This document shows, piece after piece, positions 1 through 64,000 of a DNA stretch of 64,000 nt. Position 1 is the first letter of the stretch. Every line of letters begins with the position of its first letter. The notes under the pieces are model-generated. The model did no database searches. It was given only the letters and a program-made list of their open reading frames with translations, and was not told where the DNA came from. The DNA lies in contig AP026133.1 of NCBI GenBank assembly GCA_030295235.1, forward strand, positions 992,001-1,056,000. Reading direction: 5' to 3'. Position numbers and translations under genes: made by a program. Origin of the DNA: Fistulifera solaris. Taxonomy: Eukaryota.

Positions 1-1430
1 TGATCTTCTTCGCTTCTGTAAATCCCGAAACAAAGCCATTATCCTGAAGTTGAGTGCCTTTTTCGGCTATCAAATATACTGGACGTTTGACGCACGCCTG
101 AACCATCGACAAAAGGAGGGCAGTGAACACTTGAATGTGATTTGGCGCTTGTCTCTTAAGTATGATACTTCCTACGACCGCTTTGTTGAGCTCTTGCAAA
201 GCAGTAGCGGATGAGAACGACGAGTAACGCAGTGGATAGGACCGTAAGGATCTCTTCCCTGTTGGAAGTCGAAGAAGGATTGGGTATATGTCTTCAAGAA
301 TAGTATCTCGATGCGCAGGGTAGCGGCGAAAAGCAGCAGTCACAATGGATATCATACAAAGCTGCAACCGCTGTCCTTCCGAACTATTGTTCGCCGAATT
401 AGAATTGCAGTTGATTTCCAACGCAGGTAGCAGCCCGCTAGTCAGCATGAGTATTTGTTGATCGTCAAGCGGGATAGTGTGAACGATTTGCTCTAACCGT
501 TCCAAGAGTACTTCTTCAGCATTTACGGTCGAAAGAAGATATCGATAAACATTCGAAAGATCATTGATAGGCGGAAGAACGTAGTCGTCCTCTCCCGCAG
601 ATCGTCGACGTTTCTTCGTTGGAGACGAGGTAGAAATATCCTTCATCGGCGTGAGATGGCCCGTCCGATTCAGAGTCGGTATCAAGTGTTTGTTCAAATG
701 CAATCGAGCTAAGGTAATAGCACCTTCAATTGAGTCACCATTCAAAGCTCGGGGATCTACTCCTGGACTCGACGCGATCGAAAGCACTATAGACGCAGCG
801 TCGAGACCGCTCTTGACCACTTGGATCTTCAGTGAACCCGTTTTACGAAGCCACTGGAATTGCGACCTTGTGTGAGATACATAGATGAGTTTGCTCTCGT
901 TTGAAAATGAATTACATACCTGATCAAGTGCTTCCTTATGTCCGTCTTCACCGCGAAGGTTCTCCAATGCTTCCCGAAAAAGTCGATAGCCACGGCATTG
1001 TTGATGTGTCGATCTAACACTTCAAGAAGGCCTAGCAGCTGATCTACTTCAACACTAGCGAATCCTGCATTCTTTTGACCGCGCGTGTCATTCAGAGATG
1101 CACACAAGAGGGATAATTCACTCAGTTCCGGGAGTGTCAATGGTCCTGCATCCAAAGCACGGTTGTGACCGGTCGAATCCTCGTGTCCTTCCGTACAGGC
1201 AACCCGAAGTAAGATACGATTCACCGTATCGGAAAACCTTTTGATGAAAGCGGATCGGAGGATTCCATTTGTTAGATGCTGCATTCAATGGCTTAAGAGA
1301 AGTTTTGCAATGTTTCTGATCATCGTTGTCGAAGCTCCCTCCGACGTTTTCCAGCAAACGCGAAAAGAGCGAGGGGCGGCCAATTTTACCAGGTACCTGG
1401 TACAAGTACAAGCGATCATGTCCATCGCCA
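1..1430 (-). CDS. SCC2: Cohesin loader Scc2/Nipped-B-like protein, 5' part (runs off the window; start codon uncertain; probable intron 867-919)
   Basis: Manual minus-strand translation of 1-866 gives HRDTILEDIYPILLRLPTGKRSLRSY...HIQVFTALLLSMVQACV, matching the NIPBL motifs HRQLILEEIFTSLARLPTSKRSLRNF and IQMVTALVLQLIQCVV. It joins ORF 829-1284 via a GTATGT...AAG intron. Confidence 0.75.
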
Positions 1431-1690
1431 CTTCTAAGTATTTGAGTACACTGAGTACCACTACGCCAACGCCACGATCTTGTTTGGTTTTACTACATCC
1501 ACAATCCACACTACTACTCTTTTCCCACTCTTAAAACTCTAAGACATCTATTTCACCCCCAACAGGACACAGGACGAGACGAGCAGCAGCAATTTAATCA
1601 GACGAAAAGGATTGAAAAAAGCAGATTAAAACAATTAAAGAATCTAAGCTGTTGTGACTGAATTGTTGAGCGACAAAGAGACCCTCAAGC

Positions 1691-3534
1691 ATGTCGCGCA
1701 ATGTTACCTTTGTTGAGGATTATCCCGCTCATGACAAGCCCTTAAACACGGCAAGTCAAGGCGCCAATCTTGCTCATTCGCACTTTCAATTAACTTGTCC
1801 GAATTGCGGCGGCAAAGCTATAGAGCAGCACGAAGCATCCGGCGCTTCTATTTGCATTGAATGTGGTATTGTTGTGGAGGAAAATGCCATTGTCAGTGCT
1901 GTAGAGTTCGTCGAAGGCGCTGGAGGAAGCAGCAACATGGTGGGGCAGTTTGTATCCGCAAGTAGCAGCAAAGCGTACACCGGGGCCGCCGTAGGAAGGC
2001 GATACTCATTCTCCAAAGACTCGAGAGAGACGACACTGGCAAACGGAAGACGCCGCATTCAAGAAGTGGCCAGTCGATTGCGACTTGGTTCGCATTTCGT
2101 CGATGCTGCGCATCGGCTCTTCACCATTGCCGTGGAAAAGAACTTTGTACAGGGTAGGAGAACTATCCACGTTGTAGCAGCCTGCTTATATATTGCTTGT
2201 CGACAAGAAAAGAGTCAACATATGCTGATTGATTTTAGTGACGCTCTTCAAGTCAATGTTTATACCTTGGGGACATGTTTTCTCAAATTCCGTCGCCTAT
2301 TGGGTTTGCAACTCGAAATTATCGATCCGGCGCTTTACATTTATCGTTTTGCGGCACATCTGGACTTGGATGAAAAAGCCAACGCAGTTTCCATGACAGC
2401 ATTACGTTTGGTTGCTAGGATGAAACGAGATTGGATCGTTGCGGGTCGTCGCCCCGCTGGTATCTGTGCCGCGGCACTTCTCATAGCTGCAAGAGTGCAC
2501 GGCTTCTCCAAGCATCATCACGACGTGACAAGAATTTTGAAGGTGTGCGGCATGACAGTCACTAGCCGAGTTAGGGAATTCGAAAAAACACCCAGCGCCC
2601 GCTTAACTTTGGATCAGTTTAGTACAGTGGAGTTGCAGCGCGAAGTCGACCCTCCGGCTTACACTCGGAATAAGATCCAAGAGGCAAGACTGAAGGCCAT
2701 TCAAGATGGAAATGTAGAACTTCTCACGTCGGGTGTTCTTGACGACCCATTCCACTCCAACCCGAAGAAAGCTGCGCAGTGGCGAGAAGAGAGAAACTTC
2801 CCCCCGAAAAGGCAAAGCTGAAGTTACTGTACAATTCGCTCGAAAGCGAGTTGCTCGGGGAAGACGAAAAAATTGTGGAGGGTCTGACGCAAGAGAGTGG
2901 CCTGCTGAAAGAAGACTCGCAAGAATCCGAAGATGCCATAAGTGGTGCTGCTGCAACAGATAAGGAAGTTACATTGACAAAGGTCTCTTGGAGTGATGCG
3001 ATTCCGCGGAATAGTTTGGGAAGGAAAATTATGTTGCACGACCACTCTACGGAGGAAGAGCGCCAAAAGTCAACAACTCCAGTAGAAAGCCATTTGGATC
3101 TGGAATCATGGAAGCAGGGCATGCCAGAGTCAATAAATCAAGAGATCGATTGTTTTTTCAGGACCGAACAAGAAGAGCGGCAGATGGAAGCAATCTTTAA
3201 TAAAGTCAATAAAGATTATCTGATTCAACAAGAGAGAAAAGAGAGCGAGCGATTAAGTGCCGAAGCAGCCGCCGCTGACCAGGAGCGGGAAGATGTGGCT
3301 CAAGCTGAAGGACATGCACGTTATCGAAATAGTAGACGAAAAAGGAAAGGAGCGGCCGCGGATGCCGACCAAACAACAGAAGATCAGCTCATGGCGGTCG
3401 TTTCGGCCCGAAAAGTATCGCGCAAAATTAACTATGACGCGTTATCATCAATCTTTGATGAAAACGGCAGTTTTTCGACTCACATCCTAGACGAGAAGAA
3501 GGAAGCCGAAGATGGTATGTTTGATATGCTATGA
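1691..3534 (+). CDS. BRF1: TFIIIB subunit BRF1 (one frameshift near 2790)
   Basis: Zn ribbon CPNC...CIECG, cyclin repeats (NFVQGRR, DWIVAGRRPAGICAAAL), C-terminal BRF1 block (FNKVNKDYL, KVSRKINYDAL). ORFs 1691-2821 and 2779-3534. Confidence 0.92.
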
Positions 3535-4289
3535 TAGAGTATAGTAAACTCGAGAAAGGCAATAAGCGATGCTAAGGGACAAAGGGCAAAGTCGTCGATT
3601 TGTGCGCACAACAAGCCACAAGCCATGGAGTTTCTAACGAAAATTATGGCCTCTTTAAGAATGATATTTGTCTTCTAGTCTGATACCTGTCGGCTAAAGC
3701 CACCATCGCATCATGCGAATGAATTAGTATCTCTAGTTTTTTGTGGAGAGCTCGAGAACCTTTGCCTTTTTTCGTCTTTGTTCCTGCCAGGGTGTTCTTC
3801 AGGTTTCATTCTTGTTCCTGAAAAGCGGAGTGGCCAACATCTACAAATATACACTGGTGCTCTGTGAAATTTATAGTACTCTAGAACAAGTTACAAATCC
3901 CGACGCAGAAGCAGCCCACACTATGATTCATATTCACAGATTTTCACTCTGTCTAAAAGTATCCGAAGCCAATTCTCGGCGAGCGGCGAGACAGTATAAT
4001 TTTAAATGTCCTGCACGTCTGGCACCTGTGCGGTACAGCTCAGAGCTCAGTAAGATTGACGATGTCAAAGGTACTGTTAATATCTCATATAGCATACAGC
4101 ATCTCACTTCCGAATTGAAAGTAGTCAAGTCATGAGCAAGTACAGTAACAAGAAACAGGCGTTTGATTTTTGATTCTTGGCTGCAAATTGTTGATCTTTG
4201 ATCTCTCCAAAAACAAAACACAAAGCTTGCTCGAGTCGTCTCTTGTTTGCTCTACAAGTGAGCTTTATTTGTAACGATAAAGATATAAG

Positions 4290-6222
4290 ATGTCAACGAT
4301 GGTTTACTTTTTGACTTTTGCCAACGCGTCGCCTATTTTCATGGTAACTGCAGAAGCAGCATCTTTACCCGCTCTGCTCCTCCTCGTTTCTTTTTCAGTG
4401 TTTCTTTTCCGCTGCAGATGTTGGTATGAAATAAATGGTGACAATGTGGAGCAAAAAGAAGCTCCTAGGTGTTCTCGTAGGGGAGACTCTTGCTCTTCTT
4501 TCTGCTTTTGTGGCATCGAAGTTTGCACCGGACGTCGCAAACGTTTCAAGAAATGCGCCAAACGTTGCGAAAAGCGCAAAAAGGTTCGTCGCACGTCCAC
4601 CCTGAAGGGTGCTGGGTAGCAAAAATTTCAAGACAGCTTTTGCAAAGCTTCATCTACCCCCTCCTCTTCCTTACCACCGCAAGAGATCATTGCTTGAACT
4701 GAAATGTGAATTCGAGCATTGCGATGATATGTCGGAAGAATCTCAAGAAATCGTATCAGTGGATCCAAACTTGATGCCGATGAATTGCCAACCGTATCGA
4801 GAAAGTTCACTAAGTGATGTTTCGCTATCGCATTCGATATCAAGCGCCGAGGATGTGATCGACGTTAATGTTTCTACTCCAGGCTTGAAACAAGCGATTC
4901 AATTATCGTATCCGAGAAGTCGAAGCGCATTGATGGACATGGTCCGGATGCAACAGTGGCAATTCATCATTGATTATCCTGCCAAGGACATTCTTCTTGG
5001 TCGTAAGCAGGCGAAGTATCATGATTCAGATGGCCTTTATCCGTTACATTGGGCTTGCTCCGGAGGTCCTCCGTTGTCAATTATTGAAGCATTAATTAAG
5101 AGCTATCCGTCTGCTGCTCGAAAGAGGGATCAGGAAGGATCTACCCCGCTTCACTTTGCAACTCATTATTCGGCTTCGGTTTCTGTCATTGAGAAGCTTC
5201 TTTTGGTGTATCCTGAGGCGGTGAGCATTCAAGACAAATACGGAAGAACGCCCCTTTATCACGCTATCGAGAAGTCTGCCAATATCAACGTAATTCAAGC
5301 GCTTATTCGAGCAGACAAAAACACCACCGTGGTTTCATGTCTCCCTAAGGAACTGCGTGATATTCACAAAGAGCTTGGCAAATACGACGGGGTATTGCGT
5401 CGCGCGATATCCGTACGAACTCCACTATTCTTGGCATGGACGGCTGTTCTTGGTGATGCTCATGCGAGGAAAACGTTTCAAGGAAAGAAGTGGGATAAAG
5501 CGATACATCTGTTGATGGCTGCTTATGAAACCATATTGACCAGCCGTATCGTTGCTACTGACCAAGCACCGCCTCATCGCGTTCCACCTGAACACTTCCT
5601 TCAGGCAGCAATTACTTTGGATATCTTTCTACCAGACGCTGTCGTTCCAATTGCCATAAAAAGCCTTGCGATCGCAACCTCGAAGTCAAAGCCAAGTGAT
5701 GAAGCTACACTGTACAGCGGCGCAGAAATTTTGGCCACGGCGGCCGAGACGGACCATTATTCGGAACAGAGATCAACTGATATAATTCGAATGATCATTG
5801 ACGCCTTCCCTTCTGCAGCTTGTCACTCAACTGCTGGAGGACGGACACCTCTAGGAATAGCAGCTGCAGCTGGAATGTTGTGGAGGCATGGTGCTATGGA
5901 TCTTATTTTCGCTGCGGCGCCTGATGCTGTAAGTCAGGCGGATCCGATGTCAGGGCTTCCTCCTTTTTTGCTTGCTGCAGCCCGTCCAGAAGAGACGAAA
6001 GAATACAACTTCGATTCAAGAAGCTTGAGGTTGTGGCTGGAAAAGAATGATCCATACAATTTGCTGACGCGTAAGGACAGGCAACGCGAACAACAACCGC
6101 CGGTCACATCAGAGGGAGAGATCTTGAAACAGGAGTACGAAACAGCCAAGTTGGAGACAATTTACCAGTTAATTCAGTCTGATCCAACAGTCATATCGCA
6201 CTGTTTACAACAAAATGTATGA
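4290..6222 (+). CDS. Ankyrin-repeat protein (diatom type); 5' end uncertain, probable frameshift near 4608
   Basis: ORF 4609-6222 has ankyrin-like repeats (GLYPLHWAC, GSTPLHFA, GRTPLYHA, GRTPLGIAA) and the typical C-terminal GLPPFLLAAA...LETIYQLIQSDP. Upstream ORF 4290-4619 overlaps in another frame. Confidence 0.75.
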
Positions 6223-7218
6223 TCATGATGACATGCTTTTCTCGCCCAAAAAAGCTTGACAAACTTTGTTCCCCAATATCAACGTAATTTCCTCGCCTCT
6301 CTCTTGAGACGCGGACACATGCCATAAAAATAAATACTCTTATTCAATCTTTTTTTAGAAACGTACCTGGTACGCATTCCGTCTATTCAATAAACGAGAT
6401 AAAGCGCCGCGGAAATCATCGTTGATGGGGTCAATCTCTTTGCAAAGAGACAGACCAGTAACGGATCAATCAAAGAAGCCATTTATCCTTTATAAATATT
6501 CCGAAGGAGATCAGGATCGTTATTACAACATAAACAAAAGAATTATTCTATATCCATCATCTTTCTTGCCGTTTTAGTTTTTGTTTGACATAAAAAAAGT
6601 ACTACGGAGTACTATAATCCCTATGTTTATTTCCAATTTTGACACACGACTGCATTTCAGTCATAAGTAAAAATTGTTTCGAGTATCATTGCCAACTAGT
6701 CTCCGTTCGTTCTCCTAGATTGTTGAGACACACTTTACCCCGAAACGAGGAAATATCTCTCCGTAGCATTTGCAAGCACGCCTTCAATTTTACGTCGAGC
6801 TGCCTTGGAAAATCGTTCTTTCCGAATTACTATAGATTTAAAGTGTAAGCGACCTTTTGTCGCGACTGCATTTCAGTCATGAATTGTGAAATTCCCGCAT
6901 GGACTGCATCCTAACCTTCGTTCCTTTTGCTAGCTAGGTCTGGTATGATATTCTATAAATAAATGCAATTTTATCCTTAGCAATATTCGCAGTGTAAGAA
7001 TCAATCTTTAGTGTTGAATCGGTACGGATCTTTACTTCGTTATTTGCGTTACTTTCACAGTATATCATCGGTATCCCCAATCCCTATGATAAAATAGCAC
7101 TTATTTACCACCACATCTTCAGGACGATGGACGGAGGGACAAAAATCTTGATATTATGCTTTAGCTTAACGTTGACAATAAAGAAATCAAAGTACTTTTT
7201 CTATTCAACAGAACACAA

Positions 7219-10200
7219 ATGAGCAGTAACCCATCACCTGAAGGCCGAGGAGGAGGCAGAGCTGGGGGACGAAAAGGAAGAGGTAGAGGTGGACGACCTG
7301 CGGGGCGCGATGGGGGAGGAGGAAGCAGCAATAGCGGCGGCGATCGCGATGCCGCAAACACCAAGGGTCGAGGAGGTCGCGCCTCATCCAAAGGAGGACG
7401 TGGACGCAACTCGGAGAAGAATTCATGTGGAAAAGTGGGTAGCCAAAGCGGAAACCAGCCCCCTCAACCATCTGTCGATCTAGTCGAGAAACAAAAGCAA
7501 GAAGAGGAAGAGAAACAACGCAGAGAAGCTGAAGCAGAAAGAAAACGGTTTGAGAAAATACAGCGCGAAGCCCTGGAAAAAGAAAGCAAGAAGTCGCGGC
7601 GCTAGAAGAAAGAATGCGCAACGCCATAGACATTGTGAAGCAGTTCACTGACGTGAAAGTACAGCGGCAAGCGAGTCGAAAAGCCATGGCAAATCTGACG
7701 GAAGCTCGAAAGGAATTCGAGTCGAACAAAAAGAAACTGAAGACGGATTTGAAGAAATGCACTGCTTTTGTCAAGAAAATTAGAAGCGGATCTGCGTGGT
7801 CCAATACGAACATTGACACAAATGACGTGGTGAAGGATGTATCAAATCTGAACTTATCACGATACGTAGACGAGATCGTCACTGCAATCGTCGAAAGCAA
7901 GCCCAAGATAGCTGATCTTCCTGTTATTGTGGCGCTCTGCCAGGCACTGCATTTAAGATATGAGGACTTCCTATCAAATCTACTACGGGCTATCTGGAGT
8001 GTGATCAATTCCACCAATGCGGAGACTTCCAAATTGCGCAGGGTATATCTCCGCCTTGTAACACAGCTTCATTTATCTGGTCTTTCGGTCGATGTCAAAC
8101 CTATTGTTAAGTGTATAGCAGAAGCTGCAGGTGCAAAGGACGATAGTTACAACGTACAGGATGCGAACATTATCGTTGCATTTGCGAAAGCTGCGAGTCC
8201 GGATATTTTCGAAATTAGTCCTAAATCTGTTCAAGATTCTTTGGACTTCATGAGGGTGCAACTTGAAAGTAGATCTATATCAGTAACAGGGACATCAGCC
8301 GAAGATGCACCTGAGAAGATGACGGAACAAACACTTGAAAATGATGTCGCTACTCTACCCTCGTTGGTTGTTTCCGCTAACTTGTTGAAAGAAGCTTTTG
8401 AACGAAAGGCATTGCTAGACAGTATGGAAGGCGAAACAGATTTATGGGATCCTGACGATGTTGGAGGGCACAGAATTCTTGTGACTCATTGTAAAGGAGC
8501 CTATAAGGTACTTTCAAACTCGTTGGTACAGACTCATGTCAAGCTTCAGAAATTGGTGAAACGTTGTGACCAAGATAGGCTACTTGCCGGGTCTCTCACA
8601 GAAGCACGCGAAAAGGGCTTAGAAGATGCTCGCAAGCTGAAAGATTCATTGCAAAAAACAGTGGAAGCCCTGGCGGATGTGATGAATCTGGCTGTCCCGA
8701 ACTTACTTGAAGAAGAAGAATCTGATTTCGAGCTCACGAAATCGGCAGGAGTTGAGGTGTGGACCAAAGTTGCAGACGAGGAAGCAGGCGACTTTGGTCC
8801 CTTTGATGACGAGGAGACGAGGGCTTTTTATTGCGACATTCCCGACTTGCTGGCAACTATTCCGCCGGGTTTACTCGGAATGTCAGAAGATGACATTGAA
8901 AGCAAGATTGCTGAGAACGCAGTCAAATATGGTTCTGGCTCTACCAGTGTTGTCTCGAACGAGGATATGACGGTGGAAATCACATCAGTGTCCGAAGAGC
9001 AACTTGACGCTGAAGATGCCGAAGCCGAACAAGACAGAAATGGCGGTGATAACTATCTTGAAGGTATGTACGCAGTATGAATGAGTTTGACTCGCGGCTG
9101 CATCTGTACCAATATCTCACTTAAATTTTTGTAACCAGACGAAGAAAACAAAGATGCTCCGCACTACCGCCTCACAGTGCTGTTGGATCAGGAGCTACCA
9201 GAGTGCAATCGACGCGAACAGGTTGATGATCTCAGCGAACGATTTTGCACCAATCACGGCTCGTCAAAAAATTCGAGAAAACGTCTCACAAAGGCTCTCT
9301 TTCTTGTTCCTCGCTCAAGACTTGACTTGCTCCCCTTTTATGCTAGATTCACAGCTACGGTAGATCGAGTGTGGGGTGAAATTGGCCCGGCCTTGGTTAC
9401 AGAGTTGGAGCAACAATTTCATGGCCAAACCAAGTTCAAGAAGAACTTGAACATTGAATCTCGAATGAGGACAGCCAGGTACATTGGGGAACTGACCAAG
9501 TTTAGAGTGGCTCCGCCGATCGTTTTCCTCCGGTGTATGAAACGTTGTTTGGATGACTTCACTGGGAGCAATGTCGAAATTGCTTGTACCCTCATAGAAA
9601 GTAGTGGCAGATTCTTATATCGCTTACCACATACTTCGACTCATCTTTTAGGCATAATGGAGAGTATGACGAGACTTACTAAAGCGAAGGTACGGTTGCT
9701 ACGTTCTTCTTGTTGCTGACCAACACTGGATACCTCACTTTTGTGAGCTGAACAGAATCTTGATGAACGCTTACAAGGTCTGGTTAATGCTGCTTTATAC
9801 ACCGTGAAACCACCGTTGAAAGGACCTCGAAAGCGAGCTAAAGAGTACCCGCCCTTGGAATCGTACCTGCGTTATTTGTTTTTACTAGACTTTATCCCAC
9901 AAACGCGTCCTGTTCGTTTGTGGCAAAACAGATTGCGCGTCTGCCGTGGCATGACCCAGCACAGGAATGCGGTGCTCTCATTTGCAATTTGATGCTTAAG
10001 GCTGCCCGAAAAGGCAGGTATAAGACGATCCAAGCTATTGCAACTGTGGCAGGGAATCTGAGGACCCAAAAAGCAGCCGGAGAAGCCACCGTACGGCTAA
10101 TTGACGCCGTCCTAGAGGAATTACGATGGGCTATAGAGAAGCCGAACTTTCGTGACCAGCAGAGAGTTATTACGTATGCACGCCTACTTGGAGAACTCTG

Positions 10201-11685
10201 TAGATCTTCTCAGGTTTCTGCACAAATAATTTTGTCTCAGTTGTACGATTTCATTAATGTCGGTCACGAGATACCGGAGTCCCTGCGAGAAGCCAGTCGG
10301 AAGCTACTGTCCGAGCAAAACAACCAATCTGGAGCGGATTCTCCCTTTCCCGTTTACAACTCGAGTAGCGGTGTTTCACAAACTGTTAGGGAAGATGAAG
10401 AAATGGAAGAGCCATTAGAAATAAGAACTGAGCCAGTTGCAGCAGAAGCAAAACCGGTTGCTGTGTCAGAATATTCGAGATTTGACCCTCGAGTACCTTC
10501 CGCTCAAGATCCTCCTAACTCAGCTTATCGTATCAAATTGGTTTGCACACTTTTGGAAGTCTCTGCCAAGCAGCTAGCCTCGCGAAACAACTTATCGCGA
10601 CTGAAGGGATTCTTAACAGCTTTTCAGCGCTATCTTTTCACCAAATCGATGCTACCAACAGATGTTGAATTCGCTTTACTTGACACTTTTGACGCTTTAG
10701 ATTCCCAGTGGCGTCGAGTGGGAAAAGTAGGCAAGTCTGTAGATACGAAGATTATCGGGTTCCCCCGTTACGCAACTTGGTTAGAAGCACATAATGCAAC
10801 TGTTGCCATTGAGGAGGCGGAAGCCTTGTATGAACAACAACAGCGGGCAACGTTAGCGTCAGGGTCAACCCTAATTGGAGACGACGAAGTCGAATCCTTA
10901 TCTTTAGTTGATGCCGACGAAGACGATGAGCCATCGTCCAGTGACGATGAGACGTTGTCAGATGCTCAGGAAAGTTACATTCAGTCTGATAGCGAAAGCC
11001 AAGAATCTGAATCAGAGGGATCGGCAGACTCGGTTGAGGATTTCGAGAACGAGAATGTGTTTGACGAAGAAGCATTTATGCGTCAACTCGAAGAAGAATC
11101 TTTTGAACGCGAATTGCGACGTGTGACAATGGAGGCGCTAGAAAAAGGGAAAAGTGCATCGAGGAAACTTGTCGCGGACTACATGCCCTCCGGTTCACAT
11201 AGCATCAAGAAGAAGCCCGATATTACCGGGAAAGGGGGACCGATGCCAGAAAGTGGATCAACTTCGACAAAGTTTCAAGGGCAGGCATCAGCTTCCAGCT
11301 TTTGAAGAAAGGAAGCAAAGGAAAAGTGGAGGCTAAAGAATTGATTGTGCCAATGGACACCAACCTTGCTCTTGTTGCAACTAAACAAGACGACGAAGCG
11401 GCGAAAGAGCGTGATTTTATTAAACAAAGGGTACTACAGTACGAAGCAGAAAGTGCAGAGTCTGAATACTCCGGCGGTAATGTTTATCTTGAACAAGAAA
11501 AACTACAGGTCATTCGAAATCGTCCTCTTTTGATGGACGATATTGATAAAAATTTCGGTACCAAAGGTGGCAATCTTAGATCCTCCGATAAGCCAGCCGG
11601 ACGAGCAACAGCCCGTCCACCGTTATCAGGCCGTGGAAGAGGTCGCGGACGAAGTAGCTCGAGCGGCAGAACTCTATTCGGATGA
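7219..11685 (+). CDS. UPF2: Nonsense-mediated decay factor UPF2 (MIF4G domains); introns 9064-9138 and 9690-9755; frameshifts near 7595, 9890-9925 and 11290
   Basis: Motifs LKTDLKKCTAFVKKI, LNLSRYVDEIV, PFDDEETRAFY, RLDLLPFYARF, ARYIGELTKF, YRIKLVCTLLE, followed by an acidic tail. The GT-AG introns restore the frame. Confidence 0.92.
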
Positions 11686-11812
11686 GACGCGAGAGACGCT
11701 AATACTCTAAAACTGCCGTATGACCTTTAAATGCCATTTAAGACCAAAGGTCCATCAATTATGTACAATTTACATCTATTTCTTTCGATTTAATTATCAA
11801 TTTCTCTTCGAC

Positions 11813-13491
11813 TTAGTTTTTCCTGCTACCAGCCTTCGACTTCTTGATAGCCCGTTGTTTGTCCTTCTTCTTCATTTTCTCCTTACGCTTCTCGCTCTGA
11901 AGCTCCTTTACAGCTTTCTTGTTTGCTTTTCGATCAGCTTTGTATGCCTGTCGCTCAGCTGCGAGTTGATCCGGCGTCCTGGCAACCTTCACGAACTCCT
12001 CTTTTCCGTCGTCGTCGCCGTCATCATCCTCGGATCCCATCGATTCCGATTCTCCGTCTTGACTTTCCACTTCCATGGCGTTCTCCTTAATATTAAAGTC
12101 TTTATTTTCCGATACAAATAAATTGTCGCTCGTAACGTGCTGAGAGGTCGAAGCATCTGATATTATTGATTGCACTGTTTTCGTCACACTGCTTCCAAGC
12201 TTCATCGAGACAGCATCAACGACGTCTCGGTTCCCAGTCAGCGAAGCAACAGCTTGAGCATAAGTGTCTTCTACTTCTCCCTTCTCCAACTTTTGAATCT
12301 CGTATTCCGCAACTTGATTGAGACTTCGGGGAAGAAAGCTGCTCATGAACACAGCCTCGTCTACAGCTTCTTGCTGCTCCGCCTTTAATTGTTGTTGTTT
12401 GTCTTGGTTGGATAGAAGTGCAATAGATGCGTCTACATGCTGCATGATTGCATCTAGACTGTCGAGCTCAGTCTGTTCCAAGTCGTCTGCCAATGGTGAC
12501 GTAATGAACTCAAAAGCTGACGGGTCGTCATGACATTCAACCGACCGACTTTTCGAAAGTAATCATTGACCGTGGATGCATCTTTTCGCAGGAAATCCAA
12601 CGCAGAGGGATGATCCGATTCAACAGACTGACTCACATCAATGACATAGATTTGGTTGTTGTGCCAGAGTAGATTGTATTCACTTAAATCTCCATGAACG
12701 AGTTTGCATCGCTGGTACAGATGCCTCATAATAAGGACACATTGCACATACGCTTCACGTAGGCGATTTTGACTAAGATTCGTATCTTTGAGGCGAGGTG
12801 ATGGCCAGCCGTCTTTTCCAATAAATTCCATTATCAAAACATGACTTTTCAAGAGAATGGGAGTAGGGCACGGGATGCCAGCTTGAAATATCCTTCTATA
12901 ATTGCGCATTTCTTTCTCAGCCCAGACCTTCACCATTTTTCGTGGATTTGACTTGCAATATCCTTTTCTCCAACGATGTTCCCCAGACACGTACTTGTCT
13001 CGATCCTTAAACACCAAAATACTTGTCTTATAAATCTTGATGGCGTATTCCGCTACCTGTGAGCCTTCGGCTTCATTTAGTTTCGAAGAGCCCGCTTTCG
13101 CGTAGTAAACATTCGCCTCCTTCCCTGTGGATAGACAGCCGTCCACAAGTTCCAGAAACCCGCGACTCAGTAATTTGAAAAGAATGAGGCGAGTGCGCGG
13201 ATCCAACACTTGCTCACTCGTGGCTCGGTCATCGCGACCTGTTGTCAGCGTCCGTTTGTGAGTTTCCAAGTCTTGCATTTTAGCCACCGAATTGGCGACC
13301 TTGTGCGATAGATTCATTTCGCGTTGCCCAAAGTTATTTGTCCCGCTGGATGACTTCGTGTTCAAAAGCTCATCTTCATCGAAATAATCTTCGTCGTCGC
13401 TACTGTCAATATCATAAGTGCGGGAACCCGAAGTAGGTTCATCATCAGGATCGTCGAATTGACCTGGTGCTACTGCCGCTTCGAAGGCCAT
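11813..13491 (-). CDS. RIO1: Serine/threonine kinase RIO1 (frameshift near 12513)
   Basis: [48 protein letters not shown], and a Lys-rich C-terminus (ORF 11813-12493). Confidence 0.95.
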
Positions 13492-15199
13492 CTGACTAAA
13501 TGGTTGATGAAAATAAGTACGGAGTAATTAAAGCAGATGATAATGAAACTAATAAGGAGAATGAGAGAAAGAAAGAAGCAAACGCAATTTTTTTTTCGTC
13601 GCTTCTCTTGGTTGCGCGGTGGCCGTTGCGGAAAATAGTGAGCGAAGGACAGACGTAAACATAGGACTGGCTTCATTCTCAAAACATTAAGTGACGCCTC
13701 CCAGCAAAGAAAGTGCTTCATTTACAATGTAATTACTCGGCGATGAAGATGCCTAACTCATATACATTACCACTAGTAAAATACTTCAACAAAGCATAGA
13801 TTTTGTGAGTGCTTAATAGCCGGAGCGAAGAGTTTAATGGAGCGCTGGATCCATCGCGCGATCTTCACATATTGAGGACAAACTCAATTCTCAATTTTCA
13901 GCTGATATCTTTCTCTAGACTAACAAGATAGACATACACAGCGGACGTGCAGTGCAACAACTGTCGGTATCGTGTCAGAACCCAAGATCGTGTCGCTGGT
14001 TGTGGCTATGTTCTTTCAAGCTTTCTATTTTCGTTTCTAACTCTCCAGACGTGAGATTAGGTTACGTAATGAGATGTGTGCCAGAGCTAGAGTCTGAGAT
14101 TCGCCGAGGCGCGAGGAAATACCTGGTAAATAATTTGCTTATACAATTTCTTGCAGCCGACGAGCGACGAGCTATTCCATCGTCACGAGAATTAAACCAT
14201 ACCTGGTAGTTGCTCGTGGATGTTTCGTGGATTTTTTTATCTTGAAGCAGGCCAGAAAGAGAAAGGTAAAAGGTATTTCAGTCTTGGGCTGGACGCTGGA
14301 AGCTGGACTACTTGTACTGACTTTGTTACTGTCACGACATTCTAAAAAGTTTTGGTTTGCAGGTGGCATTAAAATGATTATTTTGCCGTTTGCCATGCGT
14401 TCCCCGCTTATCACTTCATACTTCCTCCGCGGGTAATCCGAACAGTTCTGTAATTCTATAGCGTAAGATGTACTCTTTGTAAATTGTCCGACGTCATCCA
14501 GAATGAGAAAGAGGAACGAGAGGTCGTAATTAATTGTTGCCATGCCCAATTCCCCACTGTTGAATGCTGAAAATGATCGCCTGATTCACTCGAAAATGTC
14601 CGGGGAACACAGGCGATGATGTTTCACGATGTAGAATGTACCAGGTACTTGGCTACTGTCTACTGTCTAATGTCCGACAGCTTTTCATTTACTTAACATT
14701 TTTATCGTTTTTCTTTTAAATGTTTTGCAGTGTACGATACTATAACTGAGACCACGAACGGAATTTTAAGTATTATTCATTCTACGGATCGGAAAATGTA
14801 CTGTTTTCCTTATTACTCCGGGTATCAATTTGTCCATTTTCATGTTCCGGGTTCCAGTCCCAGTCCTGTGTGCGATTCTTTTCGCAGCAAGTCATCGGTC
14901 ATCACGAGAAAAAGACTATTGTAAATGTCTGTTTCTACTACGGGTGAGTAGGTTATTCTACGACGTCCTCGTGGACAATCCCAACAGAATACTTCCTTGC
15001 ACGATGTTGAGGTGACTTTTCTGTCCCACCTGAACGAGAACCGAGAGAATAACACCGCCCAACTCCCAACCAAGAAGCAAACGCCTTTCGTGTTGCCCAT
15101 GCAAAGAATCAGCAAAGGGCCACATCGACTGCGGGATAATAAATAACACCACCACAATAGCATTCAAAGCGAGTTTCCGCTAGCAAACTAGCAAGCGAC

Positions 15200-16374
15200 A
15201 TGACTTACTTGAAGTCCAGTGAGAATGTGCAAGCTTCCGAGCTTGAGAACGAGAGCAAGCCGCAGAGGGAGGGTGGTTGTGAGCTCACGGCTGCAGCTGC
15301 ACTTACGACCTTGCTTTCGTCAACCATTGAGCCACCGAAAGACGCCGAAGAACACGACGATGAAGAAGATGCCGATGACGGAGAACATAACGCAAGCGAT
15401 ACCGACTTCAGTATCCCGCAAAGGTACACGAGAAGTGGCCGCAAGAGAGCTGTATCGTTTCCTTTGAAGGTACGTTGTCTCCTTGATTTGCATGTTTTGT
15501 ACACAGAGACTCATCGTCACACTCAATACGGTTTGCGTCTTTCTCTTTAGCTAATGAAAGTTCTTTCTACGAAAAGCCACGCGGATGTTATTGCTTGGAT
15601 GCCCTCGGGAAAATCTTTTAGTATCCTGGACTCGAAACGCTTCATTTCGGATGTCCTTCCCGGCACATTCAAACAAGCCAAACTTTCATCATTTACGAGA
15701 AAGCTGCATCGCTGGGGATTCCTCCGTCATTACCGAGGCGAAGAATCGGGGGCGTACTATCATGAAAACTTTCAAAAGGTCGCTTGGACTTGGTGGAGGC
15801 AATGACTTGCAACAAACAAGACACTGCACAACCACCGGCTGCCTCGTTGCCCCTCGAAAGGCAAAGAGAACAACACCCGGCTGCACCGAATCCAAGTGCA
15901 AGTTCTGCTGCAAGTATGCCTTTGCGGCGTCCGTCGACCGCTCTCGAAACTGCTTTGGCAAGGTCGCGCTTGCAAACTCCCTCAGCCCCGCAGATGGGTG
16001 CGGCTGACTTGAGTGCAGCCATTGAGTTTGAAGTGGCACGTCGAATTCGAGAGAAGATTAATGAAGATGCTTTTAACCGTCGCGCCTTTGCCCTTCTTCG
16101 AGAACAGCAGCTTATGCAACAGAGACAGCAAGACCAGCATATGCTTCTTCAGCTCAAACGTCAGCAAGAGCAGAGACTTCAACTACTCGCAGCAATGCCA
16201 CTGGCTAATCAAAATCAGCTTCGCTGGAGCCAGCAAGGTATTACGATGCTGAAGACTTTGATTCCGGAAGGCAAGCTGGCCTTGTCGGTGGCACCTGGCG
16301 GTAGCAGCCTATCGGAAAGTCAGCCTTTCCAGAGTCTCCCCAAGACGAATATCACTGGTGCCAAAACAGCTTAA
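15200..16374 (+). CDS. HSF-type DNA-binding transcription factor; intron 15470-15550; frameshift near 15775
   Basis: FPLK|LMKVLS...IAWMPSGKSFSI...FKQAKLSSFTRKLHRWGF is an HSF DNA-binding domain, followed by a Gln-rich C-terminal region. Confidence 0.88.
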
Positions 16375-16617
16375 GAGTAGACGCTCGACTAGTCGAACAC
16401 CGTTCAAATTAACATATAGCTTACGTATTAGTAGTTTTACATTGCGTATACAACTATTGCTTTATACCCCTGTCCACGTCGTCTCGAGAAACGTCTAAAA
16501 CGCAAGCGCATCTAAAGTGTTCTAAGCGTTGTAGTTCAACAAACAACGCAAGAGCAGTGAAGGGTTACAACAGCTACTTAGATTTAACAAATAGGATACT
16601 TCTCAATCTCTCTTCTT

Positions 16618-17437
16618 TCAAACTTTGTCGGCAGTCATCGACTTTTGTTGAAGAAATGTGCTTACAGCACCAGCAACTGCATTATCCACATCCCTCACGA
16701 TAGCAGACCTCATCGATGCACTTCCCTGTTCTTCCATTTTCTCTTTTGATGTAGGTAAAATGTTCAATAACGTTTTCGGGAATACGACGTAGATCTTGGC
16801 ACACACCTCGAATTGGAGCGCCAATGAATCGCCTGAATCGACAATGGAAGCGGACGATTTGATCTCATTCGATGTCTTCAAGAAATCGTCTTTGCTTTCT
16901 TTAGACCTTCCTGTCAATTTATTGAAAAGCCAGACGACAGGTGCTGCTCCTGAAACGGATTGCTTCTCGGCCAGCAAAAGAAATTCGTATTTGGGTCGAC
17001 CCGTCGTGTCCCGGACGAGATTGCAACCGTTGCACACCGTCGAAAATAGCGTAAGGCCCGGAAATTTCGAGTCCGTGTCCGTAAGGAAGAGTCTGGAGTC
17101 ACTGCTTCGTTTGGAAAAAGACGGAGTTTTCTGACAAATGTCATCCCAGTAACCTTCAAAGACGGGCGAAAGGGTACCTTCTTCGACCTTACGTTTCCCT
17201 CCCGAGCTGAGCAACGATAGGCATATTTCATTCGTTTCAAACAATTCAAGAAACTCTTGTTTTCGATCCACTGGTATTGGTTCGGATGTCATTTTATAAT
17301 CGACCGAGAACGTGAGTGTTTCTTGATTGGCAGCGAGATGCAACGCAGTAGACGACCTCTGTGTTGAGACGACGAATGCGTTCGCCGTTCCGCTCGAGTA
17401 AAAAACTCAACGTGAATAAAATCCGTAGCTTCCACAT
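16618..17437 (-). CDS. Uncharacterised, probably plastid-targeted protein (frameshift near 17400)
   Basis: 241-aa ORF. Correcting the T-run near 17400 gives a signal peptide plus ANA|FVV (ASAFAP-like) and a Ser/Thr-rich transit region. Confidence 0.6.
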
Positions 17438-17926
17438 GGCAAGCGCAAGTTTACTTTGCATTGATTGCCATGTAGTCACCCGCTTTGTCGAACATTGTCG
17501 AACAATAGATCATTACAAGTACAAGTATTGGCCTTGAAAAGTGGCTGCCGAAAAGCGAAAAGCGCGATTAAAAACGAAAGTGGAACGCCAACGTCACACG
17601 TCACCAAAGAAACCTATGCCATATTTTTGATCATGCTGCGACTTTATACATAAAACCTTTGGTTGCGCTCGGACTTATTACGTGACCAAAATGTCATCTC
17701 GTGAGTCACTTGAGAACACCGGCTTTTGCATCATGATTGCAAATAATGAATTCTTTGACTTCAAAAGCCTTCCGAACTCAGGATCATCAGAATTCATTCG
17801 AGACAAACTTGCCATCGATGCTGTCAACACGATGTAATCCAGGGCAGTCACTTCAAAACAGTGACAGATGGCTTTCTAATTCGAAAGGTTGCGCAATTCT
17901 TGATATGTTCTGCTTTTAAAATCAGG

Positions 17927-20900
17927 ATGATGACTTTTCTTCTCTGTCATCTTCGGGGCACAAGTCAAAACCTTCCTCGCTATTTATTCGTTCGCACCAA
18001 AGCAACATTGACGGTAGGAATCGCAAAGGAAACATATAATGTATGGGAAAGTCGTGCTCCTATCACACCGGATCAAGTCGAACGCTTACGGCAGAGCAGT
18101 CACGAACGCATTCGCTTTCTCGTGCAGCCTTCCGCGCAGCGCATTTTTTCCAACCAACAATATCAGTTAGCGGGGCGGAACTCAACGAAGATCTGACTGA
18201 AGCCGATGTTATTTTAGGAGTGAAACGACCCAAAGATCCGTCGGACTTGATACCCCGAAAGACTTACGTTTTCTTTTCACATACAACCAAAGGACAGCCA
18301 GAAAACATGCGTTTGCTCCAAGAATGTCTGCAAAAGAAGATTCAATTGTTTGATTACGAGAAGATGGTATCGTCAGAATCAACCAGTACGGGAAAAGTCC
18401 AGCGGCTCGTATCGTTTGGTCGATTCGCGGGCATGGCCGGAACCATGGATTCGTTTCACGCACTCGGTCGACGATTGCTGCACCGCGACGGCGCAAACAC
18501 TCCTCTGTTAGCCTGTCCCCCAGCCATGATGAACCATACACTCGATCAAGCACGAGAGCGAGTCAAACAAATGGGGGAACGAATTGCTTTGGAGGGTATG
18601 GATCTGTCGGAACCTCTGGTGATCGCGGTGACTGGAAAAGGCGGTACCGTTCATGGTGGTGTCATGGAAATTTTGAAATTGCTCCCCCATGAGATAGTAA
18701 CAATCGGCGACCTTCCGCAACTTGTTTCGAAAAAAGCCATCGGTGGTCAAGAAAGAACCGGAACGCAAAATCTATGTGGCACCGATTGGCACGAGCGATG
18801 TATATGAGCACTACAGCACGAGTGTTAAATTCGACAGAAAGGACTTTCGCGCCCATCCGTGTCATTACCAGTCTCTTTTTGCGAGTCGAGTAGCCCCTTA
18901 TGTGCATTGCATCATCAACGCAGTTTACTGGGATCTACGCTTTCCACGACTGTTGACGAAGGAGCAGATTCGACGACAGTTTGAACGTGGTAACAATCGG
19001 TAAGTTCTCTCTTGGCATACTTTTCTTTCGGTCAGGAGGAATCATGTAGATCTTAGCTGCAGTGTAGCTTGCTTTTATTGTCAGACATTACGTGTGATGT
19101 GAATGGTTCTATTGAGTTTTTGGAGCGCACTACTACCATTGAAGAACCGTTCTTTCATTACAACCCGCTCACCGGCGCGGAAGTCTCGCCAGGTATAGGC
19201 ACAAGTGGAATAACCGTCCTTGGTGTCGACATTCTTCCTTCGGAGCTTCCTCGTGACAGTAGCGCTCACTTCGGAGAGGCCGTTTCTCATGTTCTCGAGC
19301 AAATTTTAACAACGAAGGATGAAGAAAAGGCGTCGAATGCTGGCATTGATACGAGTCTTCTGTCACCCGGATTGGTAAGTGAATTTATCACGTTACATGT
19401 TGCTTTGCTGAGCGATTCTGACAGCTTGGCTTCAGGCGCAATCATGTCTTACCACCTCAGATGGAAAGTTGGAATCTAGCTATCGTTACTTGTATGCTAT
19501 GCTAGAAAAGGCGCCTCCAATAGATAGGCTACAAAGAACGATGATCTTGGCACTCAAAGGGCACCTGTTCGACTCAGGGCTCATTAATCTGATAGCCGAT
19601 TCTGCCGTGGACAATGGATGCACACTTTCCTTTGAGGAATGCATAATTCCGTCAGCTAAACCATTTTCAGGACAAAACATGTCCTCTGTCGTGCTTAAGG
19701 TTGCTGGGCCCAATGACGACGTATTGAAAGCAGTGGAAGGACAAGTGGAAAGTCTGGTACGTATTATACAAAAAGCTGAAGCGACGGTGGTTCGGAAAGA
19801 TGCTTTAAAGCCAGTGGCGGTGAAAGATAACCCCGTCGAGCAAACGGTATTACTTCTTGGGGCGGGGCTCGTTTCAAAGACCGTTGTCAGCTTTCTTAGC
19901 AAGCAGGACCATCTTAAAATTATTGTCGCATCCGATTCCGATAAAGCAAGTAGGTCCTCCGCCTCAGTTTCCGGTAAAGCAGCAGCGGTCACAGTTGACG
20001 TTCAGAAAGATCCCCGCTCTTTGTCGACTTTGATCGAAGCATCCGACGCGGTGATTTCACTTCTACCTGCACCGATTCATCCTCTAATCGTGCATCACTG
20101 CCTTCAGCATAGGAAGCATCTTGTTACCGCAAGCTACGAGAGTGACGAAATGCGATCACTCAGAGACAACGCGAAACGAATTGGTATCATTATTCTCAAT
20201 GAAGTAGGTTTGGACCCAGGACTCGATCACATGAGCGCCATGAAAATCATCGACGACATCAAATCACGAGGGGGTAAGGTCACCACCTTTTCTAGCTATT
20301 GTGGGGGACTACCGTCGCCGGATGCAGCTAATAATGCCTTGAAGTATAAGTTTAGTTGGAGTCCAATGGGTGTTATCCGGGCAAGCAAAAACGATGCGAG
20401 ATACCGAAAAGACGGGCATCTGTGTGACATTGCAGGCGCGGATTTGCTCTCACACGCAACACCATTTCACTACGCCTGGCCAGATCTTGCTTTAGAACAC
20501 TTGCCAAATCGGAATTCTCTCGCCTATGAGGATATTTACAATATCAAAGGGGCGGCAACAGTGTATAGAGCGACGCTGCGTTACCAGGGATTTTCAGCTA
20601 TCATGGACATCTTCAGGATATTAGGTCTTTTTGAAGAGACTCCGCTCAAGGGATCGACTTGGATCGATGTTATGAAAGAACAGACACATGGTTTTGGAGC
20701 CACGGGATCGCTTCATGACTTTTTGTTGTCGAAGACAGATAACGCAGAACTAGCGTCGGTTGCATTCCAAACGATGGAGCGTTTCGGCATGACAAGCGTT
20801 CGGCCAGTACCGAAGTCATCCTCTTTAGTCGATGCATTTTGTAAAGTTTTGGAAAGCAATATGCAGTACGAGAGACACGAACACGACATGGTACTCATGC

Positions 20901-21187
20901 ACCATACCATTGAAGCAATATTCGAAGACAATTCTCTAGAACGGCATCAATCCAATCTCCGCGTTCTAGGTGACGAGACAGCTTCAGCCATGAGTAAAAC
21001 TGTTGGCTATACGACTGCTGCTGCCACTAAACTCATACTGGATGGCTCACTGAAGAACCACAGTGGTCTCTTGTTGCCAACATTCCCAGCTATATATGAG
21101 CCCGTTCTCAAGCAATTAGCTAGAGAAGGTATCGTTTTTGATGACGATGTGTTTGTGTCATCACGCCAACGGATCCAAGAGGACTAG
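17927..21187 (+). CDS. AASS: Alpha-aminoadipic semialdehyde synthase (lysine-ketoglutarate reductase/saccharopine dehydrogenase); introns ~19000-19067 and 19374-19435; frameshifts near 18171 and 18730
   Basis: LKR motifs (WESRAPITP, FFSHTTKGQPENM, SFGRFAGMAG, DITCDVNGSIEF, VDILPSELPRDSSAHFG), plant-type linker GHLFDSGLIN, SDH motifs (LLGAGLVS, EVGLDPGLDHMSA, YKFSWSPMG, AMSKTVG). Confidence 0.93.
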
Positions 21188-21786
21188 CGTAGTCTCACAG
21201 CTAACCCGACACAACCAGAACACTTGATCAAGTCCTTATCAATTCATACTCCGTAATAAAAATATAGACACTCGACTTTGGTGACTTTTCTTCGAAATGG
21301 ACTTCACGTTTTTTTTTGGGTTTCTTGGGACCTGGACAGATATTTCGGAGACTGGATACCGGATTCACATAATATTATTGAGAATTCCATAATAACAAAA
21401 CCAAAAATGGGTCACAAGTCACAAGGCTAAATTAATTTTACTACAACGGAAATCGGGACGGACATGACAAACACCGCGACCTTCCTGCCCTTCTCAAAAC
21501 CTTTCCTTGGACTTTTTATCATGAACGAATGAAAAAAAAAGATATCTCTCCGACGACTCCATATTCCATTGACGGGTCGTGTGAATTTGGCGAACCGATC
21601 CATGTGCATAGGAAGAACTTCCTTCGTTTCGATCAGTCCTGTTGAGACGTGACAACAAAGCGTCGTTCTTGTGTTGCAGATATTCGCAAGATCGATTGAA
21701 TTATCGTGAACCCCTTTTTCATAACACGCATCCCGTCATTGAATTTCCTTTCATGGAATTACTTCATATCCTTCATTCAGAACATA

Positions 21787-22801
21787 ATGGCTTTTCGAAC
21801 GCTTTCTTTCTTTTTTGCTTGTTGTGGCTTTGTTCACAAGCTCCTTAACTTGGACGTCCGCTCAAGAGCTTCGTGGTGGCAATCGTTTTCAAGGTCGCGG
21901 TCTCGTTCTATGCTGGCTGTTCAACTGCCCTGACCGTGATACAGAGAATAACAACAGCAACAATGACAGCAATTCCGAAAATAACATCAACAATGAAGAA
22001 GAAGACGATAAGGATAACAACTCGAAACCAGAGCCAATTGTAGAACGGGGATGGATGACAGACACAGTCAGCGATATTTGGTGTGGTCTCTTCCGAGTAT
22101 GCGACGATAACAAGGATGACAAGCCGGACCCCGTCAGTGAGATTGCGGGTGATATAGCGAATACTACGGATGATAGCAAACCCATTGCTGAAGCTTGGAA
22201 TGCGAGTAAAGATTCCGATACCCCCTTGCGAGACTTCTTTGGTGAGCTGTTGAATCAGGAAGATAGTTCCGAGCCGGTGCGGGATTTCGTGGAGGAAGCT
22301 TACAATCGCACGGATGCTCCTTTACTGGATTTTGTTGCCGAGTTGTTTGACACGGTTCAAAACGTCACTGCGGAAAGTTTTGTCAACCAAGTGTTCAACG
22401 GAACGAAACCCGTTCAAAATTACGTGTCCCAATGGATGACCGAGGACGTCTTCGGAAATCTCAACTGCACCTCAGCCGGTCCTAGATGTGCATACAACCT
22501 GGAAGGAGATGAAGGTGTCTGGGTTTGTCGATCTGTTCGAAACCCATTCAAGTTGAATAGTGAACCCGTCAATGAAACGTTGTGTTCCGCGCCCGATTAT
22601 TCCTTTGTTGATAATGATAAGTGCGGCTCCTGTGATGGTATCTACCCGACTCCCTGCACCTGTTCATGTGACTTTCAAGCGACGAACGACGGAGTCTTTG
22701 TCACGTTAGATGGTAGCTCGAAACGACAATGTGTCAACAAAGCCTGGGCTACCAGTTCGCTAGTTTCCTTTGACTCGTTCAAGTGCGTCACAGAATGCTA
22801 A
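21787..22801 (+). CDS. Secreted protein with Asn/Asp-rich and Cys-rich regions (frameshift in signal peptide near 21812)
   Basis: Corrected N-terminus MAFRTLSFFLLVVALFTSSLTWTSAQELRGG (signal peptide plus LRG), an N/D-rich linker and a C-terminal Cys-rich domain. Confidence 0.7.
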
Positions 22802-23326
22802 GCGTCGTCTTGAACCTACTCTTTTATAATATTATACTACTGAACAAGTAAAGTAAAGCTTGATGGCGCTTATGGAAATGAGTAATTCTGTATAATTGGA
22901 TGGAAAAGGACGATGCCAAACATAGTACCTGTATTCTCAGAACAACGTACCATGCGGTCAAGCATTTTCTCTTTTTTCTTTTCATACAAGTACAACGTAT
23001 TTTTACCATTATCGAGTTGCTGTTGAGTCATGCTTCTATCATCATACGGAGTATTCAAAGTCCAAAAGCGCTCGTATCATTGACTTAAATTTATTATATA
23101 CGCCAGAGTGTAGGCAACCTTTTATCAAGACTGGATTTTCTTCTATGAGTCATGAGTTGGACGTTGCAACAAACGCGAAAAAAAATGCGGCCGCGATGAT
23201 CTTTTCATTTATGATCGGCTGATTAATAGAGCAACTCATATTATTGGTAGTTCGTGGAAGTATTTTTGCGCTTGCCTAATAGTCGTTTCGGATTGTCGCT
23301 GCGGCGCCTTAATTTAAGACAATAGA

Positions 23327-25275
23327 ATGGAACAACCAAACAAACGCAAGAACGTTGACAACGCCCTCGAGCCGTCCGGAAAGCGTCGTCGTCGCTTGGA
23401 CAACATTCCGACATCCCATCATTATCACGTCTCCTGGATGCACGCAAACATAGTGACACATATTGTATGCAGTGTCAAACATGGATACATTATCACCGCC
23501 AGTCAGGATGGAGTGGTCAAGTTCTGGAAACGATTGCCCGTCGACCATCGCTGCCTCGAATTTGTCAAGTCCTTCACAGCCCACGCCGGTCCGATTCGCG
23601 CTCTCTGTATCGATGAAGCGGGAGATCAAGTAGCTTCCGTCGGGTGTGACAAAATGATTAAATTTTACGATGTGAGTTCGTTTGACGTCTCGTGGTATTT
23701 CCCGACCGGACTTGATTTAGGGACATCGGCATGTTGGATCGATCGCGATCGAGTGGCATGTGCCTCGGCGTCGAATGGCCTTATCTATATTATTACCACT
23801 ACAGAACAAGAAGTGCAAAAGGTGAAATTGCATGGGGATAATTTGGTGACTTGCTTGTTGTACAATTCGCGATTTCAGACGGTCATGTCTACCGACCAAA
23901 AAGGCATTATTGAATTTTGGGATGCATCGCATAGCAAACTGGGCGAGCCTCTGTCCATACATCGCCACGGAATCTCATACGAGTCGAAATTCACGGATAC
24001 AGATCTCTATACATTGATGAAAAGAAAACATTTGTCATTGCCGGAGCATCGCAGGGAAGTGTTTACGCTCTCTTTTGTGCCGACTCCAAGATACGACTGC
24101 TCGACCATGCAACCGGAAAGATTTTAGTAGCCTTTGACGAACGATCGAAAGTGTACGATGCGCAATTCTCTCAGTATGATATAGATGCCATGGATTACGG
24201 ACGTAGAGCCGCTACAGAGCGAGAAATTCAGCATGAATCGACCGTATACAATGCTGGCTTCACCAACGAGGCGTCGTCAGTGCCTTTACGAATATCTTTG
24301 CAGTTCGACTCCAGTGGCCAGTATTTGTTAGTACCGACGATGATGGGCATCAAGTGTATGGACTGGCAGCGTCGCAAACTCGTTGCATTGATAGGAAAGG
24401 TTGATGCAAGTCAGTTGCGTTTTCTGTCCATTTGCCTAGCACCTGGGAACGCAAATTTCGATCGACAATTGTTGTTAGCGAGAGGTGAAGGGTCGAATCA
24501 AGCTATATCCGAGGAGAAAGAAGCGGGAGAAAAGTTGGGAGACGCTCTTCTGCTCACGACAGCCTACAGCCATCGCCGCGTTTATGTGTTCAGTCATGTC
24601 GACCCCGTCAGTGATAATTTGACAGACCAAGGCGAAACGCTCCAGCAACGAGACGTGTGGAACGAAAGGCCAATGGGCGATGATGCTCTTTATCATCACG
24701 GTGGCGGTAAAAGCAAACTACAGGATGCCTCGAAAAGCGTGTCGCGGGCTGTCATTCGTACGACTCTTGGTGATATTCATATCGAACTATTCTCGAAGCA
24801 AGTGCCTAAAACGATTGAAAACTTCGTGGGTCATGCCCAATCCGGTTACTATGAGAATGTCATTTTCACCGGGTCATCAAAGGTAAGTTGTTTTTCATTG
24901 TGTTTTACTTTGCCATACTCCTCCACCTCACTTGTTCAATGATATCGCGAAGGCTTCATGCTTCAGACGGGTGACCCACTAGGCGATGGTACTGGTGGAG
25001 AAAGCATTTGGGGTGGTGAGTTCGAAGATGAGTTTGTTCCTGGCTTAAGACACGATAGACCTTTCACGGTATCGATGGCAAATGCCGGACCGAATACAAA
25101 CGGCAGTCAAGTTTTTATCACGACCGTCCCCTGTCCCTGGTTGGATAACAAGCATACAGTATTTGGTCGAGTAGTAAAGGGGATGGATGTGTGCACGGCA
25201 ATTGAGAACGTGAAAACGGATGACTTGGACAAACCCCTCGAAGAGATAGCTATACATAATATCGATTTGGATTAG
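23327..25275 (+). CDS. PPWD1: Peptidylprolyl isomerase domain and WD-repeat protein 1; intron 24883-24952; frameshifts near 24021 and 24866
   Basis: WD40 N-terminus ([33 protein letters not shown]) plus cyclophilin domain ([42 protein letters not shown]). Confidence 0.95.
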
Positions 25276-25335
25276 TCTTATGTGTCCTCACACTTGGATT
25301 ACGTAGGGCGATCGCATTAAATGATAACCCGCGTC

Positions 25336-27906
25336 AAATTGAAGTGAATCCTAGAACATAAAGCGCGACACAACAACTAGTGGACAAACTATAGCAAACA
25401 ACAATCCTCACGACCACAAAACCGCTTGAGCGCGCCAAATTGGACAGAGTTAGATGGAGGAGCTCCTCTGTCACCATTACCCATCGCGCGCATCCATCAG
25501 TTGTATTAGTTTATTAATTTTAGTTTATTTGCTTTTGAAATGAACAAAGTGTCAGCATGAAGGTGTTGTGGTCAATTTTTCATTGTGCTGGGACATATGG
25601 GGGACCCTTGCTAGTGCCCGTAACCGCTAACCTATTTCTAGGATAACTCATAAGCACCGCAAGAGCTCCGAAGGCATTAAGCAGATCTCAACAAGCGATC
25701 ACAAACGCCCATGTATCCGGTTGGGAGCGGAAAGGCGAATGTGGCTTTCATAAGCTGCTCAGCGGGTGAACCCCAAACCCCGCTCAACCGTTACCATTGC
25801 TTCACCAATCATCGGCGCACACAGTTCTTCGGCACGCCTAATGGATCCCACAATTCAGGTGAAGAACTTTTCCCAGCACAATGCTCCAACTGCGTGTTTT
25901 CCGGTAAGGCAGGAAGCCTCGCAAGCAGGCAAGCGAATCGTCGAGACGACACGAGGTTGCCGTTTCGCTAGAGACGACTCCTCCTTCCTCGGGACATACG
26001 CACCACAACCCTTCATGCGCTCCCACTATGTATCCAACCATAGGGTCCCAAGCTGTGATCGCAGGCCACAGCTTTGGCAACAACTGAATACGGGGAGGAC
26101 ATCAAACCTCTCTCAGTCGCCTTCGAGAGGAGATGTGAGAAGAAGAAGAAGAACGCGGCGAAAAAGAGAGAAACAAAATTCAGCGATGCTTCTCCTACCG
26201 TAAAATCAAAAATAAGTTTGATCTCTTAAACTGAATTTAAATTCACTTAGAGGGAGCTATCTAAGTATTTCTGTCTCGAGCAACGGTTTTTTTCCATGTA
26301 TCGGTTGGGATCCCACGATCCACGAATGAATATCACGGTATACGCCTCTGGATATTTTCCAATATTGATGAACGCAGCTGCGAGCCCGGCCCGCTAGTCT
26401 CACCAGCAACATCCGCGTTTGAAATTCAATTCGCACAAGGGGGGAAAGAATGGATGTCGAGTCCATTGAAGGCACTTTTGTGTGCCTCGACGATGATAAA
26501 TGGGTGAGATGATTTCTGGATGTTTTGTTAGTTGCGTTTTCTTTGCGACGCGTTCACGCACTGTTTCAGTCTTGTTATTTCAATCGCACGGTGCTTCGAT
26601 GTAATGCCAGTCTGCGTGTCTGCGTCTGCGTGTCGTCGATGAAAGCCACAGCGCATGCGTCCATTTTGCTTTATTATTATACCCTGTATTGACATTATTC
26701 CCATGAAAGAAAAGGATTTGATGAATATTCAGAACTATTGATGATTCGGGAAACAGAACATGCCCCAACATTTCCGAATCGAACGAGGAAAGCCGCTGTT
26801 TATCGAGATATTGGAGGACCTTCACGCAATATTCGGATCGAACAGGGCTCAAACAGCATAAATCATCCGATGGCATTCTCGTGCGCAAGTCGTAGCGATT
26901 GGAATACAAGTATGTTAATCCGATTGACACGGATGGAAAGGACATAACGATGATGTGGAAAACGACCGACTTTTGTCTGTATCTGGTCGTGAACTTAGTG
27001 GAATAATCGTCGAACAATTAGTACGATCGGTGAGACAGTTATCAATGGGAGATCGGGTCAGTGGGCCGATCATCTTTCTTGTGCAAATTGCTAGTATTGT
27101 CATCGCGAACTTGCACAACAGAGTGCTTCAATTAGCAGCAACCTGGCTTCAAGTATAGTGACAAAATCGCGGAATACATGGCCATCTCTCGTGCCGATCG
27201 TAATGTCAAACGCATTTCCGAAACTGTTTCGTTCGTTCAAGTGGCGTCGCGAGAGTGTCGATTCACGACCGCCTATCGTGATGTGAAGTAGCAAGGAAGT
27301 CTACAACAAGGTGAATTGATAGCGATATTTGGGGCCGGCGGAGTTGGTCTTTCTTGTGTCATGGTGGAAGCATCGATAGGGAGAAACAATTGTGGCAATT
27401 GATCGGTCAAACGACGCACTCGACTTGGCAAGGGAGCTGGGTGCTAGGATCGAAACCAATAGGCGTGGGCTCTGGATTTGTACGGCCCGTCTTCAGCATG
27501 TCTTTTTCGCAATACGAAGCTAGATGTTCTCGTCTTAAAAAGACCTGTCGCCGGCCTGCTACGTGATGACAGATAGCTTTTCTCCACATCTAGCATTGGG
27601 TCTGTCCCGCGAAACACTCGAAGAACCGAAAGCGGGTCATTGGTAACAACACTTAGCAAAGCTTTCGGCGAATCCGTGTCTGCTTCATCGGCCTCAGTAA
27701 ACCTATTGTTGCTCCATGTCATGAACCAACAGGAGAAAAAACTTTGTGAATTGCTGCTTGGTTCGACATGTCCTTCCAATCGGGCGAATATCTGCAGATG
27801 CCGAAGCGTCGCATTCATTGTCTCTTCGTGCGCCAAGGACAAAGCTTACTTTAATAGGACAATCGTGAGCTCGGCGGTTGAAAATGCAACATTGTTCCAG
27901 TCATCC
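25336..27906 (+). repeat. Block A, left copy (inverted copy at 55912-58489)
   Basis: Reverse-complement match read directly, e.g. gcaaacaacaatcctcacgaccacaaaaccgcttgagcgcgcc. Identical ORF translations in both copies (26955-27158 = 56666-56869; 27100-27294 = 56530-56724; 26915-27118 = 56706-56909). Confidence 0.95.
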
Positions 27907-28910
27907 ATTTCTTGGTGCCGCAGGAGGACACATCTTGAATTCAGAGCATTGCAAGAATATTTGAAATTGTTGGTGCAAGCGCGTAATAAAGCTGGGCTAC
28001 ATTGTTTTTCGAGAGCACGTTATCAGTCTGGTCAAATACTACGACAGGAATGGTAACAGTTCTTCTTACTCATACGATTTGATCGATTCGATGCCGACTC
28101 ATAACGGCATGGCGACGCGGACCCGATGCAACGGTTTAGATGCGCTGCTAGTGCTCGTCCGATGGTACGCGTCGCGCAAATTTTCATCATCCGATTGTCA
28201 CCATGTGGACCGAAACGAATGGGAGGACAATTTGGCCGATGTGGATCCACGTGTATTCCAAGATTTTGTCTGGGGCGATGCCCCTCAGTGAGAGAGAGCT
28301 CAAAATCATATTGTTGTGATCTGGAGTTAAGCCGGATGTGGATGTCTCGAACGACAGACGACTCACTCGTAGCCATGCGAGGCAGCTACGAAAGAATCAT
28401 GTCGCTTTCTAGAGGGAATATTTGAATCCTTGGATGAGTCATCAACTGAAGTATGTTATGATAACATCAAATCTAGTTTCGATGGTGACGATAATGATTA
28501 GTTTTCACCGGGTGATTTGGTTGGAACGAATCGCCCGTAAGCTGTTTACGCTTCAGGTTCTATTCCAATTGGATGCTACCTTGGTCGAGTGCGCGTCTAT
28601 CTGTTCGAGAGCGGCCTTGTAAGACGACGCGAGAGAAAAGCAGAAAAGCGAATTCCATTCAAACAGTAGAATCCCACGGAACCGTACTGATTTCCTTCTC
28701 CATCGACAGGAACAACTGCTATTCAGTTGTCCAGATCAATGGGACCGGAATGAGGGACATGACCCTAACATTGGGTGACAAAACGCACGCTCCGAGTTGA
28801 CATCGATTCGATGTCTGCGCTTTTCCCTCTGCTTTTCGCTGGTGGTAAGATGGTAGCACTCCCTCTCGCCGTTTTGTGCATTCGGAAAGAAATCAAAGCC
28901 TTTTTGGAAG
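27907..28910 (+). repeat. Block B, left copy (inverted copy at 58490-59483)
   Basis: Starts tttcttggtgccgcaggagg (reverse complement of 59464-59483) and ends ...gcctttttggaag (reverse complement of ~58490-58502). Confidence 0.93.
27908..28291 (+). pseudogene. 5'-truncated duplicate of the 3' end of the gene at 59096-60749
   Basis: Encodes ...LIDSMPTHNGMATRTRCNGLDALLVLVRWYASRKFSSSDCHHVDRNEWEDNLADVDPRVFQDFVWGDAPQ*. It has no start and has indels upstream. Confidence 0.85.
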
Positions 28911-28939
28911 TTTTTGATAAAATTGTTAAGATTATTCGC

Positions 28940-30113
28940 TTATCTGCCTGGGATATCAATATTCGCCGTTACAGGCAGAGTTGTAAGAAGAACAGCCATG
29001 TCTTCATCGTCAAAATCATCATCACTGAAGTCGTCGTCATCTTCGTCATCGTCGTCATCGTCACTGTAATCATCGTCGTCCTCTTCCGAGCCGCTCTCTC
29101 TGTCATCATCCTTCTGCACAGAAGCAAGGTACTTGGCTTCTTCTGGTGTCAAACGCCCAGCTGCCACCATCTTCGCGAGATCTAAAGTCAAAGCATTTTT
29201 TGGATCTGGAATCGTAGTCCCGGTAGTCGTCTCCACTGTCAGATCTTTAGCCACCTCCGTTGCCCCTTCTTGCACAGGCCAGAAATCATCCTTATGCTCA
29301 TCTAAAAAGTTAATCCAATCACCCCAATGCTCTTTGCGCACATAGTTTAAAGGCGCATCTCCGCGAGCGTCAATCATGTGAAGCATTCGTGCATCCGCTT
29401 TGATCACAACTTGAGCTACATCCAAGGCAGGTTCTGGTGCCCAACAGGTATCGTGCAGAGGCGTTCGACCGTAATCATCGCACACTTGCAAGGTCGCCCC
29501 ATGCTCAAGTAAGGATTCTAACATTTCTTTACGACTGCGACGACAAACTGTGTGCACGATCGACTCCTTGTAATCATTACACGCGTTTGGCGATATGCCG
29601 CTTTCTACAATCTGTTTGAAATTGTCAACATCGTTCTTTCGCACAAGCCCGATGAGATAGACATCGTAGCTTGCCTTTTGCAACGGCGACGGAGTTTTCG
29701 AGTACGAGGTTTTCAAAGCTTCGATTTTCTCAGCAGAATATCCACGACTTTTTTAACAATGCATCGAGATATTGTTGAGGAGGGAGGGTTTTATCGATCT
29801 GTATAATGACACCAATGTGAGAGAGATGATTGAAATCTAGTTGACATACGCATACATAATGACTCACTCCTTTCTCGACCTTGCGTTTCTCTGCTTTCTT
29901 GTTCTGGGACGTCTTAGGGTTTCCTTCTTCTTTGGAAGTGTCCTTCTTTTGTTTTGGCTTTCGCTGCAAAAACCAGTTTTTCTTAAAGACTCTACTTCCG
30001 ACATTTTCCGGTGGGGGCTTGTGAACTTCTTTGCCGCGGTTCGAAGCCAAGAACACTGCTTGAAGCGTAAAAGGAATTCTAGACTGACGTGAAACAGGTG
30101 TGTTGCCAGCCAT
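28940..30113 (-). CDS. Ankyrin-repeat protein with acidic tail (diatom family); intron 29799-29867; frameshift near 29750
   Basis: PQQYLDALLKSRGYS...PSPLQKASY, GISPNACNDYKESIVHTVCRR, DDYGRTPLHDTCW, GDAPLNYVRKEHW, then a poly-Asp tail. Confidence 0.85.
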
Positions 30114-30609
30114 TGTGTTTATCTTCTCTGTTTCGTTTGAAGATGCTTTGTAGAAAGGTTGTGATGTGATGCAAGATAAAAGGTTTTACTCTTGCACTGC
30201 GTACCTTTGTATTGTTGTTGTGTTGACCGTTGACGTTTGACGTTGACATGCGCCGTATTTTTCCTGTTTCTCCGATTTTGTACACGTGGTCACTGGTCAT
30301 AAAGTTCCACGTTTGATTTTCTGACGAGAAGATAGTCTTTAACTGTAGTCTTGCAAATGCCCTTCAAGTAGTCATCGCTGATTACTACAGTCGATAGTAC
30401 AACGAACTCAGAATACGGTACTCCCTTTCGGAGTTTTCTCTCTTATTCTCTTGTTACAGTATATATACTGGTGCGACAAGAGCACAATATGGCTTCTGTT
30501 GAAGTTGTTGCCACCGTTGTTGTGTCGCCGCTTCTTTCGCGTTTTAAATTTACAAAAGAAGTTATTTACAAACATCATTATACCGAGACCCAGCAGCCTG
30601 ACGAATCAA

Positions 30610-31583
30610 ATGAATAGCAACAATAATACGAAAGACGTGGCATCCATGTCGGCTGCTCGCAACCCCTCCAAAACAGCCCCAGCGGTTACACAGCGCGACG
30701 GATTCGATCTCATTCCGACGACACCCATCGTCTGGGATGTTAGCGTTGACCGGAATCCAAACACAGGAAAAATGTGGAGTGATATTACGTACTCCAAATC
30801 CACAAAAGATGCTGCAGCTCGTATTGCCTTTGACAGGGCTTCAAAGTTACACGCCTTTCGACCTACTACGATACGGGAAATTCAACACGCTCTTGAAGAT
30901 GCCACAGAAGATCCAGCAATCGCCGTGATTCTCATTACCAGCAATACCAACGATCAGGAATACACACCCGCCTTTTGTGCCGGAGGTGACCAGACGGTCC
31001 GTTCCGATGGTGGAGGATACCAGGACGGCACCGAAACTCTCCCCAAATTGCGCGTCCTCGATTTGCAAGTACAAATGCGTCGCTGTCCCAAGCCCATTAT
31101 GGCCGTTGTACGTGGGTATGCCGTGGGGGTGGACACATTCTGCACATGCTCTGTGATTTGACTATAGCATCTACCGAAACGGCCGTTTTTGGACAGACGG
31201 GTCCTCGTATGGGCAGCTTTGATGCTGGTTATGGCAGCGTGCATGCCGCTGATTTAATGGGCCAGAAGCGAGCACGGGAACTCTGGTTCTTATGTCGATA
31301 CTATAATGCGGAACAAGCACAAGAGATGGGTTTGATCAATGCACATTATCCCGACGCAGAATTAGACGGACGCACCGCGCAGTGGGTCCGAAGAATGGTT
31401 ATGAATTCACCAACAGCCTTGGCGTGTTGCAAGGCGGCTTTGAATGCTGGACAAGACGGAGCTGCTGGAATTGCACAGATGGGAGGAGAGCTCACGCGGT
31501 TGTTCTATTTGAGTAAAGAATCACAAGAGGGACGACAAGCTTTCTTAGAGAAACGTGCGCCACATTTTCGAAGTAAATTATAA
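30610..31583 (+). CDS. menB: 1,4-dihydroxy-2-naphthoyl-CoA synthase with C-terminal SKL (frameshift near 31127)
   Basis: AFCAGGDQTVR, LRVLDLQVQMRRCPKP, GYAVGGGHILHMLCDLT (after adding one G), FGQTGPRMGSFDAGYG, GQKRARELWFLC, ESQEGRQAFLEKR, ending in SKL*. Confidence 0.94.
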
Positions 31584-32170
31584 GATCTTGAGGGACTGAG
31601 TGGGTCGTCTCTAATAATGCAAGTATGCGCTAATTATTACCAGAGTCTTAGAGAAGGCGAATCATCAGTTTGTCGATTTCGAGATTTATACCTGTGTTAT
31701 GGCAAACAGGACACTAGTGGAAAGCGAAAAGAAGTTTATTTAGCTTCAACCGAATAAGGTTTAGGTAGGTTTTACAGACTACTACGTAGAGTATTGCTGC
31801 TGGACCTGGACTGAGTCGAGAAACCACCGTCTCCAACGTTCAAGTCACGGTGTTAAACCAAGTCCCGATCCTTGCCTCACCGGTACCGTTGATTCTATTT
31901 ATTTTCAAAGTGGGCTCGGCGTGCGCCTCCCGCCAAAGTACTCACTCGCGATCTCCGCGCTCGAAACTATCTCTTTTGCCCCTTTCATTCATGTCATTTC
32001 GTCTATCGTCTGCTTCCCTTCAAGAACTAAAGTAATTCAGAGTGTTCATCTCTCATTTTTTCGCAAGCATCACCGAGTAATCAGTCTGCCTTGCGTCGCA
32101 CATTTTGGAAGTGATCGAACAAGGACACGCCAACTTGCTAACGTGGAGACGAACGTGTGCATCATACATC

Positions 32171-35100
32171 ATGCCGACACTCGAGACGATTGAAGTACCC
32201 ATCGAGCCTTTAAAGCCCGAGCAAACGAAACAGGCCAAAAGGACGACCGTACAGCTAAGCATGTGACCCCTCCTACGGAACTAAAGGAGACAACGCAGCC
32301 GAAGAAATCGAAGCAGCTAGGATTGACTGCCTTCTTCGCAAAAGCTCCGAAAGCCAAGCCACCGGTTCATGAAACCCCAACGTTGGACCCAGCTCGACGC
32401 ACTTCTCTGGTCAACATTGTGGTTGGTCGTACTGCTAGCACGACGAATGATCCTACGAAAAAACTTGACTTTGACAAGAAAGATTCGGCCGCAGGGAGTG
32501 TTCCTTCAGCAGACACTGGTCCAGCGAAGAAGAAGCAGAAACGAGACCATTCAGTGGACGATGAGAAGCTCGCGGCCTCAATTGCACAGACAAATAGTAC
32601 TCCACTTGTTGTAGAGAAGAGCCAAACGGTAAATCCTGAGTCTCCGGAGGTTGTGGGACAGCCGATCGTCGACAAAAGCACACAAAACGAGTCGGTGTCA
32701 AACAGCCAAGCTCGCGCTTCGGACCCCGAAGGAACAGACTCTATAGTTGTCACTGAAAAACCCGAGCTTCAGCCAAAGATCAAGATCCCAGTGACAAAGC
32801 AAAACACCGCGGAAAACACGACACCAAGATTCTACAAAGTTGGTGAGCGCTTGGAAGTTCTGTGGACCGTTCAATCGCCCAGTGACGAAGAAAAGGTTGA
32901 AAAACGTTGGTGGGGTGCAACACTGTGCGAAGATAACGGCGAAACAATGATCGTCGAGTACGACCCGTTCCCCGAAGGCGGCTTTGACGAAGTGTCACGG
33001 GAAACCGTCACGTTGAAGAGTCAACACGCACTCTTATGCGATGGAGAAGTGATGTCCGTTCGTCGTGAAGGCGAAACTTGGAACAGCAGCGACGAGTCGG
33101 CACAGGACGATTCAAGCGAAGACGATAAGCGCCACACCATGTTGAAGAAGTACACGGATCGTGCGAAGGAGCTCTTTGCAGTCTTCAAAGAATCGCTTGG
33201 TTCCGAGCCGCTGCTCAATATCGTCCTTCCCGTAGAAGCTGTTTCTACGGATGGAGAGTCCAGCGGTTTTCCCGACTTTGCGATTAAAACCCTGACAGCG
33301 CTGATCGAAGGACGAACGGAACCATTGAGTGTCTTGGCCTGCATCGCGTCGGAACAACTCAATGCGACGTACGACAGAACGTTTTCACTCGAAGAAACGA
33401 GCTCGAAAATCAAAGTGATTGCTACGAGAAAGAACATATTGAAAGATCTGTCCATTGTTGCAAGCGAGAACTCGGTAGCACCAATTGATTCGTTTGAGGA
33501 TGAGTCTCCTTTTTGGCGTTGGGAGGTGACGGTTGTTGATCTGCTTCCAACAGACTCCTTGTCGCGCGTGAAAAAGGCGAGGTCTTCTCACAAGAAGATT
33601 TCATCGCACTGGAATGCCATTGTCAAGCTTGTAAAGGCACTTCAGAACCGCTCGTTGAACGACAAAGCGTGGATTAGAATCACACAAGACGAAGAAAAAT
33701 TTCTGAAGTTCGAACGCGAGGAAGAAAAGGCACGCCTTGTTGCGCAAGCGAAAATCAGCAAACAGCAAGGACAAGAAAAGTTAAAAAAGCAGGACCAAGT
33801 GAGCTCCGCAAAAAAAGCCCAAGAAGAAGAGACCGCGCGTCTCAAAGAAGAGAAACTTTTGCTCAAGAAGGAAGCGACAGCCGAGAAGCAACGCAAGAAG
33901 GAAGAAGCCGAGAAAGTCAAACTTCAGAAGCAACTTGAAAAGGAGAACAAAGAACGTGAGAAGCTTCGCAAGGAGGAACTCTTAGCGAAACAGCAACGTA
34001 ATCTCATGTCTATGTTTGTTCCCAAGAAGAAAGAAGAAGCCGCGTTAGATCAGAGCAATGCGCCAAAGGGGAAACCAATACCCGATGGAGGACGAGAAGC
34101 CGAGTTCGACGTAGAAGCATTTCGTGTTCGAATTGCATCTGATTCGTATACAAGTCCAACGAACCCTTTCAAACGACGATCGAAACTGGCTCGACTGAAC
34201 AAAAAAGCTGTAACTCGTCGAGTAACGATTACTGTCGATGTCACCGTATTCCCCGACAACCTTTTCGAAGCTGAAGCATATTCTGAAAGAAGGGATGTTG
34301 AGGTTCTCAATAAGTACAAATTTTTCTCGTTTCACGAAGATGTCAGGCCACCGTACTACGGCACATGGAGTAAGCCGAGCACGATTGTGACAGGGCGTTC
34401 GCCGTTCAAGCGAGATACCGCTTTCCTGGACTACGAATACGACAGCGAGGGAGAGTGGGAAGAAGGCGACGACGAAACCGGAGAAGATTGTGACGATGAC
34501 GCGTGTGACGAAGACGAGGAGAAAGATGAAGAACACGATGACGAAGACGGTTGGCTCGCTGATGACGACGAAATTCCGGAAGATTTAGACGAAGAGACGA
34601 AGGAACGCTTACGAAAACAGCTTGAGACCAAGAAGAGAGGAGTCACCGGTGAATTGATTGTTTGCATCATTGCACCTGTGGATGGAAAACCAATCACTTT
34701 TGATGGTGATGACGTGCCTTCTTTAGTCGTCGAGGGTTTTTCACCAGCAGAAGCTAAGGAGATCATGATTTCCCATGCAGCAGAAAATCCCGAACAAACA
34801 ATTGAGCTGTGCATCGACCCTTTCCCGACTTTCCTCATGGATGAGCCGGCAGCAGAAAGTCCCAATCACGACGGAAACCAAGTCAAAGAACCCAGCCTCG
34901 AAGACCAAAGAACGTTTGCTCAATTTGTGCACAACTCAACGATTGCTTCGAAGGAAAAACTAATTGAGGAGCTGCGATCTTTGCATCCCCAAGTGACATC
35001 TAGTCGAGCACAAGCTGTTCGAATGCTTTGCAACACTGCAGAGAAAATCAAAAGCACCTGGCGAGTGAAGCCTTCCTATTTGGAACAACTGGGTTTGGAA

Positions 35101-35586
35101 CATTTATCCGAAGCTAAGATAGCCCGTGAGAGTCAAGAAGAAGAGTTGATGAGAATTATCGCTCGATCTATCCATCATGAAACCTATCCTTCGAAAGACA
35201 AAGCGGTCGATGAGCTTCGCTTAAAAAGTGAAGTCCTGTTAGCCACGAGCCGGACTGAGTGCTTACGTATCCTAGACATAGTTGCAACCAAGAAGAAAAT
35301 GTCGGGTGGCGGTTTCTTCTGGACTGTCAAAGGTAATATCCAGTCCAAGCTGGATCTTACTGATTTACCACAAGGCGCACCGGTCAGGAAGCCTGGCAAC
35401 GACCGCAAGGGGACCACTCCGATCCACGCCGCAGGAGGCGACCACACAATGAGCTCCTCTGAAAAATTGACTGATAACCAAGAGCTAGCGGACTGCAGTA
35501 CGAAGAAACGCAAGGGAAGCTCTAGTGGCAATGATGGGTCCGCGAAACTGATGGAATCTTTCGTGAAACGATCTAAAGCATCTTAA
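32171..35586 (+). CDS. CHAF1A: Chromatin assembly factor 1 large subunit (p150/CAC1/FAS1); probable frameshift near 32238
   Basis: KER coiled coil, PIP-like motifs QLGLTAFF and QRNLMSMF, signature FHEDVRPPYYGTWSK...LDYEYDSEGEWEE, ED-rich tract, C-terminal winged-helix-like units. Confidence 0.9.
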
Positions 35587-35680
35587 ACAACCGGACTATT
35601 GCCATGAATAGACTTAAGAATGTGAGTTGGACACTCTATAATGCTGATCTAGCCATGCATCCTGCCATTCGATTAGCTCG

Positions 35681-36334
35681 TTATTTCATTCTATAGATAT
35701 GGGTGCCTTCCAGGCTGGTGTTCACAGGGGTCCATCCTGGAACTGAAAAAACATTCGAAACAACAAGTGACCCCGATGGCAATTCTTTTCTAATTTCTGC
35801 CCTAGCTCTTTCATGATAGGGCCCAGGCCGTACTAGAGTTTAAAAGAAGCAAGAAAATGAGAAAAATTGGTACATTGCACCATATGCAGAGAGATCAGAG
35901 CTGACTTACAACAGCCACAACATCCACTTCGCTGAGGTCCGCCGTCCAGAGATCTTGCCAATAAAACCGGGTGGATGCCCAATACTTAGGTCCGCGAACA
36001 AACCTTTGACCCTGGGAGAAAATGTAAAGAAACGGATTACTTTCGTAACCGATACTCAGTCGAAACGTTTGAGCAGCCGCAAAACTAACCGACCATCACC
36101 ACTACCAAGATCGACGAACACTTCTTTCTTTCTCCCGACGGTTTGTTGAAGTTGTCGAAACATGGCTTCTCTATGAGTTCGAAATGTTGGTAAGTAGGGA
36201 GCTCCCCGACCCCGCAAAACGGGTGGTAAACTTGCCAGCATGGCAATATTCAACACGAAGAACGCCCCCAAGCCGTAAAATACTGCTGGACTTATTCCTC
36301 CGCTCTCCGTTTTATCCCCGCCATTATCAGACAT
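35681..36334 (-). CDS. FAM173/ATPSCKMT-like SAM-dependent lysine methyltransferase; intron 35833-35909; frameshift near 36082
   Basis: N-terminal TM segment, GAPYLPT, VDLGSGDGRLV, IGYESNP, DLWTADLS, YGLGPIM...KLEKEL...VVSNVFSVPGW. Confidence 0.82.
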
Positions 36335-37037
36335 GGAAAGCTTATTCGCACACCCGATTAGTGAAGGGTTAAGAGGCAAGCTTTAGTCTAGCCGAAAGTC
36401 AGACTGTAACATGAATGATTGGCATGAGTTGCACCGTTTGCTAAAGATTTCGGTTGCGAGATGTCTTTCGTGACTAGCTAGAAAGTAAAAGTCCGGATGA
36501 TTCGTGATTAATGCGAGGTTCGAGGAGCGATAGGGTTAGCTGTTAGCTGTTACGTGTTGAGTGCCTTTTGCACTTTGCACCTTATCGTTATCGCGTACGT
36601 AGTACATATAGTAGATACAATAGTGTACGTGTAGTGGACGTTAAATGGGCGTCAAATGACTGTTCACTTCAACAATACTATCGCTGTAAAAGCACTAATT
36701 ATGTTAAACTTACCTAATGTGATCGTAGTTCTTATTAATTGTGACTCCGGATCAACACTCGCTTAATTTTCTTTTGCCTTGCATCATCATAGTCCATGGA
36801 AGAACGGTATCCAAGAACTGTGATACAAAATGATTGCACCCACGGATCCGTGACTACATCCACTTTATTGTACTACGTATGTGATGTGGGAACTCTCACA
36901 CTTCGGCTCACATCAAACACTTCCAACTTCCAAGCAAGTGCATTGCCTGCAACTATTCTTTCTCATCGTATATCTTGCTCACCATGCTGGATCCAGCGTA
37001 GAATCTTGTCTGAAAACATCCATTTGACGAGAGAACT

Positions 37038-37769
37038 ATGAATATGCTAAGCGCTTTGCCATTCAAAGGCGATAATTTCCAAGACGCGAACGAAAATGTG
37101 ATTTGTTGCGACAAGAAACGACGTCTAACTCGACAATTGCGATCCTCCTCTGTGACTTCTATTACAACTGCCGTAACTTGCAGCTCGTCAATTTACTCTT
37201 CTTGTAGATCACTAACAATCACATCGGTAAAGAATGAAGCTAAATGTCGAAAGCGACGAGTTTATTTTGACGAAACAATTGAAGAATATTCTCCCACACT
37301 ACATGTTCGACATGGCGACCTCCAAGAATTATGGTACACGGAAAACGATTACAAGCATTTTCGTAGCATCGCGCAGAACGAAGGCCGCGTCTATCGACAA
37401 AGCGCTGAAATTGTTCGCGACATTCAAGCCGTTTATGAAGTACGAGGAAACTTGTTGCAAGCAACCCTAGCCTCTCATGCGAGCTGCGAAGAAGACATGA
37501 CAATCGAAAAAGCTGTGCAAGCTCTGGGATCAGGAGTACGCGGTTTAGAGGTTTCTATATTGAAGCAGTTGAGCAAAGATCGAAGAGCAGTTATCAAGGG
37601 CGTTCTTGACATGCAGGCCAAGTTCCCAGGTGGAGTATCTGCTAATGAACAAACATTAGCCATCGCTGCAAAAGCTCGCTTTTTGTCCAGACGGTTTCGT
37701 CAATTTGCTTTAGTCCAAGGCAAAGCGGACGCTATTACTCTCAGTAACCCAGAGTATGGGGAGAAATAA
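37038..37769 (+). CDS. Diatom-family hypothetical protein (KRRVYF...ELWYT...RGLE)
   Basis: Intact 243-aa ORF with the recurrent diatom pattern RVxF / LWY / RGLE / ARFLS..FA. Confidence 0.7.
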   Translation: MNMLSALPFKGDNFQDANENVICCDKKRRLTRQLRSSSVTSITTAVTCSSSIYSSCRSLTITSVKNEAKCRKRRVYFDETIEEYSPTLHVRHGDLQELWYTENDYKHFRSIAQNEGRVYRQSAEIVRDIQAVYEVRGNLLQATLASHASCEEDMTIEKAVQALGSGVRGLEVSILKQLSKDRRAVIKGVLDMQAKFPGGVSANEQTLAIAAKARFLSRRFRQFALVQGKADAITLSNPEYGEK

Positions 37770-37891
37770 ATCTGCTAGCAAGTTTTGGAAACGCACTGCA
37801 GTGGGCTTGTATTAGAAAAGCTACTAGAATGCAAAGCATTCACAAATAACATTAATAGAACAATAATAATGAGGTACTAAAACATCACAAG

Positions 37892-40800
37892 CTAACCGTT
37901 GTGGTTGCTTTGAGTGCTGTTCATGGCTTTGGATTTCAAGTATCGCTTGCGGATGTACTTGCGCAAAGCGTCTCGTTCAATCGACCGCCTTTCATCGGAA
38001 ACAATAGCTTCTGGCCTACTTTGGGATGGCCCTGATTCAATGCTGCTTCCATCAAAATCATTCAACCAGTCATTAGTGTGACCAAAGTCAGCGGAGTTAG
38101 TCGACATAGATTCGATCTGTTCAAGCTTTGTGGAGGCTGTATCGTCAAATTTGGCAAACGTGTCAAAACCGTGTGGATCAAAAGAGGTCTCGAGAGGTTG
38201 GAAGGTGTCGCGATCAAAGCCGAAACCGTTGCTCCTACTCTTTGCGGGCTTCTCTTCAGACCCCTTCTCGCCTTTCTGCTTAAACTCGGCGATTTGGAGC
38301 TTTTCCTTAAGCGCTGAGCATTCTACCTTTCGATCGTGGATTTCACGTTCCAGCAAAACAATTTTTTTCTGCAAGTCTTCGTTTTTGCCTGTAACGAAGT
38401 CGACCATCTTGTTGAGTTCCACTATTCTCGCGGATAGCTCGGAATTGTTCTCGCGGTCCTTGACACGTGACTTAATCTCTTGCGCGGAGGCAAGAGCTTT
38501 CGTTGCTATTACTTTGGCGTGATCGAGCTCTTCTTCTCGCTTGCGAAGAAGTGATGCAAGATTCTCGATCTCTTCTTCACGGCTTTGGACCTCATTGATC
38601 ACCTCCTCGAGTGCATTGATTACTTCGGATCGTTCGTTGCTCGTTTTTAAAAACTTGTCTTCAAGTTCCATTTTAGCTTTCTCGACTTCCTGTAGTTTCT
38701 CTTCGATCCTCTTCTTCGTTTTTCCTGCATCGATACAGAGTGAACGCTCAATTTCTAATGATTTCTCGAGAGATGCCACCCGTTCCTTCAACCCTGCTAT
38801 GTCTGAATTCGACTCAGAAATTTTTGCAGCTTCTGAACGTCTCCTTGAGTCTTCTAATTGACTTATGGTTTTGGATTGTTCTGCGACCTGCTTTTCTAAG
38901 CAAGTGATTTCTCGTGTGTGACGATCCGTCATATCAACGATGCGCTTCTCTTTGCTTTCTACAGCTTTTTCTGCACTCTCAACTTTGAGACGAAGAGCGC
39001 GTCGATCCTTCATTGCTTCATCTAATTTCGATTGCTGATCAACTTGTACAGCCGTAAGCTCGCGTTCTTTCTCGCGTAGTCTTTCTTCAAGAAAGTCGAT
39101 CTTTTCTCGAAGCTCCTGCTTCTCTTCAAGCTGCCGGCTAAGTTTCAACTGCAGGTCTGTCACATCGTCGGAGTACTGACTGGAGGTGGCACTGATAAAG
39201 TCAGTCTTTTGGGATAGCTGTGTTATGGTTTCGTTAAGCTTCGATTGCAAAAATTCCTTTGCCTCTAATGATTCTCGCAGCTGCTTTCGCACCTCACTCA
39301 TCTCTTTGGAATGTTTTTCCGAAGAATCTCTGAAGTATTTTTCTCGCTCTTCCAACTCTTCTTCGGCGGACTGCAATTTTGTTTCAAGAATGGCTTTCGT
39401 TTTTGTGAGTTCTTCAACTTTAGTATGCAGTTCAATCGGAAACTCGTTCTCGGCTTCAAGAAGCTTCTTTCTGCAAATTCTCAAGTCCAGCTCAGTCTTC
39501 TCCAGCTTCAACTGAAATTCTTGATTTTTGTCGCTCAGTTCCTTGTTCCGTTCAATAAGCTCCACTTGTCGTTCACTCATTCCAGACTTGGAATTGAGCT
39601 CGCTTTCAAGGGCTCTGACTCTTTCTTGAAGTGCGAGCTTTGATGCAGTATGGCTTTCAACCTTGTCTTTAAATTCGTCAACGGTGGCGTTATACTTTTT
39701 CGTGGAACGATCAAGCTGCCTGACCTTTCGTTCAAGCTCACCCTCTACACGACCAAGCTGTGCCTGCAAGTCTTCTCTACCTCTAATTAAGTCCTTTAGT
39801 TGAGCCTGTAGCTTCGGGAGGCGAGTGAGCTGGTGCTCCTTTAATTCCAGATCAGCCTGTGTGTCACCCAATCGTTCTATTAAAGTCTCTTTCGCTCTAC
39901 GCTCTTCTTCTAACTTCTCTTGCAGTTCTCTCAACGTTGAAGCGAACCTTTCATTTACATCATTGACTTGCTTATCTCGTAGTTGTAGTTCCGCTGCAAG
40001 ATGGCTGTGCTCATCAGCTTTTTCGCTAATGTCATTTAAACGATCAAGAGCTTCTTCGTATTCTTTTTGGATTTTGTTGATCTCTAGCACATGCTCTACC
40101 TTTTCCTTTTCTGCCTTGTTCAGTAGTTCCTTGGTCTCAATTAGCTCTTGTTCAAGTTCTTCAAGGCGATCGACCTTCTTCATCAACTGAAGTACCTCTT
40201 CCTTCTTTTTGAGCAATTCGTCAGCCTTGCCTTCAAGATCCTGGCGCTGGATTTCGTATTTGCTATTCATATCAGTCATTTCCGACTTAAGCTTCGACAA
40301 TTCAATCTGAGAATCACTTGCGTGAGCGACGGATTGTTCACTAACAACACGGAGCTTGTCTTGCAGTTCAATGATACGATCGCGCTTCTGCTGAAGCTTT
40401 GATTCCAGCGTTTCCAGCTTGAGTTCGCTCTTTTTAACTTTTCTTGTTGTGCAAAAGCTTCACTCTCGTATTTAGCTGCTTGCTGTTCGGCTGCCTTTAG
40501 CTTTTGTTCGAACGCGGCGAGCTCGACTCGCAAAGATGAGCATATACTTTCATGATTTTGTTTTTCATCCTCGAAGACTCTCTTAAGCTGTTCGTTTGCG
40601 CTTTTTATTTCTTCCATCTCCTCTAGTTTACTATCGCTGGATCTTCTCAGCGATAACCGGGTTTCAAGCATCGCGGCCTTACTCTTTCCAGTTGTTGCTC
40701 AAGGTCAGAAATTCTAGTTTCCAGATCAATTTTCCTATCGTTCCAATCATTCTCTCGATTCTCCATATCTTTTCGAAGAGCTTCTTCAGAGGACTGCAGC

Positions 40801-43077
40801 TCGATAATTCGCTCCAATGCCTTTGCTTCGTGAGATTGAATTTGCTCCAGGTGCCACGTATCAAATTTGCGTAACTTGGCCTGGTACTTAGATTCATTGT
40901 CCGCGAGCTCCCTACTCAGATCTGCTACTTTGAGCTGATGTTTTTCCATTTCGCGACTCATGCTGCTATTAACCTCTCGAAGTCTTTCGATTTCATTCAA
41001 CTGAAGTTGTTCTTTGTGTTCCATGGCTCCGAAATCAGGTCTAGCGTCAATTTCAGTTTGCAGTTTGCGCCGATACTCTTCAGATATCCGCAAATCGGTT
41101 TCAAGCTTTATTATCGATGTCTGCAATTGCTCCTTCTCAGCCTGAAATTCAGCTTCCATTTCGAGCTGCAGCGAGTCTCGTTCGCGTATAGCGGCAGTCT
41201 CTTTCTGTCGTAATTCGAAAGCATGACGATCAGTAGCAATCTTAAGCTGTTCTTTCAAATATTCAAGCTCTTTTTTTATATTCTGTGACTTCGAGGGCGT
41301 GTGATTCCGACAATTCGCTTCTTAGACGATTTTCTTTATTGTCAAAAGTGTCCCTTAGTTCTTCGAACTTCACCTTGTAATCTGAAAATACAGCTTTCAG
41401 CTTATCGTCTTTTTCGGAAACAAGCTGCACTTGCTCATCTCGCTGCTTTGTTAGCCGTTCAACTTCCTTTTCGTACCGCTGGATCAGCTCTCCTTCCCGG
41501 TCGCGGTAATGTTGTTCCGTTTTCGCGAGTTCTTCCTTCAGACGAGAATGGGAATCTTTCTCCAAGTTTCGTTGCAACGATATAGAATCTTTCAATTCGC
41601 CTCTCAGTGCCTCAGTTTCCTGTTCTTTCTCATCGCATTCACGTCGAAGATTCTTCAGCTCGTTCGTTGTTTCCGATAGCTGCATCTCTAAAACTGATTC
41701 TCGCGCCTGAAAACTTTCCCGCTCATTCAGCATTTCGTTTTGCCATTGGCTACGCTTCTCTGCATGTTCTTTTTGTGTTTTCGCCAACAGCTGGTGGGCC
41801 TTGTCCCGTTCCTTTTGCATCTCTACTAGCTTCTGCTGCAGCGTCTCCTGCACAGTCGCCGCCCCTTCAAGACGCATCCTGTAGTCACTTACGACTCGAT
41901 GCTGCGCATGTTCTTGTTCCTGTTTTGCTAGATGGAGCTGAGCCTGTACTTGCGATAGTTGCGCCTTTAATTGCGACGACTCTGATTTAATGCGTTCGAG
42001 CTCTTCTGATGCGTCGTGCTGCTCCTGCATCGACGTACGGTAGCTTTGTATAGTGCTTTTCAAGCCCCGCTTCTCCTTCTGCAAAACCTGAATCTTTCGA
42101 ATAAGGGTCTGTGTCTCTAGCTCCAACGAAGTTCGATCAAGTCGCGATATCCTTCTGGGAGAGAGCGATATCTTTGTTTCTTCGTCGTCATAATCGTCAT
42201 CATTGTCGACCCGAGCTCCCTCGACGCGAGGTGGAGGAGGGAGTCGGCCACCTCTGGACTGAGGTGAGGGTGCACGAATGACCGTGGGAATCATAGGCAT
42301 TGAAGAGCTATGCTGAATTTCGCCATGGTTCTGCAACTGCAGTGGCGACGAAGAAGACGGAGTCCAACTGGTGTTTTTCTGATGATGATGCTGAGCATCT
42401 CTGTTGTGTCTTGGAGATGATTGGTTCATAGGACTAGGGCCCTTCTTGGGAAAGTCATCAGTCACTTCCTCGAGTTCTTGAAAGAATTTTAGATCTTCCA
42501 GCTCTTGCATGAGTCCATCAATTTTAGCCTCTGCTTGTCGCAAGCGCGCATTCTCCTGAGAACTATCTTGTGACGGGTTGGATCGTGGTGAAGAATCGCC
42601 AGGTTTTCCCTTGGAGGAGTATCCGTATATATTTCGATTCTCCTGTTGACTGCTCGCACTACTGTTCGAGTGGGGAAGCTGCAGATCACTGCCGACGTAA
42701 CTGATCGATCTCGGAAGACCAGATGGCCCCCTTGACGTCGATCGACCAGTTCCACCCGTGCTGTTCTTTTTTCGGTTCTTTCGTAGATCAATGATAGCTC
42801 TCGTCACTTCATCCGGGTCATCAATTGCAGAGTCGCTTGTTCGCACAACTTGCGTATAATCTTGAGCCCTCCCAGTAGACGCAGACCTTGCGTAAATTGT
42901 TGGAGGTAGATTATTATTGTGAGCCGGCCGCATGCTGCTCTGGGAGCGACGACCTCCCTGTGGATGAGCATGCTGAGTCGATTTGATGTTGGGTAAGCCC
43001 GGACTAGAGGGTGTGTGAATTGTTTGCGGAACTTGTCGCGGTGTCAAGGCGTTTCGTCCATTATTGTTGTACACCAT
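37892..43077 (-). CDS. Large coiled-coil protein (~1700 aa after correcting frameshifts near 41270, 40670 and 40430)
   Basis: Four consecutive same-strand ORFs with continuous heptad-like E/K/L/Q composition and a disordered S/P/Q-rich N-terminus. Confidence 0.8.
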
Positions 43078-43796
43078 CTTCGATTGCAACATAAAGGTGC
43101 GCCAGCGATATCAATATTCGGATAATATCTCCAAAAGCAAGCTTTTACAAGTCAACAAGCCCCCTCGTTTTGCTGTCGGTCTACAAGAGTTTTTTCTAAT
43201 CAATTTAGTTTGTCGTGTAACAATTTGTGCCTTTCTTCTTTGCGAAATGCCAATACAAAGTAGGAGCGACGTGCGGCAAAAGAAAATCACAAAAGCGTTG
43301 TTTTGTTTCGTGAGCCACTCTGACGAAGTTGTGGTGCGCGATGCGTCTCTCTTCTCTTAAAAGTACCCAACCATGTAGCGTGCATCGCCCAAGCCTTCTT
43401 GGTGAAGATTTTTGAGCCTTAAATAGAAGGCTTGTCTCATAAGTACAACGAAGGTTATTTACAAAATGCTATAGTTCTATAATTAACAGGAGCGCGCCGG
43501 CAAAGTTTTAAGTAAGACATGGAAAAGGCGCGCCAATTGAATGACGACTGGCTCGAGACTCAAATGCCACATCCAGATCACGAATGTCCAGCGTCAATGA
43601 GTGCCGAGTGCCGAGTTTTTTTTACTGGAAAGATTTTCGCCTCAACCACAACAACAAAGCAACAAACAAACAGACATCAAACACTATCAAACGTCAAAGG
43701 ATTCAACAATTACTTTCTAACCTTGATAGATCATCGGACGCCACAAAGCGCTTTGTCGACTGTGTAACATCCGCCAAAGCTATTTTTGATATCACG

Positions 43797-44663
43797 ATGA
43801 ATACGTCGATGTTGATTGCCGTCCTATTTCTGGCTGGATCTGCTTCATCCTTTACATGTCCCATCACCCTGTTAGTGACGGAACAACCAAAAGCCCTACA
43901 GTTTTCACTTTTCGCTCAGAAGAAAAGAAGCCAATCGGAGGGGAAAGGTTTTGGAAAATCTGGCCCATCAAAATCAGACAAGAAATCATCTGACTCTGCA
44001 CCCGCATCGGAAGACAGACCGATCGCTGCGACGAAACCATTTTTGCAAAGTGTCGAAAGCGGGAGCTCGAATGCCATCCCTGTCCTAGAAGACGACGCAT
44101 CCTTGTCACCCGATCAGCAAGCGGAACGTATTTTACGGGACAAATACGGAATGAAGACGTTGGAAGAGCAACAATTGACTCAAAAGCAAATGGAGAATAT
44201 CAATGAACAACGCCGAAAACTACAGGAAATGAAGCGAAAGGCCGAACTAAATGAGGAGATTGACTTTATCGCTATGATTCCCGGACCTGTGCAGATCGCT
44301 ATTGATCGATTCTTGAAAATCGGTTTGGGTATATCGGGTGAGTCTAGAAATGAACGATTTGATGTGTCAAGATATGCGTGAAAGAGAGCGTGTTTCTTCG
44401 TTTCATTGATCCTCCACTCATACACTATTACATTTTCACCAGGAATTCTGTTTTTAGCCGCAGGCATGGCGATTACTGTAGAGGCTTGGAGCAAAACGAC
44501 CAAGAACGAATTACCAGAGGCTTTGGATCAGTTTATTGTGGGGACGGTAGAACCGAACTTCACCACCGGCTTGCTCGTATTATTAGGCTTCTCGGTGAGT
44601 CTGGGTGTGTTTGCGGCTGCTCAGCTGGGTTCACAAGGGGCTCAGTATCGAGAAGATAATTAA
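43797..44663 (+). CDS. Plastid-targeted two-TM protein, LPA2-like (photosystem II assembly factor); intron 44338-44442
   Basis: Signal peptide plus ASS|F, GKGFGK motif, and two C-terminal TM helices around LPEALDQFIVGTVEPNFT resembling plant LPA2. Confidence 0.6.
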
Positions 44664-44767
44664 TACTTTCATTGTTTAATTTGACACTTGGTGATGTAAT
44701 GATCAAAAATGCAATGTAATCGGAAAGCGGCGTGCGCAGTAACATAGTTCAAAACGCTCGAGCACAC

Positions 44768-45316
44768 TCAAGCGAATTCCTTGTTGTGCTTGATTTCTCG
44801 GAGCTCTACCAGCAATTGTTCGGCATCTGCAGCAGCATTGTCTACAACCTTGAAGTAAGCAACATTTCCGTCCACCACAATCATACTGAATCTCTCAGAA
44901 CGAGTTCCCAATGAGACTTTATCATACGTTCGATCAACGCCGTACGCCTTGGCGAAAATAGCTTCCGGGTCTGCGTAGAATTGAATCTTGTCAGGGTCGT
45001 TCTTCAGTGCCAACTGCCAACCATGATGCGCATAAGGATCCGATACCGCGTAGCAGATGATGTCATCACAACCAGCATCTAGCAACTCATCGGCTAGTTT
45101 CTTGTACCCTGGATAATGCTCGTTCGTACAGGTACCAGTGAACGGAGCCGGCACACCGAAAAGAGCTACTGTCTTGCCTTTGAAAAGATCTGTCAAACGA
45201 ACAGCATTATCTGAAGCCAAGTTGGATCCCTCGCTCGCGTTATTGTACCAAGGACGAGCTTTTTCGAGGTGAATGACTGAGCTTATCATACTGGTGCCGG
45301 GTGCAATGAGACTCAT
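44768..45316 (-). CDS. Type II / Prx5-like peroxiredoxin (redoxin)
   Basis: LFKGKTVALFGVPAPFTGTCTNEHYPGY, CYAVSDPY, LGTRSERFSMIVVDGNV. Confidence 0.88.
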   Translation of the reverse strand: MSLIAPGTSMISSVIHLEKARPWYNNASEGSNLASDNAVRLTDLFKGKTVALFGVPAPFTGTCTNEHYPGYKKLADELLDAGCDDIICYAVSDPYAHHGWQLALKNDPDKIQFYADPEAIFAKAYGVDRTYDKVSLGTRSERFSMIVVDGNVAYFKVVDNAAADAEQLLVELREIKHNKEFA

Positions 45317-45776
45317 GGATCGGATCTGTTGTCGAAGGGAAAATTCGGAGACGAACGAGCAGGCTTTCACACCTTTTTGCAAAGTGAGTTGATGAAGAGC
45401 ATTGTTAGAGAGAAGAATTTGAGCAAGGAAGAGGAGTTCCGTAGAACGTGTTAATAATAACTCGCGAGGCTACAAAGGATTGTTGATTGCCATCTCTGAT
45501 CTTTCTTGTTGTTTGTTGTTTGTTTCCTCGATCATGAGACGAAAAGTGAAGAAACGAAATCCAAACGGTCGAGTTTTGAGTCGCTTTGACGTGGCAAAGT
45601 TGAACTTGACATTTGAAATTGCGTGCTTACGCGGCATGCAGAAATTCGTCAACGTCATACTGACGTCGAGTAATTTTGGGAGCGTCATCAATCGTGTTTC
45701 AGTAACCAATGACTGAAGACAGCATAAAACTAAATAAATGTCTCTACCAAGAACTCTACGTGCCACAGTTAGTTCT

Positions 45777-46491
45777 CTACTTTGTAACAGACCAGTGCAG
45801 TAGAGCGAGATAAAATGTACGTGTTGTCGGAGAAGTCGCTGCTTTTTCTTTACATTGAGATTGAAAGGGCCTCAAAGATTCATCAGTGTTTGTTATGCAG
45901 GTGCTACGCTGCTCCGGCCCCGATGGAATGGGACCGTCGCCAGCTCCATTGGTGATGTGAAGCATGTGGATCTCTGACGGGAGGAGACTTATCCAGGTGA
46001 TTCCAGTGTGGCCAGTGGATAAAGTGGTCATGGATTTGTTGTTCTCGTTGCTGTTGATGTTGTGGAAGAGGAGTCGTCGTGACATCCGTATTTCGAGGAT
46101 GACGCATCATCATCGGCCATGCTGCTAAATGTGAGACAGGCCGACTTTGCTTTGCTTTCACCGTATTTGAGGTTGTCGTAACGGAAGAGATCTGTACGTA
46201 GAGCTCTTCTCTCATTAATGGAGTAGCGACAGAATGAGGAAAGGGGTCAACGCAAGCTGGTTGTGGATATTCTCGAACGACATTGTTCTTGTTTGCTTTT
46301 AAAGTCTTTTGGTACCACACTGCCGGTTGTGCATGCTGGAACTGTCTCTGATGGGATGGTGCGGTCCGGTGGTACGCGGAATCATAGATCGTCGGAGCCG
46401 AAGTTTCGTTTTTGTGGTTCGTCGGAACAAACTCACGGTCATTGTAATACGCCACCAGAGGAGGCTGTCGGTGGGCCTTTTGAGAAATCAT
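45777..46491 (-). CDS. Hypothetical low-complexity (H/Q/P-rich) protein; 3' end uncertain
   Basis: ORF 45904-46719 (first plausible Met at 46491) overlapping ORF 45777-46085. No recognisable domain. Confidence 0.35.
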
Positions 46492-46913
46492 TGTTGTCTT
46501 TTTATTAAGGATAAAATCGCGTTGTTGTGTATTGTTCGTCTTCTGGTTTGTGATTGAAAGATTATGTACTTGTTTGTTTGATTGATTTGTTCTTTGACAT
46601 GACGCGTTACGAATGCGATCCGTTCTCGTTCGCATCCGCATTTTCTCGCAAAAGTACAGTACCTGGTACCGGTACCGGTACCTGGTAGGGACATGGGATT
46701 TTGTTTGAATCACGAACAAATTAATCCCGAATCACGACCCCACTCCCTGACGACTGACACGCTGATGAAAGAACGATAGCCTTTGGAAGTCTGTGCGGCC
46801 GTGCGACACTCCATTTCACTGAAACACTTTCACATTGACACTAATTGACAACCATAATACAATCAGCAATCAAACCTGGCCAATAACCTTCTGTATCACA
46901 AGCAATCAAAGTC

Positions 46914-47513
46914 ATGTCCTTTCCAGGAAAACAGCTGCAGCGCTGCTGGCATCTTATTGATGCACAAAATCAAACGGTAGGGCGATTAGCGGTCCAAGTG
47001 TCTTCGCTTCTGCGCGGAAAGCACAAACCTACCTATCTCCCAAACAAGGATATGGGTGACACAGTTGTCGTAATCAATGCCTCCAAAGTTACTTTCACTG
47101 AGCCGCAAAAGAAATGGAAGGATAAAGTATACCGTTGGCATACCGGCTACCCTGGAGGACTCAAGGAACGAACGGCTGCCGAAATGATGAATCGAAAGCC
47201 CACAGAAGTGTTGCGCAAGGCAGTAATGGGCATGCTCAAGCGAAATCGGTTGAGACACGGCTTCCTGGAACCGAGGCTGAAAATATACCCCGGATCCGAG
47301 CATCCACACACGGCGCAATTGCCAGCCGAAGTCGAGCCGGTTGCAGCAGTACCCCGCAATTTGCATCGTCATTTTCACTACGGGCTTCAGCATTACGCGC
47401 ACCCCGCTAGCTATCAGGAGGGAATACCCGCACCGATCGGGAAAGCGCAGGTTGAGCATGTGGAGCTAGTGGAAGATAGATCATTAGCGGAGGTAGGTCA
47501 AGGCGCAAATTAA
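46914..47513 (+). CDS. MRPL13: Mitochondrial ribosomal protein uL13m
   Basis: WHLIDA...GRLA...LRGKHKPTY...GDTVVVINA...YRWHTGYPGGLK...AVMGML. Confidence 0.93.
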   Translation: MSFPGKQLQRCWHLIDAQNQTVGRLAVQVSSLLRGKHKPTYLPNKDMGDTVVVINASKVTFTEPQKKWKDKVYRWHTGYPGGLKERTAAEMMNRKPTEVLRKAVMGMLKRNRLRHGFLEPRLKIYPGSEHPHTAQLPAEVEPVAAVPRNLHRHFHYGLQHYAHPASYQEGIPAPIGKAQVEHVELVEDRSLAEVGQGAN

Positions 47514-47567
47514 GGATCTTTAATTGTGTGGTAGCAAACGACGTAAAATGTTTTAAGAATATCTACA

Positions 47568-48530
47568 CTATATCATACTATCAAGCCAGTCTTCCAAGTT
47601 TTCTTCCTCTAAGATTTCGTTTTTCTTGTCTGTGGATTCCACTGGTGTAATGTTGGCTGTGTCGACGCTGTTCAGTGTTTCTTTGAGCCACTCGTCTATG
47701 TTGTCCTCTCCATTGGAAGTAGCAATAGCCACGCGAGGAAAATCATCCTGGTCTTGACTGGGTAGCGATCGTAATCTCAAAATGAGATCGTCATTATCTT
47801 CCGTGACTGTTATGTTAGCTGGCGACGTCGCAGGCGGCTCGATTTTATCAAATATCCCCTGTGACTTGTGCGAAGCCGATATAGCGGGTAATTTCGACAA
47901 TTGATCTACCGCAGCCTCGTTGACACTAGCTGCGACTCCGAAAAGAGAAACCCGTCGCGACGTCTTTGGGTCTACCTCTGGCGGAGGAATCACCGGCCTC
48001 GCGGGTAGGTTATGGATTCCCAGTCGACTGGCGACTGGATCTGCTAGTGCATTGGCAGCACGATACTTTACCGTCACGGAAGAGAGGGACGAAACAGTAG
48101 TAGAGTCGTCGCGGGCATCGTTGTCTGGCTCTTGACCCGAAATCGACGAAATCAGTCGAGAAGGGATTCGAAACCGATCTGCCAAGGAGAGATGTTTCAA
48201 CGCAAAGTTCATATCTTTCCTTAGCTGTTCTGGATCAGTCTTACTGAAAGCAAGAGTTGTTGCTTCTGAGTCTTCCTTCTTGGTAGGCATAACATAACGC
48301 TGAGACGCAACATTGGCTTCGAGTAAAGACACCTCATCCTCTAATCGCTCCTCGAAATCATAACTATTATCATGCTGTTCTTCACTTTGATTTTCGTCGC
48401 CTTTCCCAGCATTCCATTTCGGTCGACTGATCCGTCGTTTCGTTTCGTCGAATCGGCCCGCGCCGCGACCACTGCCTCGCCCTCGACCGCGTCCTTTTCG
48501 TTGATTGAACAATACTTGGGATCGGCCCAT
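47568..48530 (-). CDS. Aven/RIPR-like protein (RG-rich N-terminus, LEDWLDSMI C-terminus)
   Basis: GRGRGRGSGRG at the N-terminus, central ALKHLSLADRFRIP, terminal IDEWL and EENLEDWLDSMI*. Confidence 0.55.
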   Translation of the reverse strand: MGRSQVLFNQRKGRGRGRGSGRGAGRFDETKRRISRPKWNAGKGDENQSEEQHDNSYDFEERLEDEVSLLEANVASQRYVMPTKKEDSEATTLAFSKTDPEQLRKDMNFALKHLSLADRFRIPSRLISSISGQEPDNDARDDSTTVSSLSSVTVKYRAANALADPVASRLGIHNLPARPVIPPPEVDPKTSRRVSLFGVAASVNEAAVDQLSKLPAISASHKSQGIFDKIEPPATSPANITVTEDNDDLILRLRSLPSQDQDDFPRVAIATSNGEDNIDEWLKETLNSVDTANITPVESTDKKNEILEEENLEDWLDSMI

Positions 48531-48973
48531 AATTTCCGCTAATTGTCCAACGACACACACGACTGTTTCAGCTTACTCTTCCGTCGTCTTGTTGTTTTCC
48601 TGGTTGTACAAGCAATGCTTAAAACATCTAACATCCGCAATTACCAGTATAGCAAACCATTACAAATAATAATTGTTGCAGCCCTTGTGTGTCGTCGTCC
48701 ATCGACGAGAGATAAGGATAAAAACTCGTCCGCAATCAAACATTTCCGTTGAACAAGCGATGCACGCGAGCCCTCCATGATCCTTTTACGGAGTATCTAA
48801 TAGCAATAGTGGGATGGAGCAGCCTGCGTGTCACACCAAAGTGCAAGCTCGATCCGCCGGCGACCAAAATTAACAGTGAAGTTGAACTGTACAACAGCAA
48901 CCGCAAAGCATAAATTCATCGAGGTAAATGAGCATGATAAAGCACATTGCATTGTATTTGCATTACAAACTCC

Positions 48974-51900
48974 ATGGCGTCTTCCCCAATGAAGTCAAGT
49001 CAAAATACTCGAATTGATCTAACACCTCCACCATATGGTACTTCGCAGGATGTACGTAATGGATGGGCTTACTGTGTTCTTCAAATATTGGCGGCAACTT
49101 TTTGCTCTCACACAGTCGTCCGTTCCAAATCTTCTTCATAAATATAGGCCAATCTCACTCAGACGCAAACATCGGAAATCTTGACTCAAAATCCTGATTT
49201 GACGCAGCTCGGTGACGACGATGGTGCCGTACTCTCACCGCTTCCGCCGTTTAGTCCAGGCGTGCTTCGAACTCTGCCGTGGGGTCGCTTGATGCCGACC
49301 CAGACGTCGCGACCCGCGTTCGATCTTTTGCCGCGACAACCCAATCATTCCCAATCCATAGGAGGTATTTCGTTTTTAGGAATCGAACACTTGTATCCCT
49401 CGGATGTCTTTAATGAGTATACGATCGGAAGAAGTCCCAAATGCGATATTCGAGCCATCAAACCGGAGGATGGGTCCGTCGACGAAAACAATCGACAGCA
49501 GTGGGCGTATGGAGTTATATCAAATCGACACTGTCGGATTTTTTGTTGCTTAGACTCGAGCTTGACACAACCTGGGATCACTTTGCCTCGAATGCAAGTC
49601 TTCTTGGAAGATATGAGCGGAAATGGAACGATCGTCAATCAAACGACACTTTTGCGCCGAGGAGAGAAACGCATGCTACATACCGGGGACGAGATATGCT
49701 TGGTTAATCCGCACACACTCAAAAAGAAGATACGTTCCGCGACGGTGTTAAAGGAGCTTCTCAGTCAGCACTCGTTTGTCTTTGTTAATTTGCATCAGCA
49801 ACAACCAGGATTCACGGCTCAGGTGTTAAAGTCATGGCAAATGAATCCTCCGAGCACAGTGGCAAAGAAGCGCAAGCCGGCGGTGAATGTCCGAGAAATT
49901 CGACAGCACTCAAATTATGTTGGAAAGTCGCCAGCAGGAGACATTGTTGGTTGGAGAACCCTACATAATCGACAAATGGCCAACCAAAAGCCGGGCACTG
50001 GTCGAAGTGTGGAAGAAGAATACGACATCCGAGATCTTTTGGGAAGCGGAACGGTAGGAGAGGTCAGAAGAGCAATTCATCGCAAAAGCGGCGAGGAACG
50101 AGCCGTCAAAATTATATCCATTGGAGGACGTAATCGAGGTTTAATGCAGGTTCAACCGACGACAGCCTTGCAAGCAGAGGCGACCATTCTGCAAAAGCTC
50201 AAGCACCCCTACGTCGTACGATTGTTTGACGTGTATCCTCCAACTGCTTCGTCCAACAATATTTACTTGGTCATGGAACTTCTTCACGGTGGTGACCTGT
50301 TTGATCGGATTGTGGAAAGGGAAGGTTTACCGAGACGGAAAGTCGCCGCGTGATGAGACGACTTTTGAATGCTATCCACTATCTTCACGAAGAATGCAAT
50401 ATCGTACATCGTGACCTCAAGCCTGAAAATATCCTGTGTGTTCATCGCGGACTCGATCGTTGCATAGAAGTCAAAATTACAGATTTCGGACTCGCGAAGG
50501 CAGTGAATGGTTGCCAAGAGTCGCTCAAGACGTTCTGTGGCACTCCACAATACTTTGCCCCCGAAGTTTTGAAACGCCGAAGCACAGTAGCGGGACGCGG
50601 AAGGTATGGCAAACCGGCAGACATGTGGTCTCTAGGAGTTATTTTGTATGTTCTTCTTTCTGGGACGCAGCCTTTTGGTGTGGAACTCGACGATGTCATC
50701 AGCGTCGACAACCAAGGCGATGGAGACTCCAAGCAGGTTCAGTTTTCGAATGAGCATTGGGGAGGCATATCGGATTCGGCTCGCGATCTGATCCGCAAAT
50801 TGCTTGTTGTTGATACAAATATGCGCTTTAATGTTCAGCAAGCATGCGACCACGAATGGATGTTAGTCGGCGACGGCGATACGCATGTTCACCCCCTAAG
50901 CGACCCTGCGGTGGTGGAGTTTCGAAAGACTATGTCATCAACAACGCAAAAAGTCGGTAACGAGGTGGATCTCATGAGCAAGCTATCAGTGGAAGATTCT
51001 GGCTCGAACAGCAGAATGCCGTCGTCTCCCTATATTTACTCAAATCAAACTCACCCAAGCTCGCCTAAAATTGATAATCAATCTACTGCTTCCGATGCTG
51101 TTGACGGATCGTGCCTACGAGGAAGCGGAACTTATTCCCTTGTGGCGGTCATGAATTGCAGAGAAATCGAAAGCAATTCACCACAGACTAACGAAAGCCC
51201 TTTGATGGCGACTGATCCAGTCGACGGTTCAGGTAGTGCGGATACATCGTGTTCGGTTGAAAAACGTATTGATGAAATGTCCGCCGACGCTTATGCATTT
51301 AATGTTAACAACACGTCTCCTTCAAGTCCACTTAAGAACCAAGTTGTCAACATTGAAGAAATTTCGATAAGTGAAAATCGAAGTGATGTCATTTACAAAA
51401 CCCCGCCGGCACCCGCGAATCGAGAAACGAACGTGGAAAAAGCGGTTTCAAGCCCCGCGATTTTATCCCTACCTAACCCCAGCGCTGTTTGCAAAGACCC
51501 GGTGCCAAATGAGAACTTAAATTCACTCAAGACACCCAGAAATCTACTTGCTTTCTGTACGCCAAGTGACAGGTCACGTGAGTTTCTTACAAAGAATGCC
51601 AAGGCTAAGGAAGAGCACCAACTTTCTTTGTCCCGTCGCCCTCTCTCTCCTGTTCGAGGGCCGAACCAACCAGGGAATAGTTTACAAAATGAAAGCAATC
51701 CAACCACGCTCTTCAAAGCATTACCAACCCCGCCTACTTCGAATCGCAACCCTGCTAGAGTTTCTGATTTTCCAAACGATCGCGAGACTATGCCACTATA
51801 CGAAGAGGATGATGTCATGTCCTTTCCTAGTGATAAGGCTGAAAGTATAGCGTCTTTCTCATCTGCGAATTCAAAGTCTGTTCCCCACGAGATACGTGAA

Positions 51901-52089
51901 TCATCTGAAAAGGCATCGATGAAGCGCAAGGCGGATGCTGTCGGTACCGCAATCCAAGACACTGGGGACACAAGAAGCGATAAAGTAGCAGTACACAAGC
52001 GAAACAAGAAACTACAGTCTGAAGTTCGACCCACTTCCATGAAAAGGCAGACCACTCTTTCATCCTGGTTTATGAAAAGTACGAACTAG
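48974..52089 (+). CDS. CHEK2: Chk2/Cds1-like FHA-domain checkpoint kinase; intron 49052-49147; frameshift near 50316
   Basis: SQ/TQ cluster, FHA domain (IGRSPKCD, ISNRHCRI, DMSGNGT, LHTGDEI), kinase domain (LGSGTVGEV, HRDLKPEN, DFGLAK, TFCGTPQYFAPE, DMWSLG). Confidence 0.82.
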
Positions 52090-52185
52090 CCAGAATAGAA
52101 GTCTTGAAAAATAATCTTGATCTAGTTATAAAGAAAGTTGCATAGCAAAGAGATGTCTAACTTTTGTCACTACTCATAAGCAATG

Positions 52186-53160
52186 TCATGTGCACTGCAT
52201 TCGATTCGTTACTTGAGTATCTGTCTCTCCCTTGTCGATGTATGGCGATAGTAAGCCGGTGAAACTCCCCCGGTTCTCGTCGTATTCACTTCCTGATTCC
52301 AAAAACATATTCACCAGCGTGTCGGATCCCGTCTCTTGTTGGATAGCGTATAAGATCACCGAAGTGGCCAATACTTGGGCTGCGCATCAACTAGTTGGTT
52401 CTTATCCTCACGATGAATGCCATTTGAACCGAAAAATTTGTAATGGTTCTGCGACAGTATTTCCCGAAGCATCAACAAAGTACCGATAAAAGGTCTTTTA
52501 TCAAGGACTGTCTCCACGCTAGTTTTAGACTTGTTATTGATCGCCTCATTCATGGTCTTTGAAATATCATGGCAGAATTTGCGCAATGATTCACCGATCA
52601 TCGACATGTGGGTCTTGTGCAAACTTGATTTCTCCGCGTCGTTCATTGTTGCATCCATGACCGGGGATGGCTAAGGTCCATCGTGTAAAGCGTGAGCTAT
52701 AATCGATCCAGCGAGTAATACTTGCCGTTCCGGTGACTGACGCATATACCTCGATTCGAATGAGGCCCTGTCCATCTCGTCGAGCGAATATGCAACATTT
52801 CTGACTGCATTCTTGCTGAATTCCTTTTGTGGTTGTAAGAGCGACGAGCTTGGTGGTCTGGGTAACACGCCCGACTTTTATTGTTCGACATTTTTACTTC
52901 GTTGTGAACGAAACGCCTTCGGTTTCATTGTGGGTATCGTCGCTGCGAACCTTACTCGCCCTGTTTGTCGACGCGATGAGTCCTTTTTAATCCACAAGTC
53001 TCCAAAGCACTCTTCATCCTACTACATTTGCTCTATTGCCATCCGATCAGGATATCGGCAATTCAGAGTGAAGTGTTTGGTCAGCAATATTGTTTTGCGA
53101 AGCAGGCGATGGTGGATCGAAACGGGTGCGACTGTGATGTAACGAGGTGTTGTTCTGGTT
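52186..53160 (-). pseudogene. Probable degraded gene of unknown family
   Basis: ORFs 52671-52868 and 52356-52658 and the upstream sequence share one frame interrupted by single stop codons. Confidence 0.35.
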
Positions 53161-53715
53161 TTCGAACACAAGCTGGAGTCTTAACGTGACCCAAACCGCT
53201 TTAGAATTTAGAAACGGCGTTAAAATTCTGCCTCCTCGTGAGCGCTACGTAGAATCTTGTACTGAAAGCAGAGTTTTAATGTCCATTTTCCACTTGGGAG
53301 ACACGGGAACGCACCTCTGCTTGGTACATTTCTCTACGGGGGCCTACGTGAGTGTACACTTTTTCCCGCACCTTCACCTCGAACCTTCTCTACAAAATTG
53401 ATGAGTTCTGTTGGTCTTTCTACAAATGCAATAGCCTACATCTATTTTTTTGCAATGCGTTCCATACGCCATAGTGTCGAAAAGCGCGGCGGATTTTTGT
53501 ATTGTTAGGACCACACATGCGTGATTTCGCCTCCTTCAGTCACGCAGCGCAAATACTGGTATTTGCCGTAAGATTGGGTCGACCTACACCAGTAACGATT
53601 CATGTAATAGACTACCCTTTCCCTAAAGCCTTTCCCTAAAGGGCGCAATCGCAATAAAGTCGATGTAATCAGAACATTTCACAAAGTTAAATACTGTAGA
53701 AATACCACGTCGTTT

Positions 53716-55232
53716 CTAATAATCAGCCTCGACGGAATCGGCATTGATGTTCATGTCCAAATCTTCGCCAGTAACACGTTTGTAAAGATCGAGCATGTCC
53801 TCCACATCCTTCTCAAAATGCGACGTGGCATCCAACGACTTGGCAATGTAGCAATTGTCCTTAGATCCGTCCTCAACCGGTTCGTAGACCGTCGACACGC
53901 TGATAAAGTAGTTCTGGATGGACCCGAGAAGCTGCAATCCAGGGGCGACATCCTCTTCTGGTTTGTCTTTCTCCGCGGTACAGCTCACAATGGCAATGGT
54001 AATACCCGGTGCACACACGTTGAGACCGTGACCGACCGCACACACAAAGACATCCGACTTACGGCCCACTTGCGGTCCAGGGATAACGATCTGTACCGAC
54101 TCCAACGGTTCACCTTGTCCAAGTGACATGCCAGCAAAGTTGGTCGTGTTCGTTCCCGGGATAGGGTGGTCTAGGATGCAGATGCAACGAATGACTTTGC
54201 TGGATGCGCGAATCTTGGAAGCATCGAAGTAAGAAGGATCTCCAATGATCATGGGCGCCTTGGCCATTTGGTTCCCAGCCTTCACTCCCGTCGCCTTGCC
54301 ATCTTCAAAGATGATCTCATCGATGTCCTGATTCAACATAAAAGTACCGCCGTGAACTGCACAGATTCGAGAGAAGCTTTCCGGAAGACCACCAAGACCA
54401 TAGAGAGGGTAGATGTAGGGTGAAGTTCCGTACCGCGTCATCGAATACATGTACGTTTGCAATGCCTTCACCGTGGGCAGAGCGGGCTCATCCATGTGCT
54501 TCTCGTCGAGCTGAAGGCACATGGCGTGAGAAATGAACTGTTGCGTATCTGCATTCAAACCAAAGGCAGCATAAAGCTCTTTCATGGTCATCTTGGTGAG
54601 ATCACGACCCTCATGCGTTGACGGGTCTTCGGCTTTGTACGAATCCGCAAAGATGAGAAACTTTCGAAATTTGGGCTTTTCCCACATTCCCATAATGGGA
54701 GTGTTAAGTGCTTCCTGTGGCGTCGCCGGGATTTTGTGGATTTTCCCATTGCGGTACACGAACGACCCCGCAATGCTTTTGAACTCGAGATAGCGCGTAA
54801 CTTTTGTGTGCAAGAGCATCTTGGTAAGACTTCCCGTTGCCATGATGAACTTGGGAATCAAGTCAATGTTGTATTCGCGGTTCGCCCCGAGGCTTTCGGG
54901 AGGTGTTCCTCCTTGAAACTTCTCGAACAAGGTCGTCAAGTTCAACGATGCTCCGTCTCCGCCATAGTAGCCGTTGCGGTCGACCTGGAGGACACGTTTG
55001 CCCTTCACCGACAACAAACCCGAAATCACGCATTCTTTCAAACCTGTTCCGAGAACAATAGCGTCATACTCGCCATCGGCAAGAGCTTCCATTCCTTCCG
55101 GAAGCCAGTCAAAGGTGGGCTGACGAGACACAATAGATCCGTTAGATCGAATGCAATGCAGGCATTTCTGATTTTTCCTGTCGATTTGTCGTTCCCTTTC
55201 GGTTCTCTTACCTTGGATTCTTCTTCCGACAT
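53716..55232 (-). CDS. GDI1: Rab GDP dissociation inhibitor; intron 55120-55211
   Basis: EYDAIVLGTGLKECVISGLLS, DRNGYYGG, YNIDLIPKF, SPYIYPLYGLGGLPESFSRICAVHGGTFMLN, DATSHFE. Short first exon MSEEESK. Confidence 0.96.
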
Positions 55233-55911
55233 GGTTATGGATAAATGCTAGTAAAACGAATTTAAAGGTTAGATTGTTATTGCTTTGTTGCCACCGAAAC
55301 AACAGAATGATAACGAATAAACTTTCGATGCGAGCAAGATCTTCACGCGGTCTTTCACGTGTTGATTTTTACGTCGTCAATCCATCGTACATTTAGAGCT
55401 ATACTAATAAATACCCTCAACGGACTCTTGACGGAACCAAGGACAGAAGTGTGCATTCTTTATACCAGGTACGTTCTATTCCGTATTTGCTTAACCCTTT
55501 TCTTTGATAACGAAAACATGCGTAAGCGAACAGTAATTGCTCTAATGCTCAGCTAAATAGATGGTCCAAGTGTTTGAAAGCAACTATTATTCATGTAACA
55601 AAGATAGACAACATAATTGTCCGGGACTGGAACTGAAGGTCAAACTGCGATGGGTCTAACTTGTACGCTATATTAAAATTTGATGCTCTTTATTGTATTT
55701 CGTCTGCAATTACTTAATAAGAGGCGTCTAGCATTTCTAAAGGAATGGGTGCCGTGTCGGTATGACTAGAGTGTGTCGTCTTACACATGATGCTTCAACA
55801 GCGTGAATGATGAAATCGCTGTAAAAGTATGCAAGTATGCTGCCATAGAGTAAAACCTGTCCAACGACGACGGCCAGCTTCATGCAAAGTGCTCGGTGGC
55901 GAGAAGCGAAC

Positions 55912-58489
55912 GGATGACTAGAACAATGTTGCATTTTCAACCGCCGAGCGCACGCCAAGGCGAGATTGTTCCATTGACGTACGCTTCGTCCTTGGCGCAC
56001 GAAGAGACAATGAATGCGACGCTTCATCATCTGCAGATATTCGCCCGATTGGAAAGACATGTCGAACCAAGCAGCAATTCACAAAGTTTTTCTCTTGATC
56101 GTTCATGAAATTGGCAACAATATGTTTACTGAGGCCGATAAAGCAGACACAGATTCGCCGAAAGATTTGCTAAGTGTTGTTACCAATGACCCGCTTTCGG
56201 TTCTTCGAGTGCTTCGCGAGACAGACCCAATGCTAGATGTGGAGAAAAGCTATCTGTCATCACGTAGCAGGCCGGCGACAGGTCTTTTTAAGACGAGAAC
56301 ATCTAGCCGTATCGTTAAGAAGACATGCTGAAGACGGGCCGTACAAATCCAGAGCCCACGCCTATTGGTTTCGATCCTAGCACCCAGCTCCCTTGCCAAG
56401 TCGAGTGCGTCGTTTGACCGATCAATTGCCACAACTGTTTCTCCCTATCGATGCTTCCACCATGACACAAGAAAGACCAACTCCGCCGGCCCCAAATATC
56501 GCTATCAATTCACCTTGTTGTAGACTTCCTTGCTACTTCACATCACGATAGGCGGTCGTGAATCGACACTCTCGCGACGCCACTTGAACGAACGAAACAG
56601 TTTCGGAAATGCGTTTGACATTACGATCGGCACGAGAGATGGCCATGTATTCCGCGATTTTGTCACTATACTTGAAGCCAGGTTGCTGCTAATTGAAGCA
56701 CTCTGTTGTGCAAGTTCGCGATGACAATACTAGCAATTTGCACAAGAAAGATGATCGGCCCACTGACCCGATCTCCCATTGATAACTGTCTCACCGATCG
56801 TACTAATTGTTCGACGATTATTCCACTAAGTTCACGACCAGATACAGACAAAAGTCGGTCGTTTTCCACATCATCGTTATGTCCTTTCCATCCGTGTCAA
56901 TCGGATTAACATACTTGTAATTCAATCGCTACGACTTGCGCACGAGAATCCCATCGGATGATTTATGCGGTTTGAGCCCTGTTCGATCCGTATATTGCGT
57001 GAAGGTCCTCCAATTTCTCGATAAACAGCGGCTTTCCTCGTTCGATTCGGAAATGTTGGAGCATGTTCTGTTTCCCGAATCATCAATGGTTCTGAATATT
57101 CATCAAATCCTTTTCTTTCATGAGAATAATGTCAATACATGGTATAATAATAAAGCAAAATGGACGCATGCGCTGTGGCTTTCATCGACGACACGCAGAC
57201 GCAGACACGCAGACACGCAGACTGGCACTACATCGAAGCACCGTGCGATTGAAATAACAAGACTGAAACAGTGCGTGAACGCGTCGCAAAGAAAAACGCA
57301 ACAAACGAGACATCCAGAAATCATCTCTTACCCATTTATCATCGACGAGGCACACAAAGTGCCTCAAATGGACTCGGGATTCGAGATCCATTCTTTCCCC
57401 CTTGTGCACATCGAATTTCAAACGTTTATCGCATTAGGGAGAGACGAGCAGGCCGGGCTCGCAGCTGCGTTCATCATTGTTGAAAGATATCCAGTGGCGT
57501 ATACCGTGATATTCACTCGTGGATCGTGGGATCCCAACCGATACATGGAAAAAACCGTTGCTCGAGACAGGAATACTTAGATAGCTCCCTCTAAGTGATT
57601 TTAAATTCAGTTTATGAGAACAAACTTACTTTTGATTTTACGGTAGGAGAAGCATCGCTGAATTTGTTTCTCTCTTTTTTCGCTGCGTTCTTCTTCTTCT
57701 CACATCTCCTCTCAAAGGCGACTGAGAGAGGTTTGATGTCCTCCCCGTATTCAGTTGTTGCCAAAGCTCTGGCCTGCGATCATAGCTTGGGACCCTATGG
57801 TTGGATACTTAGTGGGAGCGCATGAAGGGTTGTGGTGCGTATGTCCCGAGGAAGGAGGAGTCGTCTCGCAAAATGGGAACTTCGCATCGTCTCGACGATT
57901 CGCTTGCCTGCTTGCGAGGCTTCCTGCCTTACCGGAAAACACGCAGTTGGAGCATTGTGCCGGGAAAAGTTCTTCACCTGAGTTGTGGGATCCATGAGGC
58001 GTGCCGAAGAACTGCGTGCGCCGATGATTGGTGAAGCAATGGTAACGGTTGAGCGGGGTTTGGGGTTCACCCGCTGAGCAGCTTATGAAAGCCACATTCG
58101 CCTTTCCGCTCCCAACCGGATATATGGGCGTTTGTGATCGCTTGTTGACATCTGCTTAACGTCTTCGGAGCTCTTGCGGTGCTTATGAGTTATCCTAGAA
58201 ATAGGTTAGCGGTTACGGGCACTAGCAAGGGTCCCCCATATGTCCCAGCACAATGAAAAATTGACCACAACACCTTCATGCTGACACTTTGTTCATTTCA
58301 AAAGCAAATAAACTAAAATTAATAAACTAATACAACTGATGGATGCGCGCGATGGGTAATGGTGACAGAGGAGCTCCTCCATCTAACTCTGTCCAATTTG
58401 GCGCGCTCAAGCGGTTTTGTGGTCGTGAGGATTGTTGTTTGCTCTAGTTTCTTTGCCGCTTGTTATGTCGCGCTTGTGCGCTTCAATTT
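55912..58489 (-). repeat. Block A, right copy
   Basis: Reverse complement of 25336-27906. Confidence 0.95.
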
Positions 58490-59483
58490 CTTCCAAAGTA
58501 GCCTTCAATTTCTTCCACGAAGTACGAAACAAACGAGAGGAGGTCATGCCGTCCTACCACCAGCAAAAAGCAGAGAAAAAGAGCAGACATCGAATCATAC
58601 GTCAACTCGGAGCGTGCGTTTTGTCACCCAATGTTAAGGTCATGTCCCTCATTTCGGTCCCATCTGGACAACTGAATTGCGCTTGTTCCTGTCGATGGAG
58701 AAGGACATCAGTACGGTTCCTTGGAATTCTACTGTTCGAATGGAACTCGTCTTTTCTGCTTCTTCTCTCGCGTCGTCTTACAATGCTGCTCTCAAACAGA
58801 TAGACGCGCACTTGACCAGGGTAGCATCCAATTGGAATAGAACCTGAAGCGTAAGCAGCTTACGGGCGATTCGTTCCTACAAAATCACCCGGTGAAAACT
58901 AATAACCATCGACACCAGATGTTATGACAACATACTTCAGTCGATGACACATCCAAGGATGTAACATATTCCCTCTAGAAAATGAAATGATTCTTTCGTA
59001 ACTGCCTCGTATGGCTACGAGTGAGTCGGCTGTCGTTCGAGACATCCACATCCGGCTTAACTCCAGATCACAACAATATGATTCTGAGCTCCCTCTCACT
59101 GAGGGGCATCGCCCCAGACAAAACCTTGGAATACACGTGGATCCACATCGGCCAAATTGTCCTCCCATTCGTTTCGGTCTACATGGTGACAATCGGACGA
59201 TGAAAATTCTGCGCGACGCGTACCATCGGACGAGCACTAGCAGCGCATCTAAACCGTTGCATCGGGTCCGCGTCGCCTTGCCGTTATGAGTCGGCATCGA
59301 ATCGATCAAATCATATGAGTAAGAAGAACTGTTACCATTCTTGTCGTAGTATTTGACCAGACTGATAACGTGCTCTCGAAAAAACAATGTGGCCCCAGCT
59401 TTATTACGCGCCTGCGCCAACAACTTCAAAAATTCTTGCAAATGCTCTGAATTCAAGATATTTCCTCCTGCCGCACCAAGAAA
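58490..59483 (-). repeat. Block B, right copy (includes the 3' end of the adjacent gene)
   Basis: Reverse complement of 27907-28910. Confidence 0.93.
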
Positions 59484-60749
59484 CTTGTCCTGCGGTAACA
59501 AGTTCTGATCCACGAGGTGATCATGCACGTCCGAGGGAATGATGAGAGCGTGGCCACCCAGTCCAAGCTTTGAGCGTATTTCTTTCAAAAGCGGACCACA
59601 CTGGCGATCTATGACATGAACAACCACCGAGTCTTGAATAACCGAAGGCGACTTCAAGTGGTGTGATACAACGAGAGCCGATATGACAGTACAGCCGTTC
59701 GTTGATGCACTGATTCTGCCTTGAAATGTGTTGATGGTACTGACAGTGATCTTTCCTTCCCTTATATATCGTTTGTATTCCAATTCATATTGCGCTTGAA
59801 GTGTTTGCAGCGGTATCTTCTTTTGCGAACTCCGTATTAGCGGTTTACTATTAGAATCAGTCGGTACATGGTAGGAAAGAAGAGGCGCAGATGCACCATG
59901 TCCGAACTGGTTGTCATCCCCTAGCACATTCCTGGCACTGACAAACCCATCCTGGGGTGGAGCACTCGGTGTTGCGCTGAATGCCTGATCGTACGATGGC
60001 GGAGGAGGGGCCAATGGTGGCATTGGTACATAAGGCACAGCACCAGGTAGTATTGGAAGAGGCAAATCCTGTCCGCCATTGCTGTCATCATCATCATCAC
60101 TCAACATGCTGTATTTGGTGGATGGCTTTCCGCGTGACTCTTCTCCTGCAGATTGTCGCTGGCTCGATTGGCTACCGTTCTCTTTGAATCGCTGCAAATT
60201 TTGTAATTTATCAAGAGCCGACGCAGCTATCGCATTTTTGTCCATTGTCGTATCTGCATTTTGTTGCTGTTTAAATCGCTCTTGAAACGCCGCGAGCTTT
60301 TCTTGATGCTTCCGGTCTCGTTCGATCGCTGCTCGTCGCTCTCTTTCTTCAGCTGCTTTCCGTTTGTATTCTTCGTAAATATCCATAATATCCGCCACTT
60401 TCTCTATCTGCTCTACAACCTTTTGCATTTGTAGTGTATGTCGACGTTGTAGCGGCGCATATTTGGCAGTCCCATAATATCCATGCTGCGGAAGTTGCTC
60501 CATACAAAATATACAATATCGTTTTCCGTACACATAGGCATCATCTAAACAAGAATCTCGGGCAGGATTCCAATCATGAATATCACCTTGAGAAGCGATT
60601 TTGTACGCCATTTGAAATGACTGAAATACTTTGTCGGCTGCTTCGTAATAACGATCCAATTGAAAGAAGTTACTGACTTGAGGGACGGATAGCGAGTCCC
60701 TCAAACTTTTTCGTCTTGCATCGCTTGGCCGCGAGCTTGAGGTAGTCAT
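59096..60749 (-). CDS. USP8-dimer/MIT-like domain plus putative papain-fold peptidase; extra base near 59209 makes the ORF track read through to 58899
   Basis: N-terminal YYEAADKVF...DDAYVYGKRY...QLPQHGYY; PPPPSY motif; C-terminal NGCTVISALV...FREHVISL...YDLIDS. Likely true end DPRVFQGFVWGDAPQ* deduced from the duplicate copy. Confidence 0.7.
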
Positions 60750-61196
60750 GCTATTTTCTTGTTGTACTTGTATGAAATCAAGTTGAGACGAAAAGCGAAT
60801 AAAATGCTATGAATGGTAAGATATTTGGGCAGAAAGAAGTGGTCTTTTTCATCCGCTGCGTCATGGTCGAAAAGAAAATAAGCGCGAGTAAGAAATAATT
60901 GTGTCGTACGGGAGAACGATTAGGGTTTAGGGTGTGACACTTACAACGCACGCACGCTCCCTGCTTCCCACTTTCTTTGCTAGCTGACGTACTTCCACCA
61001 CGACTCACACACTCAGAGCGGCACCTCTCTAGCACGAGGCAGAAAGTGAAGTGAAGAGACTATGACGTGTCACAGCTAAAAACAATAATCAAAGATCCGA
61101 CAAAAATCCGACAAGGAAGGCACATAAAAAGAACGAACATAAAGAGTAATGACAAGGAAGAGTTAACACTCTTAAAAAAGCGCTGAAGGGGGAACA

Positions 61197-62570
61197 ATGC
61201 TCATGCGACATATGTATCTAAAGGCGGCATTCGCCGCGCTGGGTGTGCTGACGAGCACACATGGTTTTCTATTCGGACAAAGGCCTTCTTCGTTCGGTAA
61301 AGTAAAATTGGCACATCGTAGCCCGCATCCTTCCGCCCAAGAAGTACCGTCTCGTCTTCACATGAGCCTGGGACGAAATACGAACGATGCTGTAGATAAA
61401 TGGATGAAGTCTTCTCTGTTCACTTTGGGCCTCATCGCTGCGACTTGGATACCACTCCCTGCCAGCACTCCATTCGGACCGCAGGTCGCCGGTGCCGCGT
61501 CAGATTCTGCCAACATCGTTTCTTGTCTCTTTGACAAGTGCAAGGTGCCTCTCGCAAAGTGTATCGCCAATCCCATGTGCTTAGCGAACGTTGTGTGCAT
61601 CAACACCTGCAACGGCAAAGATGACGAAATCGGATGTCAGATCAAGTGCGGTGACATATTCGAAAACTCGGTCGTGGGCGAATTCAATAACTGTGCCGTG
61701 TCACAAATGAGTTGTGTACCGCAAAAACAAGACGAAGGTCTTTATCCGATTCCACCCGAAGAAAACGTGGTCCCCAAATTCAATACCAAGCTATTCCGCG
61801 GTCGCTGGTATATTACGGCTGGTCAGAATCCTCTCTTTGACATTTTCCCTTGTCAAGTGCACTTTTCACCGAACCGGAACCAGGAACGTTTTTGGTCAAC
61901 TCAACTGGCGTGTCGAGAATCCGGACGGTGAGTTTTTCACCCGCGATGCGTTACAACGATTCGTGCAGGATCCCAAACAGCCCGCCCATTTGATCAATCA
62001 CGACAACGAGTATTTGCATTACAAAGATGACTGGTACATTATTGATTTCGAGTACGATGACAACAAAGACGGTGTACCTCCATTTGCCTTTGTGTATTAC
62101 AGAGGTAGCAACGATGCTTGGGATGGATACGGAGGAGCGGTCATTTACACGCGCGATTCGAAATTTCCGGAATCGTTGCGACCGCGATTGCAGGCTGCCG
62201 CCAAAAAAGTGAACATGGACTTTGATAAGGACTTTACACTGACCGACAACTCCTGTCCTGTAGATCTATCACCACAGGAGAAGTTGTTGCTGCGCGAAAA
62301 GTTCTTGGGTGACGCTCTGTTGCAAACAGAGAAACAGCTCAAGTGCAGGCGACAAAGGCGCGTGGTAATGCTGTAAGCTTGATCAAAACAGAGGAGAAAC
62401 AAGCCGAAAAGGCACTGGAGGAATTTGCAAAGTTGACGACCGAGTTTGAGAACGAAGTCATTAAAGACGCGGAGTTACTGGAAAAGGAACTAGAGAAGGA
62501 TATTGGTCTCGTCAAGACCGAAATCGTGAATGACTTGAGTGCTTTGCTAAATGGAGATAAAAAGAAGTAA
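61197..62570 (+). CDS. VDE: Violaxanthin (diadinoxanthin) de-epoxidase; frameshifts near 61865, 61890 and 62342
   Basis: Bipartite and lumenal targeting, Cys-rich domain (CIANPMCLANVVCINTCNG...CQIKCGDIFEN), lipocalin core (GRWYITAGQNPLFDIFPCQVH, HDNEYLHYKDDWYI, YYRGSNDAWDGYGGA), Glu-rich tail. Confidence 0.95.
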
Positions 62571-62899
62571 AGCTAGGATTACTGAGCGATCGAATTAACA
62601 ATTTTATAGCTCTTTTCAAGCTGCTTGGCATACTTGTCAGGTTTCTTACTTTCGACGGCGCAATCCAGCAAACAGATCGGTCAGTTACTGCGACAGCTGA
62701 TAGAGATTACTCAGTTATCTCAACACGATACAGAAAGATCTAGTAAAAGTAATACTAAAGCTATGAATCACAAGTAAACATACAAAATTTCGAAAAGAAG
62801 GCCAGTTGCCGCCACTATCATGTTGAAGAATGAGACGCTCGTTTCGCAGAATGAGGTGGCTGAGTTCGTCGGCAACGTTTCTGAGGAGATCCATCTCAG

Positions 62900-63560
62900 T
62901 CAAGGTCATCCAGTTGCTGAGGTTTGATTAGTTCATACAATGTGTCGATGTGGTCCGACAACATCAGACCAGAACGCCAAACCGTTCAAATCGAAGTGGT
63001 AGCCAACATCGATGGCAAAATGGGATCTTGCTTTACAGGCTGGTCGGATGAGCCCCCGATAAAAGCGATTCAAGATGTTAGCATATCGACAAGAAGCCCA
63101 TCCGAGCGAACTCTACCATCAACATCTGTCACTCTACTACTTCGGCTAGGCGAACAAACGCTTGTAGAAAAGAGTAGCTGGGACAAAAACCTTCTAGATC
63201 GGCTGCAACTTTGAGGGTACGCAATCCTTTGTGATCCTTCAATCGCTCAAAAAGTGTTTGTAAGCATGGTCCAAAATACGATTTTCTCTCACAATCACTC
63301 GAGCAAAGAACCTGCAAGTTAATATTCGAGTGTGCGGCTAGGATGAGTTCCTGTAAAACATAGTCTGGTAGTTTCAAATTTGACCAATAAAACTTGATTT
63401 GGAGCTCCATAAAATGGACCAATTCAACAGGCGCCTCAAAACAAAACCATAAGGCCCGTAGAGAAAAATTCATCTTCAACACCAACCGAGAGACAGAGTT
63501 TCTTTGCCACAAATTATCAAGGCCGACAAGTAAGTGTCTAAGGCTGACAACAAGATATAA
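62900..63560 (-). pseudogene. Degraded member of a multicopy diatom LRR-like family
   Basis: Fragments LKDHKGLRTLKV...FCPSYSFL and RSGLMLSDHIDTLYELI, with stops and frameshifts between them. Confidence 0.5.
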
Positions 63561-63618
63561 CCATCTAGATACTCATTTTTGCGGTCAACGAAAGAAAGAG
63601 AGTTGGTCAAATTAAATA

Positions 63619-63864
63619 AAACACCCAGATTTTATGGACACGTCAAAATGTCAAACGCCCAGATTTTATGGACACGTCAAAATATTAAACGCTCAGATTT
63701 TATGGAGACGTCAAAATATCAAACGCCCAGATTTTATGGACAAGTCAAAATATCAAACGCCCAGATTTTATGAACACGTCAAAATATCACTCGCCCAGGT
63801 TTTATGGACGACTCGTCAAAATGTCAAACTCCCAGATTTTATGGACACGTCAAAATATCAAACG
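63619..63864. repeat. Minisatellite, 7 x 34 bp (cccagattttatggacacgtcaaaatatcaaacg)
   Basis: Units start at 63624, 63658, 63692, 63726, 63760, 63794 and 63831. One unit is 37 bp. Confidence 0.97.
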
Positions 63865-64000
63865 GTTCCTCTTTGATTGTATACGGTGTTTTTGTTCATA
63901 CTTCATTCAAGTACCGGTACCGTATTGTTCAACGGTTCTCAGGGTGAGGTTAGTACCGGTATGATGGCGTAATTAACCACATGTCGTTTTCAAACTCAAC

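Follow-up and report, generated by a model that had tools for sequence, protein, structure and literature searches.

Layout of the two loci

The window, a 64,000-nt stretch of the genome of the allodiploid diatom Fistulifera solaris, carries a 3.6-kb segment twice, approximately 27 kb apart and in inverted orientation. The segment has two parts, A and B. At the left locus (25336-28910) the order is A-B, and at the right locus (59483-55912, minus strand) it is B-A, which makes the left copy circularly permuted relative to the right one. When the window is compared with itself by blastn, the A pair aligns inverted (25361-27909 with 58475-55909) at 94.5% over 2581 columns, and the B pair, also inverted (27908-28910 with 59483-58490), at 90.1% over 1015 columns. 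This self-comparison, which a sequence-only reading of the window had suggested as a check, reproduces the inverted and permuted layout proposed there, and the lengths of 3575 bp (25336-28910) and 3572 bp (55912-59483) given for the two copies agree with ours. Apart from A and B the 64 kb contains no long repeats, the one other self-match being a 34-nt tandem array at 63.6 kb, and each of the 13 inverted repeat pairs found in a repeat search of the window lies within the A or B blocks.

Part B comes from FisN_2Lh490, a gene of the USP8-dimerisation-domain family on the minus strand (59096-60749). The window matches 549 of the 550 residues of the deposited protein GAX10960.1 after correction for a 1-nt insertion near 59210: 513 residues are colinear with the deposited protein, and the last 36 follow after the 1-nt shift. 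B comprises the last 388 coding bases of this gene and its 3' flank. In the right B (58490-59483, minus strand; blastn and alignment), positions 59483-59096 are the coding end, with the stop codon at 59098-59096, and 59095-58490 are the 3' flank. There B continues the reading frame of FisN_2Lh490. The left B (27908-28910, plus strand) is cut off mid-codon, and its alignment and frames identify it as a pseudogene fragment: its positions 27908-28291 come from the final 388 coding bases (stop TGA at 28289-28291), the remainder is 3' flank, and in the alignment to the gene the frame is shifted by three deletions of 1 nt each, at about 27949, 27995 and 28004. The permuted copy has no known effect on the cell.

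Part A is at 25336-27907 on the plus strand in the left locus, where it is non-coding (limits from blastn and from joints read by eye), and at 55912-58489 on the minus strand in the right locus, where it fills the interval bounded by the FisN_2Lh490 3' flank on one side and the upstream region of a Rab GDP-dissociation inhibitor (GDI) gene on the other. The GDI gene (53716-55092, minus strand, Met at 55092; PF00996, E = 5.5e-181) is the downstream neighbour of the right interval. Inside A there is a dispersed repeat of approximately 1.1 kb that we name E (25406-26575, right-copy equivalent about 58430-57257); it belongs to a repeat family whose members number in the tens and include internal-deletion variants. 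In sequencing run X1 its read depth is 179-829, compared to about 40 in the flanks, that is, 10-20x the flanks. In run X5, which is from another organism, contigs fall solely on E and on a low-complexity stretch. Within the unit, depth in X1 is raised only at 25406-26575 and at about 27190-27377, while B and the rest of A are at ~1.75x the flanks. The presence of this repeat within A had not been noticed in the sequence-only reading.

The left copy sits between two convergent genes. To its left is a PPWD1-like gene with WD40 and cyclophilin domains (23318-25275, plus strand, stop codon 25273-25275), and to its right the last exon of an ankyrin-repeat gene (28940-29752, minus strand, stop codon 28940-28942). 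Pfam agrees with the identities first proposed for this convergent pair, and the spacing of ~90 bp expected for it without the insert comes to 89 nt between stop codons. Such a tight convergent spacer is plausible, because another convergent pair in the same window, L13 and the ORF at 47571-48572, has just 54 nt between its stop codons.

Joints, identity and age of the two copies

The end of the left copy, TTTGGAAG (up to 28910), and its start, AAATTGAAG (from 25336), abut in the right locus at 58490/58489, as the sequence-only reading had stated and as we see by eye. The homology at the left start extends to 25336 in this by-eye reading, and the BLAST match begins at 25361 because an 11-nt indel comes just after the start. 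The left copy amounts to precisely one unit: with neither gap nor overlap, its two ends meet in the right locus, and no base is gained or lost at this proposed opening point. The single new internal joint, between A and B of the left copy (CC-ATT-T, 27905-27910, plus strand), reads CATCC-ATT-TCTTGG. It fuses the two outer ends of the right segment, CATCC-GTT-CGC (55912/55911-55909) and CAA-GTT-TCTTGG (59484-59482), over a GTT/TT microhomology of 2-3 nt, CATCC-[G/A]TT-TCTTGG; the GTT-like microhomology described earlier is seen again in these sequences. The two outer joints of the left copy have no microhomology and share no core. Reading the joints and searching for repeats, we find no TIR, LTR or target-site duplication at the copy, and Pfam finds no family in any of the 8 ORFs tested across both copies, which bears out the earlier remark that transposase, TIRs and target-site duplication are lacking, and recombinase and Rep genes are likewise absent from the unit. 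The tested ORFs include three that are wholly inside the left A. We also find no homologue for the longest ORF of E, and no poly-A at either end of the left copy.

The left copy differs from the right copy by 7.5% overall, with no indel longer than 14 nt, and the differences are unevenly distributed. A tract of 484 bp is 100% identical (26905-27388, right 56436-56919); none of 2000 shuffles reaches that length, the maximum being 169. The copy alignment has a second identical tract of 281 bp (25393-25673, right 58163-58443). Within ~100 nt of the three joints of the left copy, divergence is 23%, 17%, 11% and 26%, and it is ~3% inside. Identical tracts together with diverged edges point to gene conversion between the copies, and a mosaic of this kind makes identity between them a poor clock. 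The mosaic is a further feature that the sequence-only reading had not described.

Which of the two loci is the older can be asked at the boundary between B and A in the right locus. Two exact copies of the 15-mer TGGAAGAAATTGAAG lie there 22 nt apart (58481-58517, minus strand), the second one spanning 58490/58489, and these are the only matches with 0 mismatches in the 64 kb. The 9 nt of the 15-mer on the A side recur as the opening 9 nt of the left copy; were the boundary a new ligation, such a coincidence would have a chance of about 4^-9. The left copy has a diverged version of the first 15-mer copy (GGAAAGAAATCAAAG), and it begins with AAATTGAAG and ends in TGGAAG. Since the direct repeat runs across the boundary, the boundary is old contiguous DNA and no ligation joint.

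The neighbouring genes bear on the same question. In six distant diatom-like metagenome contigs, GDI is within 0.6-3.3 kb of the FisN_2Lh490 homologue. GDI is upstream and divergent in 4 of the 20 loci with at least 2.5 kb of upstream sequence, and downstream and in tandem, as in the window, in 2 of the 37 loci with at least 2.5 kb of downstream sequence. In L001 and L006, the nearest relatives for which context is available (C-terminal domain identity 63% and 58%), GDI is divergent from the gene and not in tandem with it. Across these contigs, conservation is shown for the adjacency of the gene and GDI alone and not for how exactly they are arranged. A PPWD1, ankyrin, VDE or ECH homologue is nearby in none of the 80 loci of the gene's homologues. 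On a 348,457-bp scaffold of the H homeolog, peroxiredoxin (GAX12995), L13 (GAX12997) and FisN_2Hh490 (GAX13003) match the window in order and direction, assuming that accession numbers run with position. In run X1, four contigs have B followed by A. One of these, record 4, is ~14% diverged and runs from B (at 28803) across 142 nt into A (26930-27908) without the repeat part.

The boundary 15-mer, the adjacency of the gene to GDI, the accession order on the H scaffold, the B-A contigs and the frameshifted left fragment together show that the source is the right locus, which is colinear and predates the left copy. Depth suggests that A2+B is present in 3-4 copies; this number and the up to four B-to-A contigs exceed what a simple count of two L copies and one H copy predicts.

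Routes from source to copy

On balance, the account we favour, and think probable, is a unit-length circle that closed at GTT, reopened at another point and came to lie between the convergent PPWD1 and ankyrin genes. A 3.57-kb piece of the right locus (59483-55912) would have been copied as a closed ring, its ends joined at the 2-3-nt GTT microhomology either directly or by popping out from a short-lived tandem duplication. The ring would later have broken at 58490/58489, and the opened ring would have been ligated into the broken 89-nt PPWD1/ankyrin spacer, 27 kb away and inverted, leaving no target-site duplication. The outcome would be exactly one rotated unit, A-B instead of B-A, in which the inserted gene fragment decayed by frameshifts. 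The inverted copies would since have exchanged sequence by gene conversion, leaving identical tracts inside and diverged edges. The sequence directly shows the permutation, the exact meeting of the copy's ends, the microhomology joint, the direction of copying and the mosaic identity; we infer the ring itself, its insertion by end joining and the empty target site. Against this account we count the divergence at the joint edges, 11-26% compared to ~3%, a pattern that error-prone replicative copying also makes. The excess of A2+B copies and B-to-A contigs over the simple expectation, and the divergent GDI in L001 and L006, also count against it.

The alternative that survives best, although we consider it unlikely, is replicative repair with template switches (FoSTeS/MMBIR or SDSA) starting from a broken or stalled end in the PPWD1/ankyrin spacer. 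A would have been copied inverted from the right locus, followed by a jump at GTT to the start of B, copying of B, and return, using no free circle or a circle as template only. The internal joint does have microhomology, and a source that is near, on the same chromosome and inverted is typical of such events. Error-prone break-induced synthesis leaves differences clustered near joints, and here they do cluster near all three; however, gene conversion that does not reach the ends of the homology blocks explains the diverged edges equally well. Moreover, the second piece copied must end exactly beside the start of the first (58490/58489), for which a linear template gives no reason and a ring does, and the two outer joints are without microhomology.

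A mobile element with a circular stage (a Crypton-like tyrosine-recombinase element, a Helitron, or their non-autonomous kin), with E as the recognised end, would account for the repeat family inside A and for an opening point just ~70 nt from where E depth climbs, and diatoms are reported to have Cryptons (PMC3212892). We regard such an element as very unlikely. The copy lacks terminal repeats, target-site duplication and a core common to its outer joints; the ORFs tested in the unit, including the longest of E, give no coding match; B is plainly a host gene fragment; and B and the other parts of A rise so little in depth above the flanks. Site-specific excision and reinsertion would also leave the unit unrotated.

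The layout could also come from a 27-kb inversion with staggered breaks (Ranz et al. 2007), from an ancestor PPWD1-A-[GDI...ankyrin]-B'-gene in which fill-in of two long overhangs duplicated A and B, inverted, at both ends. The resulting order is predicted to be exactly P-A-B-M-A'-B'-Q, and in Drosophila inverted duplications at inversion breakpoints are frequent (17 of 29 inversions in PMC1885836). But an inversion needs 58490/58489 to be a de novo ligation, and an exact 15-mer direct repeat spans that boundary. It also puts the gene 27 kb from GDI beforehand, and these are neighbours in the six distant diatom contigs. The order of peroxiredoxin, L13 and the gene on the H homeolog is the same as in the window, the diverged contig also has B and then A, and A at 2.57 kb is longer than the ~1.9-kb maximum among the duplications described in PMC1885836. 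The greater age of the right locus and the frameshifts in the left gene fragment disfavour an inversion as well, and we give it a very small probability. The sequence-only reading had preferred a circle over an inversion and had named synteny as a way to decide. Its preference holds as far as the inversion is concerned: the accession order on the H scaffold matches, and together with the adjacency to GDI it favours the circle, which itself stays an inferred intermediate.

An RNA origin, with a read-through transcript of the gene back-spliced to a circular RNA, reverse-transcribed and inserted, looks very improbable. There is a GT after the end of A (55911-55910) and an AG before the start of B (59485-59484), and on the gene's strand the acceptor precedes the donor, the order that back-splicing needs. 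However, the predicted product, CATCC joined to TTTCTTGG, falls one base short of the joint observed, the acceptor would sit within an exon that is translated without a break in the annotated protein, neither end of the copy has poly-A, and the route would require the 2.6-kb A interval to be transcribed. The unit has no known intron whose loss could speak for an RNA route.

We also find it hardly credible that the left copy is an assembly artefact, absent as placed. The window departs from every X1 contig at 25110-25111 and has the 1-nt insertion relative to the deposited protein, so the assembly either contains minor errors or was made from other data. But the left copy has its own sequence, distinct from that of the right copy, and this sequence is found in the reads as contigs with 0 differences (X1 records 3 and 5, X2 records 9 and 10). 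X1 record 5, a de Bruijn contig, bridges 28910/28911 from B into the ankyrin gene with 0 differences, having 139 and 267 letters on either side. Run X1, which may be the data from which the window was assembled, contains 74% of the 31-mers sampled from 24800-29400. The raw-read test of the joints proposed earlier is answered in part: 28910/28911 is bridged, and no contig crosses 25335/25336 or 27907/27908 among the matches listed. A homeolog-like contig ceases to align at 25279.

Related systems and consequences

In cattle, KIT underwent serial translocation by way of circular intermediates, with the halves of the segment swapped (Durkin et al. 2012, Nature 482:81; via PMC3784456). As there, we have a duplicated segment at a new site with its halves swapped, which is read as circularised and then reopened elsewhere. 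The F. solaris case is different from the one described in PMC3784456 in its size, 3.6 kb compared to 492 kb, and in being on the same chromosome, 27 kb off, inverted, and in a diatom. It includes a gene fragment and intergenic DNA instead of a whole gene, it has no known phenotype, and its copies underwent later gene conversion.

The final layout is also like that of staggered-break inversions as described by Ranz et al. (2007, PMC1885836), P-a-b'-M'-a'-b-Q, with inverted duplicates around a block of genes. Unlike in those inversions, the joint at 58490/58489 is old contiguous sequence, the neighbouring genes contradict the required ancestor, and the duplicated A exceeds any duplicate described in that study. 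A few-kb circle, closed by microhomology and reintegrated to give a permutation, is what the accounts of eccDNA reintegration (PMC9527254, PMC8414719) and a ring model proposed to explain gene clusters in permuted order (bioRxiv 10.1101/374199) have in common with our case. The two eccDNA reports, as far as they describe such events, concern somatic or cancer events, and the ring model is a hypothesis about horizontal cluster transfer. Here, unlike in those reports, we see the fixed event in a nuclear genome assembly, with source and copy both kept at base-pair resolution. Cryptons, present in diatoms according to PMC3212892, and Helitrons share with our unit the lack of TIRs and the circular DNA stage proposed for it; unlike them, our unit is a rotated host segment, free of recombinase and Rep genes and without defined termini or a core common to its joints. 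Site-specific reinsertion would not give such a rotation.

We tentatively put forward a wider reading, for which the chances are small: that a 3.6-kb ring derived from a gene was re-inserted in a diatom nucleus and became fixed, the event being readable to the base pair, and that the inverted copies are an interacting pair, still exchanging sequence, that could flip the 27-kb block of roughly 15 genes. The ongoing exchange suggested by the 484-bp and 281-bp tracts implies that the copies could flip this block by homologous recombination. If so, cultures may be polymorphic for the orientation of the 27-kb block, and read-through from the ankyrin gene would yield transcripts antisense to the 3' end of FisN_2Lh490.

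A segment's past as a free ring leaves almost no lasting trace other than a permuted duplicate. In few cases are the source, the copy and all joints readable base by base, and the present one adds a stramenopile example. A small direct repeat across the supposed ligation point provides a way to part a ring from a staggered inversion using sequence only, and a gene-conversion mosaic means that identity between such copies is no clock. The Fistulifera solaris strain serves oil production and is now being genome-edited, as described in PMC13276009, and the 3.6-kb inverted pair, with its copies 27 kb apart, is a likely spot in this genome for assembly breaks and inversion polymorphism.

Layout and joints of the permuted inverted duplication

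A blastn comparison of the 64-kb window with itself identifies two long inverted matches. Block A pairs 25361-27909 with 58475-55909 (94.5% identity, 2581 columns), and block B pairs 27908-28910 with 59483-58490 (90.1% identity, 1015 columns). There are no other long self-matches; the remaining one is an array of tandem 34-nt units, about seven in all (including CCCAGATTTTATGGACACGTCAAAAT), near 63.6 kb and close to the window end (63582-63879). The left locus reads A-B and the right locus, on the minus strand, reads B-A, so that the left copy is a rotation of the source. Direct reading of the ends extends the homology at the left start to 25336 (AAATTGAAG), where an 11-nt indel follows. The left copy ends in TTTGGAAG (up to 28910), and these bases and its first ones (from 25336) adjoin at 58490|58489 of the right locus without loss or gain of a base. 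At its A|B joint the left copy reads CATCC-ATT-TCTTGG, and the sources of this joint are CATCC-GTT-CGC at the A end (55912|55911) and CAA-GTT-TCTTGG at the B start (59484-59482). The permuted inverted duplication is confirmed. The self-comparison and the end reading uphold all the coordinates and lengths (3575 and 3572 bp) reported in an earlier, sequence-only reading, and the GTT-like microhomology it proposed for the A|B join is found at the joint and at both source ends.

The insert sits between two convergent genes, a WD40-cyclophilin (PPWD1-like) gene that ends at 25275 and an ankyrin gene that ends at 28940. Without the insert, 89 nt would separate their stop codons, in line with the spacing of about 90 bp suggested before. 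This is a normal convergent spacing in this genome, since the ribosomal protein L13 ORF and the ORF at 47571-48572 are convergent as well, with 54 nt between stops. In the PPWD1-like coding region, at 25110-25111, the window has AG and the sole covering contig from sequencing run X1 (depth 33) has GT.

We consider a ring-mediated duplicative insertion the best explanation, and a reasonably probable one. The source piece would have closed as a ring at GTT, either by direct end joining or by the pop-out of a transient tandem duplication, both of which leave the same trace. Opening the ring at a point other than its closure would produce one rotated unit, and end joining into a break would then insert it. 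The ring fits an insert that is exactly one rotated unit and whose single internal joint connects the two outer ends of the source. The insert has no target-site duplication and its outer joints have no microhomology, a pattern that end joining into a break would leave. A known precedent for this type of insertion is the translocation at cattle KIT (Durkin et al. 2012), as summarised in PMC3784456, and bioRxiv 10.1101/374199 discusses a ring model for gene clusters of permuted order. Among the titles and abstracts listed on diatom extrachromosomal circular DNA (10 of 13), none reports a comparable event.

Copy number and divergence between the copies

We compared the Logan contigs of run X1 with 23300-30300. 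X1 is taken as genomic DNA from its even depth over genes and spacers and its contig total of 51.6 Mb, its kind being otherwise a guess, and it is possibly the same data that underlie the assembly. Cover is uneven in runs X2 and X3, whose kind is guessed only. Flank depth in X1, averaged by hand, is 40 on the left (nine bins) and 41 on the right (six bins). Over 25406-26575 (right 58430-57257), a non-coding region of A, depth rises to 10-20x the flanks (384, 829, 514, 431 and 179 in five bins). No part is more abundant than this region in X2 and X3, and it also appears at up to about 98% identity in X5, a run labelled as another organism that otherwise matches only a low-complexity stretch. 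The raised depth in X1 and the pile-up in X2, X3 and X5 identify 25406-26575 as a dispersed repeat family, E, which the sequence-only reading overlooked. Several contigs have internal deletions relative to the window copy of E. The longest ORF in E has no homologue, E has no Rfam match, and the one exact 23-mer tried is absent from viral and prokaryote contig collections. Another, small multi-copy piece of A lies near 27190-27377. The remainder of A and B has a mean depth of 71, about 1.75x the flanks, which corresponds to three to four copies if the flanks represent two (the L and H homeologs). There are up to four B-to-A contigs. Of the three left joints, only 28910|28911 is crossed among the X1 contigs listed. 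With the remainder at this depth, the earlier concern that A and B could be independent high-copy elements appears not to hold for the unit as a whole.

The two copies have 272 differences in 3614 aligned columns. Two tracts, 26905-27388 (484 bp) and 25393-25673 (281 bp), are fully identical; the longest identical run in 2000 shuffles is 169. The 100 nt beside each homology-block end are 23%, 17%, 11% and 26% different, compared with about 3% inside. An X1 contig matching 26905-27504 with 0 differences has a depth of 33.9, twice the single-copy depth of 17, in agreement with two truly identical copies there. This mosaic of identical tracts and diverged edges had escaped notice. Its simplest reading, from the pattern of differences, is that gene conversion has acted between the inverted copies but cannot reach the block edges, in which case the edges would record the true, older age. 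The other reading of these edges is error-prone synthesis near the joints, which is also the main support for template-switch copying, the rival to the ring.

Source, insert and the staggered-inversion model

By our own derivation, a 27-kb inversion whose two ends both had staggered breaks would give the layout P-a-b'-M'-a'-b-Q, which is exactly the one observed, so the layout alone does not decide between inversion and ring. Four lines of evidence disfavour the inversion. The first is at 58490|58489, which the inversion makes a new ligation joint. Yet this position is spanned by an exact 15-mer, TGGAAGAAATTGAAG, with only two occurrences in the 64 kb (58517-58503 and the spanning 58495-58481). 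The left copy begins with the nine A-side bases of the spanning 15-mer, a match with a chance of about 4^-9, and this position is therefore old contiguous sequence. The left copy retains a diverged version of the first 15-mer repeat.

The second line is the neighbourhood of the right-locus gene, FisN_2Lh490, next to the Rab GDP-dissociation inhibitor gene (GDI). The inversion requires these two genes to have been 27 kb apart beforehand, yet among 80 metagenome loci encoding FisN_2Lh490 relatives, six place GDI and the gene 0.6-3.3 kb from each other. Of the 20 loci that reach 2.5 kb or more upstream, 4 have GDI on that side in divergent orientation (L001, L006, L007, L036); of the 37 that reach 2.5 kb or more downstream, 2 have it there in the tandem orientation of the window (L043, L045). 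The conservation covers the adjacency and not the tandem form, since the closest relatives with context are divergent; this is a conserved pair, flipped at least once. None of the 80 loci has PPWD1, ankyrin, VDE or enoyl-CoA-hydratase homologues near the gene, and their similarity to the unit is limited to the coding part of B.

The third line is the H scaffold, where accessions run from peroxiredoxin GAX12995 (2Hh484) through L13 GAX12997 to GAX13003 (FisN_2Hh490, the homeolog of the gene), in the order and direction of the window, assuming that accessions follow position, as is usual practice. The fourth is found among the four B-to-A contigs in X1. One of them (record 4) is diverged: over 652 letters it has 90 differences and 21 gaps. 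It leaves B at 28803, reaches A (26930-27908) after 142 letters and extends 443 letters beyond. Such a contig has the right-type order but lacks the first 1.6 kb of A, and it would most simply be the homeolog. The joint skipping from 25335 to 28911 (an empty site) is absent among the 15 joints listed, which has no weight either way. Together, the 15-mer, the GDI neighbours, the H order and the B-to-A contigs identify the right locus as the source and the left as the derived insert. The preference for a circle over an inversion in the sequence-only reading therefore stands as far as the inversion is concerned, and the closure and insertion of the ring are steps that we infer.

Pfam reports 0 families in the 8 ORFs tested inside both copies; there is no match in A, and in B none beyond the gene fragment. 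Rfam reports 0 matches at the gathering score in the whole window, and for the unit only two at chance level (E-values 0.3 and 0.74). No terminal repeats were found in A. The ORF, terminal-repeat and joint checks agree with the previous remark that transposase, TIRs and target-site duplication are absent. We rejected several other models. A Helitron would need ends of 5'-TC and CTRR-3', which the unit lacks. A tyrosine-recombinase core common to both outer joints fails because AAATTG is off the joint, 8 nt into the flank on the ankyrin side. Transduction by E, 3' or 5', would have kept the order B-E-A, and against a chimeric retrocopy of two poly-A-site cleavage products stands the absence of poly-A.

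The source gene and its fragment

The names carried by exact or near-exact protein matches show that the organism is Fistulifera solaris, an allodiploid diatom, and the right-locus gene is FisN_2Lh490 (GAX10960.1, 550 aa). Relatives of FisN_2Lh490 carry the USP8-dimerisation domain PF08969, and its homeolog FisN_2Hh490 is 91% identical to it. Exact look-ups matched 3 of 10 window proteins; GDI and six others have no match, probably due to start-codon or exon-model differences. Block B consists of the final 388 coding bases of FisN_2Lh490 (stop 59098-59096), followed by 606 nt of flank on the 3' side. The left copy of the gene stretch starts mid-codon and has three 1-nt deletions within its first 100 nt, and left B is thus a pseudogene fragment. 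A search for shorter proteins finds none in Fistulifera that a left-type copy encodes, a result with no bearing on the homeolog. At 59208-59212, after codon 513, the window has one extra base (CGCAGAATTT, where GAX10960.1 requires CGCAAATTT) that puts the last 37 codons out of frame and is missing from the left pseudogene copy. It may be an assembly indel, an error of that kind being possible, or a genuine lesion.

In residues ~330-550 (59760-59096, minus strand), STNGC (C353), PSDVHD (H409), FF.EH (H460) and D483 are invariant in 23 aligned relatives. This C-terminal half matches no Pfam family, and its conserved residues suggest an undescribed, enzyme-like Cys/His domain. In a third, closely related genome (from JGI/IMG; proteins P0122, P0142 and P0147), the orthologue of the gene (95% identity) is on a 145,297-bp contig and those of L13 and peroxiredoxin, 11-14 kb from the gene in the window, are on a separate 125,903-bp contig. 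The split is either an assembly break in a repeat region or a different arrangement in that genome. Across distant diatom-like contigs, a USP8-dimerisation-family gene and Rab GDI are neighbours in two relative orientations.
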